Part shown: piece by piece, positions 1-64,000 of the stretch
How positions within the stretch are numbered: position 1 is the stretch's first letter
How the letters are laid out: each line of letters starts with the position of its first letter
Origin: Malacoraja senta
Taxonomy: Eukaryota
Direction of reading: 5' to 3'
DNA length: 64,000 bases
Assembly: GCA_038087875.1 (NCBI GenBank)
Contig: JAXLNO010002575.1
Location: 682,001-746,000 of the forward strand
Notes under the pieces: model-generated
Told to the model about the DNA's origin: nothing
Database searches by the model: none
Seen by the model: the letters and a program-made list of their open reading frames with translations, nothing else
Program-made: the position numbers and the translations under genes

Positions 1-114
1 TCAGGTCTCACTCCGACGTTCCAGAGAAAAAAAATCCAAGTTATCCATCCTCTCATTAGAGTTAATACACTTGAATCTAGGAGCATTATGGAATATAAAG
101 TGGCAGTGGGTAAT

Positions 115-420
115 CTAGTTTAGAGATACAGCACGGAAACAGGCCCTTCGGCCCACTAGGTTCGCGCCGACCAGCGAACACCGCACATTAACACTATCCT
201 ACACCCACTAAGGACAATTTTTACATTTACCAAGCCAATTAACCTACATACTTGTACATCTTTAGAATGTGGGAGGAAACCGAAGATCTCGGAGAAAACC
301 TACGCAGGGCACGCGGAGAATGCACAAACTCCGTACAGACAGCACCCGTAATCGGGATCGAACCCGGGTCTCCGGCGCTGCATTCACTGTAAATCTGCAA
401 CTCTACCGCTACGCCACCGC
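115..420 (-). mobile_element. HE1/V-SINE-type SINE
   Basis: Reverse complement of the same consensus with B box at about 354-365. Other - copies at about 1240-1435, 16200-16410, 24790-25095, 45245-45440, 51315-51520, 53036-53330 and 61318-61590. Confidence 0.85.
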
Positions 421-1464
421 AACTGTGTTGAAAGGGCTGCAGATGCTGGTTTAAATCGAAGATAGACACAAAAAGCTGCAGTAACTCAGACAGCATCTCT
501 GGAGAGAAGGGATGGGTGATGTTTTGGGTCGAGACCCTTCTTCAGACGGAGTCTGATGCTTGGGCCAAACAGCAGGAAACTGGATGATAAGAGGAAAATC
601 CCATCTTCAAAAAGGATAGTGCATTGTGAAATGAATGTTCCTTGCTGTTCCTCAGCCTGGGGCTACCATTACTGGGGAGGGGCAGAATGCAATTTACATG
701 GTAGCTCAGTGATCCTCTGTTTCCCGGCATTGACTTTCCTTATAGTCCCAGCATTAACTTTCCTTTGAGCTGTCGGTCAAATGTACAGCACAAAAATAAG
801 ACATATTTTACACCAATCTGATGAAGTGTCTCGACCCGAAACCTCACCTATTCCTTTCCTCCAGAGATGCTGTCTGACCCGCTGAGTAACTCTAGCATTT
901 TGTGTCTATCTACAGTGCAAACCAGCATCTGCAGTTCCTTCTTACACTATAAAAATGGATTGGTTAATTGACAGATACAGCATGTAATCAGGCCCTTTGC
1001 CTACCGAGTCCACGCTGACCACCGATTACTCATTCATCCAATCATCGGACTATCTTTAATCATACTTTACCTTGCACTAAACGTTATTCCCTTTATCCTG
1101 TATCTGCACAGTGTGGTCGGCTCGATTGTAATCATGTATGGTGTTTCCACTGACTGGTTACATGCATCAAAAAGCGTTTCACTCACTGTATCTCAGACAA
1201 TAAACTAAACTCCACTAAGCTAAACTAAACTCACTCACGTTGGTTCTGTGTTATCCCACTTTCTCATCCATTCCCTACACACTGGGGGCAAACCCGCATG
1301 TCTTTGGGATGTTAGACGCACCCGGAGGAACCCCACTCAGTCACAGGGAGAATGTGCAAACTCAACACAGATGGCACCAGGTATCGGGATAGCACCCAGG
1401 TCTCTGGTGCAGCGAGAGAGCAGCTCCACCCCGTTACCCTGCTATAAGAAGGGTGTCATTAAGG

Positions 1465-1915
1465 GGGAATGAGTACTGAGAAGATTTATGAGGATGTTGC
1501 TAGGACTTAGGGCCTGAGTTATAGCGAGAGGCGGGGCAGGTTAGGACTTTATTCCTTAGAGTGCAGGACACAGAGAGGTGATCTTACAGCGGTGTCTCAG
1601 ATCATGAGGGGGATAGATAAGGCAAATGCATAGTCTTTTAACCAGAGTAAGTGAATCAAGAATAAATGTGAGAAAGATTTAATAGAACTTGAGGAGCAAT
1701 GTTTTCACACAGGGGATTGTAGGTATATGGAAAGAACTACCAGAAGAGGTAGTGGGAGCAGGTACCATAACAGATCTTTGGATAGCCACATCGGTAGGAA
1801 ATGGTTATGCGCCAAATCTGGGCAGGTGGGACAGGTCTAGAAGGGGCATCTTGGTTGGCAAGGGCAAGTTGGGCTGAAGGGCCCGTTTCCATGCTCGACG
1901 CCTATGACTCTACGA
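1465..1915 (+). mobile_element. Decayed CR1 3' fragment
   Basis: Remnants of RGDL..VY and FTQ.IVGIWKELPEEVV, plus the CR1/HE1 3' tail. Similar fragments at about 14730-15560, 23560-24075, 28190-28560, 34965-35210, 37545-37900, 50290-50610 and 59975-60200. Confidence 0.75.
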
Positions 1916-2166
1916 GCTGCAACATAGCCAAATTAGAAATCGATAGCCTTTTCAAAACTGGTATGTTAAATGAGTTTTCCCACTGTATCAGCTCACTCTG
2001 GAGCCCCAAAATTGTATTTGAAGATCCCATTGTATTTTCCTGGCGTTACCTACATAGATCAACAATGTCTATCATTACACATGTGGTGGTACCTGTTCAA
2101 CAGATTTCAAAATCAATTAAATACAACTGCAGATGCTGGAAATCTAAATTAAAAGCAGAATATGCT

Positions 2167-2575
2167 TGTTAGGCGCTTCCCCCCCTGGCGAATGCGATGT
2201 ACTTACCTTTCTCTGTTTCTCTCCCGAGTGCAGGCCTTGTGGCTGTGAGTCTGGAATCAAGGGGTTAAAATGCTCCTGTACCCGATTGGCCAAGCTGCGT
2301 CAGGTGACGGGTGACTCGTCGGAAGATTAAATACCAGAGACTCCCAGAATTCTCTCTCTTCTTCGTCCACCCTGCCTTGTGAGCTGACTGCTGGTGGGAG
2401 CTGCGGAAGGCCTGGCCAAATGGCATAGAACGTTGTGTATTTTCACCATTACTACTTAACAAATATTGAATTGGGACGGATATGGGATGGCCATAGAGTT
2501 TTTGTGTATTTTGTTTTAGGGTTATATCTCTTTAGGCAGGTTTTAGAGTCTCCGGTTCAACGGTCCATCGTAACA
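2167..2575 (+). repeat. 5' LTR (409 bp)
   Basis: TGTTAGGCGC...GTAACA, homologous to 7464-8045. Contains ATTGG (2285), TGCGTCA (2296) and TATA-like TTAAATA (2327). Confidence 0.92.
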
Positions 2576-2578
2576 AAA

Positions 2579-2592
2579 TGGGGGCTCGTCCG
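2579..2592 (+). promoter_or_regulatory. Primer-binding site complementary to the tRNA-Pro 3' end
   Basis: TGGGGGCTCGTCCG 3 nt after the 5' LTR; matches the reverse complement of the tRNA-Pro 3' terminus. Confidence 0.88.
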
Positions 2593-2770
2593 AAGTTTTG
2601 AGGACCCTAGACGTTTTGGGGTTTTTTTTGGTAGGCTTCTGGTGACTAAGGAAGTCTGTGTTGTGAGGGAAAGTTTTTCCCTGTTTGTGGTAGCATTGGT
2701 GCCCAGGGTTTAGCTGGTGGTTTGGTGCTACATTTGAAATGGAGTTTAAAGGGAAGTAATTTATTGAGAG

Positions 2771-3970
2771 TTGTTTGATAAATGTACGAAGGAACAATTG
2801 ATTTTTCTGCCAGAGAGCTATGAAGTGCCTATTAATCAACATTCCAGGAAACAGTCCATTAAATCGGTGTTGTGGGCTGCGTTGGTGGAGGGTGGGGTTG
2901 TGCCTGACTATGCAGACAGTCCCACACCTTCTGTTCAGCCTGGTCAGGCCATGCAGGCAGTCATTAGGTTGAAGGAGTTAGAGCTGGCAATGAAAGAGGA
3001 GGAGACCAAAAGAGCAGAGGAGGAGACCAAAAGAGTCTCCCAAGAGGAGGAGACCAAAAGAGCAGAGATTCAGCTGCGTGGAGCTGAGTAGGAAACCAAG
3101 AGCGCTGAGGAGGAAACCAAGAGGGCTGAGGAGGAAACCAAGAGGGCAGTGATTAGGCTGCGGGAGAAGGAATTGGATGCCTCCCGGGTTTCTTCTAGGG
3201 AACGGGAGTTTGATATGAGCAAGAACATCCGCCTGGTTCCCCCGTTTAGTGAGAAGGATGTAGACAAGTTTTTCACAGTGTTTGAACAGGTGGCTTTGTC
3301 CTTGAAGTGGCCTAGGGACGCGTGGACCTTGCTTTTGCAGTGTGTCCTTGTGGGTAAAGCACGGGAGGTGTACTCGTCTTTGTCTGTTGAAAGCAGTCTG
3401 GACAATGAGTGTGTGAAGTCTACCGTATTAAGGGCTTATGAATTGGTTCCAGAGGCGTACCGGCAGAAATTCCGGCGCTTTAGGAAGTTTGATAGTCAGA
3501 CTTATGTGGAGTTTGCTAGGGAGAAGGAGGCGCTTTTTGACAGGTGGTGCGCTTCTGAAGGAATGAAGGATATTGGGCAACTGCGGGCCTTGATGATTAT
3601 GGAAGACTTTAAGAACTGTCTCCCTGAGAGGGTTACTACTTACCTTAATGAGCAGAAGGTAAATGAGGTGTCTAAGGCCGCGGTGTTGGCAGATGAGTAT
3701 GTATTGACTCATAAAACTGATTTTGTTGGGAGCTCCTATAGTTTTGGTGCACGATCGGTTGATCGTGGTGGTGTCGCCAGTGGCAGTGTCAAAGGTGTTT
3801 CTGTGCCTGCAAGTGGCAGCACGTTGATACAGGGGGAGGCCCGAGCTGATAAGGTTGACGGAAATTTGAGGACTAACGAAGGTCCTGCGTGCTACTATTG
3901 TAAAGGGAGAGGGTACATGTTAAAGGCGTGTCCCGTTCTGAAGCAGAAAAATACAAAGCCTGTGGCTTAG
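2771..3970 (+). pseudogene. Retrotransposon gag (coiled-coil repeats, SCAN-like capsid region, zinc knuckle), in-frame stop at 3089-3091
   Basis: Same reading frame across the stop. VPPFSEKDVDKFF..FE..A..LKWP, YELVPEAYRQKFR and CYYCKGRGYMLKAC (degenerate CCHC). Confidence 0.85.
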
Positions 3971-4430
3971 GTGGGTACACAGAAGGCACATGTGGTACCT
4001 GAGGTGCCTGAGTCTGATGAGTGTAGGAATTATTCTGCGTTCATCATGAATGGTTTTGTTTCTCTGGAGGATGGGGGTGAAAGAGTTCCAGTATCCATCT
4101 TGCGTGATACTGGTGCTACTCAGTCCTTTATATTGGAGAGTGTACTGCCGTTTACTGGGGAATCATCGGTTGGGTCAAGTGTTCCTGTGGTAGGATTCGA
4201 GATGGATGACATGGTAGTGCCTTTGCATACCGTGAGTCTCGAGTCCGAGTTGGGTTCAGGCCGGGTAACTGTTGGGTTACGGCCGTGTTTTCCCGTTGGG
4301 GGAGTTTCTGTAATTTTGGTGAATGACTTGGCAGGAGGTAGAGTTTTAGTTACTCCTGAGGTGACGGCTGTTCCGATGGTGCAGAGTCCTGATAGATCCG
4401 AGGGTCTTCACAGCTTGTGCTGTCACGAGG
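3971..4430 (+). pseudogene. Retropepsin-type aspartic protease region
   Basis: ILRDTGATQSFI catalytic motif and later ILVNDL(G); in frame with gag beyond a TAG. Confidence 0.85.
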
Positions 4431-4433
4431 GCT

Positions 4434-5830
4434 ATGGCTAAGAGCCAGGCGAAGTTTGAGGATGTAGTGGACCTGAGTGACAGCATTTTTGGGGATCAGG
4501 ATGATGGATCCTGTGTTGTGAAGGGGGTTTCTACATCTCAAGATGGGATAGTGTCTGGAAATGGGCCGGTGTCGCTGTCACGTGACCGGTTGGTTGAGGA
4601 GCAAAAGAGTGATCCACGTTTATCTGATCTGTTCGACTGCGCGGTGCCTGAGGGGGATATGGATTCCACAGCAAAGGGGTATTTTCTAAGGGAGGGCTTA
4701 CTGATGCGAAAGTGGTCTCCCTTGGCTATATCTGGGCATGATGATTGGAGCGCGGTTGATCAGATTGTGAAACCTCGTCGGTATAGGGACGAGATACTCT
4801 GTTTGGCTCATGATGGTCCTCCGGGTGGACATTTGGGGGTCAATAAGACGTATGACAGTTTCTTACGGGATTTTTTTTGGCCAGGGTTGAAAAAGGACGT
4901 GAAACAGCAGTGCAGGTGTTGTCACATTTGCCAGGTGGCAGGAAAGCCGAACCAATCGATTGTTCCTGCGCCTTTGTATCGAATCCCTGTGGTCGGTGAG
5001 TCGCTTGAGCACATTCTAGTTGATTGTGTGGGTCCTCTACCTCGGACAAAAGTGGGCAACACGTTTTTATTGACAATTATGTGTGCGTCTACCCGCTTTC
5101 CGGAGGTGGTCCCTTTGCGTAGAATTACTGCTCCTATCATTGTAAAGTCTCTCACTAAGTTTTTTTCGTTGTTCGGTTTGCCCAAGGTGGTGCAGAGTGA
5201 CCAAGGTTCCAACTTCAAGTCGAACGTTTTTGGTCAGGTAATGAAGTTGCTTGATATTAAGCATTGTTACTCCAGTGCGTATCACCCTGAGAGCCAGGGA
5301 GCTCTCGAGAGGTTTCACCAGACTTTGAAATCTATGTTGAGGACTTACTGCCTGGAGTTTGAAAAAGACTGGGATGAGGTGGTTCATCTAGTTATGTTTG
5401 CGGTGCGTGAGGTCGTGCAGGAGTCTTTAGGGTTCAGTCCTGCTGACCTGGTGTTCGCGCATACTGTACGTGGTCTGTTGACGGTCCTAAAGGAGAAATG
5501 GTTGCAGGAGGATACTAAACGAAGTATTTTAGACCACGTCTCTACCTTTCGGTCTGGACTGAAGAGGGTATGCGAACTGGCAATGGGTAATCTTGCTTCT
5601 GCTCAGTCTAGGATGAAGTGGTGGTTCGACAGGAAGGCTTCTAGTAGGAATTTTTCTCCAGGTGACAAGGTCCTGGTGTTGTTGCCTATTCCTGGTTCCA
5701 GTCTACAGGATCGGTATAGCGGTCCCTATCCGGTGGTTAAGAAGGTTGGTGAAAGGGATTATGTTATTGGTACCCCTGATCGAAGGCGAAAGACTCAGCT
5801 CTGTCATGTCAACATGATGAAGCAGTACCA
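4434..5830 (+). pseudogene. Retroviral-type integrase (HHCC, DD35E, GPY/F)
   Basis: HDGPPGGHLG...CHIC; LVDCVG, QSDQG and ALERF with exactly 35 residues between the second D and E; YSGPYPV. Confidence 0.93.
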
Positions 5831-6099
5831 TGAGCAGGAGCCTGTGGAGGTTGATGGGGAGGTGCTGTGTCCTTCGGTTTCATCTAAGCCTGTTTTGGCT
5901 GCAGTGGCGCTGCCCCCTGACACGGGTGGTGATGTGGGTGAGGCACGGTTGTCGGAGGCAGTGACGCAGGGAAGGCTGTGTAACTCTGAGGCTTTGGAGT
6001 CGCTTCCCTTGCGGTTGTCGCATTTGACTGAAAGTCAGCGGGGTGATCTGCTGGCTTTGGTGGAGTCAAATGGGTCACTGTTCTCGGATGTGCCTTCTC

Positions 6100-7393
6100 A
6101 GACGTCTGTGCTGCAGCATGACATTGACGTGGCCGGTGCTGCGCAAATTAAACAGCATCCGTATCGGGTCAACGTCTAGGGAGTCAGGTTGACTATATGC
6201 TGCGGCATGGCATTGCTGAACCTAGTCGTAGTCCGTGGAGTTCTCCGTGTCTACTGGCTACGAAGGCTAATGGGGAGGACAGGTTTTGCACGGACTTTCG
6301 GAAAGTGAATGGTGTAACTAAACCGGATTGCTATCCTCTCCCACGAATGGAAGATTGCGTGGATTGTGTGGGAAGTGCATCTTTTGTGTCTAAGTTGGAC
6401 TTGTTAAAAGGGTATTGGCAAGTTCCTTTGACTAGGCGGGCGAGGGGGATCACTGCGTTCGTTACGCCTGATAACTTTCTGCAGTACACAGTGATGGCAT
6501 TTGGGATGCGCAATGCGCCGGCAACCTTCCAACGGTTGAACATTGTATTGTCTGCTTTGTCCTTCTGTGAGGCATACCTTGATGATTTGGTTGTGTGCTC
6601 CAGGTCGTGGATCAAACACATCGGTCATCTGAAGGAGGTATTTCATCGTCTAGTGAAGGCAAAACTAATGATCAATCTGGGGAAGTGTGAGTTTGGCCAG
6701 GCCACGGTCACGTATCTGGGTAAGGTGGTGGGCCGGGGTCAGGTTCGCATTCTCAAGGAAAAGGTGGGGCATATTGTTGCATTTCCTGCTCCAACCTCGA
6801 GGACTGAACTCCGTAGTTATCTGGCTATGGTTGGGTACTATAGAGGATTCTGTCCAAACTTCTCTGCGGTGGCTGCCCCTTTGACGGATTTGCTGAGTCC
6901 GAAGGTAGCTTTTGTGTGGTCCGCAGAGTGTCAACAAGCCTTTGATCATACTAAAAGTCTTCTGGTGCGCGCACCTGTGCTTGCGGCACCTGATTTTGAT
7001 CGTCCATTTAAGCTGGCAGTGGATGCTAGTGATCGTGGGGTTGGGGGAGTTCTTCTACAGGATGATTCAGATGGGGTGGAGCAACAAGTTTCGTACTTCT
7101 CTAAGAAGTTTAATCGTCATCAGAAGTGGTACTCCACCATTGAGAAAGAAGCCCTTGTAATTTTAATGTCTCTGAATCATTTCGAGGTTTATGTTGGCTC
7201 CTCGAATGTCCCTGTCATCGTACTCACGGATAATGATCCGTTGGTATTTTTGAAAAGTATGAAGAATAAGAACCAGCGGTTAATGAGCTGGAGTTTGCAG
7301 CTGCAAGACTACAACCTGGAGGTCAGGCATTTCCGTGGCAAGGATAATGTCTTGGCTGATGCCTTGCCGCGCCAGTGGAGTTTTAGCTCCTGA
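6100..7393 (+). pseudogene. Reverse transcriptase and RNase H
   Basis: SPWSSP, RFCTDFRKVN, SKLDLLKGYWQV, FGMRNAPATFQR, YLDD, KCEF; RNase H motifs VDASD, IEKE, TDND, LADAL. Confidence 0.95.
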
Positions 7394-7463
7394 ATAGTTT
7401 CTGGGATTTGGTGGTGTTTTTTCTCTCTTCTTCCGAAACTTATTCAGTGTCTTTGGGTGGGGG

Positions 7464-8045
7464 TGTTAGGCGCTTCCTCCCCTGGTGAATGATATGTACT
7501 TACCTTTCTCTGTTTCTTTCCCGAGTGCAGGCCTTGTGGCTGTGAGTCTGGAATCAAAGGGTTAAAAGGCTCCTGTACCCGATTGGCCAAGCTGCGTCAG
7601 GTGACGGGTGAATCATCAGAAGCTTAAATACCAGAGTCATCCCAGGATTCTCTCTCTCCTTCGTCGACCCTGACTTGTGAGCTGACTGCTGGAGTGAGCT
7701 GCGGAAGGCCTGGCCACCTGGCATAGACCTTTGTGTACTTTCACCCTTACGTGTTACGAAATATTGAATTGGGACGGATAAGGGCTTATCGTAGTGTTTT
7801 CGGGTATTTTGTTTCAGGGTTATATCTTTTTAGGCAGGTTTTAGCGTCTCCGGTTCGACGGTCCATCACGTGGGTGGCTGGAGCACCGTTAAATTGTTTG
7901 TTAGTCCATCCATAACCCTGACTGGGTTGTTTGAATCAGGTTTGGGTTTTGTGTTATTGAATAATTAAAACTATTTTGGAATTTGAACCTGGTTTTTTAG
8001 TTATATTATGCGGCTCTGAAGTACCTGCATTCGGGAGTCGTAACA
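7464..8045 (+). repeat. 3' LTR (582 bp)
   Basis: TGTTAGGCGC...GTAACA directly after the purine tract; has about 172 bp (7868-8039) absent from the 5' LTR. Confidence 0.9.
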
Positions 8046-10462
8046 CGCTGCACCATGCGTCTGACGTAATGACGCGCATGCGGCTGGACGGGGTCTTCTT
8101 CACGTAGTCACTCACATGACTTGGAAGTAAAATCCTTGATTTAAATCAGAAAATACAAACAAAATTCGCAGCAGTCGAACGGATGCCTCGCTGCATCAGA
8201 GACCCGGGTTTGATCCCGACTACGGATGCTGTCTGTGTGAACGTCGTACATGGGTTTTATCCGGGCGCTGGTCTCCACCCACATTCCAAACTCGTGCAGG
8301 TTTATAGGTTAATTGCCCCCTGTAAATTGCCCCTAGTAAGATGTGTAAGGTGCCAAAGTGGGATTGAGATATCAAATTACACTGCGTTGAAACGGGCTTT
8401 TCGGCACAGCATGCCCCATCTACATTAGTCCCAACTCCCCACGCTTGGCTCATAACCCTCTAAACCTATCCTATGCATGTACCTGTCCATTGTCTGTTTA
8501 TTGTTATGATAGTACCTGTCTCAACCTCCTTCTCTGGCAGCTCGTTCCATATACCCATCACTCTTTGTGTAAAAATGTTACCTCTCAGGTTCCTATTAAA
8601 TCTCCCCACTCACCCCTCTCACCGTAAACCTATACCCTCTGGTTCTCGAGTCCCCTATTGTGGGCAAAACACTCATGCGCATTTACCTGATTGATTGATC
8701 TCATAATTTTGTAAACCTCTTTCAGATCACCCCATCCTCCTGCACTCTATGGAATGAAATCAGTGCCTTCTCAACCTCACCCTCCCTGAACATACACTCA
8801 CTGACTTGCAGAACAGTTCAGCATAGGAACAGACTCTTGGGCCCACACCTTCTGTTCCGAACGTGATGCCAAGTTGAACTAATCTCCTCCACCAACACAT
8901 ATTCCATATCCCTCCTTTCCCTGCATATCTATGCCTTTCTAAAGACTTCAAATGCCACTATCAAGTCTCCTTGTAAATCTACTCTGGACTCTTTCCAGCT
9001 GGTGTGTTAAAAACAAAGTGCATGAAGAATTCAGTGTGTCAGGCAGCATCTGTGGTGGGAATCGACTGACAAGTTTTGAAGTCACCAGTCTGAACAAGAG
9101 TTCCAGCCTGAAATGTCGTTGGTTCATTCCATCCCACAGATGTTGCCTGACCCACTGTGTTCCTCCAACAGTTTTGCTCAACGAACCAACATCTGCACTC
9201 TCTAGTATCCTCAGAGATCTGTTAACTGTTACCATTCATTTGCCCTATTTTATTACATTTTGTATTACATTTCTGTTAAATTATGTTGCAGTCTTGGAAT
9301 GTTTTCACCTCAGCTGCAAACCTGCGTTCCTAGTGTACATTTCTAATCATGATAAATTATGATCACTGCCATCAAAACACCTCATCACTACCATTACAAT
9401 ACTACTCCCATCTTGCAGCCAAGCAATACCAACCATTTTCTATACAGTCGCCTTAATACAATTTCTTAAATGAATTTGAGAACCTCTGCACTCTGCTTCA
9501 GTGACAGGTAATATTAAGTGTAAATTCACAACTATTTATTGTTCTGGGGTGGGTTATTTTGCACCATATAAACAGGCCAAAATATTTCTCCTTCCGTATC
9601 CCTAAGTTTATTTGATATACGATGATAAATACAAATCAATGGATCGTTTAAATGTTTACTGTGCTGATGGGGACCATTCATCCTATCAGGCCAATGCCAC
9701 CTCTCTACTGGAGAAAATCACTTGTTCAACCCCAGCCCTTCGACTGTAGTTTTGCATGTTTATGCTCACAATTAGTTTATCCAATTCTCTCTTTGTAATG
9801 AAACATAAATAGGATTCAGATCAATGAACGGAGAAAGAAAATTGCAGGGGTACAAATGACTATCTTTATTACATCAAATTACAAGACAAAGCAATAAAAA
9901 AGCAACGAATCTCATGGATTTCAGCTCAATGTGTTAAATGATAGAAGCCGTGGCAAATACCATCAAGTCTCACAGTCTTCTGACCATTGGAGACTCCTAT
10001 TTATGATGGCTGGTATAGAGATCTTGTGGCCCAGCCACTGTCCTTCAAAGGTTCTGCATTACATCAAGCACCAAGCTATTCTTGCATGTCTCGGAGAAAA
10101 GAAAGGTTTAACTTATCCTTTAGCTACACTAAATATCCTTGTAGGCTGCTCCATAATTTCCCAGTTATTCTAAGTGAGCCCTCAATCATCTAATTGTTTC
10201 CCAAAGCCAGCCTACTTGCTTACCATAAAGTGCTGTTAGCAGAAAATGTAATCTTAGGTGAAAACCCCATTTACCTTTTCCAGTGCATTAAGGGCATAAT
10301 GGACCCAACTACACAACATCTACATGCCATACACTTGAAATTCCAAACGCACGTTGCATAGAATTCCTTGTCCGCTCTCAAACCCTCCAGCAAAGTGAGC
10401 AGCCTCCCTATCCATTCTTCCATTCAAAGATTGATAATTTTCCAGAGCTCGTAAGAGGGAGC

Positions 10463-10975
10463 ACATAACGCCTATTCTGGCCTCCCTCCACTGCCTGTGT
10501 ACTTTAGAGTTCATTTTAAGATTATTTTATTTGTTTTTACATCGTTAAATGGTCTCGCCCCGCCTTACCTCTCTGAGCTGCTTCATCCCTACGCTCCTGC
10601 TCGGTGCCTCAGGTCAGCTGATCAGCTGCTCCTGGAGGTACCGAGGTCTAAGCGGAAGCTCAGAGGGGATAGAACCTTCTCTGTTGCTGCTCCAACATTA
10701 TGGAACACTCTACCTTTGCACATTAGACAGGCCCCTTCACTGTCCATTTTCAAAACAAGTCTTAAAACCCTTTTCTATTCCTTGGCTTTTGACCCTGCAT
10801 GAGACTTTGCTCCTGTTTTAGTGTTTCTATTGTTTTTTAAATTGTTTTTACTGTCTTTTAATGTTTTTATTGCTTTCTTTTATGTTTATGATTAGTCATG
10901 TACAGCACTTTGTTGCAACAGTGGTTGTTTTTAAAGTGCTCTATAAATAAAGTTCAGTTCAGCTCCAAGAACTTA
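10463..10975 (+). mobile_element. L2 LINE 3' fragment of teleost-like type
   Basis: FRVHFKIILFVFTSLNGLAPPYLSELL...LRSADQLLLEVP...RTFSVAAPTLWNTLP, followed by a 3' UTR ending GTACAGCACTTTG...AAAGTGCTCTATAAATAAA. Confidence 0.85.
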
Positions 10976-11396
10976 ATATGTTCCTCCCTCTGACTCTTGA
11001 GATTCCTCCTTATCCCTTTCTAAAGATACATCATGTTATTCTGAGAAATGTGTTTGCCAAGACCATGGCATCTGCAGTTTTAGTCTCCTGATCTTAGGAA
11101 GAATGTTCTTGTTATGGAGGGAGTGCTGTGAAGGTTCATCAGATTTCAGGTATGGGAGGACGAATGTATGAAGGGCGATTTGGGCGATTAGATTTACATT
11201 GTGATTAGGACCATTCAAAATCAACTACAACATTCTTATGGGTCTGTACAGATTCAAGAGAGTCAAGAGTGTTTTATTGTCATATGTCCCAGATAGTACA
11301 ATGAAATTCTTACTCACTGCAGCACAATGGAATATGTAAACATAGTACATGGTAAACAATATGAAAAACGAGAAAGAGAAAAACAAAATCAATGTG

Positions 11397-11425
11397 CATA
11401 TATATATATATATATGCATATATAC

Positions 11426-11458
<33 letters not shown>

Positions 11459-11545
11459 CACATAGTCATATATACACATATACACATAGTCACAGGTACA
11501 CACACACACACACATATATGTGTAGAAAAGTATGCATACATATAT
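11397..11545. repeat. Compound (TA)n/(CA)n microsatellite
   Basis: Direct reading. Confidence 0.95.
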
Positions 11546-14163
11546 ACAAGAGGGAAATCCGGTCAGTTCAGGACCCAGTGGTCACAATCTGATGATCAGG
11601 CTTCAAGTTGAGATGAAGAGCGATTACTTCTCCCACAGAATGATGAAGGTGTGGAATGTTATACCACTGGAAGCAGTTGAACACAGATCATTGAATTTAT
11701 ACAAGGATTTATATGTTATTTGTATGGTCAAAGGATCAGAGAAATAAAAGGATCAAAGTATAAATTTTAGGTCACAATTGATCACATGGAATAATAGTTG
11801 AGGCACAAATGCCTGAATTCCTATTACTTTTATATTCTGCATTTCAACATTTTTGTATTTATCGTGGCCACATTTCCTCTGCATCAAAGAACATGATAAC
11901 TGGGATGCTCAAAAGGAACCGAGACCCTAGTGCCAATGCCTTTTTGCAGATGCATACATTGGTTTGGTGTTCACAAAGCGAGGACAAATCAGAAATAATT
12001 TTCTGAACACGCCATCCATTGCTATTTCAATGTGCTTACCCAAGATACAAAAAAATAATATTATATTAATCTATATTAAAAAATGTTTGGATAAAATAAA
12101 CAAAACACGGTCATCGAATGTCCCTGGGTAAGTCGTCCACCCCCTGCCCTCCACCCCTTTGAGAAGTGGATGAAGGGAGATATTAAAATACATAAAGCAT
12201 TTAAATGAATCACTATGGTGAAAACATTTCCACCATAAAATCCAGCTGGGAATTCGACAGAGAATGCTCCCTCTCCTCCCCTCCCACCCAATACAGGTGA
12301 GAATGAGGATCCAGATCAATGAATTGCATTTAGGGGACGGCTGGGCAAACACAAAAGAGAAAAGAATAGTCGGTTCTACATTGGAGAATCCAGCATAGAC
12401 TTGCCAACCATGTTGCAGATCGCATAAGGTGGGAAGAGGGTCATGTGGACTATATGCAGCAGTATTGGCAGGATAGGCAGAGTGGCCTGTTCCTACACAC
12501 TTGTCTCCACTACAACCTTGTATTACTTTGACTGCCAATTCATTTTTGATCATTTTGTTCCCATTCATTCTTTAAAAAATACAAAATCAACTTTGGCGTA
12601 AGATAACTGTGATTGATGCTGTTGCAAATAAATGGAGCCCTTACATTTTCTTAACAACAATTTAATTTTGCGCCTTGCATATTATATCTTTCATATTATA
12701 TCTTGCATATTCCATATATCTTGCCTTTACTTCGCAACATGAAGCCACTATAAAACAGGGTGCAATCCAATGTGTTTACTTGGATTTCATGCCAATCTAT
12801 TTCCAAAAATCTTATACTCAATGGTCTATTCATCAAGCACATTCTACAGGCAACTATTATTAGGTGAAATCTCAAGAGCAGAACTTGTACCAAATGAGCC
12901 ACATAAAATGAACTTGATCACTGTACCACCAATCACCGTGGAAAATTGTATATTCTTATGGATGATAAATTCTCTGCATTAGATTAGAAATGTACAAAGT
13001 ACAAACAATCAAGACTTTTGACATCATCAAATAACCAAGCGTTATGTAACAACATTTATTGGTGCTGTGTCTCAGACTAAATGCAGTGTTAAAACAAAAT
13101 ATATTCTATCCAATAATGACTGTAGCTAATGGAATCTGCAACTAAAAACAGAAGACTGAAAGCATTCAATGGCTCAAGCAAATTATTGGGACAAATGGTT
13201 GATGTCACAAATATGGTAAAGAACCTGCACCAGGCCTGTTAGGGAAGAGGATGAATTGCCAATATATAGCAATCAGGGAGGAATAGGACAGAGGCTGGTA
13301 GATCAAACGTAGAACCAGGTGGGGAGAGGATAATGGGTAGATGGAAACGGGTAGGAGAGGAGGAGGAAGAGGTGAACAACAGGAGAATAAACTGTTCGAT
13401 TGAGACAGAGGTTCACTTGCACCTCTTTCAACTTTCTATACTGCAATCATTGCTCACACTGTGGAGAAACTAGCTTAGATGTCAACCATTTTGTAGAGCA
13501 CATCCCTTTGAAGTAAAGATCATCCTGAGATCTGTTGTATGGTATTTTAATACCCCTTCCCACTCTCACACTGATCCATCTGTCGTTAACCTTGGGCACA
13601 GAAAGTTTAAAGTAAAATATCTGATAATCCACCTGGGTAACTTATAAGCCGATCGTATGAATATAAAGTTTTCACATTTCAGCTTATCCATACCACTGGT
13701 GTTCATTTGTTCTCCCACAACCACCCCTACACCAACTTTGCTCCATCTGCCCATCATCCCCTCCCCAGCTGATTCCACCTGCCACTTACCAGTCTCTGCC
13801 CCATTCCTCCTTCAAACTGTTAGAATCTTCCCATCCTCTCCTTCAATTCTAATGCAGTGCCTTGACTTGAAATGTTGGTATATGTCATTTGCCTCCACAG
13901 ATGCTGTTTGACCAAGTACTTCCACTGGCCTTTCTTTAGTCTAAAATTCTTGTTGGAAATAACCACACAGTCTTACTCTATCTATAATTGAAACCATTTA
14001 ATTGGTGCTTAGAGAGCTTTCTAAAATCATGAGGGCGATTGATCAGGATTTATTTTACCCAGGGTAGGGTAATCAAGAACCAGCAAAAACAGGTTTAAGC
14101 AGTGTTCAATGCTAATTTTTTAGGTGTCAGAGCTGTCAAACAGGGGCATTTCAGATTTTGCTT

Positions 14164-14183
14164 GGGGGGGGGGGGGGGGGGGG
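14164..14183. repeat. G20 homopolymer
   Basis: Direct reading. Confidence 0.95.
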
Positions 14184-15664
14184 CAAGCTCCCTAGAGGGT
14201 CAAACAAGATTATAGCCTATTACTACATCCCAGTGTATAGCTAGTACATTAAAACATATAATACTTAATTTAATTATGACAAAATATTGCACAGTTGCAC
14301 TCACTGATTATCATGAAATATAATTATGAAGCAAGTAAAGAAAAATACGGTTATCATGTATTTTTACAGAGGTGCCGGCAAGACACCGACTCGCCCTGGC
14401 TATCCTGCAGCTCTGGGCCTTCACACACACACTCTCACCCTCACACCCATTCACCTACACACACACCCACCCACTCACCCACCCACCAGAGTTCCAGGCT
14501 CAGCTCCAGGCCCACAACCACAAACGATGCACACATCACATGGTCTGTCTCTGCTGCATCATAGTGTTCCCCCCTCCTACAGGGAACCTCAGTAGTGATG
14601 GGTCTTCCCCTTACCCCTCTTTTAATCAGGTTACCCCGACCACACATCCGCTAGTTAAAATTCCACCCTGTTTATTTTTTCTTTAACAGAGGTGCCGGAT
14701 CGGTGCTCAGGTGAGCTCCGGCAGCACTGCACCCCTGGGTTTAAGGTGAGGAGGATGATTTAGTAGGAACCTGAGAGGCAACCTTTTCTACTAAGAGGTT
14801 ACTGGGTGTATGGAATGAGCTGCCAGCGAAGGCAGAATAACAACATTGAAAAGACACTTGGACAGGTACATGGATAGAACATGTTGAGAGGAAAGTGGGC
14901 CAAACGCTGGCAAATATGACTAACCTAAATGTAGCATCTTGTTCAGCTTGGAGCATTAGGCTGAACTACCTGCTTCCATGCTATATGGCTCTAGAACTCT
15001 TTGTTGGATGAACATAAACATGGCAAATGGAGTTTAATAATGGAAAATATGTGCTCACACTCTCTGGTAAGAGCAATTCAAAGGAAGCTATTATCTAAAT
15101 GGAGTGAGATTGCAAAGAGTGGAGTACAAGAGATTCAAGTGCTTAAAGTGCAACACAAAAAGCCAGCAGGTGGATGCAGCACACAACGCAGAAGGTGAGT
15201 AGCATATTGGCGTTCAAAGTAGGTTACTATTGTAATTATGGTACATGATGTTGTTAAGGACATATCAGGATCATTGTGTATAGTTTGGTTCTCAGATTTA
15301 AGAAAGGATCTATTAATATTGGACATCAGCTAGAAAAGATTTCTGGAATAAGCAAGTGTTGCCTAACCATGAATGGCTGAAATCACTGGTTCTGTGTCCC
15401 TTGGAGATGACAAGAAACAGAGTTAACCTTATGAATGTATTAAAGAGGCATGATGTGGTGGTGAATTGATGGATAATGCGTGGATATATTCTAAAAGACC
15501 AGGGAATTGTGTCTTATGTGGAATAAGCACAGTAAAGGAATTGAGGCCTCAGTCATATCAGTTGTTATCAACATAAATTGCTAGATAGCTCTAATTTGTA
15601 CAAATGTAGGGCAGTCTATTGAGAATTTCTGTCATGTTTGATAAACTTAATTTAACTCTTTCCA

Positions 15665-15670
15665 TTTATT
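15665..15670 (-). terminator. Candidate polyadenylation signal AATAAA of the class I gene
   Basis: TTTATT on the + strand, 52 nt downstream of the putative stop codon. Confidence 0.45.
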
Positions 15671-15721
15671 TCAGTTCCTGCATTGTAATCACATCCATGA
15701 AATCTTCTACTCAGCGATTGG

Positions 15722-15762
15722 TTAGCAGTGCACGTTCTGCTTTGGTTGAACATTTTGATAAT
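15722..15762 (-). CDS. Probable terminal cytoplasmic exon, coding part (D)YQNVQPKQNVHC*
   Basis: Strong acceptor tttaatttccctcctcag|AT; phase matches the TM donor; short open frame with a membrane-proximal Tyr; AATAAA about 50 nt after the stop. It lies 11 kb from the TM exon, so the link is inferred. Confidence 0.65.
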
Positions 15763-17010
15763 CTGAGGAGGGAAATTAAATATTAGACAACAAAGAAATG
15801 GCATAGCAGAGAACAGAACTCAGAAAGATGCAACTAGTTTATTCACTTTAACTGTTGATTCATCCCACATAACATCTTCCTTCCAGATATAAAGGCACAG
15901 CGCCAGACACCTGGGTTTGATCCTGACCACGGGTGATGTCTGTACGGAATTTGTACCTTCTCCCTGTGACTGCATAGGTTTTCTCCAGGTGCTCCAGTTT
16001 CCTCCCACATTCCAAAGACAGATGTGCAGGTTTGTAGGTTAATTGACTTGTGTCCCTAGCTTATGTGGGTGATCGTTGGTTGGTGCAGACTCAGTGGGGC
16101 CGAAGAGTCTGTTTCAATGCTCTCTCTCTAAACTAAACAAAAAACTCAATACTCCTTCAAATAGTTTCGTTCACACAAGTTCTATGTTATCTAACTTTTG
16201 CTTCCACACTAGGGTCAAATAACAGAGACCAATTAACGCATAAAACCTGGCATCTTTAGTATGTGTGTGAAAACTGGAGGACAGTGGAAACCCATGCGGT
16301 CATAGGGAATACATGCAAACTTCACACAGCCGACAACCGAGGTTAGGATTGAACTGATGTGTATGATGCACTGAGGCAGCAGCTCTATCAGCAGCGCCAC
16401 TCTGCCTCAGGTTGCGTCATGTTCAGCACAAACGTTGTTGGACAAAGGACCTGTTCCTCTATTACAGGGGCATTCCCATTCACCGTAAAATTCAGCGAAC
16501 TTAGCACCATTGGGTCACTGGAAATATTTCCTGCCTGACCATCAGATCCCTCCAGATCAGTCGGACAGACACCAGTTAGGCAGCATCTGCCTGCAAATGA
16601 TTCATGTCCCTCAAACCCCTGCATCTCCATGCACCCACGAAGGTGCACCCCAGACGCCACCATCCCTGGCAGTGCTTTCCAGGCACACACCACATAGTAT
16701 GTAATAAAAACTTGCCCTTTTTAAAAAACTGCAGCTTCTACCCTGCACTGAATATAATGCAATCATTTAAATGCCATAGTAGGCATTTAGTTAATTGGGA
16801 TAATTTTAGTCAATTGGGAGGTGTGATTGCAAATCTTGTACAATATCATAAACCAAGTAAAATGTGACAAAGTCAAAATGGCCAGGCACAAAGAACAGAA
16901 TAATCATGAACATCAATAACATGTCAATAACTAGACTCTCCTTGTGGCAGCATGCTGTAAGGTTGCAAACTCGTTTGCTCCCTTAACTTTTAACTTCCAC
17001 TGACCACTCT

Positions 17011-17575
17011 TTCAATCAATCAATCAATCAACCTTTATTGTCATCTTGCAAGCAACAGTTGTACAGTGCAAAATGAAAAGACGTTTCCCAGGGAATACCG
17101 GAGCATCGCACATGAAATTTAAAACATTTCACACATAATAATACTAAAAACAATCCAGTCCCTGATGGAACAGTATAAATAGTTAAAAAGTAGGTAAAAC
17201 AACAACGTTAAAATACAGTAAAACCAATCATAAACATGTCCGGGGCAGCTGATTTGAGTGGCCAGTGCCAGTTATTGAAGTGACCAGTGCCAGTTATTAA
17301 AGTGTCTGTGCCAAGCCGCAGAATCAGGTGACTGTGAGTACAGAGTGGCTGTTTAGCAGCCTCACAGCATATGGCAGGAAGCTGTTTAGCAGTCTTGTAG
17401 TCCGGGCTTTGATGCTGCGATATCTCTTGCCTGATGGCAGGAGATCCAGGTGTATGTGGAGGGGGTGCAGTTTGTCCTTAGCAATTCTCTGAGCTTTTTT
17501 CAGGCAGCGGCTCTGGAACAGTTCTTGTTCCGAGGGTAGGGAGACGCCAATGATGCTCTCTGCTCCCCTCACTAC
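17011..17575 (-). mobile_element. Rex1/Babar-type LINE 3' fragment
   Basis: RCLKKAQRIAKDKLHP...LLPSGKRYRSIKARTTRLLNSFLPYAVRLLN; (ATTG)n tail. Confidence 0.8.
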
Positions 17576-17671
17576 CCTTTCAATGTTACTGGTGACTATT
17601 TGACTTCAAGACACCGTCTAACTGTTCATAAAGTGTTGATAACACTTTTACACGCCTTAATCGTGAAAAGG

Positions 17672-18280
17672 ATGGAGACAAGAAGGAAAGGAGGATCCCC
17701 AAAGAAGGAACTGGGGAAAGCCACAACCACAGCTCCAGCTTCTGATTCCAGCATCATAGAAGCAATATTGAAAATGAACGATGAATTGAAAAATGAGCTG
17801 AAAAATGAAATGAAAACAAGATTTGGCAGTTTGGAAGAAATGGTGAAAGGAGTTTCGACCAAATTGAAGGAAGTCCAAGGAGAACTGTCTTTGTTACAAG
17901 ATGAACTTCGTGAACAAAAGGATCAAATTGATATCTTGCGCACCCTGGGACAGGAGAGAGATTTGAAGATTGAAAAATTGGAACGGAGAACGAATGAAAA
18001 CACTCGAGCACTTCAGCAATACAAGTCTAAATATATGGACTTAGAAAACAGAAGCCGTGGTTTGAATTGACGAATTGTTGGTTTGCCGGAAGGCCAAGAA
18101 GGAAATAACATTATAAAATATGCTTCTAAAATGATAAAGGAAACATTCAACATTGAGCACAATGAAAACCTTCCGTTCCTGGATAAGGCACACAGGATTG
18201 GGAAGAAATCCGGTAATAAACCGAGACACTTGATCATTCGGTTTCATTTTTTTCAAATGAAGGAGAATATTCTCCAGGTT
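17672..18280 (+). pseudogene. L1 ORF1p (coiled coil plus RRM), in-frame stop at 18068-18070, C-terminal part missing
   Basis: DLENRSRGLN*RIVGLPEG and LDKAHRIG...KPRHLIIRF motifs. Confidence 0.85.
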
Positions 18281-18699
18281 TTTCTTGTTTTTCATATTTT
18301 GACCTTGAATAATAATAAGCAGCATTCCATGCCAGTCTGTATTTTTTTCTTCTTCTCTCTCAAAGAGATAATAACGAATGTGTTATGACGTAGTGGTTAA
18401 ATAATATTATTTTTATGCTGAGCACTGTTACTGGGAGAGATGGGATTGGGGAGGGGATTAGGTAGTTTGCTGACTGTCTTTTGGTCAGTTTGGGGTTCTA
18501 CAGGGGTGGGAGGGGGGAAGGGGGAGGGGTCTTTTGTTCCCTATTTAATGATCTCCATTTGTGCAAATTCTGAACTACAAAATTGGCTGAAATGTCGTCA
18601 CTTCTGGCTCCGCCCTAGATTTTTCTTCTTCCAATATTATGAACCTTTTAGGCTTCAAGAAATTAACCCATTACATCCCACATGATTTTTACAAGCAAT

Positions 18700-21600
18700 A
18701 TGGATAAAGTTACTAATTTCCTTTCATGCAATGTGAATGGCTTGAACCATCCCATTAAGAGGATTTCTTTTTAAAGTTCTTCACAGACTAAATGCTCAGA
18801 TTATCTTTGTTCAGGAAACTCATGTAAGGCAAGATGACAAGTCACGATTTTTGAGGTTTTGGAGAGGACAGCAGTTTCATTCAAATTCACAGGCTAAGGT
18901 GAAAGGAGTCTCTATTTTTATTGACTCCTCAATTCCGTTTGTTCACCATGAAACAATTTCTGATCCATATGGCAGATTCTTGGTGATTACCAGTGTCCTT
19001 TATAGGCAAAATGTCACTATGGTTAATGTCTATGCACCAAATATTGATCACCCTGAGTTTTTTAAACAGTTAATTGCATCCTTTCCCAATTTAAATGAAC
19101 ACTTTTTAATAATGGATGGAGACTTCAATTGCTGTTTGAATCCCTCGATTGATAGGTCTACATCTGATCATGTGCTTCCAAATAAATCAGCTAATTTTAT
19201 TAATTCTTTTTTACTTGACTCGGGAATGTTAGAAATTTGGAGATTCTTACACGCAAACGACAAAGAATTTTCATTTTTCTCTCATGTATATCATAGTTAT
19301 TCTAGGATCGACTATTTTATACTAGATTCTCGGCAAGTTCCATCGGTCATTGCATGTGAGTATGATGCAATTGCTATTTCTGATCATGCACCAGTGAAAC
19401 TATTGATCAAACTACCTGATTCCAAGTTTAGTGCTAAACAATGGCGATTTAATGCTACTTTGCTTCAAGACTTAAACTTTATTAAGTTTATGAAAGATCA
19501 GATTGCTTTTTACTTCTTGACAAACTCTAATGAAGAGATATCCAATGGTATAGTTTGGGATGCTTTTAAGGCATATATTCGTGGACAAATTATTTCATAC
19601 TCCGCGGGATAAAAAAAACAAACACAAAAAGAAATACGCACATTGGCTGACGAGATTAAAGAAATTGATAAAAAATATTCAAAACTCCTAGTTTAGAGCT
19701 CTATAAGAATAGAGTTGAACTTCAATTGAGATATGATTTGTTATACGTATCACCGATTGAGAACCAGTTACTTAAAACCAAAAGTCAATTTTATATAAAT
19801 GGCGAAAAATCTGGTAAATTACTTGCTAATCAATTGAGGCAGTGTCGGCCAAACGTCAGATTACTAAAGTGAGTAAACGGGATGGTACAGTAACTGTAGA
19901 CCATGACGAAATTAATAAATCCTTTCAGGAATTTTATACCTCCCTATCCCAATCAGATTTTCCTACTGATTCCAATATAATGCATGAGTTTTTAAAGAAA
20001 CTGAACTTACCAAATTTACCATACAATGAGTCTCTGTTGTTAGATGAACCCATCACGGAAGAAGAAATACAGAAAGCAATTTTTTCAATGAATTCTGGTA
20101 AAGCTCCCAGTTTAGATGGGTTTACAGTATAATTTTTAAAGTATTTCTCAAATTTATTGTCTCCATGGCTATGCAAGGTATTTAAAGATGCCTTTTTAAG
20201 GAATAGATTACCACAATCTTTTTATGAAGCTTCTATTTCTTTAATTTAAAAAAAGATAAAGCCCTTACTGAAGTGACATCATATAGACCTATATCAATGT
20301 GAAATGTAGATTTGAAAATTAGTTCCTAAATATTACCTATGAGATTGGAAAAGATTTTACCGCAAATTATCTCCGAAGATCAGACAGGTTTTATTAAAAA
20401 TCGTTACTCATTCTTTAATGTTAGGAGACTAATAAATATTGTATATACAGCGTCTAATAAAACCCCAGAATGTGTCATCTCACTTGATGCCGAGAAGGCT
20501 ATTGATAGAGTAGAATGGAATACGTATTCAATATACTTGAAAAAGTTAAGATTGGTCCAAAATTTATCTCTTGGATCAAACTGCTATATCTTATACCTCA
20601 GGCTTCTGTATTTACTAATAATCAGAGATCCCCTTTTTTCAGGCTCTTTCAAGGTACGAGACAGGGCTGTCCCTTAAGTGCTTTACTATTTGATATTGCT
20701 TTGGAAACTTTAGCCACTGCTATTAGGCAATCCCCTAATATTTTTGGTATTGTCCGCGGGAATAAGACACATAAGCTATCTCTTTATGCAGATGATCTGT
20801 TATTATTTATTTCTAACCCTGAGAAATCTATTCCGGCAATAGTAGCATTACTTAATCAATTCAGTAGTTTTTCTGGTTATAAACTAAATCTTAGTAAGAG
20901 TGAGCTTTCCCATTAAATAATTTTGTTTCAACGGAAGATGATCCAGAACTAAATGTGTTTCAAAAGAAATTAATGGACTATGGGTTAATAACTGGAAAAA
21001 AGCTAATTCTAAAATTTTGGAAGAAGGCTCCAATACCAACTATAAATATGTGGATTTCAAATATGTTTGAAACATTACACCTAGAAGAGATAAGACTCCT
21101 CCTAGCAGGTAAACCAGATCACTTCCACCTGACGTGGTCTGCATTTATAGAATTATTACAAACATAGGGTGCAAAAGTACTTTAAAAAAATAAAAAATTG
21201 AGGTCAGGTAAGGGGGGATGATAGTTGAAGAGTTGGTATGTCCTATTTACGTGATGCTCAAAAAAAAAACATTTGTTTCTCTTTTTTTCTCTTTCTCTTT
21301 TCTTTTCTTAGGGCCTATTTCTTAACTCTTTTTCTTTTTGTTTTTAATTTCGCTCTTATAGGGTCTTCGTCCTTTTTTGTTGTTACATTTTCTACACTTT
21401 TCTACACTTGCACTTTTTCCTTCACTTTCTTCTTTCTTTCAATCTTTTCCTTTTCTAGTGTAAAAAAATAAATAAAGGGAGTACATTAATTGTAAGAAGA
21501 TATAAATGACGAGTATTAATGTATGTGGTTGTAATGTAATGTACTTCTAATAAATAAAAATTAAAAAAAATAATAATAATAATAATAATAATAATAATTT

Positions 21601-23081
21601 TGTTTCGAGTTATGGACAGTTTCCATTTAGATTGACTACCGAAAGTTTTACTTATTTAGGTATTAAGATCACCAAGAAACACAAGGATTTATTTAAAGTT
21701 AATTTTATTCCTTTAATTGACCATATTAAACATCAGTTCAATAAATGGTCACCAATGTCCTTATCCTTAATTGGCCGAATCAATGCTATTAAAATGTTCA
21801 TTTAACCTAAATTTCTGTATTTATTTCAGACGATACCAATTTTTATTGCCAAATCTTTCTTTGATATTATAGACTCTAAAATTTCTTCATATATATGGCA
21901 GAATAAAAATCCCAGACTAGGTAAAAAATACCTACAGAAATCAAAAAAAGTTGGTGGTTTGGCATTGCCGAACCTTAGACTCTACTATTGGGCAATCAAT
22001 GTTCATTATTTAACATTTTGGACAAAAGATTTAGAAGATACCCAATGCTATAATTGGCTTCTATTCTAGGGACCTCGTTACCTTTTACAATTACGAGATT
22101 GAATAAATATATGACGAACCCAATAATAAGACATACGTTCCGAATACGGTTTCAATTTCATAAGTTCTTTGGACTATCTGATTTTATCCAAATTTCTCTT
22201 CCAACCATCTAGTACTGATCAAGTTTTTTTGTTATGGAAGAGGAAGGGATTAGTAGCTTTTCGTGATTTGTTTTTGGAGTGTTGTTTTATGTCTTTCGAA
22301 CAACTCTCCAATAAATATAACTTACCTAATTCACACTTTTTTAGATATTTACAAATTAGACAAAAGGAACTACCTCTTTTTCCGCTACCACATCAACCCG
22401 AAATTTTGGATTTTTTTTTACAGTTGAACCCTTATCAGAAAGGATTAATAACGACTATTCATGAGTTGATTTTAAAATTACAAATAGATACATTTGATAA
22501 AATTAATAATGACTGGGAAAGAGAACTCCAAATGTCTATCTATAGAGAAATGGGAGAGGATCCTTCAATTAGTTAATACCTCTTCAATGTGTGCAAGACA
22601 CACTTTAATACAATTCAAGGTGGTTCACAGAGCTCATATGTCAAAAGATAAGTTAGCTCGTTTTTATGGTCATATAAATCCTACCTGTGACATATGTATC
22701 TCTGAAGTGGCATCACTGACCCATATGTTTTGCTCCTGCCCTCTTTTGGAAAAATATTGGGAAGACATTTTTGATACTATTTCGGTAGTCTTATGTATAG
22801 ATTTACAACCTCGTCCTATTACTGCAATTTTGGGGTTACCAATGTTAGATTCTATTCATTTGTCCCTCTCCGCCCATCGGTTGATTGCTTTTACCACATT
22901 AATTGCCAGAAGATTTATTTTCATTAAATGGAAAGATTCCAACCCTCCGACCACACTCCAGTGGTATTCTGAAACGATATCATGTTTAAATTTAGAAAAA
23001 ATCAGAAGTGACATTGTTGAACCCTTGGTTAAATTTGATAAGACTTGGGGAAAATTTATTGAACACTTTCATACAACATAA
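18700..23081 (+). pseudogene. L1 ORF2p (endonuclease, RT, Cys-rich tail) with many stops/frameshifts
   Basis: NVNGLN, VNVYAPN, GDFN, SRIDYF, SDH; EDQTGFIKNR, SLDAEKA, QGTRQGCPLS, LYADDLL; CDIC..LTHMFCSC. Confidence 0.92.
20930..21592 (+). mobile_element. 5'-truncated L1 of a second subfamily inserted into ORF2
   Basis: Encodes an ORF2 C-terminus (KKLILKFWKK...LHLEEIR...TWSAFIELLQT*), 3' UTR and (TAA)n tail; flanked by AATAATTTTGTTTC at 20916-20929 and 21593-21606. Confidence 0.85.
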
Positions 23082-23179
23082 ATTGTTCCCTCTTTAACCT
23101 TTATAAACATTATTTTACCTTCTTAGGGTGGAATGGACTTGACGACAAACAGACTTAAATTGTTGAATTTCTCAGTTCA

Positions 23180-23322
23180 NNNNNNNNNNNNNNNNNNNNN
23201 NNNNNNNNNNNNNNNNNNNNNNNNNNNNNNNNNNNNNNNNNNNNNNNNNNNNNNNNNNNNNNNNNNNNNNNNNNNNNNNNNNNNNNNNNNNNNNNNNNNN
23301 NNNNNNNNNNNNNNNNNNNNNN
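23180..23322. other. Assembly gap (143 N)
   Basis: Run of N inside the L1 3' UTR. Confidence 1.
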
Positions 23323-25982
23323 TTACATTCATGTTTCCTTTTAAAGATTTAACTATATTAACATAGAGACCGAGAGGTCTATATTCAATATGTATTTTGA
23401 CACTGGTCTCATATTAGTTTATACCTGTTATTAATGTGTTTAATCCTGATCCCTATGTATCAATACCATTGTTATGTTTATCATTATTCTTTTTGGTCTG
23501 TTTTTTATGTTTTATTTTTGTTTTTGTTTTTTGGAAAAAAAACACTAAAAAGATTTTAAAAGAAAGGTACTGAATAAAAAAGTTGGGATGTTCTGCTACA
23601 GTTGTACAAGATGTTGGTGAGGCCACATTTGGAGTATTGTGTTAAGTTTTGGTCACTCCACTATCGGAAGGATGTCATTAACAGGGCCTGTGATTCAGGG
23701 AGAGGCAGAGAATGCTTGGACTTTAGTCCTTGGCACGCAAGAGGCTGAGGGGTGATCTTATAGAAGTTTATAAAATCAAGGAGCATAGATAGATTGAATG
23801 CACAGAATCTTTTAACCAGCCTTATGTAATCAAGAACCAGAGGACTTAGGTTTAAGGTGAGAAGGAAACGAGTTACTCGGAACCAGAGGAAGTGGAAATA
23901 TGGAAGAACATTCCAGGGGAAGTAGTTGAGGCAGGTATTAAAAAACATTTTAGAACACACTTGGACAGGTACATACTGTAGATAGGAACGGTTCAGTGAG
24001 ATATGGGTAGTTTAAACATGGCATCTTGGTTGGCATGGCCAAGTTGAGGCAAAGGGCCCATTTCCATGCCATAAGACTCTATGGCTCCGTGGGCTTGAAA
24101 AGCCGATTCTTTTCTGTTTCACTGCTAAATGATAGTTAATCACCCTCAGTAATAGTGACCACAATGGCAGACCCATGACCACGACTGGTTTAGTGATAAT
24201 AAGCTAACCATTGCCTCAGTTCAAATGTGCACGTTGTTGATGTTCAATGACTAAATTGTTGCTGCATTCTTAGTTTTGGCAAGGTGAGAAATGGCTTGGT
24301 TCTGATCTGGGTGCTGGAGCTGTTAGACATCTTGATACCATGAAAGCAGAACCTCCGTTTCAGGAAATATACTTGCTGAATGGTGTCTCAGACCAGCAAT
24401 GCCGGGGAACATTGTATTTTGAAGAGGAAATATTACACAACCAAGGCCAAGTGCTCGAGAAAGCTGCACGTCTGTTATTTCAATGAAAACTCTGCTCTTC
24501 ATCCATCTTGTCATTTTGATCACCCAGTTTATTTTATAATATTGTACAACATTTGCAATCAATTCTCAGTTTGTGACATTTACAGCTGGCGTGAAGATGC
24601 ATCAGTCAATACCTTCTGTCCTCCAATTTAGTTTATTTAATAGAAAGATTGAAACATAAAAAAACAGGTGCAGGAATAGGCTATTAGGCCCTTTGAGCCA
24701 GCACCGGCTGATCATCCAAAATTAATACTCCGATCTGGCTTTTTCCCCATATCCCTTGACTCCCTTAGCCCTAAGAGCTAAATCTAACTCTCTCTTGAAA
24801 ACAGTGATACAGTGTGTAAACAGGCCATTTGTGCCACCAAATCCATACTGACCAGCAATCACCCTTTCATAATAGATTTCCCATCCACCCCTACACTATC
24901 AGGGTGACTTACCGAGGATGATTACCTGCACACCTGCTCATCTTTGGGATATGGGAGGAAACCGGAGCTCCCTGAGGAAGCCCACATAGTCACAAGAGAA
25001 TGTGCAAACTCCACGTAGAGAGTACCCGAGGTCCAGATTGAACCTGGGTCTCTGGCGTTGTGAGACAGCAGTTCTACCAGCTGCACTACCATGCTGCATT
25101 ACATACAAACTCTAAATCCTACACTGACTTTCCCTTCCACTTGTTATATTCAACACAATAACTCCTTTACACAGGAGGAAAGTGAACTGCAATTCATCAC
25201 CAGAATATATCTTACAACAGTGTGATCACAGGCAAGAAACCAATGATATAGATGACTGAATTTACACTAAAACCCTGATCATCCAGCTCTCTTGGGATTT
25301 GGGAAATGGTAGATTTTAAGGACTGCTGCATGTTACTCCAAACATACTTTAATTCAACTAATTGAAGCACTTGTTGAGCAAGTCAGTGGTTGAGGTGCAT
25401 CTGTACACTACTATCAGACTTAAGCGGAGGAATACCCATTGTAATTTGCCTGAAGAGTCTCGAACCAGATTGTCACCTATCCATGGTCTCCAGGGATGTT
25501 GCCTGACCTGCTGAGTTACTATAGCACTGTCCCTCACAGTCTTTCCCAATCTTATAAATCAAAAATAGTCAGCATCTTTCTACATCATAAAGAGTCATGG
25601 AAATATGCAGCATACAAACATGGCCTTTGTCCCACTAACCTGCACCAACCATTCATGTACACTAATCCTACATTTGTCCCACATTCTCATCAGCTCTCCC
25701 CACATTGTATCATGTACAATCTAGGGGACAACTAACCTACCAAACCATGTTTTGGGGATGTGGGAGGAAACCAGAGCACCTGGGGAAACCCACAGGAACA
25801 ACATGCAAACTCTACAGATACAACAGCCGATGTCGGTATTTAATTCAGGTCTCTGGCTCTGTGCTGTCCTGTTTCACATTGTAGTCCACCTGTCATGTTG
25901 TTGCTCATTCATTCGGCTTTCCACCTTGAACCATTTCTCCCACTACTCACATTCCCACTTAATTTGGAGTTTTCCAGCAACA

Positions 25983-26295
25983 GCGGCCTTGGTGGCAGCT
26001 ACTGTGTGCAGCGGTAGAGTTGCTGCCTTACAGTGCTTGCAGCACCGGAGACCCGGGTTCGATCCCGACTACTGATGCTGTCTGTATAGAATTTGTACGT
26101 TCTCCCCATGACCGCGTGGGTTTTCTCCAAGATCTAAGGTTTCCTCCCACACTCCAAAGACGTACAGGTATGTAGGTTAATTGGCTTGGTGTGCGTGTAT
26201 AGGATAGTGTTAATGTGCGGGGATCGCTGGTCAGCGCAAACTCGGTGGGCCGAAGGGCCTGTTTCGTTACTGTATCTCTAAATTAAACTAAACAA
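25983..26295 (+). mobile_element. HE1/V-SINE-type SINE
   Basis: B box GGTTCGATCC at 26056; same body and tail. Other + copies at about 8185-8350, 15893-16140, 32370-32642, 34360-34640 and 59618-59928. Confidence 0.85.
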
Positions 26296-26937
26296 AACTA
26301 GTAAATGATAAACTGCAACCAATCTGCCTCATAGCTGACTTGGATCATGAACAGTGCGAGCCCCCAACAGAGCAGCACAGTGTCACAACTCGTAGAGCTG
26401 CTGCCTCACAGCAACACAGACCCGGGTTCAATTTTGACCTTGAGTGCCATCTATGTGGAGTTTGCACGTTCTCCGTGTAACCGCATTGGATCCCTCCAGG
26501 GGCTCCGGTTTCCTCACACATCCTAAGATGTGTCAGTTTATAGTTTAATTGGCCACTGTAAATTGCCCCTAGTGGGTGGGTGACCGGATGAGAAGGTGCA
26601 ATGAGATAGAATTCATGAGAACAGGTGAACAGGTGGTTGGCATGGACTCGGTGGGCCAAAAGGACTGACCCCATGCTGTACTTTTTAATGACTCAATGAT
26701 ATCTCTAGGATTTGGTGCAGTGAATCCATAATGTTTAACTTTTTTTTTTACACTGAATTCACAATTTTCAAATATCTGATCATCAGAAACATTTAACAAC
26801 AGCACAAAGGCTAGTTGACAGTGGTGACTGTCGAGGCATTTCATGTGTAGCTGCTGCCTTATCCTACTTGAGATCGATCATTTCTTCAAGCCCAATACCT
26901 TTACTAGCAACAGTGCATCACAATTTTTCCATCTTAC

Positions 26938-27045
26938 CTCTCCTCTTTTTTCTCCACCAAACAATTACTGCCAAGACAATAGCCAGCAATATCAGCACAC
27001 ACGCGGCAATAAGGCCTATGTGCCTGTCTTTCTTGCTATTTCCTT
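26938..27045 (-). CDS. MHC class I connecting peptide/transmembrane exon (108 bp)
   Basis: tttttcag|AA acceptor, G|GTAAGA donor, phase 1-1. (E)GNSKKDRH-IGLIAACVLILLAIVLAVIVWW-RKKRR: hydrophobic helix followed by a basic stop-transfer cluster. Confidence 0.9.
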
Positions 27046-29717
27046 CTGAAAAATAAGAATGCATAATTTTACAAATCAATTGCTAAGCTGTGCAGCTAAA
27101 TAGATGGGCACTGTCTGAAGACTTCAGGGTGAAGAAGGGTCTCGACCCAAAATGCCACCTATTCCTTTGCTCCAGAGATGTTACCTGACCGCTGAGTTAC
27201 TCCAGCATTTTGTGTCTATCTTTGGCGCTTTTCAACATATATAAATATGTTGTTTTGAATCATGGAGTTCTGCAGCATGGCAAAGGGACAATATATGTTC
27301 TGTACAACTCTATGATCTATGGCACAATCACAGCCACAACTTAATTCATGAAAGAAGATGAATTGAAAGCAGAAAGCTTTAACCCTATATAAACTAACAT
27401 CTGTTTTGGGAAAAATGCTGGATTCCTTTCAGTAATGGCAGAACATTTAAGTAATAACAAAACAATAAAGTGCATTAACAGGGCATTAACAGGAAAATTG
27501 TAGAAAGAAAGAGATGCAGATACTGATTTACACAAAAGCTTTAGTTTAGTTTATTGTCAAGAGTACTGAGGTACAGTGAAAAGCTTTTGTTTCATGCTAA
27601 CCAGTCAGTGGAAAGAATATACATGATAGACACAAAATGCTGGAGTAACTCAGCGGAATAGGCAACATCTCTGGCGAACATGGACTCAGTCAGAAGGATC
27701 GTGACCCGAAACATCACCTATTCCTTTTCTCCAGAAATGCTGCCTGACCAGCTGAGTTATTCCAGCAATTTGTGTCCATCTTCGGTGTATACCAGCATTT
27801 GCAATTTCTCCCTACACATGGACAGGTGACATTTCGTTTACGGACCCTTCTTCAAACTTTGTTTGAGAAATTGATTAGAATTCTTTGAAAATGCAACAGG
27901 AACCCGTAGACAATGTATATTTGAGCAGCAGTAGTTTGCAGGTGTGCACAGCCTAAAATTCAAAAACAAAATGATGGAAAAGCAGAATAGGTAACAAAAT
28001 TGGAATGAGAAACAAAAGAAATACAATATATTGTAGAGATCCAAGCGTCGTGAACAAATCAATGTTTTTTTTAAAGAAATACAGTTTTGGCCCACTCGCG
28101 TTTAGTAAGGACTTGAGCAAAGTTCCTGCCGTTGTTATCGGGCACACCAGTTGACTGGCGATTAACTCATCACCAACTCCCACCAAAACCCTGTCACGTG
28201 ATAGTCCCAGCTCCCCTGACGAGGGTTCTAGCAATAAGTGGCCTGACCACCAGATGTCGCCACAATATCTGGATTTTCATAAGATATCTGATCAAGTGAT
28301 GCAAAGGCACATGGCTTATGACATTGCGGGTAATAATTAGCATGAATGGAAAAACAATTAAGAGCAAGCAGAGAGTTGGCTTAAAGGAGTGTTCAGGTTG
28401 GGAAACTGCAACTGCAGGATGGGAATCAATGCAAGAAAGTGAACTACTTATCGTTAGTATTAAGAGCAGATGAAGGGACTGGTGGCGCTGTAGCCTAGAT
28501 TGCTGATGATACATCGATAGGTTGAAAATTATGTTCTGGAGTATGTCAACAGTCTTCAGAGTGAAATACCAGATTCCTTAGTTGTGCATTGTTTGAGGGA
28601 ATCTTCAAAAGTGAGCATTTGTGTAGGTTAGTGCAGCATACCTCGAATCAAACTACGATCGCTGTTTGTCAGGCAGTTGTTTTTCGTTGCAGAAGCTGTG
28701 ACTTGCTTCAGGGAACTTACTTCATTAGGTTTAGTTTTATTAATGTCAGATGTTTCAAGATACAGTGCAAAGGTTTGTTTTGTATGCTATCCAAACAAAT
28801 TAGATAATACTATAGATAAATAAAAAACTCAAAAACAATAGATAGAGCAAAGAGGAGGATACAGAGTACAGAATATAGTTCTCAGCGTTGTAACACATCA
28901 GTTCCATAGACAATGTTCAATGTTCAATGAGGTTGAAGTGAATCGGGCATTAAACCTACATTATGGAAGGACCCTTCCGAAGCCTGTTAACAGGTGGAAA
29001 GGGGGTGTTCCTGAGTCTGGCAGTGCTTATTTTCAACTTTCAGTACCTGTTGCCTGATGGGAGCAGGAAGGAGGAATGTGAGAAAGGTGGGATAAGTCTC
29101 GTTTTCCAAGGCAACCTGGTGTAGATTGGGTCAATAGTGGGAAGTCTGGGCTGTGTGATGATCTTTAACTCTTTGTATATTCTTGCAGTCTTGGGCAGTG
29201 CAGTTCCCAAATCAAGATGTGATGCAACCCAACAACATGCTTTCTCTAGCAGCATCTATAGATGTTTGCTGGAGTAACCAGAGACATGATGAATATTCTC
29301 AGTCTCCTGAGGAAGTAGAGGTGTTGGTGTGCCTCCTTGGCTATGTGGCCAGTCCATGACCGAATATTGGATAAATTCATGCCAAGGAACACGAAGCTCT
29401 CAATCATTTCCACTTCAGACTATTGATTCAGATTGGGGCATGTACTCCCCCAGTGCCTTGCTGTTCATCACATCATGAGGAAAGATTCATTTTTTATTTA
29501 AACATACATTTCATGGATATCAGTTCCACCACTGAGAATCCCAAATACTCCTTCCTTGTATATTAGTTATTTATTTACTTACTTTTAATAAATTTTCTGT
29601 TGACAAAGTCTTCTGCTCATGTGGAGAGTGGGTGCTGATTACGTGATTACTTAGAGCAACACCACTAAACAAAGAAAGTTTAAGCATCTTGGAATATGGG
29701 ATGTACTACATGGGATG

Positions 29718-30761
29718 TAGCAATGTCACAAAATTTTGAGATTTTAAAAATCAAGTCTGCAATTTATCCCATCAGATAAAGCATAAAAAGAAGTTTAATT
29801 TGACACCTAATTCACTTTCATATCTTCTGTATTAAAAAAGTTTGGCAATTTTCATACTTGGAAATTAGCATCTTGTTCCCTATTGCTTTTCCATTGACTT
29901 AACACAAAAGCTGTGATCAAGGACAGTCAAAAGCCCATAACTTTCTTTAAAATTAAGAGAACTTAATGAAATTTTCAGTTATTATAGATTGAAGCATTCT
30001 GAAACAAATATGAAACAATCTTACTTGGATGACCTGAAATTAAAGCATATAATTAGTTAGTTAACCAATTGTAGCTAATTACAAAATTCAATTACTAGAT
30101 CTAAATATCTATCCATTTCTTAAGAAAAAGTTAACATTTTTAAAAAGCCTAAGTGTCCAAATAACATTCACACAAGAATTCACAATAAAACATTATTTTT
30201 AAATCTCAGTGTCATTAATTTATAGGCCAAATGGAAGGAATTTAGTGTTTAATTCCTGTAAATTAATGGCCATTTAAATCATCTTGCGAGTGGGATTTTG
30301 TGGAACGCGCTGGTTTGTAACGCTGCGGTTGCACTGAATTAAACCCCAATATCGGCAGGAAAAATACTGCCGGTTGGTATACTTAAATAATCACATTTTC
30401 GCAACTTGAAATTTTTATTAAAGGCATCCTAAGAAGCAAGTTTATATGAAAAAATAAATGGTGTACCTTGCCTTGTCCCGTGCGTGAAATCCGTCCCCGT
30501 TGTCGGCGTTTACGGCATTTGAAGATGATTTTAATTTTACTCCATCAATTAAATTATAAAGCGCTAATATTAATAAACTTAATAAAACGGCAGTCGAAGC
30601 GATTTTTCTTCATCAACTATTTAGCCTGTTCAAGATCATTTAGAACAGGCTGCCGAAATATCGCATTTTAAACCCGCCCCCCTCTCAAAAGCGCCAAAAT
30701 CGCGCACACGGGCAGTGACAGAACTGCAGCGCCGCTGAAGGTAAGTTTTGTAACATACCTA
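29718..30761. mobile_element. Possible non-autonomous DNA transposon
   Basis: Short inverted ends ATGTCACAAAA (29723) and TTTTGTAACAT (30746), 10/11 match; AT-rich body with a CpG-rich right end; no ORF. Confidence 0.35.
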
Positions 30762-30836
30762 GATGTAGTCACAATGATTAAAATGGAAACAACAGAAGAT
30801 AATGATTATCTATGAAAGAATATTTAACGTTCTTAC

Positions 30837-31103
30837 CCCAGATGATGGTCTTCCCACCGGGCAGGCTGCTGTGATCGACATGACAGGAATACTGTTTCCA
30901 ATCATATGGATCATACTCAAGGACAGACCTTAGATGATATGTTCCATCGTTGTTGGGTACGACCCCAGAAGATTTGGTCTCAGAGACATGTTGACCATTC
31001 TGCAACCAGCTGACTTTGATGGCCGGTGGGTAAAATCCAGACACAGTGCAGTACAGGACTGAATGATCATCAGGGCGGGCAGCGAGAGTGACCTCAGGGG
31101 AAA
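30837..31103 (-). CDS. MHC class I alpha3 (Ig C1-set) exon (267 bp)
   Basis: tcttgtag|TT acceptor, G|GTAAGA donor. VSPEVTLAARPDDHSVLYCTVSGFYPPAIKVSWLQNGQHVSETKSSGVVPNNDGTYHLRSVLEYDPYDWKQYSCHVDHSSLPGGKTIIW shows the C..FYP..W..PNxDGTY..YxCxVxHxSL pattern. Confidence 0.97.
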
Positions 31104-34100
31104 CTACAAGACAGAAAGATGGTTATTTTCACCTTCAGTAAAACGTGCAGTCACCCATCACAAAATATTCTTCAGTCTACTACAACCACCAAGTTACTGT
31201 CCGCATCTGGCCCATTTTGCCTCTTTCGTCACCATCAACCAAACACGTGGTTTAAAAGGGATCGTACCCTCCCTGTTAAGACAGTACACAAGAAAGTTTG
31301 GAAGTACGTACCATTAAATTCAGGAACAGCTTCTTCCCTGCTGTTATTGGACTACTGAATGATTCTCATGTAAGATAAGATGTTGCCCTGATCTTCCAAC
31401 CAATCTCATTGTGATCCTTGCTACTCTTTTTGATCTGCACTTTCTCTGTAACTGTAATGCTATGATATTGTAAACCGATATTATGCACTCTGAATATTTT
31501 ACTCTTTGCACTGATCTACTTGTGGATGGCTTGATTGCACATGTGAAGTATGATCTGATTGGATAACACACAGACAAACTTTTGACTATATCTCAGTTCA
31601 CATGACAATAATAAACTAATACCAACAGCAAATCTTTTCACTAGGGCACATTATTGACAATAATAAATAATTGACAAGTTACGAAATGAGGGCCAATTGG
31701 GGAGGGGACAAGCTTAAAATTGGCAGTATTTTCACTCCTCTTCAATAAGAAATAAAAGAGACCAGTCATTTGTTTACAAAATCTCTTTTTGCAGAGTGTG
31801 GTCATTCTCTGGCGCCAGAGATTTGTGAAGACAAAATCATTGGAAGCATTTAATATGGCGGTAGTTAAACTTTTGAAAGATTGGAGAATTGAGTGCAATG
31901 AGGAACTGGCACCGAACAGGAGTTGATGCCTGAGGAACGTCAGCCATGGTCATATTGAATGGTGGGCAGGTTAGAGGACCAAATGGCTTACTTGATAACT
32001 GAGGAGAAAATCAGGCTTCTGAATGATCGTTCCATAAGCTAGGGTACTGTCCAATTGACCACTACCCCATTACAGACAGTGGACTTTGTTTATGGAACTA
32101 TGCAGGAAGGAACTGTAGATGCTGGTATAAACCGCAGATAGACACAAAATGCTAGAGTAACTCAACGGGTCAGGCAGCATCTCTGGAGAGAAGGAATGTG
32201 TCACGTTTTGTGTCGAAACCCTTATCTAATGGAACTGGTGTGCTACATTGCTGAGAACTATATGCCACACTCTGTACATTCCCCTTTGCTCTACCTTCAG
32301 TACTTGAGTTGACTTGATCATATATATGTATGTTGTTATCTCATCCAATTGGATAGCATGCAACTACCTGGAAAGTTGCTGCCTTACAGTACCACAGACC
32401 AAAGTTCAATCCTGACAATGGGTGCTGTCTATATAGAGTTCATATATTCTCTCTGTGACCATGTGAGTTATCTCCGGGTGCTACAGTTCCGTCACATTCA
32501 AAGACGTGCAGGTTTGTAAGTTTTTTGGCTTCTGTAAATTGTCCCTAGTGTGTAGGATAGAACTAATATTTGGGTGGTCGTTAGTCAGCACGGGTTCAGT
32601 GGGCCAAAAGGCCTATTTCCATGCTGTACCTCGAAACTAAACGTGACAATAATAATCCGAAACTTATCCCTGTGCCTATCTGTAGATTAGTGTCACTCAT
32701 ACTGTGGCTCCGCCCACAGGCTTATTAGACAGCTCTCTCTCTCTCTCTGGTAGACTGGTGGTAAGCATGCTGAGAAGAAAGCGCCTTGTGTTTCCTCTGC
32801 AAAGTTACTAATAACCACTATGTGTGAGTTTGATCATTCTTCCAACACTATCTCTTGTGTTGTTACGTCTCTGGAACTAAGTGGTAGCTGCGCTTAACTT
32901 TGTTGTAGCATAACTGTTTATGCTGAACAATTCATGAAAAAAGTCTAAAAAGGATAAAATAACAAGTGATTCCAGCATGTTGAAAGATAATTGGGACTGA
33001 TACGTAATCGGTGGCACTGCGGCACAGTTCCAGTGACGAGGGTTCGGTCACAATCTTGAAACAGAAAAACTTAAACTGAGGCAGGCGCCTCAACTTCATC
33101 AATCCAGTGCTGTTATGACACTGGGCCTTAACATGAGAAAATTAGAAATTGGGTATTTCCTTAGGGCAAAATCAGACTTCTCAGAGACTTGAAAGCTGCA
33201 AGATAGTACTGGAATGTGGTGGATCTCTGCGTGCTGTTCCAGAAGAGGACGAATTGTACTTATGTACAGTATGACTTGACTGGGGAGAATGCAGAACAAC
33301 CATTTCACTGCAGATAGACACAAAAAGCTGGAGTAACTCAGCGGGACAGGCAGCATCTCTGGAGAGAAGGGACGGGGTGTCCAGCATCTGCTGTTCCATC
33401 CAAACCATTTCACTGCATCTCTGCATGCATGAAACTAAACAGAGTTATATAAAATGCAGCACATACTGCACTACTCAAGTAGGTCAGGCTGTCCTGATTT
33501 TGCAGGTGGATAACTTTACTGTAATTTAAAAACACACAAAAACGTGCAGGTGTAACTCAGTGGCTCAGGCAGCATCTGGAAGACATGGTTATGTAATATT
33601 TCAGCTTGGGATCCTGCTTCATACTTCTTGCATCTGTTCTTTCTGTCTTCAACTTAACAGTTGAAAGGACCAGTTCTTTTATCGACAGGGAATGCAACTT
33701 GTTGAATGTGGAATTGAGTTTGAAAGGCTGCAACATGTCCAGACAGAAGCTGAGTTGTTGGTCCTCAAGGTTACTTTCACCCTTGTTATCCTAGTGTAAG
33801 AGGTACAGATGGATGGATCATGGTGGGTGTTGAATGGAGAATTAAAGTGGCAGGAATTAGGAATCTTAGAAAGTCCCATGGATTGAATGGATTCTCCAGA
33901 AAGCAGCCATTCTATTTGTTTCATTGATGCAATGTGGAAGATTACGTCATGAAAACCAAATGCAGTAGATTTGACTGGAAGTCCAAGTGTTTCACGCTGT
34001 TTCACTTTGAAGAACTGCCTGGGTCTATGGAAAGTGGTAAATGGATTGATGTTGCTTGCACCAAGACAGGAAAGTAGAGGAAAGTTGTGGGGATAGTAGA

Positions 34101-35269
34101 CAGACCAGGGAGCGAAAAAGGGAATGACTACTTCAAAATATAGAATGGGGAGCAGGGCAGGAGCAGAGGGAGAAATGGATTGACTAATTGAATCAGATTT
34201 AAACTGGGAGGAAGTATTCAACATGGAGGCTGGAGGAGTGGAAAACATATCCCTCCCCTGTCCAATGAGAATATATAGAACATAGAACAGTACAAGAACA
34301 GGACTTTCAGCCTGCAATATCCATGTGGAACAGGATACCAAGTTAAACTGAGGCAACACAGAGGCACAGTGATAGAGTGGCTGTCTTACAGCATTAGAGA
34401 CCCGGGTTTGATCCTGACTAGAGTGCTGTCTGGACGGAGTTTGTACGTTCCCTCTGTCACCCTGTGGGTTTTCTCTGGGGGCTCCGGTTTCCTCCCAAAT
34501 ACAAAAGACATGCAGGTTAATTGGCTTCTGTAAATTGTCCCTAGCTTGTAGGACAGAAATAGTGAATGGGCAATTGCTGGTCAGTGCAGACTCAGTGGCC
34601 CAAAGGTGCTGTTTCCATACTCTATCTCTAAACTAAACCAACACTAATCTCCACTGCCTGCATGTGATCCATATCCTTGTATTCCCTGCATACCCACAAG
34701 CCTGTCCAAAACTTTCTTAAGCACCATTATCATGTCCTCCTCTACCACCACTCCTGGTAGCGCATTCTAGGTATCAAGCTCTCTCTGTGCAAAAAAACAC
34801 TTGACCTGCACATCTCGTGTAAATTTTGCCCTTCGAAGCTTAACGCTGTGCTCTTTTGAGATGTGTGATAGACATGCAATCCCATTAGGGGCTGTCAACT
34901 GTGGTCAAGAAAATCCATGGTTAACTAATATGAAATACATCAATTACACTTTCTCCCTGTCAAACAGGGATGTAATGCTGAGGTTCTATAAGGCGCCGGT
35001 CAGGCCACATTTGGAGCATTGTGAGCAATTTTGGGCACCATATCTGAGGAAGGATGTGCTGGCTCTGGAGAGGGTCCAGCAGAGGTGTACAAGAATGATC
35101 CCAGGAATGAATGGGTTAACATATGATGACCATTTGATGGCAGTGGGCCTGTACTCGCTGGAGTTTAGAAGAATAAGGGGGGACCTCATTGAATCATACA
35201 AAATAGTAAAAGACTGTTTGCCTTTTGATATTGGTTCAATTATATTTGCTCCCACAAAATTGCATTAAA

Positions 35270-37500
35270 AAACCTATAGTGAAAATTCTATAATATATAG
35301 TGGTATACGAATTTGGAAACAATTAAAAAAGACTTTAAAATTGGATAATTTATCACTCTGTCTCCCCATTATAAACAACCCTTTATTCAAACCTTCCATG
35401 TTGGATAAAGGCTTTACACAATGGAAAAATTATGGAATTAAAAAGATGGGACATCTTTCTAGGAAATGCACTTTTCTTTCATTTCAGGAGTTACAACAGA
35501 TTTACGGACTACACTCAAATAACTTTTTCAGATATTTACAACTTAAAGATTACATTAAATCAAATACACAAGATTACAGAACTAGGGAACCAGAAATCCT
35601 TGATGAATGTTTGAATAAACATCCTAATACAGAAAAATTAATATCTCATATTTATAATACCCTCTTAGATAGTGAGGTTCCGCTGACGGATTTATATAGA
35701 CACACATGGGAAAATGAATTAGGCCAACCTATAACGAAAGATATTTGGGACTAAAGTCTACAATATATACATCAATGCTCGTTAAATGCCAGACATGCCT
35801 TAATACAATTTAAAGAATTACATAGATTACATTATTCTTAAACAAAATTAAATAGAATCTTCCCACATATCTCTCCTATTTGTGATAAATGCCAGCATTT
35901 AGAGGCTAACTTAACTCATACCTTTGTAAATTGTATAAAAATCAAAAATTTCTGGAAGGACATTTTCAGAATAATTTATGAATTAGTCAATAATAATAAT
36001 AATAATAAATTGTATTTATGGGCGCCTTTCAAGAGTCTCAAGGACACCTTACAGTATTTAACAAGTAAAAAAACATATAATCGGAGTAAAATAAATAGTA
36101 AAGACATCACCAATAGACAAATTAAAGACAGAATTCGATCCAAAAACAAAAAAATCAGAAACACAATGTGACGAGAGAGCAGCGGCAGCTAAACCGCGCT
36201 AGCGTACACTCTCCCTTCCAGCAGCCATCTTGGACACACACTAAAATAATCACTAACACACAGAAATCATCCCCCCACTGGATGGTTACCACTGTGGGGG
36301 AAGGCACAATGTCCAGTCCCCATCCCCAGTTCTCCCAAAAATCAGGCCTATTGAGGCCTCAGCTATTGCCTCTACGAGGCCCGATGATCCTGGCCGTTCT
36401 CGCCGGGTGCTGTCGGGAGAGTCCTCTCAGCGGCTGGGCCATCTGGAACGCCCGCTTCCCTACCGAAGTCCGCGGCTTCCGAAGCCGACAAGGCCGCGCC
36501 GGTTTGGAGCTCCCAGACTCCCGATGTTGAAGTCGGCACCGCCCGCTCCGCTCCGCAGACCCGCAGCCCGGAGGTGTTGACCTCGGCAGTCACAGCTCAC
36601 TGGAGCTCCAGCGCGTCGATCCAGCGCGGCGACCCAGGCAAGGCATCGCCCGCTCCATCGCTACGCCGCCACCGAAGCCGAGGTGCTGGGCGGTCCCCTC
36701 CAGGAAAACGGCGCTCCACGCCCGCTGGTAGGCCACGAGGACGGGTCGACGGGGCAGCCCGGAGAAAAAGCTGCCTCACCGACCAGGTAGGGACCTAGAA
36801 ATATAGTTACCCCCTTCCCCCTACATTAAAAAGTCTATTTCTCCCACAAACAGAACACAGGATTCACTAGAACTACAAAAAAAAGTGAATTAAACGGACA
36901 GCTGCTGACCTAGCAGCCGTTCCCCAAGATGGCCCCTCCCCTTCTGGATCCCGACAAAACTAATAATATTAGGAATATCAGAACAAAGCCTAAGACTTAC
37001 AATAAACCAAAGAAACTTTCTTGATTATAGTATAATAATTGGGAAAAAATTAATATTAACATTTTGGAAAGGTCCTATAACCCCCACAATTAAAATGTGG
37101 ATTATGGAAATATCAGAGACCTTACATTTGGAAAGAACTAGACTTGTCTTAATTGACAAACATGAATTATTTAATAGAATATGGTCTCCATTTATTGATT
37201 TTTTGAAAGGGTAAATTGGTTCAGCATGGGAATCTGACTGAAATCCAAGCTCAGAATTAGATGAATAGTTATGCTTTATAACCTACGGACCTATCTCCAA
37301 AGTTGTATTATTGGTAAATTATTCCATTCTTCTTTATCATGCCTTTTTTTTAAATTTCTCACTTTCTATCTATAAAAAAATAAAAAAATAAATAGAAGCA
37401 GATTTAATATACAATTGATAAATGAGGACCACTATTATTTTGATAGCTGGACTCCCACCTATTAGCAAAGTAGGATTGATATATAAGAAATGTTTGTATT
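35270..37500 (+). mobile_element. L1 ORF2 3' fragment and 3' UTR, split by an insertion at about 35985-36945
   Basis: INNPLFKPS...FFRYLQL, then KKLILTFWKGP..PTIKMW..ETLHLER after the insertion; same type as the nested copy at 20930. Confidence 0.8.
35985..36945 (-). mobile_element. GC-rich non-autonomous retroposon with L2-type 3' tail and (ATT)n
   Basis: Minus-strand end TGTAAGGTGTCCTTGAGACTCTTGAAAGGCGCCCATAAATAC(ATT)n; no coherent ORF. Confidence 0.55.
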
Positions 37501-38212
37501 ATGATATGCACATGCTTCTAATAACAATATTTTTTTTTAAACAAACAAATAGTGAAAGGCTTGGATAGATGTGGATGTGGAGAGGATGTCTCCAATGGTG
37601 GGAGAGTCTACGACGAGAGGTCATAGTCTCAATATTAAAGGACATTCCTTTAGGAAAGAGATGAGGAGGAATTTATTTTGTCAGTGGGTGGTGATTCTGT
37701 GGAATTATTTGCCACAGAAGGCTGTGGAGTCCGTCAATGGATATTTTTAATTCTTGATTAGTATGCACATCAGGGGTTATGGGGAAAAGGCAGGAGAATG
37801 GGGTTAGGAGGGAGAGATAGATCAGCCATGATTGACGGGCGAAGTCGACTTGATGGGCCGAATGTTCTAATGCTGCAGCCATTACTTATGACCTTATGAC
37901 TCAATTGGCTTCCTCCATGTGCTCCAGTTTTGTCCCATATACCAAAGACGTGCCAGTGAGTTAGTTGGACATTGCAAATTATCCGTCGTGGAGCTGAATG
38001 TAAGGAGAATCCGAGGGAGCTGAGTGCAAGTTGTGAGAGAGAGCAGTGGAACGGTTTGTCGACATTGCATAGAAAACTAGCATAGAATCAATGGGCCGAA
38101 TGACCTTTCCCTCTGTCATGATTGGGTCAGAGATAATATGACTCATTGCCTCAGAGTGAAATATTACTCATTGCCTACCATCACAAAACAACATCCTTTG
38201 TTCTGAACTCAC

Positions 38213-38486
38213 CTTTTCTGGTCATGTATGTCTTTCCAATTGCATAGTATGTAAGCCATAGATCCACAGTCATGTTCTAACAAGCTCTTGAAATAACGGT
38301 TCATTTTTTCATTCTTGTCCCATTTCTCTTTGAAGGGCTCAGCTATTGGATCATGCACCGTCCACTTTAGTTTGTCCTTATCAAAACTAAATGCATATCT
38401 TCCATCAAAAGCCAACTTCAATATCCCTACAGTGGGACTGTGATCGTCTACCTCACAACCAAACTGTCCTTGAACGTAGTGATAAT
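38213..38486 (-). CDS. MHC class I alpha2 domain exon (274 bp; frameshift after Cys164)
   Basis: atttcag|AT acceptor, AG|GTGAGT donor. YHYVQGQFGCE...AFDGR...KW...KEKWD...LLEHDC contains C101, C164 and DG119-120. The last 18 codons read VDLWLTYYAIGKTYMTRK only if 2 nt are restored. Confidence 0.95.
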
Positions 38487-38699
38487 CTGAAATAAAAATA
38501 AAAATCATTATTTGATTAATTGTTATGACTGGGTAATTTCTGAACACCAGGGTGCAAGTTATTTATATATGTCACAAGTAGCAAGGGTCACAGCATAGAT
38601 CCCTGTGACAACTCTACTTGTCACTGAACTACAGCCTGAATATTTGGCCTTCCGTACAACTGTAGAGACCATATTATTGTATGGGTGTGATGCATGGAC

Positions 38700-39100
38700 T
38701 CTCACTCCAGCACTGTCCTAGTCTCTTGATGGTACCTACACCCGAATGCTCGGAAAAGTTTAAAATGTCAGATGGAGGGACCACATCACCAACGCCCAGC
38801 TCTATGGGGAGAATCCACCTCTGACCGAGAAGATCACGTTGAGAAGGATGAGGCTCGCAGGTCACTGGCTCCGTTACCCAGAAATGCCAGCGAACAAGGT
38901 TGTGCTGTGGGAACCCACCCATGGAAGACTTGACCCAGGACGGCCAATCAAGATGATGGTGAAGACGTTGATGGAAGACGCATGTGTAGAGATAAAAAAG
39001 GCGCTTGCCAGTTGCATGAAGGAGAGATGTGTGGTGCATCCGTCACCGTGCCCGTCGGAAACCAGCACGGCACTAATGTTTTCAATGATTATTATTATCA
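38700..39100 (+). mobile_element. RTE-clade LINE 3' fragment
   Basis: RRMRLAGHWLR...NKVVLWEPTHG...GRP; (ATT)n-like end at about 39087-39100. Confidence 0.65.
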
Positions 39101-39234
39101 TCCACTACACCCCTCTGTCCTGAGGATTTATCCACATTTCTCTTCAAGTGATCCAACATCTCCTTCTTGCATAACTTCAAAGTGTCCCTGCATGTTAGCA
39201 TTCTCCACATTGATTCTCCATGTGTAAGAAAGAA

Positions 39235-40000
39235 CTGCAGATGCTGCAGATGTTAAAATCAAAGAGAGACACAAAATGCTGGCGTAACTCAGCGGGTCAG
39301 GCAGCTTCCCTGGAGAGATGGAATGGGCATCGTTTTGGGTCGAGACCCTTCTTCATACTGATGTCAGGGTAGGGACAAAGATAGAATGTCGGCGGAGACA
39401 GTAAGACTGGTGGGAGAATTGGGAAGGGGGAGGGGATGGAGAGAGAAATCAAGGGCTATCGAAAGTTATAGAAGTCAATGTTCATACCGCTGGAGTATAG
39501 ACTACCAAAGCGAAATATGAGGTGCTGTTCCTCCAATTTGTGCTGGGCCACACTCTGACAATGGAGGAGGCCCAGAACAGAAAGGTCAGATTGGGAATGG
39601 GAGGGGGAGTTGAAGTGCTGAGCCACCGGGAGATCGGGTAGGGTAAGACGGACTGAGGGGAAGTGCTCAGCAAAACGATCGCCGAGCCTGCGCTTGGTCT
39701 CACTGATGTAGAGAAGTTGACAACTGAAACAGTGGATACAGTAGATGAGGTTGGAAGAGGTGCAAGTGAACTTCTGCCTCACCTGGAAAGACTTTTGGTC
39801 CTTGGACGGAGTCGAGGGGGGACGTAAAGGGACAGGTGTTGCATCTCCGGCGGTTGCAGGGGAAAGTAGCCGGGGAGCAGGTGGTTTGGGTGTGAAGGGA
39901 CGAGTTGACCAGGGAGTTTCGGAGGGAACGGTCTCTGCGGAAAGCAGAAAGGGGTGGAGATGGGAAGATGTGATCAGTAGTGGGATCCCGTTGGAGGTGG
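39235..40000 (-). mobile_element. Penelope-like element 3' part (GIY-YIG endonuclease plus terminal repeat)
   Basis: FQVRQKFTCTSSNLIYCIHC..CQLLYISETKRRLGDRFAEH...VAQHFN...LEEQHLIFRFGSL..SGMNIDF, then a CT-rich tract and the terminal repeat. Confidence 0.9.
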
Positions 40001-40299
40001 CAAAAATGATGGAGGATTTTATGATGTACGTACTATTAATAGTCCTTACTATTCTCCATGTCTTCCTTGGTGAAACCAAACCTCGCCTATATCCACAAAC
40101 TCCAAGCACATATTCCCTTCTATATCCTTAAGCAATCCACCTTTTGCTGCAATGGTTGCCTCGCCAACAGTATGTCTGTCCCTTCCTTCTTTGTGTCCAT
40201 TTTGTATGTGTTAAATGTATATTCTTTAGTGTTCTTTTGCTTGTTTTGGGGGGGGGGGGTTGGGGGAGTTGTGGGAAACTTTTCCTAATCTCTTACCTC

Positions 40300-40830
40300 G
40301 ACGTTGATGCGATATTTTCTGTATCGTATCTCCGTCCACAATGCGGCCTAACATTGAGGAATGGCGGCCTTTGCTAGAGATCGACCGGGAGATCCATCGC
40401 AGGAGCCTGTGGACTTACCATCATGGAGCTCGCGATCCCTGTCGGGGATCGACTTTAGGGCTCCAACTGTGAGAGCCTGCAAGACTTTAACATCGCGGAG
40501 CCCGCGGTCCCAGGTCGAGACCGACATCCGGGACCTCCAAGCCGCAGGAGTTTCGACCGCTCCGACCTCTCCGATGCGGGAGTTTCGATTCCCCAATAGG
40601 GGTTTCGACCACCGACTGCAGATTGTTTGACTGCCCCGACCGCAGGAGATAAAGAGGAAGGAGATTAGACTTTATTGCTTTCCATCACAGTGAGGAATGT
40701 GCGGTCTCCTCTGTTGTGGATGTTTATGTTAACTTTTATGTTATTGTGTGTCTTGTTGCTTTTTTTAGTATGGTGTATGGTAGTCTGCATTTCAATGTAC
40801 CTTAATTGGTATATGTGACAATAAACTAAC
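40300..40830 (+). repeat. GC-rich LINE-tailed repeat, related to 43430-43905
   Basis: Both share GGGACCTCCAAGCCGCAG, CTTCCATCACAGTGAGGAATG-like and GTGGATGTTT segments, and a GTGA(C/T)..AATAAA tail. Confidence 0.55.
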
Positions 40831-41050
40831 CATGAAACCTTGAAAAAGATGTGGGATTTTCTGTAATCCGACTCACTAAAGCCACTTTGTGGCCTTTATT
40901 AGCCCCTTTAGTTTTAAGCTTTAGAGCAGTTGTTCTTAATCTTTTTGGCCCCACGACCCCATCGGGCATTCTTGATCAGTACCATGACCTCTGAAACAAA
41001 ATTTGAAAAAAAACAGCCCGATTTATTAAAACATGTCAGCCAATGCTCAG

Positions 41051-42830
41051 TCAATGGGATGGCTGAAATTGCTTCGCAGTCATCAGGCAATCAAAACATG
41101 GATGAATGCTCGACAGGCAGCATCTCATGTCAGTGTCGATCACAAGCCTATTGCGTACCTTCGTTTTCAGAGTTACCATAGTGGAGAATCCACCCTCACA
41201 GTGAGAGGTTGAGGGGGACTGGACCAATAGGGTCAGGGCCCTCTTCGAAAGAGCAGGACAGTCCTTCACTTTCAGCCAAAATGTGGCGAGCTCTTGTTCC
41301 ATGAAGTCACTCTTGAGCTGCGCATCTTCACAAATTCGGTAAAATTCAACCTTCGCTGTCACATCAGTATCACTGATGCCACCGCCTTCAACGGAAAAGG
41401 GTCGGAAGATCCACTGATCACGAGAGCGGTCGTCCAGTCTGGGGAAGTAACATTCGATGGCTTCACTAATTGCCAGAAGGTGGGTTGAGATCTCCTCATG
41501 GAAGTGGCATTCAGCATCAGGCGTAGCATCGAGGAGAGTCGTCATCTCAGGGAAGATAGTTGAGTCACCGTCCTGGACTCTTCTCTGGTAAAGATTCCTC
41601 CTGAATGCTGCCACTTTGCCATTGGGAGGTTTCCTTGAAGTGACAGGTTCAAGGAATTCACCTCAGCGAAGAAGTCAGCCAAGTAAGCAACCTTCATCAC
41701 GAACAGTTCAACCTGCATCTTTTCATGAAGCTGATTCTCCTTCTCAGTACCCCTTCTCTCCAAGAACAGCGCTATTTCCTCTCAACGTTGAATCACATGA
41801 TTGAGAAATTTACCAGTGCGAAAGCCAGCGCACCTCTGTGTGGAATAACAGAATAGTGAAATCGGCGCCCATTTCTTCACACATCGCTTTGAAGATTCTT
41901 GAGTTTGTTGCACTCTCTCGGATGTGGTTCACAATCTTCACCACATCTGAAAGCACTTCTCGAAGACCAAGAGGGAGAGTCTTCATCACTAAAGCATGGT
42001 GATGTATCATGCAGTGGGTGAAGGAGACATGGGGAGCGACATCCTTCACGAAGGCTTGGAAACCGGATCTGCAGCTGACCATGGAAGGTGCCCCAACTGT
42101 ACACATCCCGACAAGGCATTCCCACCAAGCTCATGTTTGATGAGGAAGGCTTCCAGCATTCTGAACACATCTTCTCCCCGAGTGGTAGTAGCCAATGGGT
42201 CCGAGAACAGGTACTCCTCCGCATGGCTTCTCCATTGAGGTAATGAACGTAGACTAGCAGTTGGGAACATGAGGCAACATCTGTTGGCTCTCCCAGTTGC
42301 AGTGAATACACTGGACTGCTCGTCACAGCCCTCACTACTTGTAGCAGAATATCATTACTCATATCCGAGATTCAACTTTTGACTGTGTCATTCAAAAGGG
42401 AAATCTGCCTGAACTTGTTTGACTGCTCTTCCCCCAGCACCAACTTCGCTGTTTCGAGAAGGCGTGGCTTGATAAGCTCTTCACCGATGCTGTGAGGTTT
42501 CTTAGTCTGTGCGATTCGATAAGCAATCCGGTATGAAGCCTCCAACGCTGCTTCATTTTGATGAGCACAGTTACCCATTGAATAGATGTGGGATCCCTTG
42601 AGTACGGCTTCTTTTCGTTTGAAATAGTCCCCGCTCTTCCCCGCCAGGTTACTGTGACAAGACTCCAAATGGATCTTCAGTTTGCTGGGCTTCATGCTCT
42701 CGTGACTCAAAACCTTGGCACAGAGAACACATCGCGGCTTGACCACGGATTTTGAACAATGCTTGTGAAGCCCAACTTGAGAAATGTTTCACTATACGTG
42801 CGCGTCTTGGAAGACATGGTTCACAACACA
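41051..42830 (-). pseudogene. hAT transposase, frameshifted
   Basis: KPRCVLCAKVLSHESMKPSKLKIHL (BED-like), SIGEELIKP, THCMIHHHAL, LFHTEVRWLS, AYLADFFAEVNSLNLSLQG, CEGGFSTMVTLKTKVRNRL. Confidence 0.92.
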
Positions 42831-44556
42831 CACTGTTTGTGCGTGTATACGCAGGGCCTGAGAGGAATTTTATCAGTGGGTACAAAGTTTATTTTGGGCC
42901 TCATTCCCTTCTCCATTAGTCATCCTGTTTTTATCCACTATGCTACAGTTTTATGCCATGAGCTGGAGACTGCACGGCAAAAAGGGGTATGGAAGATGAG
43001 AGAGGGGTGGGATGGGGCGCTCTGTTGATTTTCTGCATTTGAGGCCTTATGTCTCTATACACCCTCCATGATAAATATAAATAAGTATAAATAAAATAAA
43101 AGGATCAGAAAGCTCATTTGTTTTCCTTCACTCTATTGATGCTGCCTCACCCGTTGAGTTTCTCCAGCATTTAATCTAGCTTTGTTTTGAACATCTTTGT
43201 TTATGCTACAATACAGATAAGGAGAAAGAATTCACATTGAAACATCTTTTTATGTTTCAATGCAGTTCATATCATCAAAAGACATAATTATTTGTAAAAA
43301 GTAAAAGATTTATTATATAAATTTATTTTATATAAAGAGGTTTCCTGGCCTTTTTTTGTGAAAAATGTCAAATCACAGCATAAAAATGTATTGTTCTGGC
43401 AATGTATGATTCAATACTATTGATTCAATACGTTGACACCGTGGAGCTGTGGTCTGCGGAGCTTCTAACCGCGGGCGTGGCGTGGACTTACCATCCGGAT
43501 CCTGGGATCCCTCGCCGGGGATCACCAGAGACGAGCTCGAACCGCTGGCTCACATCCTGAAGCTGCGGTCTCCAGCAGGAAAGTGCCGAGTCGGGACCTC
43601 CAAGCCGCAGAGTGTGTTTGTCCGTCCCAACGTCGGAGTTTGGATCATCCCGACGAGAGGGCCTTGTACATCGGGCCGTCCCTGGATGCGACTACGGAGG
43701 GGTTATGGCTCCGAACACGGGTGAACAAAGGAGGAAGACTGGCTGAAACTTGTTGCCTTCTACCACAGTGAAAAATGCTGTAGTGGATGTTTGTGTTCAA
43801 TTTTATTGTGTATTGTGTGTTCTTTTTACGTGTATCACTGCTGGCAAATTCACTTCACTGCACCTTCGGGTGTATGTGATGAATAAAACTGACTTTAACT
43901 TTGAATACTTAGCCTGGCCAAATCCACAAGACGTTCATGAGACATTGTCGACCTTAATCAGCTTGAGTTTGCTAAATGACCTCTCTGCAGAAGCTACTGT
44001 TGCTGGAATTGTTAATAGTATTCTGAAGCTAACACAAACATTTGGAAACAGGTTACCAAGTCAATAGTCTGTTAACAAGTTCAACAGATCTAATGGTTTT
44101 AATTTCATTTATAAAATTCACCCTCCCACTAACACACACATACACTCAGACACACACTCACTCACCTACTCACATACACCCACACACATACACACACCCT
44201 CACCCACGCACTCAGCCACACACATACACACACCCTCACCCACTCACTCACACACACCCATCCACACACTGACCCAAACCCAGGCCCGGACCACTGAAAC
44301 AGACGCGGCTGCCGACTCTCACCACCTCCCCGGGCGAGGCCACCGCAGCCACTGTCGCCGACCTTCACTCTCTTCAGAAAGCCAATGATGCTGCTGCCCA
44401 TATCTCTACTCCAGCTCCCCACGGGCCTCCACCAGCGACTCTGCCGACCCTCGCCTCTCCACCGGCCACCAGCGGGCCAGACCGTCACCTCACCAGAGTT
44501 CCCAGCATAGCACCAGGCCCACAACCTAAACCATGCAGCCAGCACATGGTCTGATT

Positions 44557-44805
44557 GCTGGCTCCTAGTGCTCCCCCCCTCCCTCCTACAGGGAAGACCC
44601 ATCAATAGTGATGACTCTGCTGGGTCCTAGTGCTCTCCCCCCTCCTTCTCCTACAGGGAAGATCCATCAGTAGTGATGACTCTGCTGGGTCCTAGTGCTC
44701 TCCCCCCTCCTTGTCCTACAGGGAAGATCCATCAGTAGTGATGACTCTGTTGGGTCCTAGTGCTCTCCCTCCTCCTACAGGGAAGACCCATGAGTAGTGA
44801 TGGTT
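44557..44805 (+). repeat. Minisatellite, 4 units of 62-65 bp
   Basis: Unit CCTAGTGCTCTCCCCCCTCCTTCTCCTACAGGGAAGATCCATCAGTAGTGATGACTCTGCTGGGT starts at 44564, 44626, 44691 and 44756. Confidence 0.92.
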
Positions 44806-45826
44806 CTTCCCCTTCCCCCTCTTTTAATCAGGTTACCCCGACCACACACCCGCCAGTTAAAATTCCCTGCTATATTATGGATCACAATTTCTACGAATTA
44901 CGATATATAAAACTCTGATGGCACAAAATGTGAATGCTAGTCTTCACAAAATATATGCAAACATTTTCTGAGATTTCACGAAATTCCCACCCCCCCTCCT
45001 TCAGCTCCCGGGCTCCTATTGGACTCTGGGCCCGGGTACGATGTACCCCCTGCACCCCCCTCTCATAGGCCCTGTGTATACGTACGCGCATTCGTGAACA
45101 AAATACTGTGTGTGGTATGTACCTTTGTTAGGTTCCTCAAAATAGGCTCAACAAATTGATGTTCTTTACAACCCCTTCATGACCCCCGGAAAACCCCCAA
45201 ATGACCCCCATGGGGGTCATGACCCCCAGGTTAAGAACCACTGCTTTGGAGATACATTGCTGAAACAGGCCCTTCAGCCCATACTAGGGACAATTTACAA
45301 TTATACCAAGCCAATTTACCTGCATCTCAGAGAAAAGCCACACAGGTTACGGGGAGAACATGCAAACTCCGTACAGTCACCACTCGTAGTCAGGTTCAAA
45401 CCCGGGTCTCAGGTGCTGCAAGGCAGCAACTCGTGTAAGGCCACGATCTCTTGGCTTTGCTTTTAGTTATTATCATGTTTTATCTTCTATTGTGTTCTTT
45501 TTGCTTATTGCATATAAACAAATGTAAAGCTGCACATAAGGTTGGATCTTTTCGAGGCCCGAGCTGACCCATCTTTTACCACAAAAGTGCTTCCTATATT
45601 TAGAGAAACATAGATATAATAAGGCTCACCCCTCATGGGCATTGAAGGCTTTCTCTAAAATATGGAGACCATTAAGCTGTTCACTGCCAAGTTTATTTTT
45701 CACTATTGGCCATGATCCTTAGTGTACTCGGCGGTGGCATTGAACAGGTTAAAGATATCCAGTGATTGAACAGGTTAAAGATATCCAGTGATGTGTAGCT
45801 GCGCTACCCTTCCTTGGTATTTTTAA

Positions 45827-46503
45827 GGGCCTGTCCCACTTACGTGTCCTTGGCACACAAATTATGCGACCTCGTGGTCGCGTTGAGGCTCACGGGCATC
45901 GTATGGCCGCGCGGGACCGGTCTCACTGAGAAGCGCGGAGGGGTATGTAGTTGTGCGCGACATCGCGCGGGGCTCCAATAATTTTGTAGTGAACGAAATC
46001 TTCGCGCGCCAACGGCCTGTCGCGGAACTGACGGCCAAAGTGGGACAGGCCCAAGACCCTGGCGCGACGCAAAGTCTCACTTTCAACAGGAGCAGAAGCA
46101 GGCAGACGATCGCCGAACTCGGCCTGGGGCTCACGGCCGTTGCGGTCCAGATCCGCCCCCACTTCTACTCCCAGAGCGGGGCCAAGAAAATTGAAGATAC
46201 ACGAAATGCAGGAGTAACTCAGCGGGACCGGCAGCATCTCTGGAGAGAAGCAATGGGTGATGTTTCGGGTCAAGACCCTTCTTTTCAGACTGAAGAAGAG
46301 TCTCGACATGAAACGTCATCTATTCCTTCTCTCCAGAGATGCTGCCGATCCCGCTGAGTTACTCCAGCTTTGTGTCCATCTTCAAATGACGTCACGCGCT
46401 CCAGACGGCTGTACGTACGCATGTAATCGCGCCCGACCTTCGCCGGACCATCGTGGCTCAACGCGTAATATGCGTGCCAAGGACACGCAAGTGGGACAGG
46501 CCC
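45827..46503. mobile_element. CpG-rich MITE with 30-bp TIRs (Harbinger- or Kolobok-like; superfamily unresolved)
   Basis: GGGCCTGTCCCACTTACGTGTCCTTGGCAC at 45827-45856 vs its inverse at 46474-46503 (29/30); flanks TTAA and CTTTA. Confidence 0.8.
46288..46319 (+). ncRNA. Minimal hammerhead-like motif in a palindromic terminal-repeat dimer
   Basis: CTGAAGA-AGAGTCTCGACAT-GAAA-C-GTC; core and ACGTC intact, stem II weakened. Confidence 0.45.
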
Positions 46504-46962
46504 CTTTACTTAGATGATTCATTCCCTCTGGCATTGATTGATGAATCAAAGTGGGGGGGGGGGGTGATGGAATTTGTAAGGATTTGCTGAAGTCAGTTTG
46601 CTTAAACTGTGAACTTTAGCCCAGACAAAGAACAGTTTGTGAACTCAAGGTTATAACTGATAAAAACCTAGGCACAACTGTGAAAAACAACCCTTTATTA
46701 GGATGAAGGTAATGAGCTAATGCCAACCATTCCCCTGGGACCAGGATTAACAAGGAAGGGTCAAAACTTGGATGATGTTTTCATTCCAATAAGAAACTCT
46801 ACAAACAATGATAGCTGAATAAAACATACTTATGTTGTATAGATGAAGAGCCTCCTTTTCAAGCTGCTTTCTGCAGTCTTTTAGTTGTTCTGCAGATCCT
46901 TTACATTCTCTCGTTTTCGTGTTTTCAAGAAACACCACAATTAGCCGAATGTATACTAATTA

Positions 46963-48890
46963 TAGAAACATAGAAAAATAGGCACAGGAGTAGGCCATTC
47001 GGCCATTTGAGCCAGCACCGCCATTCAATATGATCATGCCTGCATCTAGAATCAGTAACCCATTCCTGCTTTTAGAAACATAGAAACACAGAATATAGTT
47101 GCAGGAGAAGGCCATTCGGCCCTTCGAGCCAGCACCGCCATTCAATATGATCATGGCTGATCATCCAACTCAGTATCCTGTACCTGCCTTCTCTCCATAA
47201 CCCCTGATCCCTTTAGCCACAAGGGCCACATCTAACTCCCTCTTAAGTATAGCCAATGAACGGGCCTCAACTACATTCCGTGGCAGAGAATTCCAGAGAT
47301 TCACCACTCTCTGTGTAAAAAATGTTTTTCTCATCTCAGTCCTAAAAGATTTCCCCTTTATCCTTAAACTGTGACCCCTTGTTCTGGACTTCCCCAAAAT
47401 CGGGAACAATGTTCCTGCATCTAGCCTGTCCAACCCCTTAAGAATTTTGTAAGTTTCTATAAGATCCCCCCTCAATCTTCTAAATTCTAGCGAGTACAAG
47501 CCGAGTCTATCCAGTCTTTCTTCATATGAAAGTCCTGACATCCCAGAAATCAGTCTGGTGAACCTTCTCTGTACTCCCTCTATGGCAAGAATGTCCTTCC
47601 TCAGATTAGGAGACCAAAACAGTAGGCAATACTCCAGGTGTGGTCTCACCAAGACCCTGAACAACTGCAGTAGAACCTCCCTGCTCCTCAAATCCTTTTG
47701 CTATGAATGCTAACATACCATTCGCTTTCTTCACTGCCTGCTGCACCTGCATGCCTACTTTCAATGACTGGTGTACCATGACACCCAGGTCTCGTTGCAT
47801 CTCCCGTTTTCCTAATCGGCCACCATTCAGGTAATAGTCTACTTTCCTGTTCTTGCCACCAAAGTGGATAACCACACATTTATCCACATTATACTGCATC
47901 TGCCATGCATTTGCCCACTCACCCAGGCTATCCAAGTCACCTTGCAGCCTCCTAGTACCCTCCTCACAGCTAACACTGCCCCCCAGCTTCGTGTCATCCG
48001 CAAACTTGGAGATGTTGCATTCAATTCCCTCGTCCAAATCATTAATATATATTGTAAATAGCTGGGGTCCCAGCACTGAGCCTTGCGGTACCCCACTAGT
48101 CACTGCCTGCTATTCTGAACCCGATTACTCCTACTCTTTGCTTCCTGTCTGCCAGCCAGTTCTCTATCCACATCAATACTGAACCCCCAATACCGTGTGC
48201 TTTAAGTTTGTATATTAATCTCTTATGTGGGACCTTGTCGAAAGTCTTCTGAAAGTCCAGATATAACACATCCACTGGTTCTCCCTTATCCACTCTACTA
48301 GTTACATCCTCGAAATTTTTTATAAGATTCGTCAGACATGATTTACCTTTCATAAATCCATGCTGACTTTGTCCAATGATTTCACCATTTTCCTAATGTG
48401 CTGCTATCCCATCTTTAATAACTGACTCTAGCAGTTTCCCCACTACCGATGTTAGACTAACTGGTCTGTAATTCCCCGTTTTCTCTCTCCCTCCCTTTTT
48501 AAAAAGTGGGGTTACATTAGGTACCCTCCAATCCTCAGGAACTACTCCAGAATCTAAAGAGTTTTGAAAAATTATCACTAATGCATCCACTATTTCTGGG
48601 GCTACTTCCTTAAGTACTCTGGGATGCAGCCTATCTGGCCCTGGGGATTTATCGGCCTTTAATCCATTCAATTTACCTAACACCACTTCCCGGCTAACTT
48701 GGATTTCACTCAGTTCCTCCATCTCATTTGAGCCCCGGTCCCCTGCTATTTTCGGCAGTTAATTAAGTCTTCCTTAGTGAAGACAGAACCAAAGTAGTTA
48801 TTCAATTGGTCTGCCATGTCCTTGTTCCCCATGATCAATTCACCTGTTTCTGACTGCAAGGGACCTACATTTGTTTTAACTAATCTTTTC
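46963..48890 (-). mobile_element. CR1 LINE, 5'-truncated young copy with duplicated 3' end
   Basis: RT motifs YLDFQKTFDKVPH, GVPQGSVLGP, KFADDTK, RPHLEYC, VNLWNSLP; (TTTCTATG)-type 8-bp tail repeats at 46963 and 47073. Confidence 0.93.
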
Positions 48891-49779
48891 CCCCATATCC
48901 CTTGATTCCTTTAGCCTTAAGAGCTAAATCTAACTCTCTCTTGAAAGTACGTTGTTTAGATAAGAGCCTTCTTTTCAAGCTTCTTTCTGCGGTCTTTTAG
49001 TTGTGTTTTGCAGGTGCTTTAGTTTGTCTCGTCTTCTCTCTGCTGAATATGTAACAACTACAAGCTGTGAATAACAAAAAATCCTTGAAAACTAACACTG
49101 GACTGCGAGTGTGAGTACAAAGCATGTTCTAATGTGACCCAACTTCAGTCTGAAGTAGGATCCTCACGCGAAATATCTGCCTTCCCATGTTCTCCAAAGA
49201 TGCCACTTGACCCGTTGAGTTCCTTAGCACTTTGTGTGTGGAGGAAAGCAGCCTCTGCTCTTCCTTTCATCTACAATTGTTAAATAGTTCAATCCAGACA
49301 ATTACTTCAATTTTACACTGTTGACTAAAATGAGAAAGAAGACAGTTCAAGGATAAATAACTGCCCATCAATCCATGTGACAGAGAAAGAGGCCTTTCAG
49401 CCTCCTGAGCCCACTCTAGCCCAGAGAACAAAACCATTCCACCACTAATTTTCCCCAAAACGGATCTTCCTCATTTCTATCAATGCCACAAATCCACCTA
49501 TTTGCAGCAGTGGCTTAATCTACTAAATCAGCACATTTTGGTATGTGGGAGGAAACTGGAGAACAAACATTGTCACAGGGAGAATGCTTATACTCCACAC
49601 AGACTGCACTGGAGATGATTGAACACGGATCACAGGAGCTATGAGGCAGCAGCGCTCTTTGCTATAAAGCAGTCATAGAGAGTCACACAGCAGGGAAACA
49701 AGCCTTTTGGCCCAACTTGTCCAAGCTAATCATGATACCCCATTTAAGCTAGTCCCATTTACCCTGCAATGGGTAGACA

Positions 49780-50280
49780 TCATTCAAAACGTTTCTCTCT
49801 AGATGTCAGCTGCTCTACATCGGTGAGACCAAGCGCAGGCTTGGCGATCGTTTCGCTGAACGCCTCCGCTCGGTTCGCAACAACCAACCTGATCTCCCGG
49901 TGGATCAGCACTTCAACTCCCCCCTCCCATTCCAAATCCGACCTTTCTGCCCTCGGTCTCCTCCATGGCCAGAGTGACGACCACCGTAAATTGGAGGAGC
50001 AGCACCTCATATTTCGCTTGGGCAGTTTACACCCCAGCGGTATGAACATTGACTTCTTTAATTTCAGGTAGTCCTTACTTTCTCCTCCCCATCTCAGCTC
50101 TCCCTCAGCCCACTGGCTCCACCTTTCCCTTTCTTTTTCCTGCGTCCCCCCCCCTCCCCCTCCCCCCCCACCCTCACATCAGTCTGAAGAAGGATTTTCG
50201 GCCCGAAACGTTGCCCATTTCCTTCGCTCCATAGATGCTGCCTCACCCGCTGAGTTTCTCCAGCACTTTTATCTACCTAT
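49780..50280 (+). mobile_element. Penelope-like element 3' part (GIY-YIG C-terminus plus terminal repeat)
   Basis: LYIGETKRRLGDRFAE...RKLEEQHLIFRLGSLHPSGMNIDFFNFR*, then a hammerhead-like motif at 50184. Confidence 0.9.
50182..50214 (+). ncRNA. Minimal hammerhead-like motif directly downstream of the Penelope ORF
   Basis: GT-CTGAAGA-AGGATTTTCGGCCC-GAAA-C-GTT-GC; ACGT palindrome kept, stem II partly mutated. Confidence 0.5.
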
Positions 50281-52406
50281 GCATGCCCCTGTCCATGTGT
50301 CTATTAAATATTGTTATTGTACCTGCCGCAACTCCATTCTCTGGCAGGTCATTCCATATGCTGACCACTCTCTGAGCACAAAGATTGTCCCAAGTTCCAA
50401 TTAAATCTTTCCCCTCTCACATTAAACCCATGTCCTCTGGTTATTTTATTCCCCTTCTCTGGGTAAAAGGCTCTGGGCATACACTCTATCAATTCCCCTC
50501 ATGATTTTAAGCACCCCTATATGATCACCCCTCAGCCTCCTGTGCTCCATGGAATAAAGCCCTGGCTTGCCCAATCTCTCCCTCTTGTTCACACCCTTGA
50601 GCCCCGACAATATGCTCATAAATCTCATAAACATAACAATGTTGCAGATAATATGTGCACCATAAATAATGCAAATAAAAAAACGTATTTTTGAAGGCAA
50701 TATGATTCAATAAACATGGTTCAATGAATCAGATGATAATGTAATAAACGGCATTCACATGTATTCACATATAATTTGAAAATAATAATAAATATTGCAA
50801 GATGTGGAAAATTGATAGAAATTATGCCCAGTGCATAATATTTTGATGTATTGTTCCCTGTTAGTACCCTCACCCTGTTTTAGTCCAGTTAAAGATTAAT
50901 AATATAATTTGTTTAATGTGTAACCGAAGAGGTAACAAAAAGCAATGTTTTCAGAAATAATTAATCATGAATGAATGATACTTTATAGTGACATGTGACA
51001 AGTCACAGTGAAATTCTTTGTTTTGTAAACCCAACGTATGTAAAGATTCTTCACATAAAGGGCACCGACAAAGTTATAAAGTCTCCCACACCAGGTCCTC
51101 CTTTGTCCCCCACCTCACGATGGTTCCCCCACGTCTAGTCCTGCTTTGTTCAATGGTACACTACGAATTTCATTGAATTAACACAGTAATGGTGATAGGA
51201 CTTATTGATTTACAATATAAAACATGTCCAATTCCAACTTATATGGATATACAAGTGTGGTGCAGACGGATTTGGACAGCTTACTTTACAATTGGTGCCC
51301 AAGATAATTTAGAGATATAGCACGAAAACAGCCCTTAGAGTCCACAGTGACCAGTGATCCCCTTTGGCATACAGGCTTGGAGTGTGGGAGGAAACCGGGG
51401 CACCCGGGGAAATCCCACGCAGGTCACGGGGAGTACGTACAAACTCTGTACAGACAGCACCTGAGGCCAGGATCAACCCTGGGTCTCTGGCACTACGGCA
51501 GCATCACTACGGCTGAACCACAATGGCATTTAGGTTATCCTTTAAATATTTCACACAACTTTTCATTCAAAATTTGTCAATAAAAGTAAAAACAATTGGT
51601 GAGGTACGCAAGGGATTTTAACCATTCAAAAAGCCACCAACATTTCAATGATTTGTAAAATGCTGGAACACACAGCAAGTTCAACAGAACCTATGGAAAG
51701 AGAAACAAAATTAATGCTTCAGAATTGTGAGAATGTGTAAGTTACAGACAGGAGTGGGAGGCATGGTTGGACATAGCGGGTATCACTAATAAGGTAATGA
51801 CAGGTTTCCATGGTGATAAACTGACAATGAAGCCATCAGACAACGGCATTTTTGGTTTTTATTTCACATTTGCAGCATCTGCAGTTCTTAGGTTAGTGAC
51901 TTAGCATGGAAACGGGCCATTCTGCCCACCAATTCCATGCCAACCATCGATCATCTTTCACACTAGTTCTATGTTATCCCAAAATGGACACAAAATGCTG
52001 GAGTAAGTCAGGGGGAACACTCTGTCTGAGGAAGGGTCTTGACCTGAAAAGTCATCCATTCCTTGTATCCAGAGATGCTGCCTGTCCCGCTGAGTTACTC
52101 CAGCACATTGTGCCTATCTTTGCTGTAAACCAGCACCTTCAGTTCCTTCCTACACATGTATGTAATCCCACTTTCTCACCCATTCTCAGCACACAAGAGT
52201 AATTTACAGAGCCCAATTAACCTACAAACTCTCACGTTTTCAAGATATGGGACGAAACCGGAGCACCTGGAGGAAATATCTGTGGTCACAGGGAGAACGT
52301 GTAGTCAGGATCAAACCTGGGTCTCTGGCACAGCGAGAAATTTCTTTGAGGTGTTTTTTTATGAACATTGATCACACTCCAAATGTATAGAAATGAATGA
52401 ACTAAC

Positions 52407-52667
52407 TTGCTGTTTCGTTCTGCCTCCGCATCCATTCATCGACTTGCCCTTTGATGATTCCATGGAAACCAGTTTCAGAGACCGTATTTGTTACCCAGTA
52501 ATTCCTGTCAAATGCAGCCGCCATCCATTTCTGTCTTGGAACTGTAATTACCATGTTTTTGTCATAATACTGTATCTCACAAACGTCCAGTACACCCACG
52601 ACACTATATTCTGGTAGATGAGTACTCCCGTGGTTCAGGGTGTAGTAATAGATCAGTGTGTGAGGCC
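52407..52667 (-). CDS. MHC class I alpha1 domain exon (261 bp)
   Basis: tgtgtctag|GG acceptor, A|GTTAGT donor. Translates GPHTLIYYYTLNHGSTHLPEYSVVGVLDVCEIQYYDKNMVITVPRQKWMAAAFDRNYWVTNTVSETGFHGIIKGQVDEWMRRQNETA, with H3, Y7, T10, G26, D29, PR..W, YW and the N86 glycosylation sequon (NET). Confidence 0.95.
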
Positions 52668-54181
52668 CTAGACACAAATAAAATAATACAATTATTGTCA
52701 AGTAATAGAAATTTCTATGGATAGGAAAGGTTTGGAGGGAAATCGGCAAAACACCAATTGGATTTACATTGCACTAAACATGATATCATTTACCCTGTAT
52801 CTATAGATTGTGAACGGCTTCATTGTAATGTAGTCTTTTCACTGACTGGATAGCACACAAGAAACATTTTCACTGCAAAACAGTACACGTGACATTAATA
52901 ATAAATTAAACTAAGCTAAAATATAGATAGGTGGGTCAAGGGTAGATGGGGCATCTTGGCTGGCATAGATAAGCTGGGCTGAAGGGCCTGTTTCTATGCT
53001 GTACATGATTCTAGATGTCAAGCTTACTTAGATTATTTTAGTTTAGTTTAGAGATACAGTGTGGAAACAGGCCCTTCAGCACGAGTCCGCACAGATCCCC
53101 GCACATTAACACAATCCTACACACGAAGGACAATTTACATTTATATCAAGCCTATTAACCTACAAACCTGTACGTCTTTGGAGTGTGGGAGGAAACCGAA
53201 GATCTTGGCGAAGACCCACTGGTCATGGGGAGAATGTACAAACTCCGTACAGACAGCACCCATAGTCAGGATCGGACCCGGGGCTCTGACACTTTAAGGC
53301 AGCAACTCTATCGCTGCCCCACCGTGCCGTGACTGAAGTCTCAAGAAGGGTTTCGGCCCGAAACGTTGCCTATTTCCTTCGCTCCATAGATGCTGCTGCA
53401 CCCGCTGAGTTTCTCCAGTATTTTTGTGTACCTTCGATTTTCCAGCATCTGCAGTTCCTTCTTAAACACTGTTCCAATGCTATATCTCTATATCATCTTG
53501 AGCTGCAATATACAGTAAGTTGTCCAAATCGGATTGCACCATGCCAGTACATCAAGAGCAGACTCTAAAAATATCAATGTAACATTTAACTTCTGCTTTG
53601 ATATGACCTCCTGGTGACTTGTTCACCACATCCCCCTTTGTCAGGGAGTTCCCCAATCATCTCACTGGAGAGGCCCCACATTCACACTTACTCAAATACC
53701 ACACATTTCCTGCTAGACTAGTTTTTCAACTGTTTACTCTCACAGTCTGCCCTGTGAACATGCAGAAATTAACATCACAAAACATCAGGATTGAACAACT
53801 CATTATCAACCTTAGACACAGAGTGCTAAAGTATCTCAGCGAGACTGGCAGCATCTCTGGAGAAAAAGGCTGGATGACACTTCGTGTCAGGACCCTACTT
53901 CAGTCTCAAGCAGGGTTAGTCTGAAGAAGGGTCCCAACCCGATACATCAGTCTGAAGAAGGATCCCAACCTGAAGCTTCACCCAGCATTACCCATCCTTT
54001 ATCTACAGCGATGCTGTAGAACGCCTCTGACCCGTTGAGTTACTCCAGCACTTTGTGACTCTCTTTGGTACAAACCAGCATCTGCAGTTCGTTGTTTCTA
54101 CATCATTATCTATCTCTTTGAGAAAGCGTTCCCATAGAATTTGCATCCTAACAAAATAAGATCACACAAAGTTACCAATAA

Positions 54182-54500
54182 GGGCGGCACAGTGGCACAG
54201 TGGTAGAGTTGCTGCCTTACAGTGTTTGCAGTGCCAGAGACCCGGTTTCAATCCTGACTATGGGTGTTGTCTGTACGGAGTTAGTACGTTCTCCCCGTGA
54301 CCTGCGTGGATTTTCGCTGAGATCTTCGATTTCTTCCCACACTCCAAAGACGTACAGGAATGTAGGTTAATTGGCTTGATGCATGTGTCAAATTGTCCCT
54401 CGTGTGCATAGGATAGTGTTGGTGTGCGGGTTAGTCGCTGGTCGGTGCAGACTTGGTGGGCTGAAAGGCCTGTTTCCGTGCTGTGTATCTAAATTAAAAA
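54182..54500 (+). mobile_element. tRNA-derived SINE (HE1/V-SINE type), full length
   Basis: A box TGGCACAGTGG (54192), B-box-like GGTTTCAATCC (54244), central GGTTTCCTCCCAC-type domain, CR1-like tail and (TAAAC)-like end. Confidence 0.85.
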
Positions 54501-55714
54501 ACTAAAGAACCTATTTTACATATCTCACTTCCTTTGGTTCACGCAGTGTTCTCTCTGGTGTAGACTGCTTGAGCCATTTTAAGTGCTTATTCTGGCTAAT
54601 AGAGATAGCAACATGAAAACCACAGAAAGAATCTTAAAATAAACTGAATCCTGCAGCATATAAACAGGCCCTTTTGCCCAATCTTGTCTATGCTGACCGA
54701 GATGTTTATCTACAATTACATGAATTACGCCCTTATCCCTCCCTGACTTTCCTACCAAAAGTCCAAATGCTTTATAGACATTGTGATTATGTCTGCCTCT
54801 ACCATCTCCCCTGCAGCTCATTCCAGATAACTACTGTGGTGAGAAACGTCTGCTCAGATCCCCTTGACATTTCTCTCCCATCACCTTAAACCTCCAGTTC
54901 TAGTCTCCACTGCCCTGGGAAAGAGACAGTTACTCTCTATACTATCTATACCCCAAAGATAGACACAAAATGCCGGACGGAGTAACTCTGCAGGGCAGGC
55001 AGTATTTATGAAGAGAAGGAATGGATGATGTTTAGAAACGTCACTCATTCCTTCCCTCCAAAGATGCTGCCTGTCCTGCTGAGATACTCCAGCATTTTAT
55101 GTTGGTCTTCGGTGTAAACCAACATCTGTTAATCCTTCCTGAAGAAGGATGTCGACCCAAAATGTCACCCATTCCTTCTCTCCAGTGATGCTGCCTGTCC
55201 CACTGAGTTACTCCAGCTTTTTACATCTGTCTTCGGTGTAAACCAGCATCTGTAGATCCTTCCTGAAGAAGGGACTCAACCCGAAAAGGTCTCGACCCGA
55301 AATATCACCTATTCCTTCTCTCCAGTGATGCTGCGTGTCCCACTGAGTTACTCCAGCTTTTTGTGTCTTTCTTCGGTTTAAACCAGCATCTGCAGATCCT
55401 TCCGACACAATCTATAGCCCTCATTATTTCACTCCTGCATTCTAGTGAGAATAAATGCAGCCTATCCAATCTCTTCACATAACATCAGACCTCTATTCCA
55501 GGCAACAACCTGGCAAAACCCTTCTGCACTATTTTTTATGCCATCACATCCTTTTTAGTTTAGAGATACATTGCAGAAACAGGCCCTTCGGCCCACGCTG
55601 ACCAGTGATCCCCACACAGTAACGTTAGTAGTGGAGTGACCAGAACTCTACACAATACTCCATGTGCAGCCTAACCAATGTTTTGTTTGATTTCTCAACT
55701 CATATACTTGATGC

Positions 55715-57085
55715 CAGAGTCTATTCAGTTATACAGGGCCCTGGTGAGACTGCACCTGGAGTATTTTGTGCAGTCTTACATAGATACATAGATACATAGA
55801 AAATAGGTGCAGGAGTAGGCCATTCGGCCCTTCGAGCCTGCACCGCCATTCAATATGATCATGGCTGATCATCCAACTCAGTATCCCGTACCTGCCTTCT
55901 CTCCATACCCCCTGATCCCTTTAGCCGCAAGGGCCACATCTAACTCCCTCTTAAATATAGCCAATGAACTGGCCTCAACTACCCTCTGTGGCAGAGAGTT
56001 CCAGAGATTCACCACTCTCTGTGTGAAAAAGTTTTTTCTCATCTCGGTCTTAAAGGATTTCCTCCTTATCCTTAAGCTGTGACCCCTTGTCCTGGACTTC
56101 CCCAACATCGGGAACAGTCTTCCTGCATCTAGCCTGTCCAACCCCATAAGAATTTTGTACGTTTCTATAAGATCCCCTCTCAATCTCCTAAATTCTAGCG
56201 AGTATAAGCCAAGTCTATCCAGTCTTTCTTCATATGAAAGTCCTGACATCCCAGGAATCAGTCTGGTGAACCTTCTCTGCACTCCCTCTATGGCTATAAT
56301 GTCCTTCCTCAGATTTGGAGACCAAAACTGTACGCAATACTCCAGGTGTGGTCTCACCAAGACCCTGTACAACTGCAGTAGAACCTCCCTGCTCCTATAG
56401 TCAAATCCTTTTGCTATGAAAGCTAACATACCATTCGCTTTCTTCACTGCCTGCTGCACCTGCATGCCTACTTTCAATGACTGGTGTACCATGACACCCA
56501 GGTCTCGCTGCATCTCCCCTTTTCCTAATCGGCCACCATTTAGATAATAAGGTCTTGGTCACCTAGTTTGAAGAAGGACATTCTTGCTATTGAAGGAGTG
56601 CAGCAAAGTTCACCAGGTTAATTCCCAGGATGGCAGGACTGACATATAATAAAAGAATGAATCGACTGGGCTTATATTCACTGGAATTCAGAAGGATGAG
56701 AGGGAATCAGATAGAAACAGAATACTAATAAGGGATTTGACAGACTAGATGCAGGAAAAATATTCTCAATGTTGGGGGAGTCCAGAACCAGGGGTCACAG
56801 TTTACGAATAAGGGGTAGGCCATTTAGGATTGAGATGGGGAAAAACCTTTTCACCCAGAGTGTTGTGAATCTGTGGAATTCTCTGCCACAGAAGGCAGCA
56901 GAGACCAATTCACTGAATGTATTCAAGAGAGAGTTAGCTCTTAGGGTTAACGAAATCAAGGGATATGGGGAGAAAGCAGGAACAGGGTACTGATTCTGGT
57001 TGATCAGCCATGACCAGATTGAATGGTGGTGCTGGCTTGAAGGGCCAAATGGCCTACTCCTGCACCAATTTTATATGTTTCTATG
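55715..57085 (+). mobile_element. Older CR1 3' fragment split by the 55778-56550 insertion
   Basis: ...CACCTGGAGTATTTTGTGCAGTCTT resumes as GGTCTTGGTCACC...GAAGGACATTCTTGC, continuing the CR1 ORF2 end and 3' UTR. Confidence 0.85.
55778..56550 (-). mobile_element. CR1 LINE 3' fragment, young, nested antisense in an older CR1
   Basis: Uninterrupted 211-codon ORF2 C-terminus (55878-56513), (TATCTATG)n tail, flanked by GTCTT on both sides. Confidence 0.92.
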
Positions 57086-57790
57086 TCTAAGTGGACAAGC
57101 ATGCCAAAGTGCATTCTTTGCTTTCCTGTCTACCCTTGTCGGCATTTTCAGGTATCAATGAACTTGCAACCCAAGGACACTCTGTATATTAACACCCCTC
57201 AGGTTCTTACCGTTTATGTCCTACCAGAACATGACATGCCGACACGCATAACTTCACACATGTCTGGATTACATTCCTTCTGTTATTGCTCCATCCAGCT
57301 CTCTAGCTAATCTGTATCCCACTGGATCCATAGACAACCTTCTTCAATGTACATGTCATCTGCAAACCTACTAATCAAACCACCAATATTTACATCCACA
57401 TCATATATACTATCCACTGCAAAACATAAAGGGCTGCAGGGACTCAGCAGGTCAGGTAATATCTGGAGGGATTTTATCCCTGCCAAAAATAAACATTATT
57501 CAGAATAATGAAATATATACAAAACAAGAACAGTGCAAACAACATTTCTGCCATTCTCGGTGTCCACACATGGATTAATTACAGTTATTTTTGGTTGTGT
57601 TCACAAACTATCCTTATCTCAAGCACCCTTGCAACTTGTATAGCCCTCCTGGGTTAATAGCCCTTCCCTTGTTTGAGGGGCGTCTTCACCAGTTGCAGCC
57701 CCCCAATGTATTGCCATGAAGGACCCTAGACTGTAGACCTCCACTGAGCCTTGGTGTTGGCTGCAACAAGCTCCAGTGAGTCCCATAGCA

Positions 57791-58443
57791 CGTACTCCTG
57801 CAGTCTGGAATGGACAGATGATGTTTTGGGTCAGACGCTTCTTCAGACTGATTGTAATAGAAAGCTGAAAAAGAGATGTGGGGCTGGGACAAAGCCTGGC
57901 AAGTGATACAGGTGATAAGACACAAAATGCTGGAGTAACTCAGTGGGACAGGCAGCATCTCTGGAGAGAAGGAATGGGTGACTTTTCAGGTCGAGATTCT
58001 TCTTCAGACTAGTTGGGGATTAGGGAAACAAGAGATATAGAAAATGATGTAGAGAGATAAAGAACAATGAATGAAAGATATGCAAAAAAGTAACGATGAT
58101 AAAGGAAACAGGCCATTGTTATTTATTTGTTGGGTGAAAACGAGAAGCTGGTGCGACTAGAGAATGGATTTTGATAAACAGGTGTAGTAAGTGGCAACGG
58201 CTAGAGGTGAAAAGGTGACAAAGGGTCTGAAGAAGGGTCTCGACCCGAAACATCACCCATTCCTTCTCTCCAGAGATGTTGCCTGTCCCGCTGAGTTACT
58301 CCAGCTTTTTGTGTCTTATCACCTGTAACACTTGCCAGGCTTTGTCCCAGCCCCACATCTCTTTTTCAGCTTTTTATTACAATCAGTCTGAAGAAGCGTC
58401 TGACCCAAAACATCATCTGTCCATTCCAGATTGCAGGAGTACG
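57791..58443. repeat. Inverted repeat, two arms of about 219 bp around a spacer of about 215 bp
   Basis: 57791-58009 is the near-identical reverse complement of 58225-58443. Confidence 0.9.
58223..58258 (+). ncRNA. Minimal type I hammerhead-ribozyme-like motif in a Penelope terminal repeat
   Basis: GGGT-CTGAAGA-A-GGGT CTCG ACCC-GAAA-C-ATC-ACCC: conserved core, 4-bp stem II and 4-bp stem I; the NUH is ATC rather than consensus GTC. Confidence 0.6.
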
Positions 58444-58869
58444 GGCTGAGGGACTCACTGGAGAGTTTTAACCAGCATCAGCAGTTCCTTCCTGTACATC
58501 CTGCCTTGTGCAGCATTGTTCTGTGTTTACAAATAGAGTGTAAATAAAACTTGGCATCCTCTGTACCATTTAAATTAATTATGATTGATGTATATTTTTA
58601 TTCCATGCAATCCTACAAAGTATCCCACAAATACACCACTCGGCAGCATTCAGTGGATGGTGCCTGAGGCAAGGCAGCTCTTTGAACTAGTTCATGGATC
58701 ACATGTGTATTCTTTTTACATTGTCTTTTACAATTTAGTTGACCAATTAGTTTAAATCTTTTTCCCCCAAGTCACTGAACTTTTTCCACAGGAAGTACTT
58801 TTTTATGGCCCATTCTAGTGAGAATATTGATGACTGAAAAACAAGAAAACTGTTCTTCTGTACTCACTC

Positions 58870-59600
58870 TAAACTCATGACTGCGCAGCCAGACATAGTC
58901 CGAACTCCATCATCAAGTTCGCCGACGACACCACTGTTGTGGGACGAATCACTGATGGTGATGAGTCAGAGTATATTAGTGAGATCGACCGATTGACCAA
59001 ATGGTGCCAGCACAATAACCTGGCCCTCAACACCAGTAAAACCAAGGAACTGATTGTGGACTTTGGAAGAGGTAGGATATGAACCCACAATCCCGTTTAT
59101 ATCCCGGGACGATGGTGGAAAGGGTCAAGAACTTCAAATTCCTGGGCGTGCATATTTCCGAAGATCTTTCCAGGTCCCAGCACACTGATGCAATTATAAA
59201 GAAGGCACATCAGCGCCTCTACTTCCTGAGAAGATTACGGAGAGTTGGTATGTCAAGGAGGTCTCCCTCGGACTTGTACAGGTGCACAGTAGAGAGCATG
59301 CTGACTGGTTGCATCGTGGCTTGGTTCGGCCACTTGAACGTCCAGGAGCGGAAAAGAATCCAGAAAGTTTGTGACTACTGCCCAGTCCATCTTCGGCTCT
59401 GACCTCCCTTCCATCGAAGGGATCCATCGCAGTCGCTGCCTCAAAATGGCTGCCAACATCATCAAAGACCCACACCATCCTGGCCACACACTCATCTCTC
59501 TGTTTTATCTCTGTATTATGTTTACATATTCTGTTGTGCTGCAACAGGCAAGAATTCATTGTCCTATCTGGGACACATGACAATAAAACTCTCTTGACTT
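58870..59600 (+). mobile_element. Rex1/Babar-type LINE RT fragment
   Basis: IIKFADDTTVVG, NLALNTSKTKELIVDF, FKFLGVHISEDL, KKAHQRLYFLRRL. Confidence 0.85.
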
Positions 59601-60199
59601 TTGGGCAGCACTATTATGGGTGGCACGGTGCAGTAGAGGTAGAGTGACTGCTTCACAGTGCCAGAGACCCGGGTTCGATCCTGACTATAGGTGCAGTCTG
59701 TATGGAGGTTGTACTTTCTCCCCGTGATCTGCATGGGTTTTCTCCAAGACCATCGATTTTCTCCCACACTCCAAAGACGTACATGTTTATAGGTTAATGG
59801 GCTTGGTGTAAATATTAAATTGTCCCACGTTTGTGTGTAAGGTAGCGTTAAGGTGCGTGAATCGCTGTCCGGTGCAGACTCGGTGGGCCAAAGGGCCTGT
59901 TTCTGCTCTATATCTCTAAACTAAACTATTAACATGTGCACCAAATCACTGAGGAGAATAAAGTCATCGAACACAGAAATTTGTGTCATAGTTTAAAAAT
60001 AAGGGATAGGCCATTTAGGAATGAGATAAGGAAAAACGTTTTCACCCAGAGAGTTGTATATCTGTGGTATTCTTTGCCACAGAAGGCAGTGGAGACCAAT
60101 TCACTGGATGTTTTCAAGATAGAGTTAGATTTAGCTCTTAGGGCTAATGGAATCAAGGATATGGGTAAAAAGCAGGAACGGGGTACTGATTTTGGATGA

Positions 60200-60690
60200 C
60201 CAGCATGCGTGCTGGCGCGGTCTTCACCCTCTGACATCTAGATTATGAAGGGTATCTTCAACTCAGGCCTAGAGACGTGGAGATATGGGTTGTTAACATT
60301 GTGCTACGTCAATTCGCCGGTAGGCTCCAGCGACATCCCTGTCCTTGGTCAAACTCACTTACTCGTGATTATGCTCATGGCGCTGAGTTCAGCGCAACGG
60401 GTCCAGTCATTGCATAAGTTAACACTGGATAAGAAGATCTGCGGGCAATAATAAGGTTTTATGTTTATGACTTAGTCAAGCAGAGTAGACCGGGGGCAAA
60501 AGGTCAAATTAGATGTTTGCATATCCCATGGACCTTGGGTTGTGTGGGGTCACACATCTACACCAGAATGTTAAGGTCCCTAAGAGCCTTATAGACTCTG
60601 AACTAGCAATATTGTTAGTTACATAAAACCTCGTTAGAAGGTATCACTACAGACCATCTCCAGGGGGTTAAACGGGTCTGGCTTACGTGC
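60200..60690 (+). mobile_element. DIRS1-like tyrosine recombinase fragment
   Basis: MKGIFN, IMLMALSSAQRVQSLHKL and VKQSRPG remnants in shifting frames. Confidence 0.7.
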
Positions 60691-62399
60691 CTACTCCTGC
60701 ACCTACAGTATTTTCTATGTTTCCATGTAAATCTCACATTCCAATTAATCTCCTCTCTCAATTTTCCCACCACCCACATTCACTTGGGGAAAATTATCTT
60801 CCAGTCAAATAACCTGATCCTACCTCACAAATGTTTATAAACACTTTAAGTGTAACCTTGTTAAATGTCTTCTGAACAGAAGTGATTCATCTTCCCATTT
60901 TCTCTACCATCTCAAAAATGTACATACTTCAGCCGGCATAACTACACTTTTACACATCCTTACTCTTCTCTCTGATATATTCACAGCAGGTCAAGAGCAC
61001 AATTGCTCAAGCCCTGAGGAATGTATTGCTGGACTCGACTCTCAATATTAATCAGCAAAAGACCCATGTTCTAGGCTATGATTACATTACAAATCTATCA
61101 AACAACCTTTCCATTTTCAGTGGAAAATAAGGTAAAATAATGACATGGTGCTATAAACTTGACACAGAAATATAACATGTTGGAAATGATCCAACAGCAT
61201 CTGTGGAGGTAAATAGAGTTGCAACATTTTAGTTGCCAAATTAAATGATGAAGGTCTAGAATGTGAATTCAGATTTCCTCTCCTTAAGCTTGAACTTTTC
61301 CTTGCTTTCTGGGTATTTAGTTTAATTTAGAGATACAGTGCAGAAACAGGCCACTGAATCCTCGCCGACCAGCGATCCCCGCACACTATCACTATTCTAT
61401 GCACACTTGGGAGAATTTAGAATTTTACTAAGCCAATTGGTATGTCATTGGAATGTGGGAGGAATCCGGAGGAAACCTGCACCTGTCATGGGAAGTACGT
61501 ACAAACTCCATGCAGAGAGAAACCGTAGTCAGGATCAAACCCGGGTCCCTTGCGCTGTAAGGCTGCAGCTCTGCCGCTGCACCACCGTGCTGAACCATAT
61601 TTTTAGCATTTCCTGCCAAATCCTAAACTGTATCAGAAGATGACTTCTCATGCAGTCTTGGTCTTATGCCATTTCAAATATTGTTTTGAAAATATTACTA
61701 CAATGGTTTATTAATAATAGAAGTGACTTACTATACCAGTTAAAAATCATTGTGAAAAATTTAATTCCCTCCAAATTACATTCCCTTCTGTTGTGCAGCA
61801 AGTAAGAATGTCATTGTCCTATCTGGGACATATGACAATAAAATACTCTTGACTCTTGAAGATGTGAGGAAGGGTTTCAACCTGAAATGTCACCTATTTC
61901 TTTTTGCCAGAAATGCTGCATGACCCACTGAGTTACTCCAGCATTTTGTGTCTATCTTCGGTGTAAACCAGCATCTGCAGTTCCTTCTTACAAAGTTATT
62001 CCTCTACCACCTGAGTTCCTACAGCAGTTGTTTTTATGATACTAGGTTGACATGCAATTGAGACATGCTGTGAGCTTCCTTTCAAAGGAGGACAATTAAG
62101 CCCATATGCTCAATCCATGCACATTTTTACCAATGACGTATAGTAAAGCCTTAACAGTACAATTTACATTCAGCTTTCAGATAATGCATTCGACCACAAA
62201 CAGATGTCTATCTCATTAAATTCTACCAGATAAGGCTTGGAAAGTCTGAAAAAGGGTCTCAACCTGAAACGCCACCCATTCCTTCTCTCCAGAGATGCTG
62301 CCCGGCCCACTGAGTTCCTCCAGCTTTCTGTGTCTATCATTGAAAGACATTCTCCCTCCCCCACACTTCCTGCAGCTTAACATGCTTCTTTTTTTCTCC

Positions 62400-63300
62400 T
62401 AGAAAAAGACACAAAGTGCTGGGACAACTCGACGGGTCAGGCAGTATCATTGGAAAACATGGATATGTGGTGTTGTGGAACAGGATCCTTCTTCAGACAT
62501 TGTGGGAGGTTGGGGGGGGTGGTATCGGCATTGTAGAGGCGGAGGAGGAGGGGGAGATGAAGGAAACTGGATGAAAGGCGGGGCAGGTAATAGGTGAACA
62601 TAGGTGAGGAGGCGGTAATGGGGGGAAGTTGATAGGGAGATTATTGGACAAGGGCCAGAGATAAAAATACAGAAGGTGCGCAACAAAATAATTGAAAAGT
62701 TGCAAATGGCAAATTTAGAAGGAAGGGGGTGAGGAGGGAAATAGGTGCAAGTCCAGATGGGCTGCAGGGAAGGGGGGCAATGGTGGGGAGAAATATGGGT
62801 GTGGGGGAGAAAGGGGAGGAGGAGGAGGAGGAGAGTAGGGCTTAGGTTTCCTAAAATTGGCGAGTTCAATATTCACACCATCAGGTTGAAAGCTACCCAA
62901 GAAGAATATTAGGGGCTGTTTGCATGTGACCTCACACTGGCAATGGAGGAGACCCAAGACAGAAAGGTCAATATGGCAATGGGAAAGGAAGTTCAAATGG
63001 TTAGCAACCAGGAGATCCAGTGCAGAAGTCCATGGCAGATCCAGTGCATATTTTCGGCGAAATGGTCGTGGAGTCAATGCTTGGTCTCGTCGATATACAG
63101 GAGGCCACATTGGGAACACCGGATGCAATAGATCAGTTTAGAGAAGGTGTACATGAACGTCTTGTCTCACCTAGAAGGACTGCTATGGTCCCTCAAGGCA
63201 GACCACAGAGGAGGTACAGGAACAGATGTTACATCCGCAGTTGCAGGGGAGATTACCTGGGATTCGATGGTTTGTGTGGGAAGTGATGAGAATTTTAGGT
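62400..63300 (-). mobile_element. Decayed Penelope-like element 3' part
   Basis: VANHLN..SH..IDLSVLGLLHCQ...FLGSFQPDGVNIE. Older fragments of the same kind at about 13405-13960 (+) and 33560-34270 (-). Confidence 0.8.
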
Positions 63301-64000
63301 AACCTACCCCCCCATTTCTTCCCCTCCCCTGTGCCCCATCTGGACATGCATCTATTTCTGCCCTCCCCCGTCCCCTTCATCCATTCCTCTATTTTCACAA
63401 TTCACCATTCTTTAATTCCTTTTGTCTTTTCATCTCTGGCCTTTGTCCAATCATTTGCCTGTCGGAAAATCCTCTCTACAACATTTTAGTTTAGTTTATT
63501 GTCACGTGTACAGAGGTACAGTGAAAAGCTTTTGTTGCCTGTTAACCAGTCAGCGTAAAGACAATACATGATTACAAACTAACCATTTACAGTGTAGAGA
63601 TACATGATGAGGGAATAACATTTAGTGCAAGGTAAAGCCAGTAAAGTCCGATCAAAGAAAGTCCGAGGGTCACCAATGATGCAGATAGTAGTTCAGGACT
63701 GCTCTCTCATGTTGGTATCTATCACCTATCATCTGCCATACTTTGTTCTGCCCCTCCTCTCTTCCAGCTTTATTTACCCCCACAATCAGTTTGAAGAATG
63801 GTCCTGACCCAAAACCTTAGCATCCCACGCTCTCCAGTAATGCTGCCCGTCCCACTGAGTTATTCCAAAACTGTGTCTTATTTTGTTAACCAGCATCTTC
63901 AGTTCCTCCTTTCTTCTTTCTCCTCCTTCCCAGTCCTGAAGGGTCTCTGGCCTGAAACATTAGCTCTGCTTTCCTGCCCACAGATGCGGCCTGACCTACT

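Follow-up and report, generated by a model that had tools for sequence, protein, structure and literature searches.

In this study, we found that the window, the whole 64,000-nucleotide stretch of Malacoraja senta DNA that was analysed, carries a gene of the non-classical MHC class I lineage UGA with a break of frame in its alpha2 exon. UGA is an old lineage present at low copy number in sharks and rays. Sequence comparison identifies the window gene as the skate UGA ortholog, found here in a third skate species, and places it in a lineage that already has a name and a solved structure. The best explanation of the window copy is a UGA ortholog carrying a 2-nt slippage deletion, which would make it a recent null allele or young pseudogene. 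We give this reading a probability of about 0.62.

The gene follows the class I domain plan, with an alpha1/alpha2 platform, an Ig C1-set alpha3 domain, a transmembrane (TM) segment and a short tail, each domain on one exon. The heavy chain is coded by five minus-strand exons, and the features of the locus are as follows.

52407 to 52667, minus strand: alpha1 exon, 261 nt, phase 1 in and out at its splice sites, containing Y7, Y59, the GFHGIIKGQ helix signature, W81, R84 and the N-E-T glycosylation site
38213 to 38486, minus strand: alpha2 exon, 274 nt here and 276 nt in orthologs including Amblyraja, containing C101, F143, K146, W147, L159 and C164
38264 to 38266, minus strand: frameshift site, a single G (38265) in place of the orthologs' GTG codon (Val165)
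30837 to 31103, minus strand: alpha3 exon, Ig C1-set, 267 nt
26938 to 27045, minus strand: exon for the connecting peptide, TM segment and basic anchor, 108 nt
16924 to 23563, plus strand: window-specific insertion in the last intron, roughly 6.6 kb, with LINE endonuclease and reverse-transcriptase ORFs
23180 to 23322: assembly gap inside the LINE-bearing insertion, in the TM-to-tail intron
15722 to 15762, minus strand: last coding exon, with the tail D-Y-Q-N-V-Q-P-K-Q-N-V-H-C and then the stop
15749 to 15760, minus strand: Y-Q-N-V tail motif in the last coding exon
14963 to 15721, minus strand: 3'UTR matching a little skate transcript, its end being the end of the match

Splice sites were canonical on all exons (AG acceptors and GT donors), and the exon phase was 1 throughout except for the 274-nt alpha2 exon, which puts the frame off by 2. 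The alpha1 exon matched class I chains in the PDB (9ch4_A, E = 1.7e-36) and was 91% identical to the Amblyraja protein (P0154). Alpha2 matched Pfam MHC_I at 1e-10 and 9ch4_A at 7.8e-29, and alpha3 matched Pfam C1-set at 1.1e-20 and 9ch4_A at 1.9e-32. Matches of this strength to 9ch4_A far exceed what chance would give. The TM exon gave a tblastn match to residues 293-328 of P0154 and a 92.7% match to cDNA. Disulfide cysteines were present in both domains, as C98 and C161 in the protein's own numbering (equivalent to Cys101-Cys164) and as LYC..YSC in alpha3, and the N-E-T sequon was found at the N86 glycosylation position. The exons contained no stop codons besides the one induced by the frameshift. 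The original prediction that five exons splice into a class I heavy chain once 2 nt are restored was borne out by the exons, their splice sites and the Pfam and PDB matches. Its gene end at 15665 falls short, as the transcript-matching 3'UTR continues to about 14963. Here, blastn of a cDNA contig without poly(A) at its end (Logan L002) covered 15764-15482 and 15483-14963.

In Amblyraja, an intron of 31.8 kb separates alpha1 from the leader exon upstream, and the window's upstream end still aligns within it. Because of this long first intron, the leader exon, and with it the promoter, is absent from the window, where tblastn and blastn gave no match to the skate leader. A second class I gene was also considered, and in tblastn the UGA and UGA-sister proteins matched only the exons described above. 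There were no other host genes in the window, and the remaining ORFs were of transposons (tblastn, Pfam). The LINE insertion in the last intron, with Pfam matches to Exo_endo_phos and RVT_1, is extra in the window compared with the skate orthologs; its flanks were collinear with Amblyraja positions 86554 and 86587 (L001), with only 33 nt between them there. Since the TM exon is spliced directly to the tail exon in skate cDNA, the assembly gap spares the continuity and frame of the coding sequence.

PDB 9CH4, whose entry title is "shark nonclassical MHC class I, UGA", was the best PDB match for each of the three extracellular domains encoded by the window's own exons. For whole-chain folding and searches, the intact Amblyraja ortholog stood in for the window protein. 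The AF2 model of this closest intact ortholog had a pLDDT of 91.9 and matched 9CH4 first at Z 26.0, with the rest at about 22. In sequence, the ortholog matched the UGA chain of 9CH4 with an E of 8.6e-118 and 58% identity, and an exhaustive search gave three close representatives (86, 63, and 62% identity), the next being at 45% or lower. Shark and ray sequences grouping around 9CH4 defined an 18-row UGA clade in the tree, with 100/100 support and a shark/batoid split, and the window gene was nested in the skate subclade (100/100). The classical UAA clade (Triakis P0056 and others) was separate, and the window gene stood in the other clade with 96-100% support, in agreement with the earlier call of a non-classical gene.

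The window locus was collinear with those of Amblyraja (thorny skate) and Leucoraja (little skate) through introns and flanks, at about 89%, which rules out a paralog in place of the ortholog. The window protein was 90.8% identical to Amblyraja radiata XP_032898133. Across this protein, Leucoraja erinacea XP_055521885 and the Rhinoraja longicauda ortholog, protein identity was 88-91% and the exon structure was the same. These three orthologs, automatically named 'F10 alpha chain-like', are intact with a 276-nt alpha2 exon, whereas the window is 2 nt short. Full-length spliced transcripts exist for the Leucoraja ortholog. With UGA (9CH4; PMC12562908), the window gene shares F/L143, L159, L167, GFHG-I/L-IKGQ, N-x-YFK-S/N-LLE and the short Y-x-x-I/V tail. 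It was about 58-60% identical to shark UGA and has R84 where sharks have K, Q or E; it also differs from 9CH4 in that the window copy, as assembled, is truncated by the 2-nt deletion. Linkage of UGA to the MHC, in a class Ib cluster, has been stated (PMC10751288, PMC12562908).

The break of frame lies where it was first placed, at the lone G 38265 after Cys164. A TGTGTG run is one TG short in the codon after Cys164, which leaves alpha2 with 274 nt rather than 276. The reading at the break is TGT (Cys164, 38268-38266), the lone G (38265) and then GAT CTA TGG, and the orthologs read C-V-D-L/Y-W at this site. Past the break, the other frame reads DLWLTYYAIGKTYMTRK and leaves in phase 1 onto V-SPEV. 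As assembled, the reading frame is wrong on entry into alpha3 and meets a stop after 3 codons, 7 nt into the exon; the copy does not have the intact ORF of a functional UGA member. The original prediction had treated the 2 nt as something to restore: the 2 nt are indeed missing from the sequence, but the gene as assembled is broken. For frame rescue by alternative splicing, other donors around 38213 and another AG within alpha3 were considered, and none of these keeps both exons in frame. No run recorded as RNA contained the exon, and no RNA data were found for this species. A 2-nt slippage deletion after Cys164 (TGTGTG to TGTG) would shift the frame in this way. The mRNA would reach its stop 368 nt ahead of the final exon junction, and one would therefore expect either nonsense-mediated decay or secretion of a 181-residue stub that lacks alpha3 and TM.

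The missing TG was present in all four runs compared, which came from three related organisms (CA put in behind 38264). These runs were compared as contigs, and their pieces continue from exon into intron and are therefore uninformative on splicing and expression. The window was 95-98% alike to the four runs, and its own haplotype was matched by none. Since none of the runs represents the window haplotype, the deletion has not been seen in independent reads of the assembled animal, and the missing TG may be an assembly or consensus error. In that case, the same skate UGA gene would be functional and encode a full-length heavy chain of the 340-residue class, a serious possibility that we nevertheless place well below even odds. 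The presence of the TG in all relatives is in line with it, and at least one estimated-length gap nearby indicates that the assembly is not flawless. However, the site has no homopolymer, and the loss of one unit from a 3-unit dinucleotide run is typical of natural slippage; what else separates the window from its nearest relative also resembles ordinary divergence.

A related organism (organism A) had a frameshift of its own in the same exon, which likewise speaks against an assembly error in the window. This separate 2-nt deletion, at 38335, leads to a stop inside alpha2; one sample showed it as the sole form, the other as a bubble. Therefore, loss-of-function alleles of UGA are tolerated in close relatives. 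A functional gene would agree with the intact state of the five open exons, canonical splice sites, cysteines, glycosylation site and tail motif, and with groove residues identical to those of the intact Amblyraja ortholog at all 40 positions. It would also agree with a branch dN/dS not above that of intact orthologs: the window branch carried 14 synonymous and 22 non-synonymous changes (omega about 0.41), and the Leucoraja branch 7 and 12 (omega about 0.45). With the rest of the gene intact and dN/dS (about 0.4) equal to that of intact orthologs, we read the broken copy as young. These results suggest that the window copy is probably a recent null allele or very young pseudogene, by about 2:1 over an assembly slip.

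Groove residues were called from an alignment that comprised classical Triakis UAA together with 20 further sequences. Of the nine peptide-terminus residues, six were kept (Y7, Y59, R84, K146, W147, and Y171), and the other three were all replaced by hydrophobic ones, with F143, L159, and L167 for T143, Y159, and W167. The earlier residue calls, including T143F, Y159L, and W167L, were correct against the classical shark sequences, and the claim that both groove ends are partly remodelled holds with them. Other groove positions were G97, F99, L114, L116, F70, and W81. At 40 standard groove positions, the window gene had 20 hydrophobic residues and a mean hydropathy of +0.39, compared with 15-18 and means of -0.2 to -0.4 in four classical sequences, so the predicted more hydrophobic, less polar groove was also found. 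Classical shark UAA (Triakis O46840; nurse shark 6LUP) shares the fold, domain lengths, disulfides, glycosylation site and the six kept terminus residues with the window gene, but differs from it in sequence (about 30% identity), in clade and at positions 143, 159, and 167.

Hydrophobic residue 143, L159, L167 and the Y-x-x-I/V tail were conserved from skates to catsharks, and the window gene has all of them, with the tail motif after the basic anchor. The tail motif was found in 13 of the 15 listed UGA orthologs, the other two being gene models without this exon. K146 and W147 were kept nearly UGA-wide, and both are kept in the window gene. The alignment indicates that the remodelled, greasier groove and the tail motif are lineage-wide in UGA. 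R84 was called correctly as the aligned residue but does not stand as a lineage feature, since Q, K or E stands there in the rest of UGA; within the lineage, the state occurs in skates only and is a skate peculiarity outside the UGA design.

According to a 2025 review, crystal and mass-spectrometry results that are still unpublished point to CD1-like lipid binding by UGA (PMC12562908). The statement rests on a personal communication in that review and on the PDB title. The presumed role of UGA is the display of lipids, not of peptides. A hydrophobic ligand for the window gene would fit the review's account of the lineage (PMC12562908). By analogy with the lineage, an intact UGA would pair with beta2-microglobulin, cycle through endosomes via its tail tyrosine motif, and present a lipid-like ligand, much as CD1 does, to a T or NK-type receptor. 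Alternatively, UGA may present restricted peptides, or lipopeptides like chicken YF1*7.1, via the retained Y7, Y59, K146, W147, and Y171, which we consider unlikely. The six of nine terminus-binding residues kept in skates and the nearly lineage-wide K146 and W147 would suit such ligands. However, with a variable position 84 (R, Q, K, E) and hydrophobic residues at 143, 159, and 167, the clamps for the two peptide ends are both incomplete. The nearest non-UGA structures by sequence and fold were MR1 and classical class I rather than CD1, and chicken YF1*7.1 with its acylated glycine scored Z 22.3, both in favor of peptides or lipopeptides; the review, on the other hand, reports CD1d-like lipids, with evidence from crystals and mass spectrometry (PMC12562908), and the conserved Y-x-x-I/V tail fits endosomal loading.

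UGA and tetrapod CD1 are both class I-like, with a hydrophobic groove and reported lipid binding, for UGA by review. In both, the tail is also short, and its tyrosine sorting motif comes immediately after the basic anchor. The motif is YQNV in the window gene and YQNI in CD1b. UGA differs from CD1 in keeping K146, W147, Y7, and Y59. CD1 was absent from the best sequence matches of the ortholog, where MR1 and classical class I scored higher. In the structure comparison, chicken CD1-1 (Z 22.2) was tied with MR1 and classical chains, and the tree was built without CD1 sequences. By sequence, UGA appears to have no greater affinity to CD1 than to MR1 or classical class I, and orthology with CD1 is not supported by the sequence ranking. 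The question of UGA-CD1 orthology was left undecided by the authors of PMC10751288.

The nearest other lineages in the tree were that of 8GM8, which is probably UFA, and a 'UGA-sister' gene (Leucoraja XP_055486430) that adjoins UGA on a Leucoraja scaffold with 40% identity. Both share L159 and the greasy groove with UGA, and the 8GM8 lineage was below 40% identity. An 8GM8-type protein (P0079, 4.3e-90) ends in a tail-less hydrophobic segment and not in a TM segment with Y-x-x-I/V. In work by Almeida et al. from 2020 and 2021, UDA reportedly keeps 8 of the 9 invariant residues, and UEA and UCA are said to be shark-only. UDA was rejected on the 6 of 9 terminus residues in the window gene, and UEA and UCA on the occurrence of its lineage in batoids. 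UBA, which is derived from UAA (PMC12562908), was rejected on the distance of the window gene from UAA in the tree. The earlier suggestion of UBA or an undescribed lineage is very improbable and already contradicted by the 9CH4 title naming UGA, the 58% identity and Z 26 of the ortholog, the 100/100 clade support, and the about 30% identity to UAA in a different clade, even though database names are only automatic ('F10 alpha chain-like', 'MR1-like') and literature searches found no primary paper on UGA, or on 9CH4, 8GM8, UFA or CD1 in cartilaginous fish.

The window copy leaves the picture of the UGA lineage unchanged, and its annotation should read UGA (possible pseudogene) instead of 'F10 alpha chain-like'. 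UGA and UFA are candidates for dating CD1-type lipid presentation to the time when jawed vertebrates arose, and for this reason every ortholog is of use in defining the constrained residues of groove and tail. At least two skates that are close relatives have frameshift UGA alleles, a hint that the gene is dispensable or decaying there. A loss of UGA in progress in this skate and its nearest relatives, through two independent 2-nt frameshifts in the same exon (38265, and 38335 in organism A), is a tentative and rather doubtful reading. If it were true, these skates would be natural knockouts for the need of a 400-million-year-old lipid-presenting molecule.

Reading the window in six frames gave three long stop-free class I-like stretches on the minus strand. 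When these were read with their flanks and measured, a class I gene of five exons was obtained.

Exons of the class I gene (window positions)
52667-52407, minus strand: alpha1 exon, 261 nt
38486-38213, minus strand: alpha2 exon, 274 nt
31103-30837, minus strand: alpha3 exon, 267 nt
27045-26938, minus strand: TM exon, 108 nt
15762-15722, minus strand: tail exon, terminating with TAA

All acceptors were AG and all donors were GT. The exon junctions were in phase 1 throughout, which is the general pattern of class I genes, barring a 2-nt offset from the 274-nt alpha2 exon. Pfam identified MHC_I in alpha2 (1e-10) and C1-set in alpha3 (1.1e-20). Alpha1 had no Pfam match, but it was matched by class I chains in the PDB. 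The original prediction of a five-exon class I gene with a 2-nt fault was thus confirmed by exon measurement, reading frames and alignment.

The lineage of this gene is UGA, a named non-classical class I lineage of sharks and rays. For each domain, the best PDB match by far was 9ch4_A (alpha1 1.7e-36, alpha2 7.8e-29, alpha3 1.9e-32); the runners-up, among them MR1 and nurse shark UAA, reached about 1e-9 to 1e-10 with alpha1 and alpha2. This entry, released on 2026-03-18, is titled "Crystal structure of shark nonclassical MHC CLASS I, UGA". 9CH4 was also the top hit (Z 26.0, 58% identity) when a model of the Amblyraja ectodomain (pLDDT 91.9) was used for a fold search against the PDB. By sequence and fold, CD1 was no nearer to UGA than MR1 or classical class I was. 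Searched exhaustively with HMMER, alpha1 had only three close cluster representatives (86, 63 and 62% identity), all other matches being at or below 45%. The close matches, from Leucoraja erinacea, Amblyraja radiata and Pristiophorus japonicus, were proteins with automatically assigned names. Further orthologs were contributed by a word-indexed search: Rhinoraja, Pristis, Mobula, Hemitrygon, Heptranchias, Heterodontus, Stegostoma, Scyliorhinus, Cetorhinus and Mustelus. With X set at the broken codon, the conceptual window protein shared 90.8% identity with its Amblyraja counterpart, 89.8% with that of Rhinoraja and 87.6% with that of Leucoraja; for the other rays and sharks the range was 58-71%. 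When 61 class I proteins were placed in a maximum-likelihood tree, the 18 UGA sequences formed a single clade (100/100) divided into sharks and batoids. The window sequence fell within the skates (100/100), and classical UAA, marked by Triakis scyllium O46840, formed a separate clade. A paralog was rejected: across introns and flanks, the window is collinear with the loci of Amblyraja and Leucoraja (about 89%), which makes it the locus of these two skates in a third species.

The nearest other lineage was "UGA-sister" (Leucoraja XP_055486430), which adjoins UGA on the scaffold and is 40% identical. The next-nearest in the tree was the lineage of PDB 8GM8. It is probably UFA, since the Cetorhinus protein P0079 matched 8GM8 at 4.3e-90 and its C-terminus is a tail-less hydrophobic segment. 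The RefSeq model XP_055486429 (our record P0157) continues past the alpha3 donor into intron sequence and ends in GKNVKYSFIDNHYLLLFPF, because the Leucoraja scaffold (L003, JAMYXN010000384.1) stops short of the TM exon; its 19 intron-encoded residues are also present in the window past alpha3. Several RefSeq models among the isoforms of Leucoraja LOC129716032 (P0001, P0152-P0155, P0169) fuse UGA exons with a neighbouring GPR139-like receptor gene. These fusions are probably read-through gene-model artefacts, and because of them a GPCR is grouped with UGA proteins in a 90% cluster.

The groove was aligned with classical Triakis UAA, three other classical-type sequences and 15 UGA sequences. The alignment bore out the residues read by eye: Y7, Y59, R84, K146, W147 and Y171 are kept, and F143, L159 and L167 are replacements. 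The three replacements were lineage-wide in UGA, with F, L or M at 143 and L almost everywhere at 159 and 167. R84 was restricted to skates, and other UGA sequences had Q, K or E. We then considered 40 standard groove positions, the HLA-A2 contacts, placed on the sequences by anchor motifs. The window had 20 hydrophobic residues at these positions (mean hydropathy +0.39), compared with 18-24 in UGA overall (means +0.1 to +0.9) and 15-18 in the four classical sequences (means -0.2 to -0.4). All 40 residues were those of intact Amblyraja. "Half-conserved, more hydrophobic groove" was therefore a fair description, but of a trait of UGA in general and not one peculiar to the window gene.

The cytoplasmic tail in the window is D-Y-Q-N-V. 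Of the 15 UGA orthologs listed, 13 had a Y-x-x-I/V motif right behind the basic anchor; the other two are gene models without a tail exon. Its forms include DYQNI (skates) and YNAV and YNTV (sharks). CD1 tails carry a tyrosine-based endosomal sorting signal of the same layout, and by analogy the UGA tail would support endosomal cycling. Our literature searches found no primary paper on UGA. According to a personal communication cited in PMC12562908, binding of lipids like those of human CD1d is suggested by crystal structures and mass spectrometry. Such genes have been placed in the elasmobranch class Ib cluster, with CD1 orthology hard to assess (PMC10751288).

The assembly is interrupted between the TM and tail exons, and the following features are found there.

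Features of the last intron (window positions)
23180-23322: assembly gap
16924-23563, plus strand: LINE insertion with an endonuclease ORF (18746-19609) and an RT ORF (20509-20913), absent from the Amblyraja ortholog

Window 24598-23564 and 16923-16539 were collinear with 85500-86554 and 86587-86959 of the Amblyraja UGA locus (L001), respectively. Amblyraja has only 33 nt in place of the 6.6 kb between these blocks (16924-23563), and the gap sits near the LINE 3' end. In a little skate transcript (Logan contig L002), the TM exon was spliced straight to the tail exon. These results indicate that the gap lies in an intronic lineage-specific retrotransposon and leaves the reading frame unaffected.

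Other repeat-like elements were observed elsewhere in the window.

Other elements in the window (window positions)
2400-7400, plus strand: LTR-retrotransposon-like block, comprising the next four features
3092-3967, plus strand: gag with a SCAN-type domain
3971-4438, plus strand: D-T-G protease-like stretch
4365-6176, plus strand: integrase, ahead of the RT
6152-7390, plus strand: RT and RNase H
55780-56560 and 47070-48900, minus strand: repeat family present in two copies, carrying open RT-tail-like ORFs (226 aa and 176 aa)
41880-42790, minus strand: two adjacent open frames of 164 and 138 aa, in UGA intron 1 between alpha1 and alpha2

Integrase before RT is an unusual order, described for Gypsy elements of the Gmr1/Gmr30 type, from which the SCAN domain of vertebrates has been proposed to derive. 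Neither the 226- and 176-aa ORFs nor the 164- and 138-aa frames had a Pfam match. In the UGA loci of Amblyraja and Leucoraja the repeat copies had matches at 3-4 sites (91-96%), suggesting a skate retroelement that is young and looks active. The two intron 1 frames, with C-x-x-C...H motifs, look like a transposase or zinc-finger-type domesticated element.

Because alpha2 measures 274 nt, the frame is shifted by two at its end and is wrong on entry into alpha3. The fault had been placed at Cys164, and reading the frames around 38268-38264 located it there. Alpha2 reads ...KSLLEHDC as far as TGT (38268-38266), and a lone G (38265) comes next. The other frame, taken up at 38264, reads DLWLTYYAIGKTYMTRK, exits in phase 1 and joins V-SPEV of alpha3. 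Skate orthologs have C-V-D-L/Y-W at this site, and the Amblyraja alpha2 exon is 276 nt. The context of the break is ACTGTGGATC in the window and ACTGTGTGGATC in relatives, a (TG)3 run being short of one unit. The product as assembled has 181 residues; its stop is reached 7 nt after alpha3 begins, 368 nt ahead of the last exon junction. Such an mRNA would be a textbook target of nonsense-mediated decay. No further defects were visible in the window gene.

Four sequencing runs from three related organisms (A, B and C) were compared over 37800-38720. The window's own haplotype was not found in any run searched. The contigs of the three organisms were 95-98% like the window and extended from exon into intron, and thus behaved like DNA of close relatives. 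In 4/4 runs, CA was put in behind 38264 on the plus strand, which is the missing TG on the gene strand; Val165 is therefore intact in organisms A, B and C. The entire alpha2 exon was covered in organism C, with no other exonic indel. Since all relatives compared have the TG, the window deletion is derived and unique among everything compared. Organism A (about 98% alike; runs X1 and X2) lacked 2 nt at 38335-38336, in the E-P-F codons GAG-CCC-TTC of alpha2. This deletion was the sole form in sample S1 and made up about a quarter of local depth in S2, where it looks like a heterozygous bubble. Put on the window background, it leads to a stop within alpha2. These results indicate that a close relative has an independent frameshift in the same UGA exon.

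On the window branch, synonymous changes numbered 14 and non-synonymous ones 22 (omega about 0.41); the counts for intact Leucoraja were 7 and 12 (omega about 0.45). As no other defect is visible and omega is near that of intact Leucoraja, the break must have arisen very recently if it is real at all. We favour a real deletion over an assembly slip at roughly 2:1, because the event looks like natural slippage outside any homopolymer, the remaining differences between window and relatives resemble ordinary divergence, and null alleles evidently circulate among these skates.

The original interpretation, a non-classical gene of a known or undescribed lineage with a possibly restricted or hydrophobic ligand, was partly right, but the UGA lineage already has a name and a solved structure, and as assembled the window's copy is broken. 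The sole mildly new point is that frameshift alleles of UGA recur in closely related skates.
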